A DNA stretch of 64,000 nucleotides from Corallochytrium limacisporum Hawaii (GCA_002811645.1 PDIP01000049.1:56223-120222), one strand, 5' to 3'. Shown: positions 1 to 64,000, numbered from the stretch's first letter. Made by a program: numbers and translations. Notes: generated by a model from the letters alone, not told the origin.

Positions 1-627
1 GAGGGTGCTGAGTTCGAATCTGTCAAAATTTTCCCGCTCTCCCAAGCGACGGCAGAGCTAAATCAAAAAGAGTAGATTTGATACAATATTCTCAGACAGA
101 GGGTGGTAAGTAAAGAGGGAGATCATGGGATCGCGATTGCAACATTAATTCGATCGCAGAGGACAAGAAAAACGAAAACCCTTAAAATACAGGGCACGTA
201 AAGTAGCGGTTCATAGTGTTACTCGTTGTCTGTCTAGAAGTGTCAATATGGAAAAGCTGGCGAGACTGTCGAGAAGTGCCAAGGGGCACAAAGAGAAGAG
301 GGACCTGTCCGGACTGTCCACATCATCCATCGCTGGTTGCTGTGCGCTGGTCAGGAGATCTGGATGCCTTGCTGTACCCGTCGGCACCTTTTCAGTTCAT
401 ACGGTTGCGTACTGTTGGGTACGTTGCTCGCGGACTTACAGCGCCGCTTGAGTTCTCGGTCAGTTGAGCGTGATGGTATTTGATAGCCCGCGACAACACA
501 GAAATCGTACTACAGAGAACGAACAAACCGCAGTACTATGACATGTTAAGGGGGCGATATAGAAGCGCAAAAGGAAGGTAGGAGACCCTCACACCTTGTT
601 ACAGAGCCACACAAAGCCCAAGAGATA

Positions 628-1641
628 ATGGCATGTGCCTGTGAAGACGATGTGGTGGAGAACCTCCGCTACGAACTTGTCCCAGGGGACCACCCTTGGC
701 TCGACAAGTACGAGTCACGCGTGGTGCATCTGAAGGATCATGGCATCCGCATGCACTACTGGGTTGCAGGTCCAGAGAATGGAAAACCTGTTCTGTTGGT
801 TCACGGCCTGCTCGCGAACCGAATCTTCTGGCTGCCCATACTCCAGACCGAGATACTCACTCGCAAGTACCGCTGCTACGCGCCTGATCTGCCTATGGGC
901 GCTCAGTGCCCGGATTCGATTGAAGAAGGTCGGTGGCACAAAAATGATTTCACCGTCGAAAAGTTTGCTGATGTCTTGGCATCTTTCACGGATGCTGTTC
1001 TCGGGCCAAAGACCCAGACGGCGGTTGTGGCCATCGACACCGGTGGTCTGGTCTCGCAATACTTTGCTGCGAAATATCCATCTAAAATTCGTGCCCTGGC
1101 CCTCGGATCATGCGACATGTACAATAGTTTCTTGCCGTGGCCCTACATGCCGACGGTGTACAGCATCCAGGCTACGGGGCCTTCTATCTTTGGACCTGTC
1201 CTCCGGTCACTCCTGACCTACGGAGCGTGGGTGTACCGCACGCCCTTGCTTCTTGGGTGGCTCACGAAGAAGGGCTTTGGTGTGGACTACGAGGATGCCA
1301 TCTTTGCGAACGTCCGGCGGTCATCAAAGGTCGCATACGAGGCTGCGTGTGCCATGTACTGTGTCGAACGACGACTTGGACGCGAGGGCACGGAAAAATT
1401 CTTCCAGCAGTCGAAGTTTGTGAGCCCAACACTGTTGGCGTGGAGCGCAGATGACCGACTCTTCCCAGCGACGGATGCCAAGCAATTTGCCGCGGACTGG
1501 GCCAAGCACAAGGCGCCGCTGTCACCTCAGGCGAAACTGACAGTAGATCCGGTGCCGGACAGCTGGAGTTTCTCCAACTTTGACAATCCTTCGGGTTTTG
1601 CGGAGAAGGTGGTCAACTTCTTGGGCAAAATCGGATATTGA
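628..1641 (+). CDS. Alpha/beta-fold hydrolase (epoxide hydrolase/haloalkane dehalogenase-like, bacterial type)
   Basis: 337 aa ORF with VLLVHG oxyanion motif, YAPDLPMG, nucleophile elbow AIDTGG and LLAWSADDRLFP; context gataATGg. Confidence 0.9.
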   Translation: MACACEDDVVENLRYELVPGDHPWLDKYESRVVHLKDHGIRMHYWVAGPENGKPVLLVHGLLANRIFWLPILQTEILTRKYRCYAPDLPMGAQCPDSIEEGRWHKNDFTVEKFADVLASFTDAVLGPKTQTAVVAIDTGGLVSQYFAAKYPSKIRALALGSCDMYNSFLPWPYMPTVYSIQATGPSIFGPVLRSLLTYGAWVYRTPLLLGWLTKKGFGVDYEDAIFANVRRSSKVAYEAACAMYCVERRLGREGTEKFFQQSKFVSPTLLAWSADDRLFPATDAKQFAADWAKHKAPLSPQAKLTVDPVPDSWSFSNFDNPSGFAEKVVNFLGKIGY

Positions 1642-1791
1642 ACTCGTTTGGGGTTCGTAGCCCGTTAAGGTTAGGAACAGACTACTTCAATCTCTTATTG
1701 ACTACAAATATTCATCACTAAAACTGACTTTATCTACAATTGACTCCTGAGAGAAACTTTGTACATGCTCCTGAATTCAGAACCATTCAAA

Positions 1792-4700
1792 CTACCGCGC
1801 AGCAGCCTGCACGATCGCGTTCCAAGTCATGGGCAGACCCACATGCATGATAACCACAATGGAGATCCACGCAATGAGCACAAAGCGGCCGAAATCGCCA
1901 AAGAACAGCCAAAGCACTAGTCCAAAGATCAGCCCAAGCACGGTATGGCGGTAGTTCAGAGCTAGCCGTAAAGTGTGCAGAAGCAGGAGACGCTCTGATA
2001 TTAAGGCCTGCCGTTCTTTGCGTTCGGCTTCCCCCTCGTTAACGTGCTCATCATCATCGGCGAGCACCGGTGGCACAAGAATACCAGCCAGCGCCCGGAC
2101 TAACGCCGGATTCTCGCCGGATCCGATGAACGGTTCAGCCTCACGCACAGACAAGGCTGTTGCCTCGTCGTAGGCTGCTGCTGTCCGCGTCTCTGTCTCT
2201 GTCTCCGTTTGTCCTCGTGCAGTCTCAATGGTCCGACCATTACGCTTTCGCGCGAGGGAGTGGTAGTTCTTTTCGACGAGCGGCGAGATGCCCTGGCGGC
2301 TGCGGAAAACACGGCGGCCATGTTCCCATTGAGACAGGCCCTCGGGTGTGACCACTGTCGTAGAGACCAGCAGACGCTGTTTGGCTGGTGTCAGTGGCAG
2401 TTGCTGCGGAACTCTAGTGTCAGGGTCTCCGCCCGCGTCGACAGTATCTAAGCCAAGAAGTGCCCGCACGGTGAGCCACAGGGACGCCAATAGCGACGTT
2501 TCCGCAGATGCTGGCCTCCGCTCACTGCGCAATGCAAATTGCGGTTCCGTCTGAGAAATCCCACCAGCAACAGGAGAGAGCGTAGCGGCGGTCTGCGTTG
2601 TTGACGGCGACTGACCACTGGTGCCGCTGTTCAGGCCTAGACCACCGCCATGGCCGGCCCCAAAGACGTCGGTCACAGCGCTGAGACCGGCATTGACGTC
2701 TTTTTCCACAGCCATGAGCACACCTAGGCAGCGTTTGCGTTCTTGCGCAGCGCTAAAGCCCAGCACCGGCCCGGCCATCCCAGGCATTTCGAGCCAGTCC
2801 AACATGGCATCCCACCAGGAACTGATCAGTGCTGAGATCGCGGAGGGGTCGAAGGCTCCAAAGCCGCGGCCAAATCCTGTGCTGCGCCGTTGCTGTGCCT
2901 CGCGCACTTCGAGTGCGTGAGCTTCTTCCAGTGCCGCAGCCAGTGCTTCAGACACCGCTCGGAGGTGCGATTCAAACGCACCAACTCCGAGTGCAGACCA
3001 TCGCGGGGCCGCGACAACGGCAAGCCCACTCGCAGCTGCAGACGAAGCCGCAGACTGTGGCGACGCTACGGACATGGGCGATGACAAAGGTGCACCACCG
3101 ACTCCGTCCACGTTTCCGTCCGAGAGTCCAAGTACCGCTGGACGGACGTGGCCAGCGACTACAGTTCCGCAGATCTGCGCGACGGGTGGCAGACCGCTTG
3201 TCAGTGCCTCCCAAAAAGGCAGCGCCGTAGCAGTGTCGAATGTACCATTGGTACCCACGAGGACAGGCGAGTCCGGTGCAAGCACAGTCGTAGACGACAG
3301 CTCGCGGCGCAAGGCACCACTACTGCTGCCGGCGCTTGTGCCGTAGAGCGACTCGCGCCGTCGAAGCGGAGCGGCCGCAGCGCTATGCACGGCGAAAGGT
3401 TCGTAGAGGATCTGCGTCGGCGACAGCGGCCCGCTATGGCTGTGGGCGATGCCCAGCGTCGGTGGACTCAGCGTTGACGATGGGTGGCGACGGGCGCTGG
3501 TTGGGGGCGAGACAAAGACCGCCGGAGCGTTGGATGCCGTTGTTGACGTCTGTGTTGCTGCGTACCAAAACCTCAGCGCCTCAGTTTCCTGGCCGGTACC
3601 ATAGCGGAGCCATCCGTCAACCCTCAGCGATCCCACCGCCGTTGAGATGAGGTGTAGATCGTCCTTGTCATGAAAACTGAGCTGAGAAGAATAGCGCAAG
3701 AAGTGCAGCAATAGTACAGTCACCGTTGGCGTGTTCAACAGTCCAAAGGTGCGCCACTGCGGAGGAATAGCGTGAACGAGAGTCTCCTGCTGTCGGTGCC
3801 CGTTGCGGTACGATCCCCCTTGGCCCCTGCTGCTGCCTTCCACAGAAGATGCAGAGTGGAGACCAAAGGCCCGCCGCACGTCCGCAGCAATAAGCGCGAG
3901 TGCGTCCTGTGGTGGCAGGCCCATTGGGTCCTGACCGGACGTACCGAAGAGTGATGTACTGCTTCCGTTGTTACGGTGCGATGCTTGCAGGCCACCGTAA
4001 CCAAAGCGTGGCAGACTCGAACCGCCCAGACGCCAAGGCAAGCAGAAGTTGAGCCACACAGCCGCTGTGAAGTGCAAGTACCGACTCTGCCGTGGGTCCC
4101 CGAGCGCGAAGCTCTGAAGACCAAAACGCAGGACACTGCGACTCAGAAATAGTGCCAACGAGGCAACAGCGGCCTCCGCGTCCCGTGTAGCGGCGACAGC
4201 ATGCGTCGAGGTAGACGCTGTGCCGATTAGAAGAGCTGCAAACACGCCGAGTGGGGCGCTCCCTTTGCGACTGTGGAGGACAGCGTCGGGAAGCAGAGGC
4301 TGCGATGCTTGCATTTGCCACTGACCACTGACACGAGCCAATCCCTGTCCAATAAAAGCCCAAACTCGGGGTCCCAAATGGCGCATCAACGCCCCTACAA
4401 TTTCCCGCGCCAGCAGCAGTTGATGCAGTGATGTCTTGCGATGGTAAGTCGCTGCCGCAGAAAGAGACAGTGACGGAAGGACAGCGGACACTTGCGATGG
4501 TGACGATCCACGGGGTCCTGCACTCTCGATGCCGCTGACATTACCACCGAGAGGCGAGGACGCAAAACTTAGATTCGTCCCTGAGCCCGTATGAAAGAGG
4601 TTGCCGCGTGGACTGCCACCGCCACCCGTCCCGCGCGGACTACGCGGGGTCCCGGCGGAAGGTACGGTCCCTCTTGCAGCAAGGTCCTCTGGCGGCACTT

Positions 4701-6591
4701 CGAACGCTTCCGAGTTTGCCCAGCGTAGCCAGTAGTCCGTTGCAAAGCTCGCGAGCACCAGCGCAGGGCTGGAGCCTGTAGCCTTCACCACACGGGCCTC
4801 AAAATCGGCGATGAGTGCTTGGCTCTGTTCAGACGTAAGCTGCGGATACTGGGCGGACCCAGATCCGCCTGCTATTGCTGAGGGCGCCGCTGCTGGTCCC
4901 CCACCTCCGGATGACGGCGAGACTGCGCCTCGTTGTCCCTGTTTATGTCCCTGTGTCAGATTCGACGCAAAGCTTTGAGCACGCGCGGTATACGAACTAA
5001 GGGCCTGGCCAAAGCGCTGCACAACCGCTCCACCACTTCCAGCGGGTTGCGCAGAGCTGCTCTTCGCCATCTGTGCGCCTCGTGGCGACTGCGCCGGCTG
5101 GGACGGACTCGATGCGCTAGTCACTCCGCGTGGTCGCTGTCGGAGATCGACTGTGCCACCCTCGCCCGGACGGCGTGGCGGTGAGGTGTAGGATCCGCCA
5201 ATGTGCTGGTAGCTCGGTGCTGGTTTCAAGGCGTTCGCCACGTACGCAGCTGCTGCTACAGTGCTGCCCCTACTGTCTGTCGGACTGCGGCCATTCTGTG
5301 CGGCGGATGTCTGCGACTGTGGCCCTGATGAGGATGACGTTGCCATACCGCCGCGCTCGGCACGGTCCACCTCCGCAGCCACGGTAAATGGCAACAAGTT
5401 GGCAAGCATATCACTGACCATAGCGTCGTGCAGTGAGCGGACGGGCAGCTTTTCATTGCCAAAGGCCGCCTCCAAGTCTTTGTGGATGGCTGCGCGATTG
5501 CCCTGCGCAGAAGGCGGTATGCGGGTGCCTCCCACAGGCCCGCCATAGCGCCGATCAAAAGAGGTGCGCTGACCAACACCACTACCCGTCTGCGAACTTG
5601 GAGAAGCGGTCGGACTGCCAACAGCGGCACTGTGGTCCGCATGACCGCGGCCACCAGTGCGCTTCGGATTCGCGGCACCGAGATCGCTGGTTGAATCGAC
5701 ACCGTAGAGCGAGAGACAGAGACTAAACAATTCCCAGGCGTCCACATGGATCCAAGCAGTGGCAACGTCCGTACCTGTTGCAGTGCGGACGTCAATGCCG
5801 ACGCCACCGCCACTCGCGCCGTGCGCATCCGTGTGCGATGTCGGTCCGCGTGGGGAAGTGAAAGGCGCAGGTGTCGCCGGGCCGGCGTTGCCGCCCGCAC
5901 CGGAGCCGGCTGCCGCAGCCGTTGATCCACCGCCTCCGCCCGCGGTGCGGCGCCGCAGCGAAGGGTTCACCCCACCCGGTTGTCGCCTCTGTAGTGCTCG
6001 GGCAGTGGCCGCAGGCATTCGTCGGAGCGGCCAATGGAAGCTCGCACCTAGTCGTTCGCAGACCGTCGCGCAGAGACGGAGGATCGGTCCATGAGGGTGC
6101 AAGAGCTGGCGCAGGACGGCACCACCACCTTTTGAGCAGTTTAGCTCGCACCAAGCACGCTCAGGACCCTCAAGGAGCGACTGATCAAGGACAGATTGAT
6201 CAGCAATCGGTGAAGATCCATCGGCTGTGTTGGCAGGTCCGGGGTGACCGGTGGATCCGCTGTGGCTGGTGGCAGATCCCTGGCTTCCACCGCGACCGTA
6301 CTGCAATATCACAGATGCCAGTCCGAGCTGGCCGGTGGGATCCAATGTGCCCACTCCGAACCCAAAGACCCTATAGCAGATCACGAGCCAGAGCAATCGC
6401 AGGTGGGCTGCATCCCCGCTCGCGACACTGTGGTCCACGGATCGGAGCCAATTACATCGGTCGCGCACGCTCATCGCATCATCTGGTGCAAGGATCACTT
6501 GCATTACTGCATCTATGTTCGTAGCACCTGCTGTGCCGGCCAGCGGCATGGCTTTACCAGCCCCGCCGCCCCCAGAACTGTACCCCATCAT
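1792..6591 (-). CDS. SMPD4: Sphingomyelin phosphodiesterase 4-like (SMPD4/nSMase3 family) membrane protein with large low-complexity inserts
   Basis: 1599 aa ORF. Four motifs occur in SMPD4 order: VDAWELFSLCLSLY (cf. LNPFEYYIFFF), WLNFCLPWR (cf. WLSYLQPWR), TPEGLSQWEHGRR...SGENPALVR (cf. LTPLGRYQIINGLR...RSYE..LVR), and LRLALNYRH followed by a C-terminal hydrophobic anchor. Confidence 0.7.
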   Translation of the reverse strand: MMGYSSGGGGAGKAMPLAGTAGATNIDAVMQVILAPDDAMSVRDRCNWLRSVDHSVASGDAAHLRLLWLVICYRVFGFGVGTLDPTGQLGLASVILQYGRGGSQGSATSHSGSTGHPGPANTADGSSPIADQSVLDQSLLEGPERAWCELNCSKGGGAVLRQLLHPHGPILRLCATVCERLGASFHWPLRRMPAATARALQRRQPGGVNPSLRRRTAGGGGGSTAAAAGSGAGGNAGPATPAPFTSPRGPTSHTDAHGASGGGVGIDVRTATGTDVATAWIHVDAWELFSLCLSLYGVDSTSDLGAANPKRTGGRGHADHSAAVGSPTASPSSQTGSGVGQRTSFDRRYGGPVGGTRIPPSAQGNRAAIHKDLEAAFGNEKLPVRSLHDAMVSDMLANLLPFTVAAEVDRAERGGMATSSSSGPQSQTSAAQNGRSPTDSRGSTVAAAAYVANALKPAPSYQHIGGSYTSPPRRPGEGGTVDLRQRPRGVTSASSPSQPAQSPRGAQMAKSSSAQPAGSGGAVVQRFGQALSSYTARAQSFASNLTQGHKQGQRGAVSPSSGGGGPAAAPSAIAGGSGSAQYPQLTSEQSQALIADFEARVVKATGSSPALVLASFATDYWLRWANSEAFEVPPEDLAARGTVPSAGTPRSPRGTGGGGSPRGNLFHTGSGTNLSFASSPLGGNVSGIESAGPRGSSPSQVSAVLPSLSLSAAATYHRKTSLHQLLLAREIVGALMRHLGPRVWAFIGQGLARVSGQWQMQASQPLLPDAVLHSRKGSAPLGVFAALLIGTASTSTHAVAATRDAEAAVASLALFLSRSVLRFGLQSFALGDPRQSRYLHFTAAVWLNFCLPWRLGGSSLPRFGYGGLQASHRNNGSSTSLFGTSGQDPMGLPPQDALALIAADVRRAFGLHSASSVEGSSRGQGGSYRNGHRQQETLVHAIPPQWRTFGLLNTPTVTVLLLHFLRYSSQLSFHDKDDLHLISTAVGSLRVDGWLRYGTGQETEALRFWYAATQTSTTASNAPAVFVSPPTSARRHPSSTLSPPTLGIAHSHSGPLSPTQILYEPFAVHSAAAAPLRRRESLYGTSAGSSSGALRRELSSTTVLAPDSPVLVGTNGTFDTATALPFWEALTSGLPPVAQICGTVVAGHVRPAVLGLSDGNVDGVGGAPLSSPMSVASPQSAASSAAASGLAVVAAPRWSALGVGAFESHLRAVSEALAAALEEAHALEVREAQQRRSTGFGRGFGAFDPSAISALISSWWDAMLDWLEMPGMAGPVLGFSAAQERKRCLGVLMAVEKDVNAGLSAVTDVFGAGHGGGLGLNSGTSGQSPSTTQTAATLSPVAGGISQTEPQFALRSERRPASAETSLLASLWLTVRALLGLDTVDAGGDPDTRVPQQLPLTPAKQRLLVSTTVVTPEGLSQWEHGRRVFRSRQGISPLVEKNYHSLARKRNGRTIETARGQTETETETRTAAAYDEATALSVREAEPFIGSGENPALVRALAGILVPPVLADDDEHVNEGEAERKERQALISERLLLLHTLRLALNYRHTVLGLIFGLVLWLFFGDFGRFVLIAWISIVVIMHVGLPMTWNAIVQAAAR

Positions 6592-7056
6592 CTTAGCTGT
6601 GGTCTCTGTGTGTTGCGTTTACCTTCACCGATCTAATCCACAAGACCCAATTCAGCGATTGGTGAATTTCGTGGCTAAAATCACTCCTTTTCTTTACCCG
6701 CAATTTCTTGCCATGGTGCCGTTCCCTTTGATTGATTTCCCGTCTAAACAATGAGACAAGTGAAACAACAGGAGCGAAATGGAAATCACACTGTTATGTT
6801 TGCAAGCCGGTTATTTCGATTCACAGAAGATCATCAGCACTGCACACCTTTTATACCATTATAGTCTTCAGAAACATCGCTCTATCCGACACAAACGGAA
6901 GAAGTTGCATAAAATGTCCCCCAGACTTCTGCGCCCCCGTTCCTGCCTGCGACACTTTGGCCCAGGAGGGCTGGCCGGTGTTACTTCCCGCCGCCCCTCC
7001 CCACACACACACCCTTCCCCACAAGGCTGCTCTGGCCCCCTTGCCACTCGGAATCT

Positions 7057-7080
7057 CCCCCCCCCCCCCGGGGGGGGGGG
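7057..7080. promoter_or_regulatory. C13G11 palindromic homopolymer tract in divergent promoter region
   Basis: C13 at 7057-7069 and G11 at 7070-7080, between the divergent SMPD4-like and TBC genes. Regulatory role is inferred. Confidence 0.5.
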
Positions 7081-7882
7081 CGAGAGAGAGAGAGAGAGAT
7101 TTCCCTGGTTCTTTTCCCTTTTCTTTTTACGCGCGTATTTTTTTTCCCTTGTGCTCTGCCTTCAATTCCCCCACCGACCGCTTCCCCCCCCCACGGGGGT
7201 GGGGGCCTGTGCAAGTTCGGGTGGCCGGGAGAACGGACGGAGGGGCCGGGCCACCACCAACCGGCCCGGCAGGTGAGACCCGGCGCAGGGTTTTTTCGCC
7301 TTCGCCCTTTTTGTCTGTTTTTGCCTCAGTGGCTTTTCTTGGTCTTCGCGCGTTTGGGTGCCCCACCGTCCCGACCCGGACGGACGGGTTTTGCTCCACA
7401 AAGTACGGGCCAAATTGAAAACAAAAAGTAAAAAACCGGGAAACTATCGTTCAAAAAAAAGAAAGACTTGGCACAGTGGCCTGGAGCAGTTGCGTACACA
7501 CACGCCCCAAACCCCCCCGTCCCCCAAAGGCCCCGGAAGGGACGGGAACAAAGCCGGCCGTGCCGGCGGTGTTGCGCAGTGCCCTGACGTTTTCATGCGC
7601 CTCGGTAGCAAATGCGTTGACAACTCAAGTGGTCCATTTATTGCGGCGTATTTAAAGTGACCTGGTGTACATTTCGTAGAAAACGTTCATGCGAAAGAAG
7701 TCGACCAAAACTAGAAGGATCTGTTGGCAAATGGTGACATGGGTTTCGAATGCCGTGACGTGTCAGCGTACAACAGACCACAAAACACAAGTAGTTTAAT
7801 GCAAGAGAAAAGAATGAGGACATGATTTGAAAGTGTCACTACGGTGTCTGTGTGTACCAACTAAAGAACAAACACAGAAGCC

Positions 7883-9766
7883 ATGACAAAAACCAAGAGC
7901 GCGGAACAGCGGCGACGTAAGCGAGACCGGCAACGGGCTCGTAGAATGTCACACAATGCGGAATCTCCGGGATCGCCCTCCGCCAAGTCTTCGAGCAGTG
8001 CACCTCCCCTCAAAGAAATTCTCGCACCGTCGGTTGTGGACTTAGATGTGGAGGCATCGATAAACAGAATCCGATCACATATGCCCAGGGAGAAGTCAAT
8101 AGAGAAGGGCTTTCTAGTCGACCAGGTGCTGGACGCCGTTGCAGACTACTCAAACTTTACCGGACCTGATCATGATCAACGAAGGCACCTAATTCGCCTA
8201 GCCGAGTCCTTCATTGAACTAACCTCGGAGGGTTCCCTTGTGCGGGATCTACCTTCCTCTGTGTGGCGGTCACTGAGGCAGTTGATTTGGCCGATTTTGT
8301 GCGGGGCGAAGCGGGCCACTGTGTCTCTGAAAGTGTTGCGAAAGATAGAGGAGGTCCACAGCTCCCACAAAGATTGCAACCAGATCGACCTAGATGTTAA
8401 CCGCTCGTTCAATCGGTGGGCTGCTTACGCCTTGCGGGTACAAAGCGAAGAGATTGGGGATCAGAAGAATGAAAACGACAAGAACGCGCGAGGTACATCA
8501 GCAGGCAAAGACAGTGAAAGTGTATCGAAAAGGGAGTCGGACACAGAGCGTGAAGGTTCTGATGTGGATCAGGACAAATCTATTAAGGAATCTGAGGAAG
8601 GAGAGGAAGGATCCCATACACCAGAGGATCTTCTCAAAACTGAATTGCGGGAATCTCTGCGACGAGTCCTGATTTATGGTCTGCGGGAAGCGGAGAAGTC
8701 TGAACAGAGCCGAGAGCAGCGTTTCCATTATTTTCAAGGCCTACACGACGTCTGTGGCGTCCTAATTCTAGCGGTCGGAGAGGAATCTGCGGCACCACTG
8801 GCAGCAGATCTGATCCGCGGACCGCTCCACCTCGCGGCAGGACCCGATCTGAAGAGGGTTGTCAGCCAGCTACGGCATCTCCGAACGCTGCTTGCGCTAG
8901 AGGACTACGCCCTCTACGCCACTCTAGAGCGCGGTGAGGTCGACCCTAGTGTGGGTGTGCTTGGGTGGGTCCTAACATGGTTTGCGTACGTAATTGACAG
9001 CGTTCCACTTCTCTGCTCATTCTACGATGCAACGTTTGCTGTGATGGCGCTGGAACGAATTGAGGCGATGAAAGCGGTTGAAGCAGCTATGGAAACTAAC
9101 AAGACTGGAGCATCATCAGCATCGTCCACGGAGGAGAGCGACGTGACACCAACCGGAGAAGACGACGGCAGCTTCACTGACGACACTGATGAGAGTTGGT
9201 TCGACATTGGCGGCGGTATGAGCGGCCCGATGAAATCGTTACTCTCTGAAAGCCATCGGCAGCAGATTGCGGCCATTCCGCTCTACTTTAGTGCTGCGTT
9301 ATTGCTGTCCAATAGCTTAGATCTACAGCGCGCCGTGCGAGACGAGGAACCGGGTGGCATGGCCGGGGCTGTAATGGCACTCAAGTCGATATCAACGCGT
9401 TTTAACGAGGAACATGAACCGACTGGTGGTGATTCGTCATCGCCCTCGCTCAAGACGCTATCATCCTTTGGGATGCTCTTGTCCAAGGCACGGGATCTGC
9501 GACACCGCTGGCCTATTGCCGATCTGCAGGCCGTCACACCGGCACAATCTACGAAGCAACCACCGCCCCGGGGCACGGTTGTCCCACACCCTACACCTGG
9601 ACTGAGCTATGGCACAGCGCTCTACGTTCGGGAGCGCAGGCGGTTCCGCGAAGTGTCCGAAACTCTGCTGCCTGGGACATCCTCACTGATGCCCGTTGTG
9701 GCCTCTGCTACTGCCGTGGCACTCCTGGGCGCTGCACTAGCCATTGCCTTCCAAGCAAGTTCTTAG
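7883..9766 (+). CDS. TBC1D20: TBC-domain Rab GTPase-activating protein, TBC1D20/Gyp8-like, tail-anchored
   Basis: LRQLIWPILCG, R-finger IDLDVNRSF, Q-finger HYFQGLHDV, WVLTWFAY and a C-terminal TM helix. Confidence 0.8.
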   Translation: MTKTKSAEQRRRKRDRQRARRMSHNAESPGSPSAKSSSSAPPLKEILAPSVVDLDVEASINRIRSHMPREKSIEKGFLVDQVLDAVADYSNFTGPDHDQRRHLIRLAESFIELTSEGSLVRDLPSSVWRSLRQLIWPILCGAKRATVSLKVLRKIEEVHSSHKDCNQIDLDVNRSFNRWAAYALRVQSEEIGDQKNENDKNARGTSAGKDSESVSKRESDTEREGSDVDQDKSIKESEEGEEGSHTPEDLLKTELRESLRRVLIYGLREAEKSEQSREQRFHYFQGLHDVCGVLILAVGEESAAPLAADLIRGPLHLAAGPDLKRVVSQLRHLRTLLALEDYALYATLERGEVDPSVGVLGWVLTWFAYVIDSVPLLCSFYDATFAVMALERIEAMKAVEAAMETNKTGASSASSTEESDVTPTGEDDGSFTDDTDESWFDIGGGMSGPMKSLLSESHRQQIAAIPLYFSAALLLSNSLDLQRAVRDEEPGGMAGAVMALKSISTRFNEEHEPTGGDSSSPSLKTLSSFGMLLSKARDLRHRWPIADLQAVTPAQSTKQPPPRGTVVPHPTPGLSYGTALYVRERRRFREVSETLLPGTSSLMPVVASATAVALLGAALAIAFQASS

Positions 9767-9972
9767 ATTCATTACTTACACATTGACGATTCAGTACACA
9801 CACTGATTCTAATTTCCTCTGCCTACGAAAACCCAGCCCGGGGACTTCAAAGGTTTTCTTCTGATTCATAACTGTCCGTATATAAAACATACTCGGCTCC
9901 CCCTTTGTTCCTGTAAGCGCACCACCGTTCTCCTTCATTCTGCCCCGCTGGTCGTCCCCGCCTACCGCGCGT

Positions 9973-10038
9973 CCCCCCCCCCCCCNNNNNNNNNNNNNNN
10001 NNNNNNNNNNNNNNNNNNNNNNNNNNNNNNNNNNNNNN
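9973..10038. other. C13 run followed by a 53-N assembly gap
   Basis: C at 9973-9985, N at 9986-10038. Confidence 0.95.
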
Positions 10039-10526
10039 CGGCGCGGGGCGTAGGGACTGGCTTTTTTTCTTCCTCCTCCGTTGGCCACGGTTGTTACCCC
10101 TCGGGGAGGCCGGTATTTTGGCTCCGCTGCAGTGGTCCGCTGTCGCAGTTTTATCGGGCTGCAACTTTGGTTCGTTTTCCTTTCTTTCCTTTTGGTTTTC
10201 TTTCTTTTGGTTTCTATTTTTTTGGGCTCTTTGTTTCTTTTCTTTATGGTGTGCTTATTGGAACTCATACCAGGCATGACCTTGGCCGCTATTTCAAATC
10301 AGATATGAGTCATGCAGAATATCCACAAAATGTTGCAGAATAATCCTTCTGACAAATTTCCATGGGAAACATCTGCCGCAGGTTTCGGCGTTGCTTATCG
10401 GGAATCTACCCTCGTCTGAAGTTTGTTTTTAGTGTGTAAGTTGGTCTTTATATATTTCAAACAATTACCTGTGAATTGTTCACGAAGCTGTTTCTTAGTT
10501 TGAAGTGAAACATAAGAAAGGAAACC

Positions 10527-10976
10527 ATGTCCGCAGCCACAGCCTCAGTTGGCTCCGTCGGTGCTACCTCTGCCCCCAAGTCCCAGCAAGAGATCGTGAA
10601 CCAATTCAATAGCATGCGTCAACAGCAGCAACGTCTTATGCGCAAGATTGCAGAACTTGAAGCTGACATCACCGAACACAAACTTGTAATTGAAGCGATC
10701 AAGGACCTGGATCCTAACCGCAAGTGCTACCGCATGGTCGGCCAGGTCCTGGTCGAACGCAACGTTGGTGAAGTCTTGCCCGCTCTGGAACAGAATGCTG
10801 ACGGCATTGCACAGATCGTCACTTCCTTGCGGACACGGTCGGGTCAGCTCACAGCAGAAATTAATGCCTACAAGCAGCGATACAACATTCGCGTTCAGGG
10901 ATCGGATGGTCCGGGATCGAGTGGCCAACAGAGTTCCGATGAGAAGGAGAAGAGCAGCGCTGGCGTCTTGGCCTGA
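10527..10976 (+). CDS. PFDN2: Prefoldin subunit 2
   Basis: EHKLVIEAIKDLDPNRKCYRMVGQVLVERNVGEVLPAL and C-terminal SSAGVLA are typical of PFDN2. Confidence 0.95.
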   Translation: MSAATASVGSVGATSAPKSQQEIVNQFNSMRQQQQRLMRKIAELEADITEHKLVIEAIKDLDPNRKCYRMVGQVLVERNVGEVLPALEQNADGIAQIVTSLRTRSGQLTAEINAYKQRYNIRVQGSDGPGSSGQQSSDEKEKSSAGVLA

Positions 10977-11166
10977 AAAGAACCCAGTTAAGTGTACATG
11001 GTACGTGATTTGTTGGTTTCAAACCAATTTGTACAATGGAAAACGAATGTACATTTCTGTAGCGAACATAGTATGGTTTACTGAACCGTGTAATAGACTA
11101 ATAGTATACGATCATTGTATACAAAACTTTCATAAGAAAACTGCCAAACCCAGTGTATCAGAGGCG

Positions 11167-14100
11167 TCACGCGGGGGATGAGGCACCCGTAGGGTCCGCC
11201 CTATGCCTCATTCGCCTCCTGCGCTGCCGCGTTCTGGCCCGACGTCTAGCAGCAGCCGACCGACGGCCACTGCCGCCTCCGTCGCTGTCGTCCTCCATGT
11301 CTGAGCCGTCATCCTCGTCACTGCCGTCATCGTCAAAGTCTTCATCATCATCCAGATGGCTGCGCTGCTCCTCAATGTCCACATCAACGGGTGCTATAGT
11401 GGTTGCCGGCATTGTGGAGGACTCTGCTGCGGCTTGCGTCTCCGCCTCGGCTTCGGCGAGCGAGTCAATCAAAGGTCTCGTGCCATCGTGCACAACGGGA
11501 GTCAGGCCGTTATTGGGGTCGTAGACATCCTCAAACAGGAGTTCCACATCATCTGTCGCCTCTTCTTCGTCCTCTTCTTCCAAGTCATCATCTTCGTCAC
11601 CCACAGACTGCTCAAGCAGTCCGGTGAGGCTCTGGTCGCTGAACGCTGTTGCCGAAGGACGCCCCGACGCCTCGGCTTCATCTGAAGTCTGTGGCCTCTC
11701 GCTATGCCCACCGACGCTATAGTCGCCTGTCTGTTCGTCTAGCAAGGGCGAAGTGCCAGCGGTCGGTACGTTATCGCCATCTTCGGCTGGTAACTTGCTT
11801 ACTGATGCCGAGTTCGAAGCAGAAACGACTTCTGTCGCAGCAGTGGAGTCTGCTACCGTTGACGGCGGCGGTGGTGAGAGTCCCTCTTCGTCGCTCTCAT
11901 TGCCAGCAGCAACATCGTCGTCCTCAAAATCTTCGCCGTCATTTAGAGACTCGCGGCCGGCTGTGATCATTTCTTCGCGCATGGCGGAAGCAGACGCAAC
12001 ACTGCGGTTGAGCGGTCCGTCAATTCGTTCGCGTTCCAGGCGCATGATATGGTGATGCCAGCGAGCGCGACGCGTTTCGGAGTCGCGCCGGTTGACGCCA
12101 ACGCGGCTGCGCATTTTCTCGATGTCTGTTTCGTATGCCCTATTGGCATTGGTCACCGCCTGAGACGTTGACGAGGACGCGGGTAGATGTGTCCGTTCTA
12201 CGTTCATGGCGTCAACGTCACCCTCATCGTCATCATCGCCATCAGTGAAGACATCCTGGCGCTGCAAAGGTGTTTGCAGAGCTCGAATCTGTGGGGAAGT
12301 GTCAGTATGGTCAAGACGTACGCCAGTGTCCTGCAATGGCTCGTCCGCGTCGTGGTAATCCGATGTCGGTTCCACGCTGGCATCACGATCGCGCGTGGAG
12401 CGGATGTGGTTGCCTTCGATCACACTGGCAGCGGCCAGATCAGCAGAGGATACTTGAACAGGAGTGCTGATGTGAGGGCGAGAGATCATATCACTGAGCA
12501 TTCGCCGACGACGATCTCTCCGTTGTTCCGCGGTCAACGCGGTCACTGACGAAGAGCGGCCCTGCTGGTGTGTCGGCTGCATGGCTGGCACAGTCGTGTG
12601 CGAAGTGTGCTGATCCTCAGTTACGCTTGAAGCTCTGCGTTCCAAGTTCAACCCTCCTGCTGCAGTGTGGTGTTCTGTGACATCCTCCACAGCAGCAGCG
12701 GCAGGGCCAGACACAGTAGTGTGCTCCTGCTCTTGCCCCCTTATTCCAGCCCCCGCAGCCGGCTGTCCCTCGCGTTCCTGCAGCGCCCCCTGAACCTGCC
12801 GCCGGACCTGGCCTTGCCTCATCCATCGATGCTGGTCCGCTTGCACCGCTTGTGACTGCGCCAGCCATTGGCGCATAACGGCGTCACGGGCGAAGCGACC
12901 ACCAGCGCCTGCCCCTGGCGCAGCACCAGCCGCCGGTGGCGGTACTGCTGGCTGGGCCATACGATGGTGCTGGGGTGGCAAGATCTGGCTCAGGTTAACA
13001 AGCATTGGATTGCCCATGAAATTACGCGGCAGTCTAGGCACCCCCAGAGCTTCTTGAGCGCAAGAGATCCAGCAGGCGCTACTACAGCAACGGCTTCGCA
13101 CGGGTACATCGCTCTCATCGATGGCATTGACAAGGTACAGGTAGTCATAGCTCTGCTGAAGCATCCGTTTGCCACACTGACTGCAGCGAGTCTGGGCATG
13201 TATGTAGTCGATTAGATGCGGCAGAACCTGCTGATACATAAGCCATTTCTGACTGCGGTCCATAAGCGCTCTTGCGCTGAATTCTAGCAGAGACAGTGGC
13301 TGATCACCGCTCCAACTGAACCGTTCGTTGAGTGGGTTGCCCGAGATAAAGAGCTGCAGTCCGACGATCGGAGTCAGCTCGACTGGGATGCTTCCCAATT
13401 TGCAGTCCCGAACGTTCAGCTTGCGAAGGTTTCGACAGGCACCAAGTTCCGGGGGTAGCGACGTAATGTCCAGCCCACGCAGGTACAACTTGCGCAAGCT
13501 CTTGAGGAAGCCAATGTCACCTGGGATATTTGGAATGTCATTCAGCCGCAGATCCAGATCCTGCAGGTTGACCAGTTCGCAAATGACCAGAGGAAATTCG
13601 GAAAAGCAATTACCCGCAGCCTTCAGTTCGACCAAATGCCGACAATCACGGAGGCTGTCCGGCAGGGCCCGCAGGCGATTCCAGCTCAGGTGTAGTCGTT
13701 GCAATTTTTCACACCCTCCGATGGTATCCGGAAGCAGCGTCAATTGGTTCGCCCGCAGATACAGAATTTCTAGCTTCTTCAATTTGCCCAAGCTCTCCGG
13801 CAACACCTGGATCTGATTGTTGTGCAGGTAGAGCTTAACCAGACTGACCATATCCCCAATCTCATCGGGCAAAGTGGGCCCGAGGTTATTGTAATAGACG
13901 CTCAATGTGGTTAAGTGCCGGAGGTTGCCAATTTCTTTGGGTAATGACCGCAGTGCATTATTACGGAGGTACAGTTTGGCCAGTTTCTCAAGTGCGCCAA
14001 TTTCTGGAGGCAAGCTCTTCAGCGAGTTCTCTTTCATATGCAGCACCGTCAATTGGGTCAATTGCGCCAGCGCTTCCCCATTGATGGTCTCCATGTGATT

Positions 14101-14421
14101 TTCCTTGAGATTCAGTTTCTTCAAAGTTACCAACTGCCCAAGCTGTACCGGAATATCCTCCAGCAGATTACCGTTCATGCTGAGTTGCTCAAGGCAGACC
14201 AGCAGGGCAATCTCTTCCGGAATCCGTGCAATTAGATTATGTCCCAGATTTAAAGTCTTCAGTTTACGGCAGACCTTCAAAAGCTCCGGAGGAATGTCCA
14301 TTAGACGGTTGAAACTAAGATCTGCGTTCGTAGCATTGACATGACTCCGAATTAACCGGCTCGGCACCTCAGAGGCATTTTGGCCGCTGAAGCGCAGAGA
14401 CTTGCTACCTTTTACACCCAT
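11167..14421 (-). CDS. Leucine-rich repeat protein with LRRC58/LRRC28-like Cys-rich module and a long acidic disordered tail
   Basis: About 14 LxxLxLxxNxLxxLP repeats (aa ~30-365), then LSLLEFSARAL...RCSQCGK...VPVRSRCCSSAC, then ~600 aa of low-complexity D/E-rich sequence ending in a basic NLS-like patch. Confidence 0.85.
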   Translation of the reverse strand: MGVKGSKSLRFSGQNASEVPSRLIRSHVNATNADLSFNRLMDIPPELLKVCRKLKTLNLGHNLIARIPEEIALLVCLEQLSMNGNLLEDIPVQLGQLVTLKKLNLKENHMETINGEALAQLTQLTVLHMKENSLKSLPPEIGALEKLAKLYLRNNALRSLPKEIGNLRHLTTLSVYYNNLGPTLPDEIGDMVSLVKLYLHNNQIQVLPESLGKLKKLEILYLRANQLTLLPDTIGGCEKLQRLHLSWNRLRALPDSLRDCRHLVELKAAGNCFSEFPLVICELVNLQDLDLRLNDIPNIPGDIGFLKSLRKLYLRGLDITSLPPELGACRNLRKLNVRDCKLGSIPVELTPIVGLQLFISGNPLNERFSWSGDQPLSLLEFSARALMDRSQKWLMYQQVLPHLIDYIHAQTRCSQCGKRMLQQSYDYLYLVNAIDESDVPVRSRCCSSACWISCAQEALGVPRLPRNFMGNPMLVNLSQILPPQHHRMAQPAVPPPAAGAAPGAGAGGRFARDAVMRQWLAQSQAVQADQHRWMRQGQVRRQVQGALQEREGQPAAGAGIRGQEQEHTTVSGPAAAAVEDVTEHHTAAGGLNLERRASSVTEDQHTSHTTVPAMQPTHQQGRSSSVTALTAEQRRDRRRRMLSDMISRPHISTPVQVSSADLAAASVIEGNHIRSTRDRDASVEPTSDYHDADEPLQDTGVRLDHTDTSPQIRALQTPLQRQDVFTDGDDDDEGDVDAMNVERTHLPASSSTSQAVTNANRAYETDIEKMRSRVGVNRRDSETRRARWHHHIMRLERERIDGPLNRSVASASAMREEMITAGRESLNDGEDFEDDDVAAGNESDEEGLSPPPPSTVADSTAATEVVSASNSASVSKLPAEDGDNVPTAGTSPLLDEQTGDYSVGGHSERPQTSDEAEASGRPSATAFSDQSLTGLLEQSVGDEDDDLEEEDEEEATDDVELLFEDVYDPNNGLTPVVHDGTRPLIDSLAEAEAETQAAAESSTMPATTIAPVDVDIEEQRSHLDDDEDFDDDGSDEDDGSDMEDDSDGGGSGRRSAAARRRARTRQRRRRMRHRADPTGASSPA

Positions 14422-15080
14422 TTCCTTGTGTTAACTGATCGCTCTTGAGCTAAAGGTCCCTTCGACTGGAAAGAAAGCCTCACCGGTGTTAATTATGATG
14501 CCATCCTGTAAGGAAGAAATGTAGGCAAATTTCACTTGACGATGTTTCTACCGGGCCATTCTAGTTCTTTGAGATCGAAGCCTATCCCTAAGCTGAACTT
14601 GTACACTGATAACCTATAACACACTCTTTGATCTTGCGCGGAAAGTACAGATGCTATCCTTGTGTGCTTAAGAACCGTACCGACAATTCATCTCCTGGTG
14701 ATATTGAGGTCCATAAGGTGGTTTGGGAAATTTTGTTCCATCTCGTTTCACGAATAGCTTCCAAGTTCTCTGAACCAACGTTAAATAAACCATTGCCAAA
14801 CTGTGAACCCAGCTCATGGTTCCGGTTCGTGGACAAATGAAGCACCGGAGCAAGACCCGTGAAGAAAGTCACCAAAGGGACGACGCCTTTGACCAAAACG
14901 GAACGTCCGGCGAACGAAACTTTCAAACCGAAGAAACAGAAAGGAAAGAAAGAAAGAAAAAAGAAAAAGAGGAAGAAAATAAAAAAAGGACGTGGTGGGT
15001 AAGGGGCGATGAAGACTTGGGTGAGGCCGAAGGACCGGTTGCCAAAAGCAGTGAGACCCTCCTCCACGAAAGAAGGCCCG

Positions 15081-15098
15081 CCCCCCCCCCCCGGGGGG
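15081..15098. promoter_or_regulatory. C12G6 tract upstream of LRR gene
   Basis: Seen directly, 660 bp upstream of the LRR ATG. Role is inferred. Confidence 0.45.
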
Positions 15099-16359
15099 CC
15101 GTACGCGGGGAAAAAGGCGAGAACAGCGAACCCCAAAAATTAAAAAGTAAAAGAAAGGGCGAGCGAGAGACCTAAAGATTTGAGCGAAGGAAGGGCCGGG
15201 GATAGAGAGAAAAAGGAGCGAGCCGCCGAGCCCCCGGGGGCCCCCTTCCTGGCCTTCCCATCTGCGCTCCAAAAAATGGGGGGATGAGATTTCCCCTCTC
15301 TCTCCCCCCTCTTTTTTCTTTTCCCGGTGCGTTCCTCAGGTCAGTCCCGCATTCTATCAATTTTTCATCTCTTTCTCTTGCGCTCCTTACAAAAGCCACT
15401 GACTCATCTATTGCTCCCGTGATAACGCCTCCCGGAACTCCCTATTGAAAGTATGGACATTCTGTCCGAGAGATGTAGTACTACTTTTCTTGGTGGTTGG
15501 CGGGTCCGTCGCTCGTCGCAGTCCCAAAAGGCGGGAGAATTCAATTTTTTCTTTCTCCTCTGGCCTCTTGTCCTTATCTATCATTTTTCTTTGGTTTTTT
15601 ATGCGCTATCTGCGGGGCCAAAGGGGAGGGAGGGGGGGTAACCAAAGCGCCTGTGTTTTGACAACCAACCACAAACCTTACCCCCTTTGCGGTCCACCTT
15701 TCTATTTTTTTTTGGTTTTGGGTGAGTGATCCCAAGAGCCAGTATCGAAGCAATGGGCAAAGGAAGAAGAGGGAGGTCCCGGGGGGAGGGAGGCAGGTGG
15801 CCGTCGTCGTCGCCTGGCTTTGTGGTATTCGGGAGGGAAGGACGAAGAAAGGGGGGGGGGGCCATGGATGGTGCCCTTCTAAGAGGGGGGAGAGGGGCGA
15901 AGGTCCTGGTGCCAGAGACCAAGAGAACAGAGGCAAACGTGAGGGGGAGAATGATCGGGCCCAATGTAGCAGCAATGTGCCATTAAAACATAATTGATGA
16001 AGAAAAAAATGCAAGGAATAAAAGAAAATATGACACGGGCTGGTCAGGTGGTAACACACCGGAGTGGGCCCGCCCCCGGGGACTGGGACGAGAAGGGGGA
16101 GGGGGGGGGGCGGGGGAGAGCCTGGGCTCTACCCGGGCCACCCGATAAAATGGAAAACTCGCTCAATCCCCCACCCTCCCGGGGGGGCTTCCCCGGGTCA
16201 CGTCCCCGTCCCCGGTACCTAACGTATACCATCAGAATCGCTTGTAAATTCCTTTAATATTTGATGGTCCGGATTGATATGACTTCGGAGTAAGTGCTAG
16301 GCGCTTAGCTGCCCTTTCCGCTGCAACTGTGAGCCTTGGCGGCCACACTGGTTTTCGAT

Positions 16360-16438
16360 NNNNNNNNNNNNNNNNNNNNNNNNNNNNNNNNNNNNNNNNN
16401 NNNNNNNNNNNNNNNCCCTCCCCCCCCGGGGGGGGGGG
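16360..16438. other. 56-N gap followed by C8G11 tract
   Basis: N at 16360-16415, C at 16420-16427, G at 16428-16438. Confidence 0.9.
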
Positions 16439-16477
16439 CGTGAAGGTGGCAGATCAATTCCACGCACCAGGGAGCCA

Positions 16478-19291
16478 CTAGATCTCAGAGCTGGGTTCCT
16501 TCGGATCGGCATGGGACAGTAGTGCCTGCTGGGCGCGGTCAAAGCCGCCCTTATCGTCGGGCAGAGGCCCGCCGTCGGTCACGAGCGCCTCCAACGCACC
16601 GCGGATGGCGTTAATATCTGCCCTGAGCTGTAACTTCCATGGGCTACTCACATCCTCGGCTGTGCCAGCTCCAACCCCCAATCCTCCCGGAGAGGACGTG
16701 CCTGAGGCCGGGTTGCTGCCGCCGACGGTGGCGGAACGCGTGCCCTTCTTCAATTTTTTCAACGAGGCTTCACGCTTGCGTTCCTTCTCTACCACTGCTG
16801 TGACTTCGTCTGCGAGTGTGGAGGCAATGCGCGGAACCGCGGCGTCGAGGACTGTGCGACCCATCACTAGGTGGCTTGCGAGCGACTGTGACATCAGCCA
16901 AACCAGCGGTTCCGTGACGGCTCTGGAATCGGACGTCGGCGGGGGCAACGGTTGGGAGCCGCCTGCACCCTGACCACTCAGGGCACTTGACACACTGCCG
17001 ACTGGTGACAGACCGCTTCGCTTGACTCGGAAAAGCTTGGGCAATCCGGAGACGTAGCCAAGTGCCTTGACGCACGCTTCTGGCACGCCGCCCACGACGG
17101 CCTCGTTGAAGCAGGCTCGCGAGAGGTCTAGCATAGAGGCGTTAAGTGTATCCGCCATTGCCTTGCTTAGCCCATCGGAAAGAGTTGTCGTGCTCACATT
17201 CACGCTACCCGCGTCGCTATCGACAATTACCTTCTGCAAATGTTGAGCCATGATTGTTGCAAGGTTGGTGTGCAGCCATTCAATGTCCAGCAGCAGCGCC
17301 ATGCACAGAAGCCATTGATTGCGGTTAACTTCTTCTTCTGATACTGTGGCACCTCCTGTACCAGCTCCACTGTCGGGTGCCTGGTCTGCTGCCTCGCCAA
17401 GACCGGACTTTTGATCCGTGGCCCTGATTGTGGCAGTGGCTGTACTGCGGAACTGGTCGTCGCCGATCTGGGCCATCAACCAGGCAAGGTACGCATCGAC
17501 AAGTGTGAATGATGTCTTCGTTAGGCGATCTACAATCGGCATCAGAAGCACCTCCTCAGACAGTGCAAAGTTCACTGCCTCCACCAATCGTCGTGTCTGA
17601 CCCATGGCAACAGGAATCAGTGACGTTGCATTCACTTCGACCAAATCAGGCCGCTTGGTGTGCTCCAGGCTTGGCTTGAGCATGCCCTGGACCTCGCGGT
17701 TGCGCAGTTGGAAATAGGCCGTGGTGTTCCACTTTTCGACAAACTGCCGGAGTTCTTTGGTCTGCAGGAAGGCCGCGAGAGCTTCGTCGCTCTGCAGCTG
17801 ACGCTTTACGTCACGGTGCACGAATTTCATAGCCTGGCGGTAATGACGGTGAAAGACAGCGGGTAGAGCCGGGGTGAACAGCGGCGGGATCTCCCGACAG
17901 AGTGCCGCCAACACGGATGGGAAGTATGCACGGGCGAGAACAAGTCGCTCGCCGCTGCCGGTACCCAGTCGCTGGTCGAATGCTGCAGTGAGCAGACGCA
18001 GAGAACGATCCTGGGCTGCCGTCTCCATAAACTTAATTAGGAGCCCTTGAAGATCCACCTTGGACGCCGATCCCGAAGACGACGATGACGAGCCAAGGGC
18101 GTCCCTCATAGTCTTTTTCGCCAGGGGCGCAAGATAGTGTTCCACGAACAGATCGATGAGCTTGCTGATGCCATCGCCCGTGCGACTGTCCCCACCCATA
18201 CCTTCGAACAACCCAATGAGGCTCACGAGTTCCTGGATGAGCTTTCCATCGTCAGCAGTTTCGCTGCTTCTGTTATCGATGGACTCAAGAGTCCGCAGCA
18301 AGTTTTCCGTGAGATCCGTGGTTATGGCTGAATGGATTTTGTCGATTCGTGGAGTGGCCTTCTGCAGAAAAGCCTCACCGTCACCTGACTTCCGCAGCAA
18401 TTCCACCGTCTCACGCAGACGACTGTATTCCTGGCATAGTTGGACCAGCTTTGTGGATGTTGCGGCCTGTGTTCGAGTCGCTGGACCCGGTTCTGCGATC
18501 GCTGCTTTGGTTGCCACCATCAAATCCTCCATAGCGGCTACTCCACCGTTGGCGTTTCCAGCACCAACAACACTTAACGCGTCCGCGAGCGCTACTTCGC
18601 CCAAACCAAGACCAGTAGTAGTAGCACTGCTGGCAGCTCCGCCAGCCAAACCCCCGCTTGATTCACGCTTGACACTCTGCCGTGCCGGACTTTTTGCCGA
18701 TGATGCCGGCATCACCGACCTTCGATACTGCTCAAGAATCTGCTCCATGTTTTGTAGGTCCTTGTCTGCGCTGATGATGCGCCGTAGGGCGATCCGTTTG
18801 CGATTGATTGCGGCCTGGGACTCAAGCAATTCTTTCATTTCGCTGAGGTGCATGCGAGTGAGGCTTAGATCGCGATCTACTTCATTGGTCACAGACTGCA
18901 AGGGTTCCCGCGTCTGTGCAATCGCGGAGTCCAGACCTTTCAGACTGCTGCTAAGGTTCAAAAAGTCTGCATAGTCTTCATTGATCATGACCACGAGATC
19001 TGTTTTCACACTCGCCGCGTAGGCAGTGAGGTCCTCGTGCACCCGCTCAAGGGTGCCCCTCCGTCGCGCAGCTCGCAACAATTTATCCACGTTGAAGGTT
19101 TCTGCTGTGAAGTCCTGGGGATCAAAGACATAGCCATCCTTCTGCGGCCGACGCGCGTCTCCGCCGTCGGTTGAAGTCACAGACGCAGAAGACCTCCGGA
19201 GAATGCCGGTTGGATTGTAGTCTCCACTGACCTTTCGACTGCCGTCGGTGTCAAGACTATGGCGTTCATCGAATCGAACTTCAGACGCCAT
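16478..19291 (-). CDS. COG2: Conserved oligomeric Golgi complex subunit 2
   Basis: N-terminal FDPQDF..FNVD and LVVMINEDYADFLNLSSSLKG; LFTPALPAVFHRHY; KWNTTAYFQLR. Confidence 0.88.
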   Translation of the reverse strand: MASEVRFDERHSLDTDGSRKVSGDYNPTGILRRSSASVTSTDGGDARRPQKDGYVFDPQDFTAETFNVDKLLRAARRRGTLERVHEDLTAYAASVKTDLVVMINEDYADFLNLSSSLKGLDSAIAQTREPLQSVTNEVDRDLSLTRMHLSEMKELLESQAAINRKRIALRRIISADKDLQNMEQILEQYRRSVMPASSAKSPARQSVKRESSGGLAGGAASSATTTGLGLGEVALADALSVVGAGNANGGVAAMEDLMVATKAAIAEPGPATRTQAATSTKLVQLCQEYSRLRETVELLRKSGDGEAFLQKATPRIDKIHSAITTDLTENLLRTLESIDNRSSETADDGKLIQELVSLIGLFEGMGGDSRTGDGISKLIDLFVEHYLAPLAKKTMRDALGSSSSSSGSASKVDLQGLLIKFMETAAQDRSLRLLTAAFDQRLGTGSGERLVLARAYFPSVLAALCREIPPLFTPALPAVFHRHYRQAMKFVHRDVKRQLQSDEALAAFLQTKELRQFVEKWNTTAYFQLRNREVQGMLKPSLEHTKRPDLVEVNATSLIPVAMGQTRRLVEAVNFALSEEVLLMPIVDRLTKTSFTLVDAYLAWLMAQIGDDQFRSTATATIRATDQKSGLGEAADQAPDSGAGTGGATVSEEEVNRNQWLLCMALLLDIEWLHTNLATIMAQHLQKVIVDSDAGSVNVSTTTLSDGLSKAMADTLNASMLDLSRACFNEAVVGGVPEACVKALGYVSGLPKLFRVKRSGLSPVGSVSSALSGQGAGGSQPLPPPTSDSRAVTEPLVWLMSQSLASHLVMGRTVLDAAVPRIASTLADEVTAVVEKERKREASLKKLKKGTRSATVGGSNPASGTSSPGGLGVGAGTAEDVSSPWKLQLRADINAIRGALEALVTDGGPLPDDKGGFDRAQQALLSHADPKEPSSEI

Positions 19292-19744
19292 CTTACTTTC
19301 TTGCTGAATGAATAATTAGTGTATTGGGACTCCTTCACATTGTGGAGTTTCCTCGTCGCTTGCTACACATTAGTCCGTATCATGTCTCTGTCTCCACTGT
19401 GCAATTACTGCATGCTGTCCCTTCCCGGTCTAATTCTTTAAGTTGTTAGTGATTAGTATATTTATGGTGCCCTACACCTCCGTATTTGGTTGGACTGGAA
19501 TAGCTTTTCTACACTCCCGAGAGCTGGAACTCTTTTAGGGGGCTACTGGACTGTGAGACCTAGAGCGCCCACGGGGGGTGTTCGGACCTATCCCGCCCGG
19601 GGAGACGAGAGGTGTAAACACCGGGAGAGGGGCTGACGCGACCACACAAAAGTCTCCAACGCTCCCAAAAGCTGGCTCCCCCACGAAAAACAAACTACCA
19701 GTAAAACCCACGGCTGAAAACAATGGGAGGTCCCCCCCTCTCCT

Positions 19745-19758
19745 CCCCCCCCCCCGGG
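19745..19758. promoter_or_regulatory. C11G3 tract upstream of COG2
   Basis: Seen directly, 454 bp upstream of the COG2 ATG. Role is inferred. Confidence 0.4.
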
Positions 19759-20081
19759 AGGACAGCGGGCAAAGGGTCCCCGCGCGTAATCCACTGTCAT
19801 TCCGGATGATCTCTTCCCCAGGTCGCTACGCTCGATGATCATGGCAACGATGGGCGGTGCATGACGAGGTGTTTATTGTATAGTTTGTGTGAATATGGGG
19901 TCTACGATTTATAATAATGATGTTTTTTCTTATTTCCGTTTCCATTTGGGAACGCGATTTGGTTTGCTTTTCTCTTGTGGGAGTTGATGATTGTTGAAAT
20001 GGGATACATAGCATCCCATGATGCTCCGCTTCTCAAAAGAGCATTTGAGAGTTCATCTTCGAACCTGGCAAAGGCTCAGAT

Positions 20082-21095
20082 TTAGGCTTCATTTACGAAA
20101 ACCTGTACGACGTGATTGCGTGGCACGTCGTAGCTGAGCAAGGTCTTGTTGGCATCCAAAATCTTGCCACCATACACCAGTCTGACCTGTTTGTTCAACA
20201 GCAGATCAGGCTCCTCTTCCATCAGCTTCTGTACCACGTCAGCCACCATCATGCTCTCCTCGACTTGCATCCGATTCTCGTCCTTGCTGATCTTATTGGA
20301 GATACGGAACTTGACCAACTGACCGTCCACCGCAGCGGCCGCAGCAGGCGCCGTCTTGCTGGCGGGGGCGGGACTGCCGCCCTTAGCTTGGCCGTTGGTG
20401 GTTGCAGCGCTCCCCTTCTTACCGGTACTTGCTGCCGTGCTATCGTTAGCGGCGGCGACGGTGGCTGATCCTGCAGCCACGGTTCCTGCTGCTGCTGCTG
20501 CAGCACCAGCAGCGGCAGCAGGTGAAGCGCGGTTGTCGGCGTTTGAATTGGGCGAGCCTTTCTTTCCTCCTGAAGATGAGGCGTTGCCGCTAGCCCCCCC
20601 GTTGGATGCCTCAGCCTTCGCCGCAGCAGCCTCCTTGGCAGCGAGTTGCTTCGATCCTGCGCCCTGCGCACCGCTCAGCGTCGGCGTGGTGCCGGAGGTC
20701 TTTAAGTTTGTTGGTTCGCTGAGACAGTAGTCCGGAATGTTATACTGTACGCCACGGTCATCAATGACGAGACTCAGATTGCCCTTGGGCAGGTAGACAC
20801 GCAGAGCGTTGATGATGGCCTGTGCGTGACTATGCTGTCTGGCCTCAACCGCGGACTTCAGACCGTCCCAGATTTCTTTGCGACCGTTCAGGGACCCGAC
20901 AGTGGTCCAAAATTGGCGGCGTTTGCGTTGCAATTCTTCCCGGGTCATTTCATTCTCAGCTGCCCATTCTGGGGGAAGTGTAATGATCCGACGGTTGCGC
21001 TGGCTAATTGGCTTTACACGAGGTTGGCCGTTGAGGCCGATAGGGGGTGGTCCCACGGGTTCAGCCTGCTGTGGTTTTGCACACGCTCCACCCAT
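20082..21095 (-). CDS. UBTD: Ubiquitin domain-containing protein (UBTD1/2, DC-UbP family)
   Basis: First ATG at 21095 gives MGGACA (myristoylation/palmitoylation-type start). Motifs LQRKRRQFWTT, GRKEIWDGLKSA and YNIPDYCLSEPTNL; C-terminal ubiquitin-like domain RLVYGGKIL...VVQVFV. Confidence 0.9.
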   Translation of the reverse strand: MGGACAKPQQAEPVGPPPIGLNGQPRVKPISQRNRRIITLPPEWAAENEMTREELQRKRRQFWTTVGSLNGRKEIWDGLKSAVEARQHSHAQAIINALRVYLPKGNLSLVIDDRGVQYNIPDYCLSEPTNLKTSGTTPTLSGAQGAGSKQLAAKEAAAAKAEASNGGASGNASSSGGKKGSPNSNADNRASPAAAAGAAAAAAGTVAAGSATVAAANDSTAASTGKKGSAATTNGQAKGGSPAPASKTAPAAAAAVDGQLVKFRISNKISKDENRMQVEESMMVADVVQKLMEEEPDLLLNKQVRLVYGGKILDANKTLLSYDVPRNHVVQVFVNEA

Positions 21096-21902
21096 TGTGT
21101 CAAGCTTTTTGGTTCGAAAGGTTTCGCTTCCTTGTAGAGAATAAGCTTCGTGGTCTGGTCTATTTACGGCTGGCTTTCCTTGCAAGTCCCCAGCAGCTAC
21201 TTGTTTTGCGAATAGAAACTCGAGAGCCGTTCCTACGAAGGTGAACTGTTCCTACTACTCACCTCAACATTGTTGATGTCCTCTATCGTTTCTGACTTGA
21301 CTTAGTGTGGTCTAAGACTAATTAGATTTCTCTTTCCCGAGTTGAACACCTCGAACTTGGTTAGGTTGTTCTGTTCCCCGGTACTGCTATCTGCAAGCAA
21401 CCTTATGCTTTAGTTAATACATGGGTGAAATATGAAACCCGGTTCAGGATACACCGATCTAAAATAGGAGCCCCAGATTCATCATTCACAGTTTCGAAAA
21501 ATGACGTTGGCAGTCTGGTTCATTCGTTCGTCGTTGCGACCAGTCGATTCCAAAGAGGAAAGGACCATCAAAGTTTTGGCTTTTGCTAATCTACGATCAT
21601 CTACTGTCCAGGCCCCACAGTAATTTTCCAAATACTGACGAAGGCGAACGAACAAAGGAAGGGGTTAGGCACTGCCGTTGCAATTCAAAACTCACCGGAA
21701 TACGATCGAATCAAACACGAAAGGCCTGCTGGCCAGCAACAAACACACAAACGAAAGTCACGGCTCAGGTGCGCGAGCAACAGTGCGGGGCGGGGCGGGG
21801 CGGCAAGAAAGAGAGAGAGAGAGACGACAAGGAATCAAAAGGAAAAGGATAAAAAAAAAAATAAGAAAAAGACAAAGTGGAAGAAAAGGAGGAGGACTGC
21901 TG

Positions 21903-21932
<30 letters not shown>
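21903..21932. repeat. (GTA)10 microsatellite
   Basis: Ten perfect GTA units. Confidence 0.9.
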
Positions 21933-21933
<1 letters not shown>

Positions 21934-23045
21934 GAAAACCCGGGGCGGAACGCCGAATCATCAACCACCCCCTTCCTCTCGCCATTTGGGCCTTATATAA
22001 GCACACTGCCAAACATTGGCGTGTTTTTTTTTTCTTTCTCAAAGCGGTGCGGTGCCCAGGCGCAGGCCAGCCAATGCTCAGACGGGACGGACTGGACGGA
22101 CGACGGTTGCCTGCGTGCGTGCGTGTGTTCCCTCGGAGCGAGTGAGCGAGAGAGAGAGAGAGATCTCGTCATCATCGCTTGCGCGGCCAAAAAAAAAAAG
22201 AGGAAAAAGGACAAAGAAAATCAAAGGCCCAGCACCAGAAAACACCGGCCCTTCCGCGCGGCGGACACGGGAGGGAGCAGGGAAGGGGGGGGGGAGAAAA
22301 AGGGAGAATGGGACCGACCGTGTCCGCCCCCTTTTTTACTACGGGCGAGAGAAGGAATAGGCAAAAAAAAAGGAAAAAAGGAATGGGTGCGGAGTGCGAG
22401 CCCGAGGCGCACCCCCAAGCCGCCCGCCGGGGGGAGGGAGGGGGTTCATTGTTTTGCCTTTCCTTCATTCATTCTTTACTGAGTGTTTGGGAACCGTTCT
22501 TTTTCTTTTTTTTTTTGGTTGGGAAGTCACTGACGTGGCTGGGCTGGGACTCTGTTCGTTTTTTCCCTTTAAAAATTTTGTCGGGTTCTCTCATTTTTTT
22601 TTTGGTCTATGCTCCCAGGTCTCATTCCTTTTTTTTCCCTCTATGTGCCTGGGGGCCCGAAAGCAAAAAAGCAAAAGAGCAAAAAGCAAAAAAAATGGCA
22701 GAACAGAGAACGGCCCGCGGAGGGGGGGGGGCACGCCGTGTTTTCGGTGAATTGTGTTCCCCCGGCGTAACCTTAACCCCCCCTCCCCTTCTGCCCAAGC
22801 CTCCGGAGGGGGGATAAGTGCTTGGTACGTAGCGGTGGGCAGTCCGGTATTGAATGTATCACACTGGAGAGTATGCAAGGGGCAACAACCACGGGGCCCC
22901 GCGGTGGGAGGGGAGGGGGGGGTTCGGTCACCAAGCGCAGCAGTAGTGGTGGTGGTGGTACTCCCTTTGCCCCGGGCGACAAACACAGGGGGGAGGGGGG
23001 CGGGAAGGGGGAGCGGGATTGGCAAAAGCAAAACTACCCGGTCGG

Positions 23046-23061
23046 CCCCCCCGGGGGGGGG
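23046..23061. promoter_or_regulatory. C7G9 tract (second G10 at 23148-23157)
   Basis: Seen directly, 320 bp beyond the START gene stop. Role is inferred. Confidence 0.4.
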
Positions 23062-23380
23062 TATTCTTAGAATATTGAATCAATAGATCAGGAGCCTCGA
23101 AGGCAACCCCCGGCGCGGCGTGGCGCTCCGTGCCCAGGGCCGGCTTTGGGGGGGGGGTGATCGTTCGCCCGCAGAGGATCTGGTGGGCAAGGAATGTCGA
23201 TACTGTGTAGTAATGTCAATAGATGTTCAACGCAAGTTTAATGAATGTCAACCCTTGGGTTTCTGTGATCGAAAATGAAGGAAGGGATGCCTATGGTTTC
23301 ATGTGGTGCTGATGGATATGAAGATGACAATTGATGTACATGCCATTCCTTGGGAATCGATGGCAATGTGAACAGCCCAC

Positions 23381-24067
23381 TCATGCCGATGGAGAGTTGG
23401 CCTGATTCTCTATGATATTTGCACAGTGAGCAACTTCAGCTCGACTCGTACCTGGGTTCAGGCGGTTTGTGACCCAGCCAGGAACCCATCCATTTAGATC
23501 CGTAATGTTCATATATGTAAACTCGATGCGGTTTGACCCTTCGATCGGTCTGAACTGACGAATCTGGAACGGTAACGTGGTTCGAACGTAGCCTTTGCGG
23601 TCTACCATCTTTGGATGCGACTTCAGGGACCGATCCGCAAGTAGTAGAGTACCATCTTCCAGGAGCTCTGCGCGGCGGCACATGATAAAGTCACGGTTTG
23701 TGAACGGCTTGGGCAATTCGTAGTGCAGAGAATGCAAGTTCTCATCATCAGACTTGCGTTCCAGATAATCACCTCCGGCGAATGTCTCGTTCCATTCCTT
23801 ATGCCGTTCGACCATATTCGTGTGCAAAAGATCCCGGGCAGAGTCCGTCGAGTGTGCTTCGTAGGTGGTCACGAACTTGAACGCGTTGACGCGACAGCCC
23901 GGGACCAGCTTGGTGCTCGTTCGGACTAGTCTTCCCAGAACGGTGACGTCCTTTTTCGGTTTCCAGCCGTCCTCAGAATTGGTAAATTCATACCACTTCA
24001 TGAGCTCTTCTTTACTAATCCATGGCGTTGTCGGACTGCTGATTCCGAGTTCAGCCTGGGGTGACAT
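23381..24067 (-). CDS. START/SRPBCC lipid-binding domain protein
   Basis: First ATG at 24067 (gaccATGt). START hallmarks HKEWNETF, LPKPFTNRDFI, KGYVRT and TDLNGWVPGWVTN. Confidence 0.88.
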   Translation of the reverse strand: MSPQAELGISSPTTPWISKEELMKWYEFTNSEDGWKPKKDVTVLGRLVRTSTKLVPGCRVNAFKFVTTYEAHSTDSARDLLHTNMVERHKEWNETFAGGDYLERKSDDENLHSLHYELPKPFTNRDFIMCRRAELLEDGTLLLADRSLKSHPKMVDRKGYVRTTLPFQIRQFRPIEGSNRIEFTYMNITDLNGWVPGWVTNRLNPGTSRAEVAHCANIIENQANSPSA

Positions 24068-24626
24068 GGTCTTCTTTACTCCGCGGAAAAAACGCAATTG
24101 CCGATACAAACCAATGAATTCGCTTAATCTTAGGTCCCAGTAGGAATAACAATGTGATATAAAATAAGATAGCGGTCTAATCGAAGTCCCACTAGAAGGA
24201 GAGGTTACCGTTTGATGCTACCCGGCTTAGTTTCCGCTCAATTCTTGTGCCTTTAAGTACCAAACACAAACACATGACAAATACCAACCACGACATTGAG
24301 AAAACAGATCCAAACGAAACCGAAAACATCAACGTCTGTCTGCCGGAGATAACAACGGAGAAACCCTACGAAATTGGGCGATGGGGGAAGTAGACAGTCA
24401 CGGACAGACGCTGCCGTGTACTGATCCGTGGGCCCCGACCCGGGCCGTCCGCAGCATCTGACCCGCCCTAAATGGCCACATAGGGGGCGGACGGATCAGT
24501 ACAGAACGAACGAGGAAGGGAGGGAGGGGAGAAGGTTACGCAAGCACGGTTAATATTTGATCAATAATTGTGCAAAATTTAATGGACCCCTGAAAAATCA
24601 AAAAAATATGCGAATCAAATATTTCA

Positions 24627-27557
24627 TCAGTGTCCAAGGTGACCCTGGCTCTGGCGGGCCCTCGCCCGTCGGTCCGTCTCCTTCGCCTGCCACTGGCGCA
24701 TCGCCTCCATCTCACGCCCCACGGCGACGTATGCTTCCTGCGCCTTCCGCAGCTCTTCGGCCACATACGCACGCCGCAATTGCAATCCGCGGCGATCCCG
24801 ACGTGTCGCGCGGTCGTTGTCGATGAGGCCGAGGGTGAGGACACGTAGCGACCATGCTACTATTCCACCGCTCGGCACGGATCCGGCCTCGATCTGTGTG
24901 AGAGTTAGCAGTTCCTCTTCACACTTACGCACCGTCGCTTCGTGCTTCGATTTCTTACTGGACAATTGAAGCAGGCGGAGCGGGTACATTATCCACCGGT
25001 CCTCCATCATGGACCGCATGGCCGCGAGGTAAAGTGGGGATTCGGCCTGTAGCATGGCATCACCCTTTCCACTGCTGCCAGTGCGCCCGTAGTTCTCATC
25101 GCTATCGATGTCGACAAAAGCGGAGGTCGCAATCGAACGCAGTTCCTGTTCTGTCTTCCCCCTAAATACGGTCATGAGAACATCATCGTAGCTGACACGC
25201 CCATCCTTGGCGGCGACCAATTTGTCCACCACGGCGAGGAAGTCGAGTCGGTTCCACCGTCTGCCTCCGTCTGCATCGCCTGTCGCCGCAGCCGCAGAGC
25301 TGTGGCTTTCTGTGCCGCCGAGGCCGAAGCCACGACGCCTGAGGACGTCGACGCGGTCCTCGACCAAACGGTCAACGCAGGCATCAACCGTAGCGCTTGT
25401 TCCAGCATTACTGAGCAGCCTTCCAAGACCGAAGAGGTCGCTAAGCCGGCCGCCAACTGTGTCTGTGACACGCGTGCGCTCCGAGTCAGTTAGAATTCGT
25501 CCGCTGAGGCGCTCGATAAGAGCAATGGCCTGCCCCTCAGGCGCATCCTGCATCGTAATTGATCGCGTTTTCTTCATAATGGCTGGTGACGCTACCGTCA
25601 TGACTGTGGACCGCGCCATGTCACCTGCATTATTGTCCGTCACAAAGATGACGTGCGCAATGTCTGCTTCGACAAGTTCTACTGCCCAAAGCGCCAGCAT
25701 GCGCGCATACCAATTGGCTTCAGTGATGAAAGTGGTATTGAAGCCTTCGATGATGACCACAGGCTTGTCCTTGGCCGCTGTCGTGCTCCAGGGCAGGATG
25801 CGACCACGCAGATTTCGCAGGGCTGCCGTACCCAGACGTACAGATGTCTGGGGCCCGTTCTCAGCTGCGAACTGTTTGTCATTGACGTTCTTGAGCTCTT
25901 CGTGCTCGTCAGCGACGTTGTCATCGTGCAATGCGTGTGGTTTCTTGCTCTGGTATGCCTGCTCGATATAACGATTCGTTGTAAAGTACGTCTTACCAAA
26001 GCCCTGCAATGCGAACGTCGTGACCTTCAGACAGTCAGCAGTTTGTGTCTGTGCAGTACTTGCGAAGGAAGCCTTGATTCCCGTCGAAGCCTGTAGAATC
26101 TTCTCCACATAACCTTGAAGAGTGCTCAACCACAATAGCGATGGTCTCATTCCGGTATCCTTTATCAAAGACCGCAGAATGTGAAGATCAAACAGTTGCT
26201 CTGCGCGTTGCTGCCGATCTTTCTCACCACCGAGGCCCTCTGTAGCGGCACCGGAAGTAGCATTCAGGCCGTTTAGCGTAGTCGTTTTGTCCTGCGTCGG
26301 GCAGTGAATTAGCAAGGCCTTTGACCGGTCCCTTACCATCCGATTTGCGGTCGCGCTCTTGCCCGTGCCTCGCGGACCCGACAGGACGAGGATGGCGGCC
26401 TTATCGCCGCTGTTTAGGAGTTCACTGATTTCGTTCAGCGTTTCACGCTGGTAGGGGAGCACTTCGTTGGAAGCTGGACTGTGGGTCCTGTTCTTGTCAT
26501 CTCCGTCACGATCGCAAGTCCCGCTCAAGACACTGTCCAGCCCGAGAATGCCAGCCGTGTTGCGCATCAAGTCCCGTGCAGAGCCGAAAAAGTCCGTGGC
26601 ATGGCTTCCAAACGAAGCCAAATGGCGCTCTACGAAGAGTACACGGACTGGCTCAAAAATCGTGTACGTTATTACCGCACTGGCCGTCAAGAGAGTTGGC
26701 ATAATAACGCGACTGTTTTGCTTGAAGAATGCCTTGATCAAATTCAGGCGAATGATGGGGTCATATGCCATGACCATAATGTGATAACCAGCTGAATTAG
26801 CACCCTCCTTGGTCACAGCGGGCAGTACGGCGCGATGAAGGCACACAGAGGCGGAGCAGGCCTGGTTCACGTCCGCAAAGTACGCAGTGAACGAAGTTTT
26901 TTGCGGCGTAGGCGAACCAACGATAGACAGGCCTTTGAGCTTGCCGAAGGAGCGCAGACGCGCGTAGAGCGCATCAACCGTCGGATTCTGAGTATTGCCA
27001 CCGTGTCCCTCGACCTCGACTTTCAGTCGTTGACTTCGGAGGATCGGCAGATCAGTGAGATATGGCCGACCTAGGACGTCGTGCACTTCGGCGCGACCAT
27101 TGAATAGATTCCGCACTGAATTGCTCAGTGAACCACGAATGTCAGAGAGACAGGCGTCCACAGTCTCCTTTTCTGCGCGCTCGACCATACGAATGCGCAC
27201 GAGGATACCACCTTCCTCCAACCGCGGCAGAATTTTGACGTGATCAACTACTGTTCCAGCCATCCCTTCAGCCTCGGGTCCCATTTTCTGCAGTCGTTTG
27301 ATAACCTCCTGCATGATCTCGCCCCGGTTGCCTTCAAGCTGGGAGATCCGGTTTCTCAATGAGCTGGACCGAAGGAACCACATGACATCCCAGTGCCCAT
27401 ACTTGACCGGACACACATTGGCGATCCAAAAGCTTACTTCCTTGGTTTCGCCTGAATCTGTGGTCAACCAGCGGCGCTGGGTACGGCGAAGAGCCTGCAA
27501 TGCCGGTCTGCTCACCATCGATGGGCGCAGAGCCCAAGATCTGATGATCATTCGCAT
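24627..27557 (-). CDS. YME2: Mitochondrial escape protein 2 (Yme2/RNA12)-like
   Basis: Arg-rich presequence, PRLEEGGILV, GRPYLTDL, RRM (LYARLRSFGKL), TM segment SRVIMPTLL..IFEPVRVLFVE, P-loop LSGPRGTGKS, KPVVIIEGF, LVEADIAHVIFVT and VGGRLSDL. Confidence 0.85.
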   Translation of the reverse strand: MRMIIRSWALRPSMVSRPALQALRRTQRRWLTTDSGETKEVSFWIANVCPVKYGHWDVMWFLRSSSLRNRISQLEGNRGEIMQEVIKRLQKMGPEAEGMAGTVVDHVKILPRLEEGGILVRIRMVERAEKETVDACLSDIRGSLSNSVRNLFNGRAEVHDVLGRPYLTDLPILRSQRLKVEVEGHGGNTQNPTVDALYARLRSFGKLKGLSIVGSPTPQKTSFTAYFADVNQACSASVCLHRAVLPAVTKEGANSAGYHIMVMAYDPIIRLNLIKAFFKQNSRVIMPTLLTASAVITYTIFEPVRVLFVERHLASFGSHATDFFGSARDLMRNTAGILGLDSVLSGTCDRDGDDKNRTHSPASNEVLPYQRETLNEISELLNSGDKAAILVLSGPRGTGKSATANRMVRDRSKALLIHCPTQDKTTTLNGLNATSGAATEGLGGEKDRQQRAEQLFDLHILRSLIKDTGMRPSLLWLSTLQGYVEKILQASTGIKASFASTAQTQTADCLKVTTFALQGFGKTYFTTNRYIEQAYQSKKPHALHDDNVADEHEELKNVNDKQFAAENGPQTSVRLGTAALRNLRGRILPWSTTAAKDKPVVIIEGFNTTFITEANWYARMLALWAVELVEADIAHVIFVTDNNAGDMARSTVMTVASPAIMKKTRSITMQDAPEGQAIALIERLSGRILTDSERTRVTDTVGGRLSDLFGLGRLLSNAGTSATVDACVDRLVEDRVDVLRRRGFGLGGTESHSSAAAATGDADGGRRWNRLDFLAVVDKLVAAKDGRVSYDDVLMTVFRGKTEQELRSIATSAFVDIDSDENYGRTGSSGKGDAMLQAESPLYLAAMRSMMEDRWIMYPLRLLQLSSKKSKHEATVRKCEEELLTLTQIEAGSVPSGGIVAWSLRVLTLGLIDNDRATRRDRRGLQLRRAYVAEELRKAQEAYVAVGREMEAMRQWQAKETDRRARARQSQGHLGH

Positions 27558-28733
27558 GGTTTGATAAGTCCACAGCTATCCAATATATGCGGCTACCCGC
27601 TGTGGATTTTCATCCCTAAGAATCTGTCGTATGGGAACACATACACTGCACCTACCATCTCATAGATATCGTACTTACAAGCTATGCTCATATCGTCATA
27701 CTTGATCTACCTCCATCAGGAAACGCACCAGACCGCTAAGAATTCCAAGACAACAAGAATCGCGCCGTTCCAAGATTATGCGGTCTCAATGTTTGCCTTC
27801 ACCGCCCCGCCCAAGTCCCGGGGGGGCCCTCTTGGCGCTGCCTCTAACTTTTTTCCGGTGGGTCTGCTGCTGTCGATGGCGCGAAAATGGACTCCCCATC
27901 TGAGAGCCCTCCCCGCATATCGGGGATCACAATCACCGGACCCCATCGTTAAGGCGTGCTGTCAATTTGACCAGAAATCTTTCTTTCTGATGTCGTTCGA
28001 CTCTTTGTTATCGTCACGCCCGAAGTTTTGGGGCAGCCCATTGTTTTACTATTGCAACGGGCGTGCCCTCTCGTGACTTGGAGCCGGAAAGAAAAGGGCA
28101 GGACAGCACTACCAACCCTCTCACCCTAACTATCCACATTTCCCCATAGTCAATGAACCGGGAGAGAAAAATTCTCTGCGCAACGGGAGTGGGGGGGGGG
28201 AGGTAGGACGCAGAATTTCCTTGCTTTTGTTCCTTCCGCTGTCAGCTGTCAGGAGCAATTATACTGTTCATAAGGTCCTGTACGGGTACCTCGGCTCCTG
28301 AAAAAGGGAGATCCATCCATCTATCCTGTATCGCGTAGAGTCGCTGCCACGACACTTCTTTTTAGTGTGGTTTGATACCCACCGTAAACCGGAGATTTGC
28401 GACGCGCTGAACGGATCGCCATCCTTTGAAGCGTAGTAACACTTCGGTACCCGACCGAGAGAGGGAGGGCATAGAGAGGTGAATGTCAGTTGGCACACCT
28501 TCGGAAGGTGATGGAACTGATTATCCGCAAGCGCATTCTGCGCACTTCTTCGCCACAGTTGTACGATGCTCCTGTTTCGTTGTGATATACTATTTCAAAG
28601 ACCGAAAATTGAGTGGGAGAATCCTTTGCCATTCTCTTGTTTGTGTGCATATGAAGTTAGAATAACAGCCTGCGAAACGTACTGTTGCAGAGACCGTCGT
28701 TTGACATCTCCGCGGAAACTAAAACGGGAACCA

Positions 28734-29846
28734 ATGGGGATCGTCACTACCTTAACCGTTTCGTTCTTTGCCTTACTTGAAACCTTCGGGAATCTTGTGG
28801 TGGTCATTGACTTCCTCGGGGACAATGCAGCCAGCCGTGTACGGATACTACCATCAGACAGCTGCACGGCACCAAAACTACCTGAGGATCCCACGGAGGA
28901 GAGGCCGTACTACGTCTCGAGCGCATGCTGGGATATCTACGCTGGTAACTACCACTGCGGGACATCTCGAGAATGGGAGTTCGTAAGCGTTTTTGATGAC
29001 GTTTACGACGGTATCAGTGATGTAGACGTTCGAGGTCCTCTGGAATGCAAGGAGGGTGGAGGGATTGTCGAGTACGACGCGCCGTGGATGAACCACAAGG
29101 TCAAAGACCCTCAGAAAGCAGAGACTCTTTACGCGAATCGGACTTTCTCATGGCAATTTGCAATTAACAGTGAGGTCCCTGCTAAGGAGTGCAAGTTCAT
29201 ACCAGACTCACCATTCCATCGCGTTACCAATGCTTCGCAGGACACTGCGCATCGATTAAAGTGCTCACCTTTGTGGGTCACCGTTGGTCTCGTCCTGATG
29301 ATACCCGCTTTGTTCCTCGAGGAGGTTATTGGCTGCTTTGCTTTCCGTCGCGAGTATGGGGAGTGGAGCTGCCTAATGCCGTACGCGACCACCTCAATCA
29401 CTGGGCACATCGCGCAGCTCGTGACGTGGCTCAAAGGTGGCCGGTGGATCATGATGGACGATCTCCCGGCGCTAAAACAGCATCGTGTTGGCATCACTGG
29501 TAAGGCGTTTGTGAACCTTTGGACGTCTGCTTCTTCCGGTCTGGCCGTGTTCGTGGTTCTGGACGCCTTCGGAAACACCGCCGGAGCGCTTGCGTTCGCC
29601 ATCTTCCTGGTCGTTGTGACTGTTCTAGGTACGTTGAACGCCTTCGTAGAGCTTCTCCGTGTCCTCTGGGCCCTTAAGAGGGGTAGGCTGCTTAGTATTC
29701 CAGATTTGCAGTATTCTGGCGTGTCACAGGACGAAGGATTTGGATCGGAAGGTGACGAGCTCCCAACAACAGATGACGCCGAACGAAACATTCAGCACGA
29801 GCGAACTGCGCTATACCCCGTCAAGTTTGCTACTCGAGATGACTGA
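28734..29846 (+). CDS. Hypothetical multi-pass membrane protein with Cys-containing luminal domain
   Basis: 370 aa from the first ATG (accaATGg). N-terminal hydrophobic segment, ~180 aa loop with 6 Cys, then about 3 hydrophobic helices and an acidic tail. Family not recognised. Confidence 0.75.
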   Translation: MGIVTTLTVSFFALLETFGNLVVVIDFLGDNAASRVRILPSDSCTAPKLPEDPTEERPYYVSSACWDIYAGNYHCGTSREWEFVSVFDDVYDGISDVDVRGPLECKEGGGIVEYDAPWMNHKVKDPQKAETLYANRTFSWQFAINSEVPAKECKFIPDSPFHRVTNASQDTAHRLKCSPLWVTVGLVLMIPALFLEEVIGCFAFRREYGEWSCLMPYATTSITGHIAQLVTWLKGGRWIMMDDLPALKQHRVGITGKAFVNLWTSASSGLAVFVVLDAFGNTAGALAFAIFLVVVTVLGTLNAFVELLRVLWALKRGRLLSIPDLQYSGVSQDEGFGSEGDELPTTDDAERNIQHERTALYPVKFATRDD

Positions 29847-30031
29847 TACAGTCATGCATAGCGTATACATAAAACAACATATCATAGTATCCACCCGTGA
29901 TCACCTTCATCCTCCTGCTTCACAAAACATGATTCGTCGCGATCTAACCCTCGCCAAGAACAACACGCCCCACACCGGACAAATTGGATGCCCCTCCCGC
30001 CCCACCGGGGCAGATCAGCGCGGACTGAGGG

Positions 30032-30504
30032 CCCCCCCCCCGGGCGGCCCTCCCTGCTGCGCATTCTCGGGACCCAAGACAGCCAGAGTAAAAGGGCATC
30101 CCTCATCGCTAACAACGACCCCGCCAAAATTCCTACGGAACCCAAAAAAAAAAAGCGGCCGCCACCACCTCTACTCAAACCCGAATCCCCTTCCCCCGGT
30201 ACCGTCTCAAAGCTCTCTTGGTGTCCTATTGTTTCCTCCCAGATCAGTCGGGCCTCCCGTTGCTCTTCCCTCTCTCTCCCTCCCCCCCCCACAAAACCCC
30301 CCGCGCGGGTCCCCGCAACGAAATGCCATCCGGCTGTATACGCCACCCACCACCCCCAAGCCCCACTTTTCCCGGGGCGGGGGAAATTTCAATGAGAAAA
30401 AAAACAGTAAAGGTAGGGCCTTATTGCTTTAATTGCTCCCCCCTTCTTCCGTTCGCCCTGCGCGGGCCTTCCCCATCCTGGCCCGAAGGACCCCCGGGGG
30501 GGGG
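30032..30504. promoter_or_regulatory. Two C/G tracts (C10G3 at 30032, C5G9 at 30491) within degraded sequence
   Basis: Seen directly. Role is inferred. Confidence 0.4.
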
Positions 30505-32632
30505 AGCCGTGCGGGCTGCCCCCCATAGACATCCCCCGTACATTAACTACTGAAACTTCAGCCCGGGGAGCCAGGACTTCCCTGGACTAGACGCCAGTTA
30601 CGGCAAACCGGGACGGCAGCAAAAATTTTCTTCACTTTGCCAGATAGTGTCTGAAGTATACCAGGACAGGCAGTTTCCAGCTGGCTTTGACCGTGCGGCC
30701 GTGTGTGTGAACCGTTCCCATAAGACATCATCTCAAGAACGCATCCCTCCCAGCGATCGATGGATGCGTGTGTTTTCAGTATATTCTCCTTGTATATTCA
30801 CTGGTCACATTCTTTGCCACCAACACCAACCTGCTGCGTACGAGTAGGCACGCCCACCCCGACGGCGCGGGTTCTTGACGTTGGCGGCGCAGAAGGGTCA
30901 CAAGCGGTGGCTGCTTGTACTAGGAATGCGCAACTTTACCTTACCGCCCAGTTTCCGTTGAGTTTGCGCAGGACCGCAAGTCCCACCACCGTGATATCCA
31001 TTGCTACCACTTGGTTCCTGGGGCTCAAGGCGCCAGGAAATTCAAACCTTGGCAGCACTATTGTCCTATACTTTTCAAGGCGTGGCTATCTGGAACAGCA
31101 AGGGCGAGTAGGAGCAATCCATTGGTGAAGCGCTGTCGTTCGCCATCGCTGCGGCCTGTTCACTTGAATTCTCAGCCAACCGAGATCGTACCAGACGACA
31201 TCGCAGAAAGACGGAACACCCAAAGAAGTTCATGGTCCACATTCGAACCCACGGCCCGTCCAATAGCCTTACACGCCGCACACGCAAAGGGGCCCAGACC
31301 TTAACACACTGATACCTTACGTATACACCCACCATACCGTCTTCTATCGACCTTCGGTAGCTAAATCAGCGCGCTGTAAACGGGGGAGTTCTACCTGACG
31401 TGTCGCCTATGTAGATTCCAATTTTGGAAGGTTTCAGAACTACCCAAACAAAGGAAACCAGGACCGCACAGGCAATCGAAAGCTGAGAAAAATCTTTCCT
31501 CAGTGCCAGTATCGACGAACTGACAGGTTCTCCAAAGATCGGGGCTGTGGGTGTGCGTTGATGATGTAGTACTGAACGTACTCACGGGGATGAACGGAGG
31601 TTGGAGAACCCACACAGTTAACTCAGCCGGTTCAAGTCATTATTGTGTTTCTGCTGAAAGCACCACGTTAACTGCATGCTACAGCTACGGCAGCCAATGT
31701 ACGGCCGTGTACGCGCCACTATAATACATCGGAGGCCGAGGGCTGGGTGTGTGTTAATAGCTACCCCTCATTATTCCAAACGACAAAATCCGATGACATT
31801 GGTTCGTTTCGCACCCGTGAGATGAATTCAGCACACTGCAATGGAAAAATCGCCGCTGCCCATTCTCAAAATGCCCCTCCACAAGAACAGTTTCTCAGCA
31901 GAGGCCCCGTGCCCGAAGCTCAAGCATCATAAAGGTATCCTCAGTTCGATCGGCATCAGCGCTGTCATCACCCTCGAATTGACCTAGAAACATGCAATAA
32001 CCACCCCGTTCACTGGCAAAAGGTTTCGGGCATGCTCAACATTCATAGTTCCCATATGATGTTCGTTATACGTCTCACATGTGCGAAACAGCTGCTCAGA
32101 ATCGTATTCACCTTTGCTGGGATTGGTGGCGAAGATGGGAAATACAAATTACACTGCGCTTGTACGGGGCGGGTTTGTGGGTTCGTACACGGACCTGCTA
32201 CCGGACGAACTTATAATTCGGCTTTTAGCCCTGTATCGTGTGCAGTTTCGATAAAGTTGTCACATTTAGCACCCCACAGGCCACTTTTCCTCTCTCTAGC
32301 AACTGTGTGGCCCAATATTCTCATGGGCATCAGTGTGGCACGGGCATTGGACATGAGCTACATGGTGGCTGTGTCCCTAATCTTATCTTAGCGAGCAAGA
32401 GCAAAGGCACGCACAGACATGACGAATGTCGGGCTGCCCGAAGTGAGGCGAGCAGTAGCTAATGAACCAAAAGTGAAGAATTTTGTGCGCCAGCCAACCA
32501 CCGTTGCCCTGGGCGTACAGTGCCAAAAGTCCATTCTCGTGCGGGTTTTTTTTTCTTCAAACTTCAATTACATTTCGCCCGAATCCCAGAATTGAACAAT
32601 TTTCACCCCGTTGCAGTTTTCTATTTGTGGCT

Positions 32633-32642
32633 CACACACACA

Positions 32643-32674
<32 letters not shown>

Positions 32675-32702
32675 GAGACACACACTCACAGACACAGACA
32701 CA
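32633..32702. repeat. Imperfect (CA)n microsatellite
   Basis: cacacaca...cgcgcgca...cacagagacacacac. Confidence 0.85.
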
Positions 32703-33382
32703 GAGCACCCCCGACTCCTCCACCTCCCCTCTCGCGGGGGTCTTCCCTTAGGGTCTCTGCCCTAACTGCCGCTTTTTTCCTTTCTCGCTTATCTTTGTTT
32801 TTTTTTTTTGTTGCTTTTCTTCTTTATTTGCTATTTTTCCCCTTCTTTTTATTAGGTCTCTTTAGTCTTATATCAGCGCGCCGCAGCAGAGGAGTGCTGG
32901 AGTTGGTACTATGCCTCGCCTGGCTCCGTCTCGTCGCTAAGTACGGTACCTGCACAAGTTCGGTTCTCAATGGTCCGCCGGCCACCTCTCTCCCTCCCCT
33001 TCTCCTCCCGCTGTGTCTTGTCTCTCTCCCTCTCTCTCCCTCTCTCGCTGCCTTGGTCTCGCCTTGGGCAAAAACTTGGGATCGGCACACACACGCACAC
33101 ACTCTCTCGCGGCCCGCCCGTCTGTGAGTATGTGTCTGTGTACTCCCGCTCTCCCGCGCGGCCCTCCTTCTCGTGCGCGGCACCCACCCTCTCTGCTCTC
33201 CTTTTTTTCTTCCTCCCATCCTCCTCGTTCCCACTGCCAGTGCCCTGACCATACGGGCCCAACCGCGTTTTACGTTGGGGTAGGCACACTTGCCACTCCT
33301 ACCGACCTACCCGATCGATGTTCTCTTCGGTGTGCCACTGGAACAGCTCCCCCCTCTCGACGGTCTGGTCTCTCTCCCCTTC

Positions 33383-33651
33383 NNNNNNNNNNNNNNNNNN
33401 NNNNNNNNNNNNNNNNNNNNNNNNNNNNNNNNNNNNNNNNNNNNNNNNNNNNNNNNNNNNNNNNNNNNNNNNNNNNNNNNNNNNNNNNNNNNNNNNNNNN
33501 NNNNNNNNNNNNNNNNNNNNNNNNNNNNNNNNNNNNNNNNNNNNNNNNNNNNNNNNNNNNNNNNNNNNNNNNNNNNNNNNNNNNNNNNNNNNNNNNNNNN
33601 NNNNNNNNNNNNNNNNNNNNNNNNNNNNNNNNNNNNNNNNNNNNNCCCCCC
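33383..33651. other. 263-N assembly gap ending in a C run
   Basis: N at 33383-33645, followed by C6. Confidence 0.95.
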
Positions 33652-34032
33652 TCCACCCCCGCCCTCTCTTGCCTCCCCTCACCACAACCACACACACACA
33701 CACTCTCTCTCCCCTTCGCACTTCGCTACGTTTTCCTTCACACCGAGTTCTGCTGGGTGCCTGGGGGCTTGGGCATAAGCTCGCGATTTGGGAGTGGTGC
33801 ACCGGCGGGAGGAACGGACGGTTCTGCGATGTACATGTCGTACATATCTGTGGCGTTCACGGGCTGCCTTATCGACTCTGATAGTGGTACTTATGCTGGA
33901 CATGGAAGTGTTCAGTTGCTGATCAAACAGGGGACGTGTTTATGTATGGGCGTTTAGGCAGTGAGAATACTTCGCCTGCCACGCACCTCCGACCATCCAC
34001 TCTTACAGAAAGCAGAAACAGAACCTACAAAC

Positions 34033-35916
34033 ATGACAATATACCACGGAGAGTCGTCAGACTTCCGTAGAGACTTCAACGCACTTTACGAATATGGAGT
34101 AGCTATGCATGACTGTGGTGCGGGAAACCTCGATCATGTGATCAATAGGTGTGTCATGGCAGTCTCTCCTCCGGACTTCTCTTACGCGGGCTACCATAAC
34201 TCTGAAAGGCCCGTCCCGCGCGGAACGCAGGGGCAGACCGGTCGTATGATAAACGTCCTCGAGCACGGTCTCACTAATGACGGTCTGAATGACAATTCTG
34301 CTGCGCTGCAGAACCTGCTCGACAATGTCGTGCAATCAGGAGATACGATCTATTTCCCGGATGGTTACTATGTGCTTGAGACCGCTGTCGTCTTCGAGGC
34401 ATGGAAACGCAATTTGTCCTCCGTCCGTTTTCAGGGTAACGACAAGCGACAAAGTGTCATTGTGTCCCGAGTGAAGGAGGACCGGATCGATGGTGCAGCA
34501 ATCGTAGTGGAAGGCTGTGAGAAGTTTGGCGGTGGCGTCCTCGCCACAGTGTGCGGTGACCAGTACAACGCGGGCACCCATGCAGTGAATGTTTCAATGT
34601 GCCCAAAACAGAAGGTACCAAAGCCAGGCGATGTAATTTTCGTGCGCTGGAATCTGCGTCGCAGTGGTTTCGCTAAGGTTTTCGGCCGTCCGGCGCTGCC
34701 CATCAACCCGGAAGGCTACGGTACGCAGGAAAACGAGCTCATAAATGCAATTCTCACGGTGGAGCGCGTCGAAGGAGACACCTGGTACTTTAAGGAGCCT
34801 ATTCCTTTCCGCATGCTTGGCAATGATGTCCACAAAGAGCTAGAGCCCGTCGAGTTGCGCCGTCTGTCGAAGCCGGTGGCCCAAGAGATTAGCTTTGAGC
34901 GGATCGGCTTCACCACCGCCTGGCGCGATTACCCTGAACACTTCCATCACCATAAGGACGCCACACACGACTACGGCTGGGGTTGTATCCGCATGAACGG
35001 TTGTCGGAACGGATGGATTCGCGACTGTGGCTTCTGGGACTGTAATATGGGTGTCTACCTTTCCCGATGCTCCCTGATGACATTGATAGACAACGAGATT
35101 GGTGGGAAGCTTGGTCATTTCAGCATCACTATGAACACGTGCAGCTTCATTCTGTCCGCTTTCAACACTTGCACTTCTGATTACTGGCACGGCCTGACTA
35201 GCTGCGATGGACGGGTCACTGGATGTGTCTGGATCGGCAACACCGGGGTAAGCGACCAGCGCACTGACTTCCACACCCGCGCTCTCTGTATGTCCTTGAT
35301 TGACAACCAGACAGGAGGTACCCTGTTCGGCAGTGGCGGCAGCAAGAAGGGATACCCGCACCACTGGAGTAGCCTGTGGGTGTGGAACATGAAGCATGTA
35401 GCCACTAAGAAGATGTTTTATGACTTTTGGCCAGACACGTTCAAGTGCCGTCCGCAGTCCATGTTTGCGGAGATTCATGTGGTTGGACTGGATTCCAACC
35501 ATCCGGTGACTGCAGACAATGCAACGTCTTGGAGTGAAGAGTGGGTACATGAGGTTCCTTCGCTGTTTATGGCCCAGCTGCATCGCCGCTTGCATGGTAT
35601 GAATAGCGGCAGTGCGCAGTACGTCGCTGGCGCCGTGCCTGCCAAAGCAGCCAATGGCCACAACCTCACCGTACCACCTCAAGTGCCCAAGCGGCCAACC
35701 ACGAATGGCAACGCCTCTCCGGAGGTGCCAGCGCGGCCTACCGCTAATGGTAAGGCCTCTCCGGAGGTGCCGCAGCGCCCCGAACGGCCCCCTCAGAGAC
35801 CTCAACGCAAGGACAAGTCCAAGGTCAACGTCGAGGAAGGACTGCACGAGGCCAGCCGGTTTGCGAAGATGTCTCTCGGCAGGAGCCGTGGCCTTATCTC
35901 CAAGATGGCTAAATAA
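34033..35916 (+). CDS. Bacterial-type right-handed beta-helix enzyme (pectate_lyase_3 + DUF4955-like) with proline-rich C-terminal tail
   Basis: First ATG at 34033 (aaacATGa). PDFSYAGYH, INVLEHG...NDGLNDNSAALQ, TIYFPDGYY, FHHHKDATHDYGW, NGWIRD and GSGGSKKGYPHH..LWVWN match remembered DUF4955-type proteins. Confidence 0.75.
   Translation: MTIYHGESSDFRRDFNALYEYGVAMHDCGAGNLDHVINRCVMAVSPPDFSYAGYHNSERPVPRGTQGQTGRMINVLEHGLTNDGLNDNSAALQNLLDNVVQSGDTIYFPDGYYVLETAVVFEAWKRNLSSVRFQGNDKRQSVIVSRVKEDRIDGAAIVVEGCEKFGGGVLATVCGDQYNAGTHAVNVSMCPKQKVPKPGDVIFVRWNLRRSGFAKVFGRPALPINPEGYGTQENELINAILTVERVEGDTWYFKEPIPFRMLGNDVHKELEPVELRRLSKPVAQEISFERIGFTTAWRDYPEHFHHHKDATHDYGWGCIRMNGCRNGWIRDCGFWDCNMGVYLSRCSLMTLIDNEIGGKLGHFSITMNTCSFILSAFNTCTSDYWHGLTSCDGRVTGCVWIGNTGVSDQRTDFHTRALCMSLIDNQTGGTLFGSGGSKKGYPHHWSSLWVWNMKHVATKKMFYDFWPDTFKCRPQSMFAEIHVVGLDSNHPVTADNATSWSEEWVHEVPSLFMAQLHRRLHGMNSGSAQYVAGAVPAKAANGHNLTVPPQVPKRPTTNGNASPEVPARPTANGKASPEVPQRPERPPQRPQRKDKSKVNVEEGLHEASRFAKMSLGRSRGLISKMAK
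35704..35787 (+). repeat. 42-bp coding tandem repeat (NGxASPEVPxRP)
   Basis: cctctccggaggtgcc occurs at 35714 and 35756; period 42 bp. Confidence 0.85.
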
Positions 35917-36047
35917 CACCATTCGTAAGCTGTTTCTAACCATGGTTTTGTTAGGTGCTACGCTGTATTAAAATAACTAAACAACAGAACTCTACACTAA
36001 GACTAATGTACATACCACAGCGCTTTCCATTCCTCTGCCGCAAACCT

Positions 36048-36950
36048 TCACTTCTTTTCTTTATCGAACACTTCGATATGGTCCAGGAAAAAGAACCGCG
36101 GGACCTTACGACTGGCCGGCTTCGAGGTGACCTCATGACCACTGCTTCCAGGGGGTGGTTTCCGCCAAGTCATCTCCTCGCGGGGAATACCATCTGGTCC
36201 GAACCACAGATCAATTTGCCTTCCTGCCCGGTCCGGATTCCCGTGCGGAGTAAAGGTGTGCAGAGACTGTGGGTCTACGCTGGATGCAACAGTATTCGCA
36301 TAATCTCGGTAAGCATTCAGTGCCCAAGTGACCGTTGGGAAGGCTAGCTTGTCCCAAGGAATCTCGTCCCAAGCAAAGTATTTCGCTTCAATCGTCTCCA
36401 CACCCGGATTGATTTTCTCATTACTAACGGATGCACCGTAGAAGAGCTGTACCTGGCCTGCGTGCATCAGCGAGAAGACGCCCAGCAGCGGCCCGCTTTC
36501 GGCTGTGACGCCAGCCTCCTCTAGGGTTTCCCGCAATGCCCCGCCCTCTGCCGTCTCTCCCAGCTCCATGTATCCCGCAGGTAGTGTCCAGAAACCTCGG
36601 CGAGGCTCAATATTTCGGCGGCAGAGCAAAATCTTGCCCATGATCTCCATTCCGTCAGCGTTATTTTTCCATTTATCCCGTTCAAATGCGCCATCGTAGA
36701 CTGCAACTGTACCTACAATGATTTTGGGATTCTCGTAGTATATGAAGTTACACTCAGGACAGGTCAGACGCGGACCGTCATCTGGCACAGAACGCCTTAA
36801 CCGTGGGCCGCGATCCGATCGTACAGTGACTTTCTGTTCTAGTCTCGTGGCATATCGCCGCTGCTGATGGTTTTGTAACGCAGTGAATGCTCTACATGAC
36901 TGCCATGCAACTCCGGCAACGCATCTCCTATGTATAGTTGTGCGTAGCAT
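36048..36950 (-). CDS. Nudix hydrolase (ADP-ribose/FAD pyrophosphatase-like, NUDT23 type), probably mitochondrial
   Basis: Presequence-like N-terminus, CPECNFIYYENPKIIVG, LLCRRNIEPRRGFWTLPAGYMELGET, Nudix box ALRETLEEAG and IPWDKLAFPTV. Confidence 0.9.
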   Translation of the reverse strand: MLRTTIHRRCVAGVAWQSCRAFTALQNHQQRRYATRLEQKVTVRSDRGPRLRRSVPDDGPRLTCPECNFIYYENPKIIVGTVAVYDGAFERDKWKNNADGMEIMGKILLCRRNIEPRRGFWTLPAGYMELGETAEGGALRETLEEAGVTAESGPLLGVFSLMHAGQVQLFYGASVSNEKINPGVETIEAKYFAWDEIPWDKLAFPTVTWALNAYRDYANTVASSVDPQSLHTFTPHGNPDRAGRQIDLWFGPDGIPREEMTWRKPPPGSSGHEVTSKPASRKVPRFFFLDHIEVFDKEKK

Positions 36951-37180
36951 ATTTCTTTGCCCTTTTTACATCGAGGAGCTCAACAAGTGACAGATGTTGC
37001 GGTCGATGAGCTTTAAAACCCATGAGATGTTTGAATAGCCGGAGAGACGCACACCAACAGTTGACAGTCGTTTGTACAAAAATGCCCGTCCGGGGCCGAT
37101 CATTAGGACCCCCTCCCCCCGTTGAGCCGGCCGTTCGTAGTTGCCACGGAGGGCTGTGGTACAGCCACTACTTTCGAGGG

Positions 37181-37202
37181 CCCCCCCCCCGGTGGGGGGG
37201 GG
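37181..37202. promoter_or_regulatory. C10-ggt-G9 tract in divergent promoter region
   Basis: Seen directly between the Nudix and IQCC-motif genes. Role is inferred. Confidence 0.5.
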
Positions 37203-37607
37203 AGGAGTTGGTGGTGATACTACGTGCAGTGTCTGCTGGACTGGGGCCAAAGGGGAAATCTTCCTTGGGGGAAGGGGGGTTCGGGCGCGAAACGTTCGGT
37301 CTTGGGACACCTGAGAGCGAAGGTGCGGAAGAGGGTCCGTTGAGATCGACGAAGAACGCGAGTACTTGAGCCAGGTCCTCGGTTTGTTGTCGTTGATCGT
37401 TCACCGGGTTGTTTCCAATTGCGGCAATAGCACTAAACAATGGTGTTGAAGGTATTCTCGGTGATGATGGCATTTTGAATGATAACCAGCGAAGAATATG
37501 TAAGTACATAGGGCTCGGGACTTGGGGGATCATACGCAAGGCAGCAATGACATAGACCGTAAAGAATTTGAAATTGGATCAAGACGCAGGGAATAAAGAG
37601 AAAGGCC

Positions 37608-38078
37608 ATGGCAAGAAAAAGCGGGAAACGAGCGGCCCGTGAAGGCGAAGCGGGCAGTCCACAAACCAGTAACATTGCGGCTGACCGCGCCATTGCTTTG
37701 CACGCCGACATCTGTAAAGAGGCACTCGAGGCATTCTTGGCTACCGAGTCGGCCAAGATCAGTCTACGGGATGCCTGGCAACAGACAGAAAGCACGGGTG
37801 TGCGAAGTACAGGGACCTCGCCCCTACGGTTGATAACCCAATCTCCCGCGCGAACTCCACTGCGACCGCAGCAAGTCAAGTCCAGTATTCCGAGGACATC
37901 GTCGCCAGTGAAAACTGCCGGAGTGGCGGGCGGCCCGGTGGTCAATCTACAGGAAATGACAACAGAGGAACTTCTGGTTTTGAAAAGAGATACGGAGATG
38001 GAACTGATGTGGAGCCAACAGGCGCTTGATAGCCGAATCACCTTCCTGCGCTGGCGTGGGCAACAGTCTCAAGTGTGA
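37608..38078 (+). CDS. Small hypothetical protein with IQCC-like C-terminal helix
   Basis: 156 aa, ggccATGg context. EMELMWSQQALDSRITFL resembles the IQCC motif AMELLWLQQAINSRKEYL (from memory). Confidence 0.6.
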   Translation: MARKSGKRAAREGEAGSPQTSNIAADRAIALHADICKEALEAFLATESAKISLRDAWQQTESTGVRSTGTSPLRLITQSPARTPLRPQQVKSSIPRTSSPVKTAGVAGGPVVNLQEMTTEELLVLKRDTEMELMWSQQALDSRITFLRWRGQQSQV

Positions 38079-38220
38079 GGAGAATGAAATACAGCAACCA
38101 ATGGAAAACTGTTGTGATGGAGACCAGGAACATTGCTTAGTCAAATGTAAACAAGTACTATTTTTAAGAAAATTATGATATGTAGAGATGGATTCAATAA
38201 ATGAGATGTTGATGCTGCCT

Positions 38221-40572
38221 TTAGAGCTCGTCCTTGTCAAGAGTGTCAGCAAAGGCATTGAGGTCGATGCCTTCTAGTGGGTTGCCAGGTCCATCGTCGC
38301 TGGCGGTCATGTCATCTGCCTCATCCTCCGGGAAGGCCTCTCCTTCAAGTCCAGCATCCAAGGGGATAGACATGCCCACCCGCAGCAGAGACTCGATGCG
38401 TCCGGCGTACTCGGTCGGCTCCACGCCAGTGTAACCGACGCGGAGCATGGCGGTGTCAAAGAGAACCCTGGCCATGTCCTTGGACTGTTGTTCCTCCCGC
38501 CGGGCCTCATCCTTAGCAAGGTCGTTCAGGCGACGGATGATGGGGTGACGTGGGTTGATCTCCAGGCTCTTCTTCTGGTTCAGGTAGAACTGAGTCATGG
38601 GATCCACCATCTCACCCGCCTGTGCCTTCATCATGCGTTCCATGGTACCGGAGACACCAAACTGCTTGGCTACCACGGCACATGGGCTATCTACAAGACG
38701 GACGGAGACGTTCACCTTGTCAATGTGCTCCTTCAGAACATCCTTCAGCCAGGTGCTCAGGGGCTCCAGATCATCTTCGTACTGTTTCAACAGTTCTTTG
38801 GTGCGGGCACCCTTGCCGCCCTCAATGCCTTCCTTGGCGGCGTTCATGATCTGCTTACCCTCGTACTCGTAGAGCTGATTAAACACATACTCGTCCGCAC
38901 CCTCCACAGCGTGAATAACCTCAATATTGCGGGCCCGCAGGGACTCGACCAGAGGAGAGGTCTCGACATCCTCTGTGTCAACACCAGACAGGAAATAGAT
39001 TTGGTTCTGACCGGGCTTCATACGCTCAATATATGTTTCTAGGGAAACATTGCCATTAGGATCCTCACTAGTGGGGAAACGCAGCAATTTTGAGATCTTG
39101 TCCTTGTTCTTGTTGTCCAGGGTCACACCAAGCTTCAAAGACAAGCCAAACTCCTTCCAGAAGGCGGCATACTTCTCGTCATCCTTGCTTATTTTCTTGA
39201 TCAGGGCGAGAGCCTTATTGGTCAGCTGTTTCGCGATCTGACTGAGGCCACGGGAGGCCTGAAGAGTCTCGCGGGAGACATTCAAAGGTAGATCCTCAGC
39301 AGATACGATGACCTGCATGAAGTTGAGGTAGAGCGGCAGCATTTCCTGCAGTTCGTCGCTAATGAAAACGTTGCGGATGTAGAGACGGACGTTGTGACTT
39401 TTCTCGGCATAGAAATTCTCGGATTGGTAGAAGTTGGCCGGTGCCTTTGAGGGGACAAACATAAGCGCGCTGAAGTCCTGGTCACCCTCGGCCTTGAAGT
39501 GGGACCAAGTCAATGGCGGGTTCTCGTCCTTGGCAAAGAGCTTGTAAAACTCGATGTACTCCTCGTCAGTCACATCAGACGGGCTGCGGCTCCAGATTGG
39601 TTTGTTGTCATTCATAAGCAGCCATTCCTTCACAGTCTTGGTCACCGTTTTAGTGCTGGGAGCCTCCCACTCGTCCTCAGCTTCGGCACCTTCGTCCTCC
39701 CGCTCTGCCTTCTCAGCCTCGTGGGCATCGATGGCCTCCTGCACCTCCTCGTCTGTGAGATTGACCTCCTCCTTGACCTCCTTTTCAATTAGGGTGTGGA
39801 TCGGGAACTGAATGAATTCAGAGTAGCGGTAGATAACCTCCTTCAGCTTGTACTCCGTGGTATATTCCTTGCTATCCTCCTTGAGGTGCAGGGTGATCTG
39901 AGTACCGCGGCCCAGAGTGTTACCGTGGGGATCCGGGGAGATTGAGTAAGATCCGGCATCACTGCTCCAAACCCACTGCGTGTCATCATCATTGGACTTG
40001 GTGCGGACAGTGACATGATCGGCCACCAGGTATGCAGAGTAGAAACCGACACCGAACTGACCGATGAGATTGCTAGCGTCAGCGGCGGACTCAGCGTCCT
40101 TGAGCTTCTGAATGAAATCGCTGGTACCGGAGCGGGCAATAGTGCCAAGGTTGCGCACCAACTCCTCCTTTGTCATTCCCACACCAGAGTCAATAATGTG
40201 CAACAAGTTATTCTCCTCATCGGGCACGATACGGATCTCCATCTCTTCCTTAGTGGCCAGCTGGTCCTTGTCAGTAAGGGACATGAAACGAATCTTATCC
40301 AGGGCATCACTGGCGTTGGAGATCAGCTCCCGAAGGAAAATCTCCTTGTGCGTGTAGATGCTGTTGATGATCAGCTTCATCAGACGGCTGACCTCAGCCT
40401 CGAATTCGTGGGTCTCGCCAGCGGTCTTAAGGTTTTCAATCTCATCCACTGACAGAGTTTCCACATCGACACCAGCCTCTTCGGCACCAACCCGGCCGAC
40501 GAAGCACAGCGTCAGCATGAGGACCAGGCACAAAGCCATAAGGCCCTTTTTCATGCTCGTATGCATGCGCAT
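38221..40572 (-). CDS. HSP90B1: Endoplasmin / GRP94 (ER Hsp90)
   Basis: Signal peptide, KEIFLRELISNASDALDKIR, NLGTIARSGT, IGQFGVGFYS, DLPLNVSRETLQ, LEINPRHP and C-terminal KDEL. Start is ATG 40572 or one of the next two Met. Confidence 0.97.
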   Translation of the reverse strand: MRMHTSMKKGLMALCLVLMLTLCFVGRVGAEEAGVDVETLSVDEIENLKTAGETHEFEAEVSRLMKLIINSIYTHKEIFLRELISNASDALDKIRFMSLTDKDQLATKEEMEIRIVPDEENNLLHIIDSGVGMTKEELVRNLGTIARSGTSDFIQKLKDAESAADASNLIGQFGVGFYSAYLVADHVTVRTKSNDDDTQWVWSSDAGSYSISPDPHGNTLGRGTQITLHLKEDSKEYTTEYKLKEVIYRYSEFIQFPIHTLIEKEVKEEVNLTDEEVQEAIDAHEAEKAEREDEGAEAEDEWEAPSTKTVTKTVKEWLLMNDNKPIWSRSPSDVTDEEYIEFYKLFAKDENPPLTWSHFKAEGDQDFSALMFVPSKAPANFYQSENFYAEKSHNVRLYIRNVFISDELQEMLPLYLNFMQVIVSAEDLPLNVSRETLQASRGLSQIAKQLTNKALALIKKISKDDEKYAAFWKEFGLSLKLGVTLDNKNKDKISKLLRFPTSEDPNGNVSLETYIERMKPGQNQIYFLSGVDTEDVETSPLVESLRARNIEVIHAVEGADEYVFNQLYEYEGKQIMNAAKEGIEGGKGARTKELLKQYEDDLEPLSTWLKDVLKEHIDKVNVSVRLVDSPCAVVAKQFGVSGTMERMMKAQAGEMVDPMTQFYLNQKKSLEINPRHPIIRRLNDLAKDEARREEQQSKDMARVLFDTAMLRVGYTGVEPTEYAGRIESLLRVGMSIPLDAGLEGEAFPEDEADDMTASDDGPGNPLEGIDLNAFADTLDKDEL

Positions 40573-41070
40573 GTTTGGTAAGACGACTTTTGTCAAACAA
40601 CCTTTTTACTCTCAAAGAAACTTGCTCCCCGCTGGCAACATTCATCACTTGAATGGGACCCGTTGGTGTAAGTACCAGCGTGATACGATGGTCATGCGCG
40701 AACGCACAAGCATAGACGCGAGTCTAATCAAAAGTCAACAGAAAGCAACAGTCACATGCACCAAAAGAAACCGCAAACAAACGACACTGACAATCGTGGC
40801 TGGACCCATAGCCACGCGCGGTCCCCAAGTTAGGTCAAACGTGCCACTGATTAGGAAACACACCGATACAAAGTGCGTTGGTCATTGACGGTCCCCGAGC
40901 GGTTTGTACAGGAACCGAATCTTGCGATCCCCCAAAGGTAAAAAGTAAAGAAAGAAAAAGAAACGAAAAGAGAAAAAAAAAGCCAAACACACTGCCACTT
41001 CGCCGAGTTGAGAGAGAGCTGGAGAAAAGAATGGGTCCGATCGGGTTCTCGCGTTTGCGAACTTCGCCTG

Positions 41071-41090
41071 CCCCCGGGGGGGGGGGGGGG
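41071..41090. promoter_or_regulatory. C5G15 tract in GRP94/ARL2 divergent promoter region
   Basis: Seen directly. Role is inferred. Confidence 0.5.
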
Positions 41091-41783
41091 CCGGGGGAGA
41101 TTTCCGAGACTATTTGCCGTTCCCAAGCCGAGGGGGAATGACGGGGAGCAGCTGGATAGGTCTGGATTGTTATGTATCTCACCACTTCAATACTGTATGA
41201 CTTACAATTCCAGGAAATCATTTTGATTATTTGACCCGTTTCGTTCTCACCAACGCCCGGTCGCGCGGACACACGGACACTTTTCGAGAACAAAACATCC
41301 CTGGCCAAATGGCCGTGACTGATTGGCTAGAATCCCATATTTTAATGATTTATTAGGAGATCAGTTTTTATTCCGGTAGAATGAGAGGGGGGAACTGGTC
41401 GGTGGCAGGAAAAGCCACCCCGTCCCTACGCACGGCGCTCTGCCAGACCCGGGCGGTTGGCCTTGGAAAACACGGGCCCGCGAGTTCTGCGCCCTAGAGT
41501 GTGCCCCTCCAGTGGTCCTTTTGTGTGCTGCGGAAAGAGACGGTGAGGCCGTGCGCCCTTCAGGGCTCAGGACTCTTTTGGTACCATCGGCGCCGATTTA
41601 CCAACGAGGTTGAAGAAACCGTCACTGTGATGGTATGTTTGAAAGACTGGGGTTGGAATTGTTAGCAGCAACAAGGCGACCCACAGACATCGTAGATTGG
41701 GTCAGGTGGCAGTACCGGAAGCGTAGCCATGACGTGATTGGTTGAGATAGCCCCAAATGTAGTCAACGCAACGAGGAAGCACA

Positions 41784-42335
41784 ATGGGACTGCTTTCAAT
41801 ATTGAAAAAGTTGCGCCAAAAGGAGCGCGAGGTACGTGTCCTGGTCCTTGGACTCGACAATGCTGGCAAAACGACCATCATCAAAGCCATCACCGGCCAA
41901 GACACGTCAACTATTTCACCCACCCTGGGTTTCAATATCCAAACGCTCGAACACAATGGCTATAAGCTCAACGTCTGGGACATCGGTGGACAGAAATCTC
42001 TCAGGTCATACTGGAAGAATTACTTTGAGGAGACGGAGGGACTAGTCTGGGTGGTGGACTGTGCGGACCGGCGGCGCATGAAGGATTGTGCTATAGAATT
42101 GAAAAAGCTGCTCCAGGAAGAACGCTTGGCCGGTGCGAGTCTGCTTATCTTTGCGAATAAGCAGGATCTTGAGGGAGCTTTACCATCGGAATCGATTCGT
42201 CAACTTCTCGATCTTGACGACATTCACTCACACCATTGGGCTATTCTGCCCTGTAGTGCGATGACAGGCGATAACCTACTGGAAGGTTTCGACTGGCTTG
42301 TCGAAGACATTGGCAGTCGTGTATTTGAGGGTTGA
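41784..42335 (+). CDS. ARL2: ADP-ribosylation factor-like protein 2
   Basis: [47 protein letters not shown] and [11 protein letters not shown]. Confidence 0.97.
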
Positions 42336-42509
42336 TATGACAAAGAATCAATTCACTTAAGTGAGAAATAGAAAAGCATGTAATAACAAAGACTCGGTTT
42401 TGGATGTAGGTGCGCTTTGTGTTGTGTCGACCTTTGTGAATGGTGTGACAGGAAGAGTTCGTAGACGTGCTTCAGAGACCAACCACCTTTCGTGACCTTA
42501 GATCAGTAC

Positions 42510-44186
42510 TTAGGCAGAAGCTTCAACCTCCTTCTTCAATTCATCCCGCAGGACACGGCGCAGAATCTTGCCGCTGGCAGACTTGGGGATGGCATCCACG
42601 AAGCGCACACCACCACGCAGTTGCTTGTAGTGAGCGTTCTGGTCTGCAATATACTTCTTGACTTCGTCTTCAGAGACTTCCATACCAGTCTTCTTTACGA
42701 CATAGGCAGTGGGCAGTTCGCCATCGTCTCCAGCAGGTTTGCCAATGACAGCCGCGTCGGCAATCATCGGGTGCTTCAATAGCTCTTCCTCGAGCTCGGC
42801 GGGCGGGACCTGGAAGCCCTTGTACTTGATCAGCTCCTTTAGACGGTCCACGATCCAGAAGTTTCCGTTTTCGTCAATTTCGACGATGTCACCAGTGTGC
42901 ATAAACCCATCGCTACGGATAGTGTCTTTGGTGGCCTCCGTACGGTTCAGGTAGCCTTTCATAACGTTCGGGCCCTTCAACAAGAGCTCACCACGGCCTC
43001 CCTTAGGAGCAATGGGCTTGCCACTATCGACATCGAGTACCAAGGCCTCTTGGTTCGGCAAGAGGATGCCCACCGTACCCGGTAACTTCTCTCCGCCCGG
43101 ATTAGTCATGTGACTGACAGGGGATAGTTCTGTCATACCGTATCCCTGGAATAAGTGGACACCAAGCCGATTCTCCACTGCTGCTTCGGTGGCCTGACCC
43201 AGAGGAGCAGCACCGGACATGATGACCTTCAGACAGTCAACCTTGAAGTCATCGACCATCGGACTCTTGGCGAGGAGCACAGCCAATGGAGGGGCGATGT
43301 GCAGCATGGTCACCCGCTCCTCCGCAATCGTTTTCAAGAATAGCTGGGGGTCGAAGCGAGGCATCATGGAGAGTCTGACACCCAGACGCATGGCTCCCAT
43401 GAGCAGTACGCACAGTCCGTAGATGTGGAAGAATGGTAGGACGGCCAGGAATGCATCCTCTCCGTCCTTGGCGAGCTTGGAGGCCAGAGGGTATACCTGC
43501 TCCAGGTTCGCAATCAGGTTGTGGTGTGTCAACATGACACCCTTAGGCTTGCCCGTGGTGCCGGAAGAGTAGGGGAGACAGACAATATCCTCCTTGGGAT
43601 CAATCTTGGCAGGCTCGTACTGCATGTCAGCACCCTCCTTCATGAAATCCGTAGCGGAAGTGACCTTGATCTTGCTATTGTCGCCCTTGCCCTGTTCGAC
43701 CTCGGGCAGACAAATGATTTCTTTGACGTGGTCTGCAGTGGCATGTACGGCCTCCAAAGCCTTGTCCAGTAGCATTCCGACAGTGAAGATGACCACTGCT
43801 TTGGAGTCCTTGAGCTGGAACTCTATCTCATGGGCTGCGTAGGTGGGGTTGGCCGTGGTGGTGATAACACCGATAGCGGAGGCTCCCATCATCAAGGCAC
43901 CATAGAGGTAGTTGTTTGGGAGCCACAGGCAGATGCAGTCGCCCTTTTTCAGACCGCGCTTGCTCAAAGCACTGGCACACATCTTTACAAGACCAGCAAA
44001 CTCCTTATTGGACACACGCTTGTTGCAGGAAGTGTCAAAAATGAACTCGCGGTCTATGCGGGCAGGATCAGTGATAAAGCCCATCAGGTAATCGGTGATG
44101 CCCACGCCTTCGGGAATCTGCACCTCCGGAAGCGGGCTTTTGTAGACACCGGTCGCGGCGTCAAAAAACTGGTTTTGCTCGGGCAT
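42510..44186 (-). CDS. 4-coumarate--CoA ligase-like / luciferase-like acyl-CoA synthetase (copy A, no targeting signal)
   Basis: LPYSSGTTGKPKGV, LPFFHIYG, QGYGMTE, RGELLLKGPNVMKGY, VDRLKELIKYKGFQVPPAELE and SGKILRR. Confidence 0.93.
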   Translation of the reverse strand: MPEQNQFFDAATGVYKSPLPEVQIPEGVGITDYLMGFITDPARIDREFIFDTSCNKRVSNKEFAGLVKMCASALSKRGLKKGDCICLWLPNNYLYGALMMGASAIGVITTTANPTYAAHEIEFQLKDSKAVVIFTVGMLLDKALEAVHATADHVKEIICLPEVEQGKGDNSKIKVTSATDFMKEGADMQYEPAKIDPKEDIVCLPYSSGTTGKPKGVMLTHHNLIANLEQVYPLASKLAKDGEDAFLAVLPFFHIYGLCVLLMGAMRLGVRLSMMPRFDPQLFLKTIAEERVTMLHIAPPLAVLLAKSPMVDDFKVDCLKVIMSGAAPLGQATEAAVENRLGVHLFQGYGMTELSPVSHMTNPGGEKLPGTVGILLPNQEALVLDVDSGKPIAPKGGRGELLLKGPNVMKGYLNRTEATKDTIRSDGFMHTGDIVEIDENGNFWIVDRLKELIKYKGFQVPPAELEEELLKHPMIADAAVIGKPAGDDGELPTAYVVKKTGMEVSEDEVKKYIADQNAHYKQLRGGVRFVDAIPKSASGKILRRVLRDELKKEVEASA

Positions 44187-45904
44187 GATTGCTTAACTTT
44201 TGTGCAGAGATATCGCTAGACTTAGAACCGCGAAACGTCAAATCCTTCGGGAACGCTGCTCTTAGTTGGTCGTTGCTGGGCATTTCTCGCACTACACATT
44301 CATTGCACCCACAAGTACCTCACCATTACACAAGGTACCAGGACTGTCCAATTGCGATGTGTCCATTCCTTCAGTCCTTATCATCCCGGCCTTCGTGGAA
44401 CTGAGGTGATCATCCAAACTCCACCCTCTCCCCCGGCGGTCCAACCCCCCCCCAAAAACAGAACTGGTACTCTACACACTGGAGACCCAATCATACACAG
44501 CGCACTCGTTCTAATGTGCTTCTGTGGGTGTATTTTGCAACTAATCCCAACCCCGGCGACTATGGTCGCGGAATGAAGATCACTCGCCGCAAACCTCATC
44601 AGAACGTAGCCTATGCGCATATTATTAAGCGCAAGTACGACGTACGGGAATCATCGATCAATGGAATTGTGCCCCGAGTGGTAGGCAACCGCGGAGGCAA
44701 GCACGGAGAAGCATCCAACACTGTACACCTGCTGGGCAGACCTTAAAATTGCCTGCCAAAACACAAAAACAGGCAAAGCACAGAGTCAGTGTACCGCCCA
44801 GCACCAGTCCGCAAATTGCAATCGTCGTCAAAGACTTGCTGCTTTAATCAGTCACCAACCCACAGCAGGGGGTACGGGAAAATGCCGGGCCCGGGGCCCA
44901 TATAAGGCCTGCAACCCCCCTTGTCTCCACGCCCCTTGACTCCATTTCAATCTCCCAGGGTTGACCCCAAGATTTGCCTGCTGGCAGGAACTGAGTATCC
45001 TGGTATGTTCTCTGGAAAGCAGAATGGTAGTTGACGGCGGTGGTCATCATCATCTTGCATGCTGCTGCGTCATGATGAACGTAACTATCTGTGATGCACG
45101 CTTGTGTCTTTTCGTGGCCGTTGCTCCGGTTTGCGAACGTGACATGTCTCTAGTGGCTGAAAATACAATCTTACGCGGGTAGGACACGTGCGATGTGTAT
45201 ATCGCTCTGTGTGTGTGAGAGTGCGGTTGCGTGTGTTTAATCAGTGGCATATGGCAGAATTCCAAAACAGCGTTTGATGGCCAGCGCGAACGCAAAGCAT
45301 CCCAACTACAAATTCATCATTGTCGCACAAATAACTCGGAGACATTTTGGAATCTGTATATTGTGGACTTGCTTTTGTATACAACAACACGCAAATTGTT
45401 GTTGGAGATGAGTGCTGTTGTGGCGAAGCTACACGGTCGTCGATGGGTTGCGCAGACCCCGCACAGAATCTCACCGTCATCTCCTACCGGTTTGGAACAG
45501 AACCGTTTTGGTCTCCGGCAATACAAGAAGTAACTGGTCGTCCACATACACACACAGAGTTAGCAATCGACGGCGTGTTCACTGACCAGCCTTTTCCTTT
45601 GGAGGATTTCCGCTGGTTTCACAGAAGCCGCGGAAGGAGCGGCTAGAGCGCTTCCACGTCCGCTGGACTTTACTTTGACCCAGTGCGCACACAGTGTCAT
45701 GCTACCACTAAAAGTATAAAGTCATCAACAAAGAATCTACCACTGCCGATGAAGACAGCTACCACAGTTTCGAATTCTGTTGTCGTGTTTGTTTTCCGAA
45801 GTGCTGAGTCAGAGCGCGTCCCCGAACCGCTCTAATTTGACGTATCTTTGTCCACCGCCTAGTATTACATATACCCAGCATTAAATTGCACAACAGTGGC
45901 GCGA

Positions 45905-45924
45905 CCCCCCCCCCGGGGGGGGGG
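45905..45924. promoter_or_regulatory. Perfect C10G10 palindrome
   Basis: Seen directly in fairly clean flanks between the two ligase paralogs. Role is inferred. Confidence 0.5.
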
Positions 45925-46365
45925 ACAACCCCCTTGGATCCGTTTGCAAAGGGGGCAAGGAAGTCTCAGACTAAACTCCCTCCTTACCAAAGATTTTTGA
46001 TCCCCCATGAAACCGAGAGTCCGCAAACAGACACATGACCGATGATGTCCTTGAATAAACAGATGATATGTGCAATTTGTGCATGTACAGCACTCGGCAA
46101 GAGATGATGTTCGCTGCAAGTGAATCTGGGTGCAGTCTCCGCTCCTCTCAGAGTTCGAGCGGAATCAGTGCCCCCTGTTTCCAATGTTCTGCGCAGGGTT
46201 CGTGTGCTGTCCCTACCGCTAAAAATAGATTACTTGTTTTCGACGAGGTCAGTATATATTGTACGCGCCAAGCAGCCACGCTGAGTTGGCCGAGAGATGA
46301 TTATTGAACACGCATAGGGGAGTTTTATTCTTGTGAAGATTTTCAAGCGGGAGAGGGTGCAGTGA

Positions 46366-48186
46366 TTAGTAACCCTCGGCTTCAGCTTCCTTCTTGAGCT
46401 CATCCCGCAGCACCCTCCGCAGCACCTTGCCACTTGCACTCGCGGGGATCTCATCGACGAAGCGTACGCCTCCCCGCAGCTGCTTGTGGGGCGCGACACG
46501 TTCAGCGATGTAGCCCTTCACTTCGTCCTCCGAAACTTTGGCACCCTCCGCAAGCTTCACGTATCCAACGGGCAGCTCTCCGAAGTCACCGTGCGGCTTG
46601 CCGACCACAGCAGCGGCGACAATCTGTGGATGCGTCAGCAACTCGTCCTCAAGCTCCGCAGGCGGAACCTGGAAACCCTTGTACTTGATCAGCTCCTTGA
46701 GGCGGTCCACCACGAACATATAGCCGTCTTTGTCGATCTCGACAATATCACCAGTGTGCATAAAGCCATCATCACGAATGGTTTCCTTGGTGGCATCGTC
46801 GCGACCCAGGTAGCCCTTCATCACATTTGGTCCGCGGATTAGCAGCTCACCGCGCCGGCCATCGCCCGGGGGGAGCGGCTCACCACTCTCGACGTCGAGG
46901 ATAATCATTTCAATGTTTGGAACGGCGACACCACAGCTGCCTGGCCTGATAGCGGTGCAGGGATTGAGGTGGGCCACGGGGGACAGTTCAGTCATACCAT
47001 AACCCTGTCCAACACTGATACCCGTGCGCTTGGCCACAGCCTCTTGGGTCGCAAGTCCAAGTGGAGCAGCAGCGGACATAACGTACTTGACAGAGCTTAG
47101 GTCAAACTTATCCACAATTGGATGGCTGGCCATCATGAGGGCAATGGGAGGCGCAATATGCACCATGGTGAGCTTCTCATTCTGAATGATCTCAAAGAAC
47201 TGGACTGGATCAAACTTGGGCATGATCGGCATCTTGCAACCGCGGTAGATGGCATGCCACATAATGACAACCATACCGTAGATATGGAAGAAGGGCATCA
47301 GGCCGAGCACGCTGTCTTCATTGGGCGCCATATGCGGGTCCATGGCGGCAGCGTACTGCATCACGTTGGCGACGACGTTGTAATGAGTAAGCATGACACC
47401 TTTTGGGCGCCCAGTGGTACCAGAGCTGTACGGTAGGCAAACGAGATCGTTCATGGGATCAATGAGTGGAGAACTGTAACTCTGACCGTGACCACTAGCC
47501 ATGAACTCCATGAAAGACGTCAACTTGATCTTGTTCTGGTACTTGGCACCGCCTTCGAGGTACTCTTCCGGTACCTTACCATCAGCGGACAACACAATTA
47601 TTTCCTTGACGTGGTCTGCCGTTGCGTGGACTGCCTCAATGGCCAGGTCGAGCAGGAGGGGAATGGTGGTGAGAAGAGTGGCTCCAGAGTCATTGAGCTG
47701 GAACTCAATTTCATGGGCGTGGTATGTCGGATTTGCCGTGGTGATCGTGGTGCCAACTTCGCAGGCTCCGAGGTACAGGGCCGGGTAAGCAGCAGTGTTC
47801 GGCAACCATAGGCAGAAGGTATCGCCCTTGCCCATCCCGCGCACAGTCAGGGCACCAGCAATGGCGTTAATCATGCCCTTCAGCTCTCCATACGTTACCT
47901 TACGGCCGCCGGCTCCGTAGTCGACCATGGTAACCTGCTCTGGTGGGTATTGATCAATTGCCTCCATCATGAACTTATTGAAGGGCTTGTCAGTAGGAAT
48001 GTCCAGGGGTGCCATTCGGCTCTTGTAGATGCCCGTAGACTTGTCGTAAAAGTCATCCAGTATAAGGGAGTCGGAGGCGTAGGCGCGGCGCACGAAGGGT
48101 ACCGCTATGCTCTTGGGGGCAGTGAACAAGGCACGGCGCACCGTAGTGGCTGCCACTGCCCGGAGGCTGAACCTGCTGGCCAACAT
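46366..48186 (-). CDS. 4-coumarate--CoA ligase-like acyl-CoA synthetase (copy B, mitochondrial presequence)
   Basis: Same AMP-binding motifs as copy A. N-terminal MLASRFSLRAVAATTVRRALF...VRRAYAS is Arg-rich, lacks acidic residues and ends in an R-x-Y-A cleavage-type site. Confidence 0.93.
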   Translation of the reverse strand: MLASRFSLRAVAATTVRRALFTAPKSIAVPFVRRAYASDSLILDDFYDKSTGIYKSRMAPLDIPTDKPFNKFMMEAIDQYPPEQVTMVDYGAGGRKVTYGELKGMINAIAGALTVRGMGKGDTFCLWLPNTAAYPALYLGACEVGTTITTANPTYHAHEIEFQLNDSGATLLTTIPLLLDLAIEAVHATADHVKEIIVLSADGKVPEEYLEGGAKYQNKIKLTSFMEFMASGHGQSYSSPLIDPMNDLVCLPYSSGTTGRPKGVMLTHYNVVANVMQYAAAMDPHMAPNEDSVLGLMPFFHIYGMVVIMWHAIYRGCKMPIMPKFDPVQFFEIIQNEKLTMVHIAPPIALMMASHPIVDKFDLSSVKYVMSAAAPLGLATQEAVAKRTGISVGQGYGMTELSPVAHLNPCTAIRPGSCGVAVPNIEMIILDVESGEPLPPGDGRRGELLIRGPNVMKGYLGRDDATKETIRDDGFMHTGDIVEIDKDGYMFVVDRLKELIKYKGFQVPPAELEDELLTHPQIVAAAVVGKPHGDFGELPVGYVKLAEGAKVSEDEVKGYIAERVAPHKQLRGGVRFVDEIPASASGKVLRRVLRDELKKEAEAEGY

Positions 48187-48506
48187 CGTTTGCTACGTCA
48201 GCTGTTTCCTATCTCTGGTCCGCTCTCGAGACGTTTGATAAGGTGGTCTTAAGTGCTGGTAGTTTTGACATTGATCACTTTCTCAAGTATGAGGTTGGTC
48301 ATCTCTACGGTGTAAAGTACCAGTGGAACGGCGAGAAACAAGCCATATCTGAATCGGGGCACTCTTAAGGTCTAGGCGGAATGAACAAACCGCGGATACT
48401 TCTCACTTCAATCATCCACTTTCAAGCAACCGTAACACTCGTCCGTACTGGCTGAAGGGATGCCTCGGAGTTCTATGCTTCATCGAAGGCTTAAACTAAT
48501 TTTCTT

Positions 48507-48517
48507 GGGGGGGGGGG
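48507..48517. promoter_or_regulatory. G11 tract upstream of ligase copy B
   Basis: Seen directly, 321 bp upstream of the ATG. Role is inferred. Confidence 0.4.
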
Positions 48518-49485
48518 CCGCCAGTATAGCTCTTCAGAACAATGGCACAACCCACCGCCACCAGTGCTAGACTGCGAGAATGTTCTCTGGTGGGCAATAT
48601 CATGGTGGTACACTGTAATGCAGCGCTGACTGCTGTTCCATCTGCCTGTTGAATGATGATCACTCGAACATGCTAGCCGAATGTGTGTGCACGATACGGT
48701 GTGCGAACGGTACAATTGTCTAGTAGTCTGTTGATCGTTTGTTTGCTCTTGTTCTTCTGATTTGCTGCTGTGGATGCTGTGGGTTTGCGGCCTAACAGTT
48801 TATCTGATTTCTTTATCCTCATGGGCTCCCGAGTTCACAGTTTCTATTATGCCGAGCCTTTTACCCACTTCAAGGGTGGGCAATTTGTACGAGTTTGCAG
48901 GAATACATTCCGCGGAGAGCTTGCTTCCTAAAGTAATGCCTCTCCAAGGAAGGCAAAGCCGAGAGAGGGCTGCCCCACCGTGCAGCTCAAGTATGCAGCG
49001 GCCATGCATTAAGAGTAGCGTAGCGTTAACGGGGACCACCCGAATGCACCACCATATGTAAAAGCACAACATGCTAAAGGGCCTGGCTAATAATAGCCAG
49101 TTTGCAGCCCAATCATTGATTTACTGCTCATCCTTAATTCCTCTATTTTTTTAAGGCACTGGCTTTTTTCCTTTTTTTTTCGCCTCCTTTCGTAGAGGGC
49201 CCAAAGGTCTCCACCCAAGCGGTCTTACCGGGTAATTGCTTCTCCACGATACTTTCACTACTCAGCACAGCGTGACCAGCATTCTTTCTTGGAAACGCCG
49301 GGGTACAAGCCAACAGTGGAAAAAAGACCGTGAGGAGTTGAGGCCCTTGCGGAAATTGAGGCCCCCGTTTGCTGGGAGTCAGGGAGTTGGAGGCCCGTTG
49401 AGCAAAGGAGTGATGTATTTCGTGCTCCTCAGGATGATGAGCAAGTACACTTGGACCTTGTGCATGCTAAATGTAAATTTCGAAT

Positions 49486-51231
49486 CTATTCCACAGTAAC
49501 CGTAAGTTTCACAATATTTGTCTCCTCAATGCCCCCACTGTGACCTCTACGACCAGTCTCTGGCACCTTTACGTCGCTCGTAGAGTCCTCGGCGCGCACA
49601 GTGATGTCATAAGTTCCAGGCTCAAGTCCCTCCAACTTGAACTGGAAGGGATAGATAGGTTCGTCAGAAAGCCATCTACGACCTTGACAGTGGTATCCCT
49701 TCCCTTCATAGTTAGGGGGCATGGTGGTACCAATGTCGGCCAAGACTAGAGTGTGTCCCCTTGTGAGGGCCTTGCCCTGGTGTGAGCTCACAGGGTAAGT
49801 GGTGGCTTGGTTGGCGTTCACAGCCCTGGCATTGTAATCCAAAGATGATCCGCTCTTTGCCAAATATGCATTGAACAACACAGGCCGGGTCTGGTCAACT
49901 GCAAGGTCAAACTCTACGGTAATTGCGCCAGGTGCTTCAGAAACCACCTGCTGGACGCCCGGTCGAGAACTGGGATTAGCGTTATCTGGTTTACCTTTAG
50001 ACATGAAGTAAAGGGCCGATGCATCACATCGCTCGAGGTATCCATTTGCAGAAGAGAACCATTGAGGAGCTGCGACATCTTTCGGTAGGTTTTCATATGC
50101 TACATTAGAGCTTAACTGGACACTTTTGTTGGTAATGGACGGAAGCATACCATACGTCTGCAAAATCGTCATGTACTCATGCCAGTCTTCGGATTCGGGG
50201 GCTTTGGACGGATCCTCCCAGTAGTCTAGTTCAATGACAATGGCAAAATTGTCGGTTCGAGAGGCCTCAGCCATTATTTTGGGCATCCAGAAGTTCTGGT
50301 TCACTGGCCAGCTCGCTTCGTAGGGACTGGTTGCAACCGCGTAAGTTGGATACCAGCTATGGTAGTAGCTTTCAAACATTATGACGTCAGCATACTGGAC
50401 GGGATTGAAGGAGTAATGGAACGAGTAATGTGGCGAGAAGTAGAAAGGAGCGCCGTTCCACATGAGAAGTGAGCTGGGGAAGTTCTCCTTGAATGCCTTT
50501 GCCAACTGGTATCCACCCTCGGCAACGAAACCACGACCGTACCATGGGTCCGCATCACCAACGGTGTCGAAGAAAATGCCATCGAAACCAAAGTCGTTGA
50601 GCCAGTGGTTAGCCTCATCTAAAGTCAGGGCCTGCCAGTCCGGGCTTCTTGGGTCCACATAGTAGGTACCCCAGTCCCCGTTCACCCAGAGAGTGCAGTT
50701 ACCGTGCTCCGAAAGATAAAAATCAGCAACACCTTGATGCATGTGTCGAGAGTCACCTTGTTCAAATGTGGTAGGGCCTTTTCTATCGCCATGATAAACA
50801 CCTCCATCGAGAGTCTTTGGGATACCAGACCCCTCTTCACCAATTGACATGTACATGAACACCGCAACGTCGTCATCAGTACCAGGTTGACCGTCCCTTC
50901 CCGCTTGGAGATCCTCTAAATTTGCCTGCATTTGGGCGTCGGTTCCACTGAAACTACCCCAACTCAGAAGCACCATGTCGAAGTCCTTCCACGGTTCATA
51001 AACTGTTTTTTCCGTCCAGTCAGCATAATTGATGGTCCAATTGCGATATTTCTTAAGTGGACGGATGTTTATACCACCATAGTTGGATTGATTAGTCTTT
51101 GTTCCTCCTTCATACAGAGTTCCATAACTGTTCTTCACACCGCTGTATGTGCATCTGTGGGGGAGAGCTTGACATCCTGTGACTAGCGCCAAGCCCAGTA
51201 GAGCGGCCACAAAAATTGATTTACAACCCAT
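49486..51231 (-). CDS. Secreted TIM-barrel glycoside hydrolase, GH114/GH166-like (endo-alpha-1,4-polygalactosaminidase type), with C-terminal FN3-like domain
   Basis: Signal peptide; YMSIGEE, YYVDPRSPDWQ, GFDGIFFDTV and VIMFESY; FN3-like LEGLEPGTYDITVRAED. Confidence 0.7.
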   Translation of the reverse strand: MGCKSIFVAALLGLALVTGCQALPHRCTYSGVKNSYGTLYEGGTKTNQSNYGGINIRPLKKYRNWTINYADWTEKTVYEPWKDFDMVLLSWGSFSGTDAQMQANLEDLQAGRDGQPGTDDDVAVFMYMSIGEEGSGIPKTLDGGVYHGDRKGPTTFEQGDSRHMHQGVADFYLSEHGNCTLWVNGDWGTYYVDPRSPDWQALTLDEANHWLNDFGFDGIFFDTVGDADPWYGRGFVAEGGYQLAKAFKENFPSSLLMWNGAPFYFSPHYSFHYSFNPVQYADVIMFESYYHSWYPTYAVATSPYEASWPVNQNFWMPKIMAEASRTDNFAIVIELDYWEDPSKAPESEDWHEYMTILQTYGMLPSITNKSVQLSSNVAYENLPKDVAAPQWFSSANGYLERCDASALYFMSKGKPDNANPSSRPGVQQVVSEAPGAITVEFDLAVDQTRPVLFNAYLAKSGSSLDYNARAVNANQATTYPVSSHQGKALTRGHTLVLADIGTTMPPNYEGKGYHCQGRRWLSDEPIYPFQFKLEGLEPGTYDITVRAEDSTSDVKVPETGRRGHSGGIEETNIVKLTVTVE

Positions 51232-51686
51232 GTCGGACTCCTTTCTTTAAGCAACGATGTATTGATATCTTTAGAGAATCTAGAAACTTAATCACTTGGT
51301 TCGATCAATGGATACGACTCTCTGGTCATGCATGATCGGCCCAGGGTGCGTACTGCATTCAAATACCTCCTCGTCCGTCTGAAACATGATAGCCTTCAGT
51401 TGACTATCATGTCGCAGTACATCTATGATAACGATACTCCTCGTCTTTCTTGTAAGCTGCGATGGGCGTTCTCATCATCTTCCGTGCATTGAGGTCGGCA
51501 CCCAGGTGCACCGTTCCCGTGTCAGGACCGTCGGATCGAACACGTCGTGTCCCCCCTCCCCCCCTTTCCCCCCTCGGCCCCAGTCCACCCGGGGCGGATA
51601 GTCCTTCGCCCTTCCCTCCCGAGAGCTCTCCTCCGTGACGACAGCGACAGTGTACGCAATAAAAACACTCTGAAACTAATCGAAAA

Positions 51687-52023
51687 CCCCCCCCTGGAGG
51701 GGGGCAAGCTACCCGGAAATTCTAGCCCCCCCTTCCCACCTTGCCCACCATCGCCTCCCTTTCCCGTCTTCCCTCCCCGCCCTTTCGCACTGGCTTCCCG
51801 TTTTTGTAAGGGGCACTACCCCTTGGAGATCTTGTCCTGCCGGCCCTTGGCTAATGAGGGAAGGGAGGGAAGCGGAGGAAAGGGGGGGGGGGAGTGGAGC
51901 TGAGACCCACCGGAGGGATCGAGCGGTTGAAGGAAATTGAAACCCCTCTGCTACCTCGGAGTCTTGGGTGCTGGTGGTTTTGGTAGATAAAGTGTAGTCA
52001 GGGAAAAAAAGCGGGGGGGGGGG
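51687..52023. promoter_or_regulatory. C8-tgga-G6, G11 and G11 tracts upstream of the glycoside hydrolase
   Basis: Runs at 51687-51704, 51882-51892 and 52013-52023. Role is inferred. Confidence 0.4.
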
Positions 52024-52847
52024 CTCGTACAAGTGTGCACGCAGGGAAAACACTGTGTACGCACACCGCAGTGTGCCGATAAACCATGATCGACCGAATT
52101 GCTTCTCAGACCTGCCTCGGTAGCGAAAGAAATAGGAGAGTTTGAGCACTCCGAGGGTCGGCGCGTGTGCGTTCTGCGGCCACAGTGGAAGAAGGAAGCT
52201 TTCTTCAGGTTCGTTTTTCATCGTCCAGATGGGATCGTTCCAGGACCACGAAACGTCGTAAGGGTTCTGGTGAGGCGGCCTGCGTACCGACCGTACGATG
52301 GGCGAAATGTGGTCACCACAGCAGGATAAACTGCGTAGAATTTGACAGATGAATTGAAAAGCTCCTACAGGCACGACCGGGACGGTTCATCTCTAGTCGG
52401 CATTGAACAGGTCACTCCAGACAACATCAAGAACGCGCACAATCCATGCGCTGCTGCGTTCTGAGAGACAAGATATTAATGGTCGTTACCTCAGGTGGTG
52501 ATACCACTTTCATCACCGCGTCATCCACACTCACAATACAAGTATCGAAAAATTAGAGACACACACATTAAACTCGCGTATTCTTCATGAGATTGTTTCC
52601 TTTGAAGCACCTGTGCGCGATCCTAATTATCGAACAGTACGAAAGCACTCTTAAGTTCAGCCGGGCGGCCCAAATTCATTATATTCCAAATACATGGCGC
52701 GTCCACCTTTACTTAGATTGAAGGGTTGCACCCCAACTACATCCCGACCACTGTATAACAGTAAAGAGTACATCAGCTAGAGATTTTGTGTAATATGCTG
52801 CTAAGTTAGGACCCCAGGCCGACTCAAGTCAGTTTCACAGGCCCACA

Positions 52848-55313
52848 TCAGGCGGCAGTGCTGCTGGCCGTGGTCACATTGAGGTCCTGCAGGGCTTCCG
52901 CCTCGTTGTTTCGACGCACTACCGCCGCTCGATAGAGGCGTCGCCATTCCGCGAGTGTACGGCCCTCGAGCTGGGTCTGTGGATCGCAATCTGCGGCGGG
53001 CTGCTGATACCAGGCATGCAGAGCTTTTGCCAGTTTCGGACCGGCCTCAACGCTGGCCTCCGTGATAGCCTGCAAAGAAGCCTCCGACTTGGCCACCAGT
53101 TGGCCATTACTCACGGCCAAGGGTTCGAGTAACTCGTTGTCTAAAGAGTGTTGCGGGAGATGGCGCACAAAGCGTTCTCCCATGTGCAGACAGTCCTCAG
53201 GAGCCAGCAGCAGCGCATCGACCAGCAGGCTCAAGTTCTCTCGGCCATTGATGATCAGGGGTGTTTTCGTCATTGCAGGGGACGGTGACTGATTTGTGGC
53301 GTCATCTGAGGCTCTATTTGCCTCAGCGGCAAGGCATTCGTCCCACTGCAGGAAAGTGTTGACAGTCGCGGCCTGCCAGCGATGACGCATGCCATCCGCC
53401 ACGCCGAAGACGAGATCGAGCGCAAAGAGGTCTGTGGCGCTCGGATTGGTCGCACAGTTGCCTTGGACCATTGATCGGTGCAGGGAGACCTTCCATTTCG
53501 TCTGCAAAGCCCTTTGTAGCACGGAGATGGACTGGTCCATGGCACTGTGACTGGACGTACCCGAGGCCTGGAAAGCACGCGGGCCCATAGTCACCGCAGC
53601 GTGGTTGTACTGCAAATCGTGGTTGGCGACCAGGGAGTCCAAACCTTGACCCTGGTGCGGCTGGTCCATTTTCTGTTTAATCATACGGCGGTAAGTGTGA
53701 TCACCATCATTGCCATCATATTCGTCAGCAACTTTGTGACCCTCGGCATCCAGTGCCGATGGATCACCAATTGCGGACGCGAACGCCTGGCTGCGGACGA
53801 AGCCGAGCCCTTGCACCGCGACAGTGTCGCCGATGAGTTGGCGCCACTGCGGATGGTGCGGTATGACTGTCGACATCAAATTCGGTTCCTGTGACAGCGG
53901 ATCGTCGATAGTAAATTCTTCCTCCTGGTCACGACAAAGAGCCTCATTGTTCCGCACAGTGGCCGCGGACGGCGCACTCAGTCCCAGTCCAGCGCGGTGG
54001 CGCAAATTAGCCTGCTGTTTGAGGCACTTGGCTTTCATCATTGCGTTCTCCCGTATGGATTCCTCTAACTCCTTGACGTTGCCAATGAGCTGTCGCTGGC
54101 GTGACTCGAGCTCAAAACGGCGGCGCTCTAGACTGTCCCTGTGCTCAGACTGGCGCTGTTTGGAGCTCTCCAATGAAGCGATTTCGCGGTTGACTACATC
54201 AATTGCGGCCTCTTCTGCCTCAACGTCAGCGAGCAAAGGTAGATCCAGGCCAGCTGATGCGGCGCCCAGGGCACTGCGCCACTCCATATCCAGCTCGGCG
54301 GTCTCCTGAAGTAGCCGCTGGACATCGATGTAGCGTTTGTTCTCGTTCTCGCGCAGGAGGTGCAGCTGGCGATATAGGCGTGCCGGAATGTTTGCTTCTA
54401 CCGCGGAAGCAGCAGAAGCAATCGATGACCCCTCCTTCAAGTACTCACCATGGCTCCCTCTCTTCTTCAGATGGGTGGGCATTATGATGAGATTGTCACC
54501 TTCTTCCTCGTCACTGTCGTCTTCATCATCGTCATCCAATATAATTCTCGAAGGCTGTTGCTTGCTCTCTTCGCCTGATGCCTTCTTCCGCTCGTTCCCG
54601 TCGGCGGCAGGCCCGTTGGCATTGCTCAGGATTCTGGTACTACCCTCAAGCAGGAGACGATCCTGCTCTTCGTCATGCGCTGAGATCAGGCCCTTGACGT
54701 CCAGGCTCTGACGTCGCGCATCCTCGGAAAGTCGTGCGAGGGTGTCCGGTGCGGACGCGAGGGCTATCTCACTCGAGTCAGTGACACCGAGCTTGAGCAC
54801 GTTGTCGGTTTGTACCTGCAGGCGGTCTCTGAGATCGGCAATATCACGGGCCTTGGTCTTGAGCACGAGGCCCGCAGACCGCTGCGTTGCGGTTGACACT
54901 TCCTGCGCTCTGATCGCGGAATGAAGGCGTTGTATTTCCTGCCGCAGCTCCATGGCTTCCCGGCTCAATTCAGTTATCTGACGCCTGAGCATTTCATCTT
55001 CACTAACTGTGACCAGGTGTTCTTGGCTGTCTTCCACAGCGGTCGACCCACCTTGCTGCTTAAGGTACTGCGCCCGAAGATTGTGCCGAATTGTGTTGAT
55101 TCTGCGACTGCTGTACACATGACTGGCCAGAATGGGCCATAGAGACTTCATGGGCCACCGGTTTCCAAGACTGTGCAGTGCATGCTCCGTTGGAATAACT
55201 GCTTCCGGACACTGCAATTCCTCGCGCATCCAATGCTGCAGCTGGGCGGGGCTGAAATCAGTGACATTCCCGACTGTATCGACAGGAGCTTGAACGGGCA
55301 CTGAAACAGGCAT
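52848..55313 (-). CDS. HAUS5: HAUS augmin-like complex subunit 5
   Basis: First ATG at 55313. N-terminal LQHWMREEL...LWPILASHVYSSRRINTIRHNL and C-terminal AWYQQPA...GRTLAEWR match the two conserved HAUS5 blocks; coiled coils lie between them. Confidence 0.78.
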   Translation of the reverse strand: MPVSVPVQAPVDTVGNVTDFSPAQLQHWMREELQCPEAVIPTEHALHSLGNRWPMKSLWPILASHVYSSRRINTIRHNLRAQYLKQQGGSTAVEDSQEHLVTVSEDEMLRRQITELSREAMELRQEIQRLHSAIRAQEVSTATQRSAGLVLKTKARDIADLRDRLQVQTDNVLKLGVTDSSEIALASAPDTLARLSEDARRQSLDVKGLISAHDEEQDRLLLEGSTRILSNANGPAADGNERKKASGEESKQQPSRIILDDDDEDDSDEEEGDNLIIMPTHLKKRGSHGEYLKEGSSIASAASAVEANIPARLYRQLHLLRENENKRYIDVQRLLQETAELDMEWRSALGAASAGLDLPLLADVEAEEAAIDVVNREIASLESSKQRQSEHRDSLERRRFELESRQRQLIGNVKELEESIRENAMMKAKCLKQQANLRHRAGLGLSAPSAATVRNNEALCRDQEEEFTIDDPLSQEPNLMSTVIPHHPQWRQLIGDTVAVQGLGFVRSQAFASAIGDPSALDAEGHKVADEYDGNDGDHTYRRMIKQKMDQPHQGQGLDSLVANHDLQYNHAAVTMGPRAFQASGTSSHSAMDQSISVLQRALQTKWKVSLHRSMVQGNCATNPSATDLFALDLVFGVADGMRHRWQAATVNTFLQWDECLAAEANRASDDATNQSPSPAMTKTPLIINGRENLSLLVDALLLAPEDCLHMGERFVRHLPQHSLDNELLEPLAVSNGQLVAKSEASLQAITEASVEAGPKLAKALHAWYQQPAADCDPQTQLEGRTLAEWRRLYRAAVVRRNNEAEALQDLNVTTASSTAA

Positions 55314-55761
55314 ATTCAGGCGGAATCTACTAGACAAACTTAACTTGAATCTCTTCCTTCACATGTTCGACTTGGTTGCAAAACCTGGTTCAAGGTCTAG
55401 TATAGCTTACCAATATCAATCTATTCTGACTTGTCATTCGATACACAAGGCATATACTGAGGCACACAGATTTCTGACCCATAAGTAGCCTTGCAAAACC
55501 CCTGCAAAAGCCCAAACAGTCACAACCTAGCAGACAACAGCCTGCCTCCTGCTTCCCACCAGAACAGCCCTTTTCACGAACAAGTGTGGTCCCGTGCAAA
55601 ATCAGAGGAAATAATGCCTGGCTGGTGCCGTACCTTACCATCCATCCCACTGTTCAGGAGGAGGAAGTGGGGAGGGGAGGGGGGGTGCGGCTGGGTCCAA
55701 ACGAAAACTTTCGCGCCCTTTTCTCCCCTTCCCCAATAAGAGCCCCCCCATTCACCTCTGC

Positions 55762-58443
55762 TCAGCGGACCGGCCCCGACTGTAGGGCCCTGAGGTATCG
55801 CTGATGCCGCCGCAGGTGTTCCATTCTGTGCGACCTCTGCCGCTGCGATCCATTCCCTTCGATGTCAGCGTCGAGCTCATGTGTCCACCGCCGAACCTGT
55901 GAAAGGATCCATTGGGGCACTCCGGAAGCATGAGAGTTTTGGGCAAGCCACCGGTCGGCCGCTGACGAGCCTCGCCGGACGCGGACAATTGTGCACACCG
56001 CCGTGTCCGGCTGGACGATAGCCTCTAGCACTTCCGCGTTCTTGTCCAGACACGCCAACCGCAGCATGACAAAATCTAGCCAAGACTCAGGCTTCTGGGG
56101 AAGGACAGGATGCCCAACTGGACCCGTCATGGGGGACGTGGGGACATCCGGACAGATCACAACGCACAGAACACCGTGTTGAGCAATGCGCATGAGGTAC
56201 GGTGCGAGATCGCGCCCGACAGTGGACTCCGTTGTAACGATGTACAGCACCTGCCATTGAAATGGTACAGCATTTGTCACAGCACACCCGTCTCCCCTAT
56301 CGCAGGGGATGGTCATGTCTTGATCAGTGTTTGAGAGGTAAGCCGTTCTTGTCGCCGCTGATGCATCGTCCGAAACCACGGCAAGGACTAAAGGCATGAC
56401 ACCCACATTATCATCCACACTATTGTGCTGATCGCATACCTCCATCAATAACGTCAGAAAATCATTAGGCCGATCGCTGTTCCCCGGGCCACAGCCCCAA
56501 GTGTGCAGCTGGAAAGCTAGTTTGCCGTTGTTGTGTGGATTGCGCCAGTTGTTGGCCTGGCTTCCCTCTTTTCCGAACAATGCCTCTCGTAGACCATCTT
56601 GCCATTGTTGTCGATGGGGAGTGGAGAGCAATTTCCGCGGAATATTCTGAGCTACTGTTGAAACCATGGTCTCCTTCGGTCTTCCTTCCATCTGATCAGG
56701 CCGGGACACCTCCATGGCCGCGGCCTCGCGGAGAAATCTTTCCTCGATCTCCAGCGAAGCTTCGGACTTTGTCAAGGCCAGGCGGTCCAATACATGGCGC
56801 AAAGCAACCCCAGCTCTGATGCTGCGGTATCCACGCACCCGCACTGTCCGACCATCTCCAAGGTGCGTCGGTGCAAAGACTGGCAGTACCTCACCAGGGA
56901 TTCGCCAGCGTTGAAGTGTCCGACGGTCTGGCATGGATGGGTACCCGTGCGTCTGTAGAGCCCAGGGCAGTGTGCCCAGACCAAAGCAATGCGTCTTCTC
57001 TTGTTCATCTACCGGACAATAAAACAGCGAGTGTTGTTGTAACGGATCCTCTCCACCACCCATAAGGCATGTCCCACCTCGAAACTCTTCCACGACCGAC
57101 GTCAGGATCTCCGGTAGCACTGCCGCCGAGTGGGTGCTGGCATCGTTCACCGTACAATCTGGTCCAAGCTTTTCCAAGCGTTCAAGCCACGCCGGGTCAT
57201 TTAGTGGACCGGCGTAGACCGTAGCAACAGGCCAAGCCATACATGGTTCTTTCTGCGTGTAAATACTGGAGTTACTCTGCTGGCAGTGTTCGCAAGGCAC
57301 TGTGAACTCGCGGACGATCTCTATCGCAGAGGCGACTGAAGCGGCTACTTTCTGTCCGATCATCATTGCTGGCAGTGGAGGAGCGTCCAAGAAAAAGCGA
57401 TGCCCGCACCGTTCGCAGACACATATTGTTCGTGTTGGGGGTTTGGAGGGAGCGTTGGTCAATGCTCCTCCCTGTTTCCGGACCTTCCGCACTGCAATCT
57501 GGATAGCTGAGGTCGGCTTCGGCACGCGGACGGCGTGTAGTAACTTACCCGTATAACCCTGTCCACTGGCCCTTGCTACTGCCTCCAGCATCGCTCCTAT
57601 GGCGAGCCGCAAGGCCACCTCAGAGCGCAAATCTTCAGTGATCTTGCCGGTCAGCGGCCGGTGCCCGGGGGGTAGGATCCAACCAGCGACCTGGCCAAAG
57701 CGGCGCCAGCTAACGTGACGTTCACTGCCCTTCAGCAGAACGCCAGCATCCGTGAAGGTACCGATTATCACTCCATCGTCAGCGAGCATAGTAATGGCGA
57801 GGTCCATGTGTGGCATCGGCGAGCCAAATGGGTCGAGATGGATGAGGTTATATCGATGACTCTCTTGATCCTTATTCCCATGGTCGCTGGTGCATTTGCC
57901 GTTCGTGACAAGTGCCAATGGAACTACAGTCAACGGATCACAGTCTTCAAAGTCCCGGGTGCTCGGATAGAAGGTGATATCAGGTAGACGTTGTGTGGAC
58001 ATCTCTGAATCGTTGATCAGACCGCTCCTGGTTATCTCATATCCCTTCTGCATTAGTGTTCTGCACTGAGGGGAGCGGTCATTACTGACGATCAGTATAG
58101 AACAATAGTTGGTATTGGACTGCTCCCGTGATAACCGGTCTTTTATGTCCAGGTACATTGTGCTCCACATACGGAGCGCACACGCTCCAGTGGCAGCGAA
58201 GCCATCCAGCACCGCCAGCGGCGACGATTTCTCTCTAGGCAGACCCAGTGCCCATTGTCGATCTAGCCACTCTTCGTATAGTGCTCGCAAGGTCTGCACT
58301 GCAAAGTCCCGATTGGGTCGCATGTGGCTGTTGAAGTATCCACCAATCGCCCCCGGAGCAACCGCCACCGCAGGGACCGCGATGGATGCTGCACCCTCTG
58401 AGCAGAAAGTTGCATCGCTGTCTCTGCCACCACCCTCGGCCAT
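55762..58443 (-). CDS. tRNA (guanine-N2,N2)-dimethyltransferase TRM1/TRMT1L-like, with a degenerate second methyltransferase-like repeat
   Basis: YFNSHMRPNRD, VLDGFAATGACALR, IHLDPFGS, GTFTDAGVL, CERCGH and YAGPLND. First ATG at 58443. Confidence 0.8.
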   Translation of the reverse strand: MAEGGGRDSDATFCSEGAASIAVPAVAVAPGAIGGYFNSHMRPNRDFAVQTLRALYEEWLDRQWALGLPREKSSPLAVLDGFAATGACALRMWSTMYLDIKDRLSREQSNTNYCSILIVSNDRSPQCRTLMQKGYEITRSGLINDSEMSTQRLPDITFYPSTRDFEDCDPLTVVPLALVTNGKCTSDHGNKDQESHRYNLIHLDPFGSPMPHMDLAITMLADDGVIIGTFTDAGVLLKGSERHVSWRRFGQVAGWILPPGHRPLTGKITEDLRSEVALRLAIGAMLEAVARASGQGYTGKLLHAVRVPKPTSAIQIAVRKVRKQGGALTNAPSKPPTRTICVCERCGHRFFLDAPPLPAMMIGQKVAASVASAIEIVREFTVPCEHCQQSNSSIYTQKEPCMAWPVATVYAGPLNDPAWLERLEKLGPDCTVNDASTHSAAVLPEILTSVVEEFRGGTCLMGGGEDPLQQHSLFYCPVDEQEKTHCFGLGTLPWALQTHGYPSMPDRRTLQRWRIPGEVLPVFAPTHLGDGRTVRVRGYRSIRAGVALRHVLDRLALTKSEASLEIEERFLREAAAMEVSRPDQMEGRPKETMVSTVAQNIPRKLLSTPHRQQWQDGLREALFGKEGSQANNWRNPHNNGKLAFQLHTWGCGPGNSDRPNDFLTLLMEVCDQHNSVDDNVGVMPLVLAVVSDDASAATRTAYLSNTDQDMTIPCDRGDGCAVTNAVPFQWQVLYIVTTESTVGRDLAPYLMRIAQHGVLCVVICPDVPTSPMTGPVGHPVLPQKPESWLDFVMLRLACLDKNAEVLEAIVQPDTAVCTIVRVRRGSSAADRWLAQNSHASGVPQWILSQVRRWTHELDADIEGNGSQRQRSHRMEHLRRHQRYLRALQSGPVR

Positions 58444-58771
58444 CAATCCGTTCTACATTGGTCACATTGTGACCAGTCCTCATGAAACTTAAATAGCTGA
58501 CACGTGTGGACAGTAACTGATAGCACTGATAGCCTTCGGTCCGAACAAATGTTTGTTTTCAACTACCTTTACTACACCTCTCCCAACTCAACCTCGTTTG
58601 TTGGGAGGACGGCGAGGTGGGGTGCAGCGGAGGACAAGAAGCGAACGCAACATAGCAAAGACTGCGGTGGAAACTCACCGTAACTTTCGCCGTCTTTTTC
58701 ATGCTGAAGGATGGCAAGGCCTTAATATGGAAACCAGTGCATCCTAGTAAATATTGTGTTTGTGTGTTTAT

Positions 58772-60925
58772 TCAAAGCGCGGAGTCCATGTGGTCTGCAT
58801 TCGCACTGTTACCATTTGTTTTCACAGTCGCAGGGGCATTTTCTGCTGCAACTGGTACATCACCGCCGTCCCCCGCGGTGACTGTTGCCTTCAGGTCGTC
58901 TGCCCCTTCTGGAACAGATGTCTCGACCTCCGCAAGGCGCTTCCTATCATTATCATCCGTGCTCATAGCCGACATGCGGTCGCCATCGTACGACATCGCA
59001 TCGTCATTGTTATTGCTGGTGTCGTTCTTTGAACCATCACCATCAGTGCCGTGTTCTTCTGTATGCGCAGCAGCAGCGCCGGCACTGTCTAGTTCCGCGG
59101 GGATTTTCATGACCGTCGGTGGATGAACTGGAGCATTTCCGCTGGAGTCACTATTATGGTGCAGCGCCGGTGTACCAACCCTTCGGTTTGTCGAGGTAGA
59201 CGGTGGCGGCGTCTTGTCCTCATCCATTGATGATGGTCCATTGCTGGGTGCTGCCTGGTCCCCTGGCGTCGATGGAGCCTTTGCATCGGTCGGTTCTGTT
59301 CGAGTCGGGCTCGACTGACTGCGACTGCGAGGCTTCGCATGTCCGCTCAGACTGCGCTTCGATCCACTACCTGTCACAGCCCCTCCTACACCCGCGTTGC
59401 TGGCTGCTGCCGCTGCAGCCGCGGCCGCCAGGTCGGACGAGACCGGCGAAGGGTTGTTCGTCAAGTTCGTTGGCAATGGCCACCGCGCCGCAACCAGGGC
59501 CGGAGTATTGTCAATTTTTGCCTGCACGGCAGCGCTTGCAGCAGCAGCAGCCGCCGCCGCCTTAACCCCTACTCCGACTTTGCCACCCCCAGCAGTACTA
59601 CCGCTACTCGCAGCCGCTCCATCAAACCCAGTAGTGTTGCTTCCGTCTCCGGCCCCTGCAGAACCCATGCTCAACACACCGGGAGCACCCAAGCCTGAGA
59701 TACCCACTCCGGGTATGTGCACAGCTGCGGTTGCCATGCCCATTGGGCCGGCGGTGCCAACCAACTGATCGTCTACGTGGTCTAAACGCGGACGCTTAAA
59801 GTCAGGAGCCCCGGCGAAGGCACCTAGTTCACTGCTGACATGGCTTGCCACGTCAGATTCCGCATCACTGACCTCAAACATTGACTCAAAGTCATTGTCG
59901 AGGACTGAATGGACCATAACGAGTTTCTCCAGACCAAAACAATACTTTCGACAGCTCTTGTAGTGGCGCCAGGGATCAAGGGCTAACTCAATGATGCGCT
60001 GTATCGTAAACGGTGGACCAGGAGCAGTGTTTAGGCGCCGTAGAATTCGGTTGCGGTAGCTCGCAAAGCTCTCATTATCGCCTTCATTACGTCCCATTGT
60101 GTCTGTCCCATCGCTTGCGGTAGCATTCCGCAGAGCGGCCATGCTTTGCATGAGCAGTTCAACTAGTACGGGTTTCACATCTGTCCATTCGTAACGCATG
60201 CTGCCCTCCGTTCCCATTTGCCGGATCGCTTCCCGTAGATCGTTGGGCACCGTGTAAGGCTCACGACCCTCCATGATCGGCCCCCGGCTCTCCCATTCCC
60301 ACCGGAATCGGCGGAAGCGCTGTGAAATACTTTCGTCGCCGGCGGCCGCGGGTGTGCCGCCCGAACTCGCGCTCCAAAGGTTGGGCATCGATGCAGACTG
60401 AGCGCTGCCGTCGCTCAGACCTCCGCCACCCGGGCTTTGTCCCCCTGTTGCTTTGTTAATGATGATGGTGGGTTCGTTGGCATGGTGATGTTGTGATGAT
60501 GATGACGATGAGCTTCCGCGTAGATCGTTTAGACTGTGTGACCCTCCACCAAAGGAGGACGACAATCCTCCCGTCATTGAACCTTCTTTGTGCGGGGCAG
60601 GTGGTGGAGGCATGTCGTCATCTGCATTATTTGTGCTACTATTGCCCTGCTTAATTGCTGCATTTGGCTCGGCTGTTGGTTCTTCCGTTGTTCCTGTAAC
60701 TGACGCAGCATGGGCCGCTTCCTGGGCTGCCAACGCCTCAGATGCTGCCTTCTGTTCCATTGTCGTAGACTGTGTTCCAACATCAGCAGATTCTAAGTCC
60801 GCTGACGGTTCCGTCGCTCCCGGACTGAGAGGATTCTGTGGTGATTTGTGGGCTTTTGGTGACATGGACTCCCCCGATGGTTTATCACTCTCTGAGACTG
60901 CAGGCCGTGTGTCTTCCTGTACCAT
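58772..60925 (-). CDS. PPP4R2: Protein phosphatase 4 regulatory subunit 2
   Basis: YEWTDVKPVL and PPFTIQRIIELALDPWRHYKSCRKYCFGLEKLVMV, flanked by disordered regions. Confidence 0.88.
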   Translation of the reverse strand: MVQEDTRPAVSESDKPSGESMSPKAHKSPQNPLSPGATEPSADLESADVGTQSTTMEQKAASEALAAQEAAHAASVTGTTEEPTAEPNAAIKQGNSSTNNADDDMPPPPAPHKEGSMTGGLSSSFGGGSHSLNDLRGSSSSSSSQHHHANEPTIIINKATGGQSPGGGGLSDGSAQSASMPNLWSASSGGTPAAAGDESISQRFRRFRWEWESRGPIMEGREPYTVPNDLREAIRQMGTEGSMRYEWTDVKPVLVELLMQSMAALRNATASDGTDTMGRNEGDNESFASYRNRILRRLNTAPGPPFTIQRIIELALDPWRHYKSCRKYCFGLEKLVMVHSVLDNDFESMFEVSDAESDVASHVSSELGAFAGAPDFKRPRLDHVDDQLVGTAGPMGMATAAVHIPGVGISGLGAPGVLSMGSAGAGDGSNTTGFDGAAASSGSTAGGGKVGVGVKAAAAAAAASAAVQAKIDNTPALVAARWPLPTNLTNNPSPVSSDLAAAAAAAAASNAGVGGAVTGSGSKRSLSGHAKPRSRSQSSPTRTEPTDAKAPSTPGDQAAPSNGPSSMDEDKTPPPSTSTNRRVGTPALHHNSDSSGNAPVHPPTVMKIPAELDSAGAAAAHTEEHGTDGDGSKNDTSNNNDDAMSYDGDRMSAMSTDDNDRKRLAEVETSVPEGADDLKATVTAGDGGDVPVAAENAPATVKTNGNSANADHMDSAL

Positions 60926-62696
60926 TGTGTTTACAAGTGAGCTCTTTTTAACTGATTGTTGTAACGAAAACTTAATTTGACCGCATGCTTGCTTCCTTTT
61001 TCACTATCGTTAGCTTTGTAAAACGAACATGCTTTTGTTCTGCTAAGAAAGACACTATCGTTGTTTGTTGTTGATATTCGATATGGGATTCACACTATTT
61101 GCATTCATCTTCTTGCCTGATTTTTACATAAAAAGGAAATATAAATGGTCTCACTTTCACCCAATACAAGGAACCGCTATACATTTGTAAATGGAGCTGT
61201 ATTCTCAATAGTTCCCCTGGGTCCAATGATTGACCACATGCCCACAAGTTTCTTTGAACATTCCATATCTTTTGCGGAAATACGTTGATGTCAATTGAAA
61301 GAAACAAACCACGGCATCTTACTACTGATGAAAAAGATATCTATTTACAACTTGATGGAAATTAACAAGCTCAGAATAATAATTCAGTCCGCACGCCGAT
61401 CTACACTGCTTGGACATCTGCCATCCTTCCCAAACCCCTCGTACACACCACAGTGACCACACCCCTGATCCCGGGAACCACCTCCCTGGAACCGTGGGTC
61501 GACCGCTCTTGGGGTTCGGCTGCCACGACGAAATAATGGGAAAAACTTGGGGGCCGGTCCCGTGGCTCTGCCCCCCCCTTTACAGTACTGAAACCACAGG
61601 ATTCTTATGCTTTTCTTTTTGTGGGTGGCTTCGGGCCGCTCGGGTTGTGTCAAAAGGAAAGAGTGGAAAAAAGGTACACCGGAGCGAGAGCCACGGGTCC
61701 AAGCCCACCCAGAACAGCACTACACACGAAAAGACTGAGAGAGATGGAGTGTCCAAGCCCAAAACGTACCTCTTTCACCAACTTCCCTGGCCGCACGCAC
61801 ACACACAGACACACATGCGCGCGCATACCACCTCCCCCAACCTTTTAGGCAGGCCAGAGAGGAACAGCTAAAGTAGACACCAGGGGGAACACGGCTATTC
61901 TTTCCCGTCAAACTGGTGGAGAGGCATTGCCGATTCGAAACAGCCACTTTCCTGTTCTGTGCAGATATTTTGGTCCCACCCGCCGTTTCCTGCAGATCAG
62001 CAGTGGCCCTGGGCAGGTCCGCGTTCCCTCGGTGCTCCGGTGCCCGGTCACAGTGTCATAGCCCGGAGAGGGGTGGAGGCTTCTCTCCGCTCTGGTCCCC
62101 TGTGGTTCCCCACGTTTACAGCAAATCTCTAACACAACGAAGACTGATACAGAAGTGTCAACACCCAGTGGATATTTTATGCCCAGGGACCGAAATGCAC
62201 CGGCTGATTGTCAGTGATGACGAACTGATCTTGTCGTTGACGGTGTCAATTTGACGGCAATTGGCGAGTCCTGGCAGGTCACTTCGTAGGTGTTAGTCAA
62301 GAGAAACAGAGTGGCCCAAGAATAACAAGCAGAGTACCCAAAAACCCAAACAAGCAGATAATAGCCCTGACGAACTCAACACGCAGCGGGATCACATCAG
62401 GAGGCAATAATCAGCAGCAGGTGCAGCTTAATGTCGGATTGATAAATATTTTTTGTGGGTCGCTCTGGTCGTGTAAGCTGGGTTGAGCTTTTTTATCATG
62501 TATGACCCTGGACCCAGCGCCTTAGCGAGAAAGCCTGGGCCACGGGTTGTTGGGCCCGCACTGGCGTGGAGGCCACCGGGCCTAAAACAAAGACCCCAGT
62601 TTCCATGGACCGCTGAATTCCGGTACATTCATCACTGCCTGTCTTAGTCCGCCGGACGAGAGAGAGAGTAAAGGAGGCCTAGAAAGTGGCCCGGGA

Positions 62697-62754
62697 GGGG
62701 GGGGGAGGGTGGTTGGTTGGTTTGGCAAACGGACTCTGCTTGGGAGGGGGGGGG
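62697..62754. promoter_or_regulatory. Two G9 tracts in the PPP4R2/kinase divergent region
   Basis: G runs at 62697-62705 and 62746-62754. Role is inferred. Confidence 0.35.
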
Positions 62755-63526
62755 AAACTTGAGGCAAGGAGGCCGGAAGGGGCCCGGTGGCTTGCGTCCC
62801 GCCGGGCTTGCAGTAGTGAAACTATGGCATCGCGACCAACACAAGCTCGGAACTGCTCCATTTATCTCCCCCCTTTCAGCACTCTCTCGGCTCTCTCGTT
62901 GAGATTTTTCCAACAGGGCCCATTCCAGTACATTGAATACTGCGACGGGCAGCGTCCTTCCCGTTAATTTCATAAAAGTCCCGGATATGTAAATACCAGG
63001 CACGGGTTCCGGCCCAGTAAGGGGTAGGGGGTTAGGGGGATTGCGAGTAAGCGGTGGCGAAGCGGGGATTCCACCGCGGGGGAGGCCAGTGGTTGGTAGG
63101 GAGAAGGAGGGAGACAGGGGGAGAGACCCCCCGCGGGGGAGGGGCGGGGTGTTATGGTTTTTGGCGGGTTTTCTGGGTGCCAACGACGTCGGGTGCTTCC
63201 CCCTTCTTGACCCAAAATCCCCCCGTGGTTTATGCTCAATTTCATTTGTGTTCCTTGACTTTGTGTCATGTCGTGACCTTTGTCGCTGTTGCCACAATGA
63301 ACGAGTGGTATATGAAGATCCATAATTATATAGACAGGGATAGATGGGGTAAGCCCACGGTAGAAAGAACTGGACTAACTAGTAGAGACGCCGGGTGAAC
63401 GTGTTCGGACGCCCAACAGGGAAAAGCAAAACCATGGGTCAGCCGTGAGAGTTTGGGCTTCGTCAAACTGCTTTCAAGGAGTAGAATTGCACAAAACATA
63501 ATGTAGGAGAGAGCTGCTGTCACACT

Positions 63527-64000
63527 ATGGAATCTACAGAGCTGGAAGACACCGGGCAACTAGGCTCGCTGCCGAGTCTCCACGACTTGGCGTTGCAAGC
63601 GAAAGAGCCGTTGTCAAAGCGAAGCTCCTCTTCATCCATCAAAACATCACAAGCACCAGGGTGGTCGGGTACGGATCGACGGCGGGGAAGTGCAGTGGGA
63701 ATAGGAGCCTTCTCCCAAGAGCCGTTGCTAACACCCCGCGATGATACTCTGGAGTTATCCACGGCTTTGGAGAAATCAAGATCCAACACCTCGATACGGT
63801 CCGGAGGCAGCAACCACAGTGGTTCCGTAAATGGATCGGGGAGACCAGTGCGCAGTAACAGCGCTAGACGTCGAGCACTCGAATCTTCGGGTCAGAATCT
63901 TAGTACGTTTATGGAGGGGTCCTCAAACATCAAAGATTATGTAGTACTCGACGACCTGGGCGCCGGCAAGCATGGAGAAGTCAAACGCGCACGGCATATG
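63527..64000 (+). CDS. Ser/Thr protein kinase, 5' part (runs off window; not in ORF track)
   Basis: Frame is open from cactATGg at 63527 to the window end (MESTELED...). Ser-rich N-terminus, then IKDYVVLDDLGAGKHGEVKRARHM, which is kinase subdomain I (GxGxxG-V). Confidence 0.85.
   Translation, partial: MESTELEDTGQLGSLPSLHDLALQAKEPLSKRSSSSSIKTSQAPGWSGTDRRRGSAVGIGAFSQEPLLTPRDDTLELSTALEKSRSNTSIRSGGSNHSGSVNGSGRPVRSNSARRRALESSGQNLSTFMEGSSNIKDYVVLDDLGAGKHGEVKRARHM

Follow-up and report, generated by a model that had tools for sequence, protein, structure and literature searches.

A spacer-restricted class of C(n)G(n) homopolymer tracts in Corallochytrium limacisporum

Abstract

The 24.1-Mb genome of Corallochytrium limacisporum carries ~6,660 C or G runs of at least 9 nt (~276 per Mb), a real class of G:C homopolymers that is restricted to spacers, has a length mode of ~10 nt and a strict orientation, and is not a core promoter. 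Abutting runs are arranged 5'-C(n)G(n)-3' whichever strand is read, an order that is real and extreme, and the number of tracts per spacer was shown to track spacer length, not promoter number or orientation. Tentatively, at about 45%, we read them as genuine tracts in non-transcribed spacer, produced by run-expanding mutation and purged by selection from DNA that makes RNA.

Results

Tracts were defined, for the main counts, as C or G homopolymer runs of at least 9 nt, and 28 such runs lie within the 64-kb window, the whole stretch of DNA that was analysed (Table 1). The 12 C(n)G(n) tracts reported there by a first-pass annotation were all verified (12/12) in coordinates and length. An ORF and codon-usage map of the window gave 20 credible ORFs (38.4 kb) and 15 non-convergent spacers, 12 of which hold a run of at least 9 nt. 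The annotation had counted 13 of 16 such spacers with runs and 0 of 5 convergent gaps; its pattern stands, the exact counts differing because of one or two doubtful short ORFs, and its three tract-less exceptions (24068-24626, 55314-55761 and 58444-58771) are tract-less here too. The convergent gaps are indeed empty (0/4), but their emptiness is uninformative because they total 645 bp, in which 0.5 tracts are expected.

The longest C/G run in credible CDS of the window is 7 nt, in keeping with the annotation's report of no runs of at least 9 nt in CDS. Across the window and 200 kb of another contig, 0 runs of at least 9 nt were found in 153 kb of CDS and 76 in 96 kb of spacer, where 0.55 would be expected under an i.i.d. 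model and 7.7 if the decay of shorter runs is extrapolated. One short ORF alone (14816-15175) overlaps a tract; it scores low as coding sequence, and its 119-aa product gave no Pfam match. Spacer runs of 8, 9, 10 and 11 nt number 13, 18, 28 and 14, respectively, which gives run length a second peak at 9-11 nt (modal length ~10 nt), and C/G runs of at least 9 nt exceed A/T runs of at least 9 nt in spacers (76 vs 47) at equal base composition. Tract lengths, which derive from an Illumina assembly often broken at tracts, spread widely (e.g. C5G15, C16G5 and C19G54), lone runs are four times as common as C+G pairs, and decayed copies with single T or A interruptions are frequent. The canonical G-quadruplex motif joins four stretches of 3 or more G by short loops, which one uninterrupted run can supply from a length of about 15 G; most runs (9-11 nt) lack this motif, and few qualify (G15 at 41076, G14-G21 in C25).

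Table 1. Tracts of the window and mapped 5' untranslated regions
Feature	Position	Strand	Remarks
C13G11, palindromic	7057..7080	.	divergent spacer; ATGs 465 and 802 bp away; predicted DNA hairpin -16.2 kcal/mol
Lone C9	7184..7192	+	
C13	9973..9985	+	assembled portion up to assembly gap 9986-10038
C12G6	15081..15098	.	overlapped by the 119-aa ORF
Lone G11	15851..15861	+	
Lone G10	16101..16110	+	
C8G11	16420..16438	.	39 bp 3' of COG2 stop codon; assembly gap 16360-16415 ends 4 nt earlier
C11G3	19745..19758	.	
Lone G10	22285..22294	+	
Lone G10	22722..22731	+	
C7G9	23046..23061	.	
Lone G10	23148..23157	+	
C3G7, weak	27817..27826	.	
Lone G10	28191..28200	+	divergent spacer
C10G3	30032..30044	.	
Lone C9	30282..30290	+	
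C5G9	30491..30504	.	
C10-ggt-G9, interrupted palindrome	37181..37202	.	hairpin -12.5 kcal/mol
HSP90 5' UTR	40572..40608	-	RNA contigs of two samples end 40607/40608
C5G15	41071..41090	.	between divergent HSP90 and Arf; 463 and 581 bp to their transcript 5' ends
Arf 5' UTR	41671..41783	+	RNA contigs begin 41671/41675
Acyl-CoA ligase 5' UTR	44187..44263	-	RNA contigs of both samples end 44263
Lone C9	44445..44453	+	182 bp upstream of acyl-CoA ligase transcript 5' end
C10G10	45905..45924	.	within 2.1 kb without RNA contigs
Lone G11	48507..48517	+	
C8-tgga-G6, interrupted palindrome	51687..51704	.	
Lone G11	51882..51892	+	
Lone G11	52013..52023	+	
Lone G9	62697..62705	+	
Lone G9	62746..62754	+	

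The order of the two runs, annotated as almost always C then G, holds genome-wide: C5G5 occurs 1,311 times and G5C5 62 times, C7G7 454 times and G7C7 3 times, and C9G9 178 times and G9C9 not once (0). The C(n)G(n) excess is 21- to >150-fold, whereas G(n)C(n) does not depart from the A/T-junction baseline (A5T5 50, T5A5 62). The asymmetry begins at n=3, is confined to spacers and is absent from pyrimidine-to-purine tract junctions in general; no description of the rule was found in the literature searched. On average there is one C5G5 per ~18 kb and one C7G7 per ~53 kb, the latter unevenly spaced and locally clustered (gaps of ~108-255 bp beside one of 177 kb, among the coordinates listed). These counts bear out the proposed genome-wide element class, with systematic, strand-symmetric C(n)G(n) tracts throughout the genome and in non-coding DNA only.

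Within the window, tracts do lie upstream of most start codons and are common to divergent pairs, as the annotation had noted. With transcript 5' ends taken as RNA contig ends, on which two independent samples agree within 4 nt, the tracts nearest to the 5' ends of the HSP90, Arf and acyl-CoA ligase transcripts are 463, 581 and 182 bp away, respectively, outside these mRNA contigs and beyond the distance of about 50 bp from the transcription start site that defines a core promoter. The minimum tract-to-ATG distance is 189 bp (p = 4.6e-6), some tracts sit 21-124 bp past stop codons, and a 10.6-kb stretch without ORFs holds 13 tracts. A core promoter should be present at most or all promoters, yet 22 of 55 promoter-bearing spacers (40%) have no tract, including all of those shorter than 600 bp (9/9), and the 33 occupied ones compare with 35.1 expected from a length-only Poisson model. 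After removal of ~190 bp next to each gene 5' end and 100 bp next to each 3' end, tract density was ~1 per kb whether spacers were divergent, tandem or convergent (chi-square p = 0.15), with divergent spacers slightly over-occupied (37 vs 28.9 expected). The annotation had linked the tracts to spacers that contain a gene 5' end, on the understanding that enrichment should outlast a correction for length; none does.

Both C10G10 and C5G15 recur, with 0 differences, in Logan contigs that were assembled independently from the source reads; C10G10 is spanned together with both flanks by a 61-nt k=31 contig (45895-45955, 0 differences), and a similar tract is present in an RNA-run contig of another sample, a separate RNA library. 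All three assembly gaps in the window fall within ORF-free spacer, and reading frame is therefore not at issue. Two of the three adjoin tracts (C13 meets a gap at 9985/9986, and a gap meets CCCT-C8G11 at 16415/16416), as do 7-8 of 14 assembly gaps in a wider sample; none of our claims depends on continuity across gaps or on the lengths of gap-adjacent tracts. Since G9C9 is found in 50 IMG/VR contigs, assemblers do not suppress the G-then-C order. Comparison of the flanks of 31 sites revealed no common motif, inverted repeat or target-site duplication: 29 of the 31 lack an abutting direct repeat, information content is at most 0.16 bit (the trivial position -1 excepted), and flanks are unique and not inverted copies of each other. 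Some C-run...G-run pairs are 3-150 bp apart, and the sequences between them are mutually unrelated.

Discussion

In the reading that we prefer, replication slippage would be the run-expanding process that makes tracts in unconstrained DNA, and a polarity-dependent step may yield the C-then-G junction; as a candidate, a nascent 3' G end might fold back and copy the easily copied C-run, the reverse on a G-run template presumably being disfavoured. Selection would purge tracts wherever RNA is made because, as we propose, they cause frameshifts, strong hairpins or G-structures there, and the survivors may have a generic effect only, as stiff, nucleosome-disfavouring spacer segments that lie upstream of promoters and tend towards non-B DNA. 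Signs of turnover speak for this origin, namely the wide spread of lengths, the T- or A-interrupted copies and the lack of a conserved flank motif. Caenorhabditis, with over-represented G/C tracts that lack positional conservation, provides a precedent (PMC2211496). Against it, the second length mode at 9-11 nt is not obviously predicted, no established mutational mechanism known to us gives the C(n)G(n) order without also giving G(n)C(n), and fold-back predicts a G-run no longer than the C-run, a rule that C5G15 and C19G54 break unless slippage came later. An unrelated phage system places C(n)G(n) rather than G(n)C(n) directly after a promoter-like motif, a hint, by analogy, that selection for function can act on the orientation. 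Long G-runs are hazardous to replication, as shown in C. elegans lacking DOG-1 (PMC2211496), a FANCJ-type helicase on which Caenorhabditis-type tracts depend for their stability, and their abundance here could therefore mean that tracts are maintained.

Selection for a chromatin or boundary element is possible, if on the unlikely side: runs of ~10 bp, and 20-bp C(n)G(n) pairs above all, would be kept for nucleosome exclusion or phasing, non-B DNA under negative supercoiling between promoters, or binding of a G- or C-strand factor, which would meet C(n)G(n) as a head-to-head pair. By any of these candidate routes they would insulate transcription units in a compact genome. The length mode near one helical turn, the junction excess over an A/T-like G(n)C(n) baseline, the predominance of C/G over A/T runs, the location between transcription units and the slight over-occupancy of divergent spacers argue for such an element, as do Leishmania divergent strand-switch regions, which pair G-tracts of at least 10 nt with TBP/SNAP50 sites (PMC2679053). 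Yet occupancy is Poisson by length with no one-per-spacer regularity, the shortest promoter-bearing spacers, neediest of insulation, are empty (0/9), the distance to transcript starts varies (182-581 bp), lengths vary widely, and decayed copies are frequent. In the literature searched, no MNase or ATAC study of Corallochytrium turned up. That C(n)G(n) tracts are candidate replication initiation sites seems quite improbable, although their geometry would be compatible: read 5' to 3', each strand has the C-run first and the G-run second, so that a process 3' of the G-run or priming on the C-run would diverge from the junction as at a bidirectional origin, and G(n)C(n) would make the same process convergent. 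The strict orientation, the placement in non-transcribed spacers and site numbers of about the magnitude that the origins of a 24-Mb genome should have (C7G7 454; C5G5 1,311) are consistent with this; metazoan origins are accompanied by G-rich elements whose orientation bears on where replication starts, and the primase of eukaryotes synthesises primers of ~10 nt and is efficient on pyrimidine templates. However, C7G7 sites are uneven and clustered, lone runs far outnumber pairs, and the parallel with primase and primer length is numerology at this stage. Rather doubtful, too, is a role of C(n)G(n) as bidirectional spacer punctuation, either for replication initiation or as symmetric barriers against stray transcription that also organise chromatin; the exclusive C-then-G order would then stem from a polarity-dependent process running outward from the junction on both strands.

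An orientation-independent core promoter or transcription-start determinant, the main reading of the first-pass annotation, is largely refuted and very improbable: the tracts upstream of start codons and common to divergent pairs gave it support, but the distances to transcript 5' ends and ATGs, the empty spacers, the tracts just after stop codons and the loss of enrichment on length correction all count against it. Scaffold gaps and contig ends are often located at tracts, which also interrupt Logan DNA contigs, and IMG/VR contig ends carry junk C/G runs, so that errors in homopolymers, hairpin joins in the de Bruijn graph or tailing of libraries could be suspected; a sequencing or assembly artefact is nevertheless extremely unlikely, as chemistry cannot give total avoidance of CDS and ATG-proximal DNA, coding boundaries are respected, flanks are unique and not inverted repeats, internal tracts are spanned independently (the k=31 contig), a separate RNA library holds a similar tract, and G-then-C is assembled freely elsewhere. 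We give as little credence to the idea that the tracts are footprints, or minimal remnants, left by a mobile element that has C(n)...G(n) at its ends, an idea for which the dispersal in many copies and the separated pairs speak; of the marks of a transposon, MITE or excision footprint, target-site duplication is absent at 29 of 31 sites and conserved terminal or internal sequence was not found, and the sequences inside separated pairs share nothing with one another.

An excess of G:C homopolymers is already known in nematodes and trypanosomatids, and Corallochytrium offers an unusually clean case, with ~6,660 tracts in 24 Mb, a preferred length close to a helical turn and a near-absolute C-then-G rule. 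Either a polarity-dependent mutational process shapes the spacers, or a structure- or factor-based element has been selected there (chromatin, insulation or replication); if the tracts were punctuation, they would be a minimal, sequence-defined counterpart of animal origin and promoter G-rich elements in a close unicellular relative. Stable transfection works in Corallochytrium, a close unicellular relative of animals (10.1101/2020.11.12.379420), so that functional tests of the tracts are feasible. The practical lessons are that the tracts break short-read assemblies, that they should not be taken for core promoters, and that their absence from convergent gaps is a length effect.

Comparison with known systems

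Poly(dA:dT) and poly(dG:dC) promoter elements of yeast reportedly disfavour nucleosomes (e.g. Iyer & Struhl 1995; Segal & Widom 2009). The Corallochytrium tracts are, like a nucleosome-excluding element, uninterrupted intergenic homopolymers of ~10 bp or more, and share with the yeast elements, which act orientation-independently through DNA structure, rigid intergenic runs of ~10-20 bp. The yeast elements occupy the nucleosome-depleted region immediately 5' of the start site, whereas two of the three mapped Corallochytrium cases are >450 bp off, and here G:C runs dominate, not A:T. G-rich OGRE/G4 elements are said to occur at metazoan replication origins (e.g. Cayrou et al. 2011/2012; Valton et al. 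2014); the likeness is in G-runs in non-coding, promoter-side DNA of an animal-related lineage, and an effect 3' of the G-strand that depends on polarity would agree with the exclusive C(n)G(n) order, but most Corallochytrium tracts (G9-G11) cannot form a canonical three-tetrad quadruplex and their spacing is irregular.

In Caenorhabditis, the available part of Zhao, O'Neil & Rose (2007, PMC2211496) describes mono-G/C runs as far over-represented, dispersed on all chromosomes and intergenic or non-coding, not tied to individual genes and without positional conservation, and proposes a role in chromatin, not a gene-specific one. The Corallochytrium tracts resemble them in being strongly over-represented, absent from exons, dispersed, non-coding and not gene-specific, but the C. 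elegans tracts counted are 18-32 nt long at 3-6 per Mb, as against a mode of ~10 nt and ~276 per Mb (at least 9 nt), and the C-then-G junction rule of Corallochytrium has no mention for Caenorhabditis in that part of the paper (PMC2211496). In Leishmania, according to the portion of Thomas et al. (2009, PMC2679053) consulted, G/C runs of at least 10 nt are the sole motif that recurs around the regions where RNA polymerase II starts in both directions, but are also 'peppered throughout the genome' and so insufficient to define initiation, their significance being left open. G/C runs scattered genome-wide are common to both organisms; the palindromic C(n)G(n) arrangement of Corallochytrium is not described for Leishmania in the same portion. 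The genes of Leishmania form polycistronic units, between which switch regions are few, whereas Corallochytrium genes are monocistronic and of mixed orientation, with tracts 180-580 bp from mapped mRNA 5' ends.

Gene map and sampled sequence

The window (64 kb, 54% G+C, three assembly gaps) carries long, mostly uninterrupted eukaryotic ORFs, and its gene content includes HSP90, Arf, COG2, HAUS5, PPP4R2, RNA12, RabGAP, prefoldin, a START-domain protein, and two tandem acyl-CoA ligases. The genes for actin and alpha-tubulin, whose published functional promoter fragments measure 551 and 764 bp, respectively, were also located in the genome. The assembly totals 24,109,830 bp in 286 contigs; the published genome is described as 24.1-Mb and intron-poor, and was assembled with SPAdes from Illumina paired-end and Nextera mate-pair reads (PMC5560861). 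Genes were mapped using a codon-usage score trained on long ORFs and run over the window and the first 200 kb of another contig of the same genome, C25 (C25:1-200000), resulting in an ORF-based map, distinct from the published annotation, of 78 credible ORFs (153 kb) and 76 spacers (96 kb). Gene-context statistics were taken from this 264 kb and from 15 three-kb loci. Two short ORFs that overlap tracts (C or G runs of at least 9 nt, or a C-run followed directly by a G-run) score low for coding and have no Pfam match; the short ORFs retained in the map are the prefoldin and START proteins. Hidden genes or RNAs in the long tract-rich spacers were rejected, as searches there for tRNAs, Rfam RNAs, and Pfam-domain ORFs found none. 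One stretch of 10.6 kb (C25:82700-93300) lacks a credible ORF and contains 13 C/G tracts as well as a gap of 478 nt. It may represent an island poor in genes or rich in repeats, or contain a gene that the ORF map missed.

Tract abundance, length, and order

All tracts listed in the first-pass annotation were found in the window as described. No C or G run of at least 9 nt occurs in the 153 kb of CDS, versus 38 in 36 kb of divergent, 38 in 55 kb of tandem, and 1 in 5 kb of convergent spacer. The 76 spacer runs compare with 0.55 expected under an i.i.d. model and 7.7 by extrapolating the decay of shorter runs, and with 47 A/T runs of that length at equal base composition; genome-wide there are about 6,660 (roughly 276 per Mb). 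Spacer run counts fall from 190 at 5 nt through 82 at 6 nt and 30 at 7 nt to 13 at 8 nt, followed by a second mode of 18, 28, and 14 at 9, 10, and 11 nt, respectively. The commonest length is 10 nt among solitary runs, which exceed C-G units by about 4 to 1 in the 264-kb sample, and, counting both halves, about 18-21 nt among abutting pairs. Lengths vary widely (C5G15, C16G5, C19G54), and the exceptionally long C19G54, on contig C8 (G000:C8:25982-26054), lies between divergent ORFs at distances of 360 and 411 bp. The sampled spacers are extremely rich in homopurine/homopyrimidine tracts, and the C and G runs usually lie inside these; at 15 nt or more there are 177 such tracts, against 4 after mononucleotide shuffling, and at 30 nt or more 18 against 0. 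The hairpin potential of the C/G tracts (-10 to -16 kcal/mol) is real yet unremarkable, being no stronger than in dinucleotide shuffles.

The C-before-G order proposed from the window holds across the whole genome, where C9G9 occurs 178 times and G9C9 not at all, C7G7 454 times and G7C7 3 times, and C5G5 1,311 times and G5C5 62 times. A5T5 and T5A5 occur 50 and 62 times, respectively, so that G(n)C(n) stands at the A/T-junction baseline and the bias reflects C(n)G(n) being specifically over-represented rather than the reverse order being depleted. Within the sample, asymmetry is already present at n=3 (66 vs 37), rises to 26 vs 5 and then 15 vs 2, and is confined to spacers, the CDS being symmetric. 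The order is also local, with C-G exceeding G-C by 7 to 1 for runs 0-20 bp apart and an even split beyond 200 bp. A wider strand-composition switch around the junctions was rejected, since the GC-skew trend in 15 sites is weak and noisy and general pyrimidine-to-purine and purine-to-pyrimidine tract junctions are symmetric. Interrupted tracts, with a single T or A within the C-run or at the junction (e.g. 37181, 51687), keep the C-G orientation, their counts being inflated by overlapping matches.

Position relative to genes and transcripts

The first-pass annotation had linked the tracts to spacers holding a gene 5' end and proposed C(n)G(n) as a core promoter. The first association vanishes after correction for length and flanks. 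After removal of 190 bp at each 5' end and 100 bp at each 3' end, spacers hold about 1.0 tract per kb, a density that is homogeneous across orientation classes (chi-square p = 0.15), observed and expected numbers being 37/28.9 for divergent, 37/44.4 for tandem, and 1/1.7 for convergent spacers. Tracts are indeed lacking in the convergent gaps of the window, but this is uninformative, the four gaps amounting to 645 bp with 0.5 tracts expected; convergent gaps are short (median about 190 bp), and the single tract in the convergent spacers of the whole sample is not significantly below the 3.9-4.1 expected. The location of the tracts in untranscribed DNA accounts for the reported association. A preference of gene 5' ends for facing tracts was likewise dismissed, because the 14 of 18 neighbor genes that do so at 15 C9G9-centred loci are not above the fraction of 0.66 expected from spacer lengths (p = 0.22). 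On the strand of the downstream gene, 17 solitary runs read as C and 9 as G, a difference that is not significant.

Two DNA and two probable RNA runs (X3 and X4) were compared with window 40500-46400 (5,901 letters), and transcript 5' ends of three genes, read from contigs rather than raw reads, match within 4 nt between the two RNA samples (see table). The C10G10 tract at 45905 lies inside 2.1 kb without RNA contigs. The tracts of this region are outside stable mRNAs, though rare RNAs may escape contigs. Within 41726-44195, X3 is identical to the window, while the Arf and ligase transcripts of X4 depart from it at about 1% of positions, from which X4 is likely a second strain. A search of encoding contigs returned no record of a second strain or assembly.

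The core-promoter role is not supported, as transcript 5' ends lie 182-581 bp from the nearest tract, no tract is closer than 189 bp to an ATG in the 264-kb sample and the 15 site-centred loci, and 22 of 55 promoter-bearing spacers are empty. This ATG-proximal avoidance has p = 4.6e-6 under uniform placement and 0.004 when only occupied spacers are counted as independent; past stop codons, tracts are found at 21, 39, and 124 bp. The 33 occupied promoter-bearing spacers compare with 35.1 expected by length alone, and none of the nine shorter than 600 bp has a tract. One tract per promoter is excluded, since occupancy lacks promoter-wise regularity and ORF-free stretches carry many (13 in 10.6 kb). 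The tandem acyl-CoA ligase paralogues (42510-44186 and 46366-48186) have one tract each, at comparable distances from the ATG (258 and 320 bp) and on opposite strands; conservation between their upstream regions was rejected, as these do not align. An octamer, TTAAGTTT, occurs exactly (window 51284-60975) 30-60 nt upstream of the ATG in four consecutive minus-strand genes (49486, 52848, 55762, and 58772) and is absent upstream of the other 74 sampled ORFs, apart from a single 7-of-8 match at -183.

Coordinates of transcript ends, assembly gaps, and phage-like palindrome regions
Feature	Position	ATG	Detail
HSP90 RNA contig ends	40607/40608	40572	nearest tract C5G15 (41071-41090), 463 bp from transcript 5' end
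Arf RNA contig ends	41671/41675	41784	nearest tract C5G15 (41071-41090), 581 bp from transcript 5' end
Ligase RNA contig end, both samples	44263	44186	nearest tract C9 (44445), 182 bp from transcript 5' end
Window gap	9986-10038		ORF-free spacer; directly after C13
Window gap	16360-16415		ORF-free spacer; ends 4 nt before C8G11
Window gap	33383-33645		ORF-free spacer; in C/T-rich low-complexity DNA
C25 gap	C25:37421-37513		flanks C12-tagctt / N / C15-tagctt
C25 gap	C25:72852-72907		flanks ...acggacacggtcctccc / N / G9tggacgaacacggtcctccc
Phage-like palindromes	3300042383_001130 6300-8400
Phage-like palindromes	3300021961_008451 2129-4672
Phage-like palindromes	3300027782_005864 11228-12817

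Assembly quality at the tracts

All three window gaps are in ORF-free spacer and thus leave reading frames unaffected. About half of the gaps in the further 200 kb of C25 adjoin C/G runs, and several contigs start with a C9G9 tract, which indicates that the assembly is prone to break at tracts. Two C25 gaps have near-identical sequence on both sides, and are probably overlaps left unmerged at homopolymers rather than missing DNA. Our conclusions are independent of gap-side tract lengths and of continuity across gaps.

That the tracts themselves are a sequencing or assembly artefact is highly improbable, although their exact lengths are Illumina-assembly values. Among the Logan contigs, independent assemblies (k=31) of the source sample's reads, a 61-nt contig over 45895-45955 holds C10G10 without difference and another fully spans C5G15; further DNA contigs break at tracts, and a separate, probably RNA, library has a contig with a similar C5G15-type tract from another locus. 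The flanks of 31 junction sites are unique and not inverted copies of one another, so that, with independent contigs crossing the tracts, hairpin-joining by the assembler was ruled out. Neither chemistry nor assembler error could explain the avoidance of CDS and ATG-proximal DNA, and in an IMG/VR control both orientations were assembled (50 contigs have G9C9 and at least 51 have C9G9, most matches being at contig ends), so assembly pipelines do not bar G(n)C(n). A mobile-element footprint was also rejected, as the 31 sites have neither a common flank motif nor a target-site duplication, and the sequences lying between separated C...G pairs bear no relation to one another.

Origin of the tracts

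The tracts are a genuine genome-wide class of G:C homopolymers, limited to untranscribed spacer, with a mode of about 10 nt and a C-then-G-only junction. We tentatively favor a mutational origin (probability about 0.45), in which a run-expanding process would seed tracts in DNA without constraint and selection would purge them wherever DNA is transcribed. This reading fits the even density, the Poisson occupancy, the broad spread of lengths, the decayed copies, and the unconserved flanks. The junction rule would require a further, polarity-dependent step; conjecturally, a nascent 3' G could snap back and copy the C-run, the reverse on a G-run template being disfavored, an idea that sits uneasily with G-runs exceeding their partner C-runs in length.

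The main rival, a selected structural or factor-binding spacer element, is favored by the mode in run length, by how specific the excess of C(n)G(n) is, and by the danger that long G-runs pose; we consider it unlikely given that short promoter spacers go without tracts and positional regularity is lacking. Putative replication origins would account neatly for the orientation, in that processes acting 3' of each G-run would move apart from the junction, and site numbers (454 to 1,311) are origin-like; the irregular spacing of the sites makes this less probable still.

Comparison with known systems

In each of three AT-rich (32-42% GC), phage-like IMG/VR contigs, 3-4 internal palindromes of the form C17-26/G15-27 lie at intervals of 400-1,200 bp. 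These are nearly all C-then-G, the only reverse-order junction seen being G5C19 in 3300042383_001130, and thus an unrelated system also uses this order. Each palindrome comes after a conserved TTGGCACG-N4-(C)TTGCT, similar to a sigma-54 -24/-12 promoter, and in many cases a second hairpin, TATCCCCTTGGGATA, follows it; the palindromes apparently sit at the 5' end of transcripts.

No regulatory sequences had previously been described in C. limacisporum, according to a 2020 transfection paper (10.1101/2020.11.12.379420), and searching the literature for the sequences themselves and for the organism together with chromatin terms yielded nothing relevant. According to the available text, Caenorhabditis has over-represented, non-exonic G/C tracts of at least 18 nt (3-6 per Mb) without positional conservation, for which a chromatin role was proposed (PMC2211496), and Leishmania has G-tracts of at least 10 nt beside TBP/SNAP50 sites at divergent strand-switch regions that are also spread genome-wide, their significance being left open by the authors (PMC2679053). 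The C(n)G(n) rule was not found in the available parts of either paper or of the C. limacisporum literature. As far as these sources go, over-representation and exclusion from coding DNA are shared features of the C. limacisporum tracts, which are set apart by their density of roughly 276 per Mb, by the length at which they peak, and by the C(n)G(n) rule.
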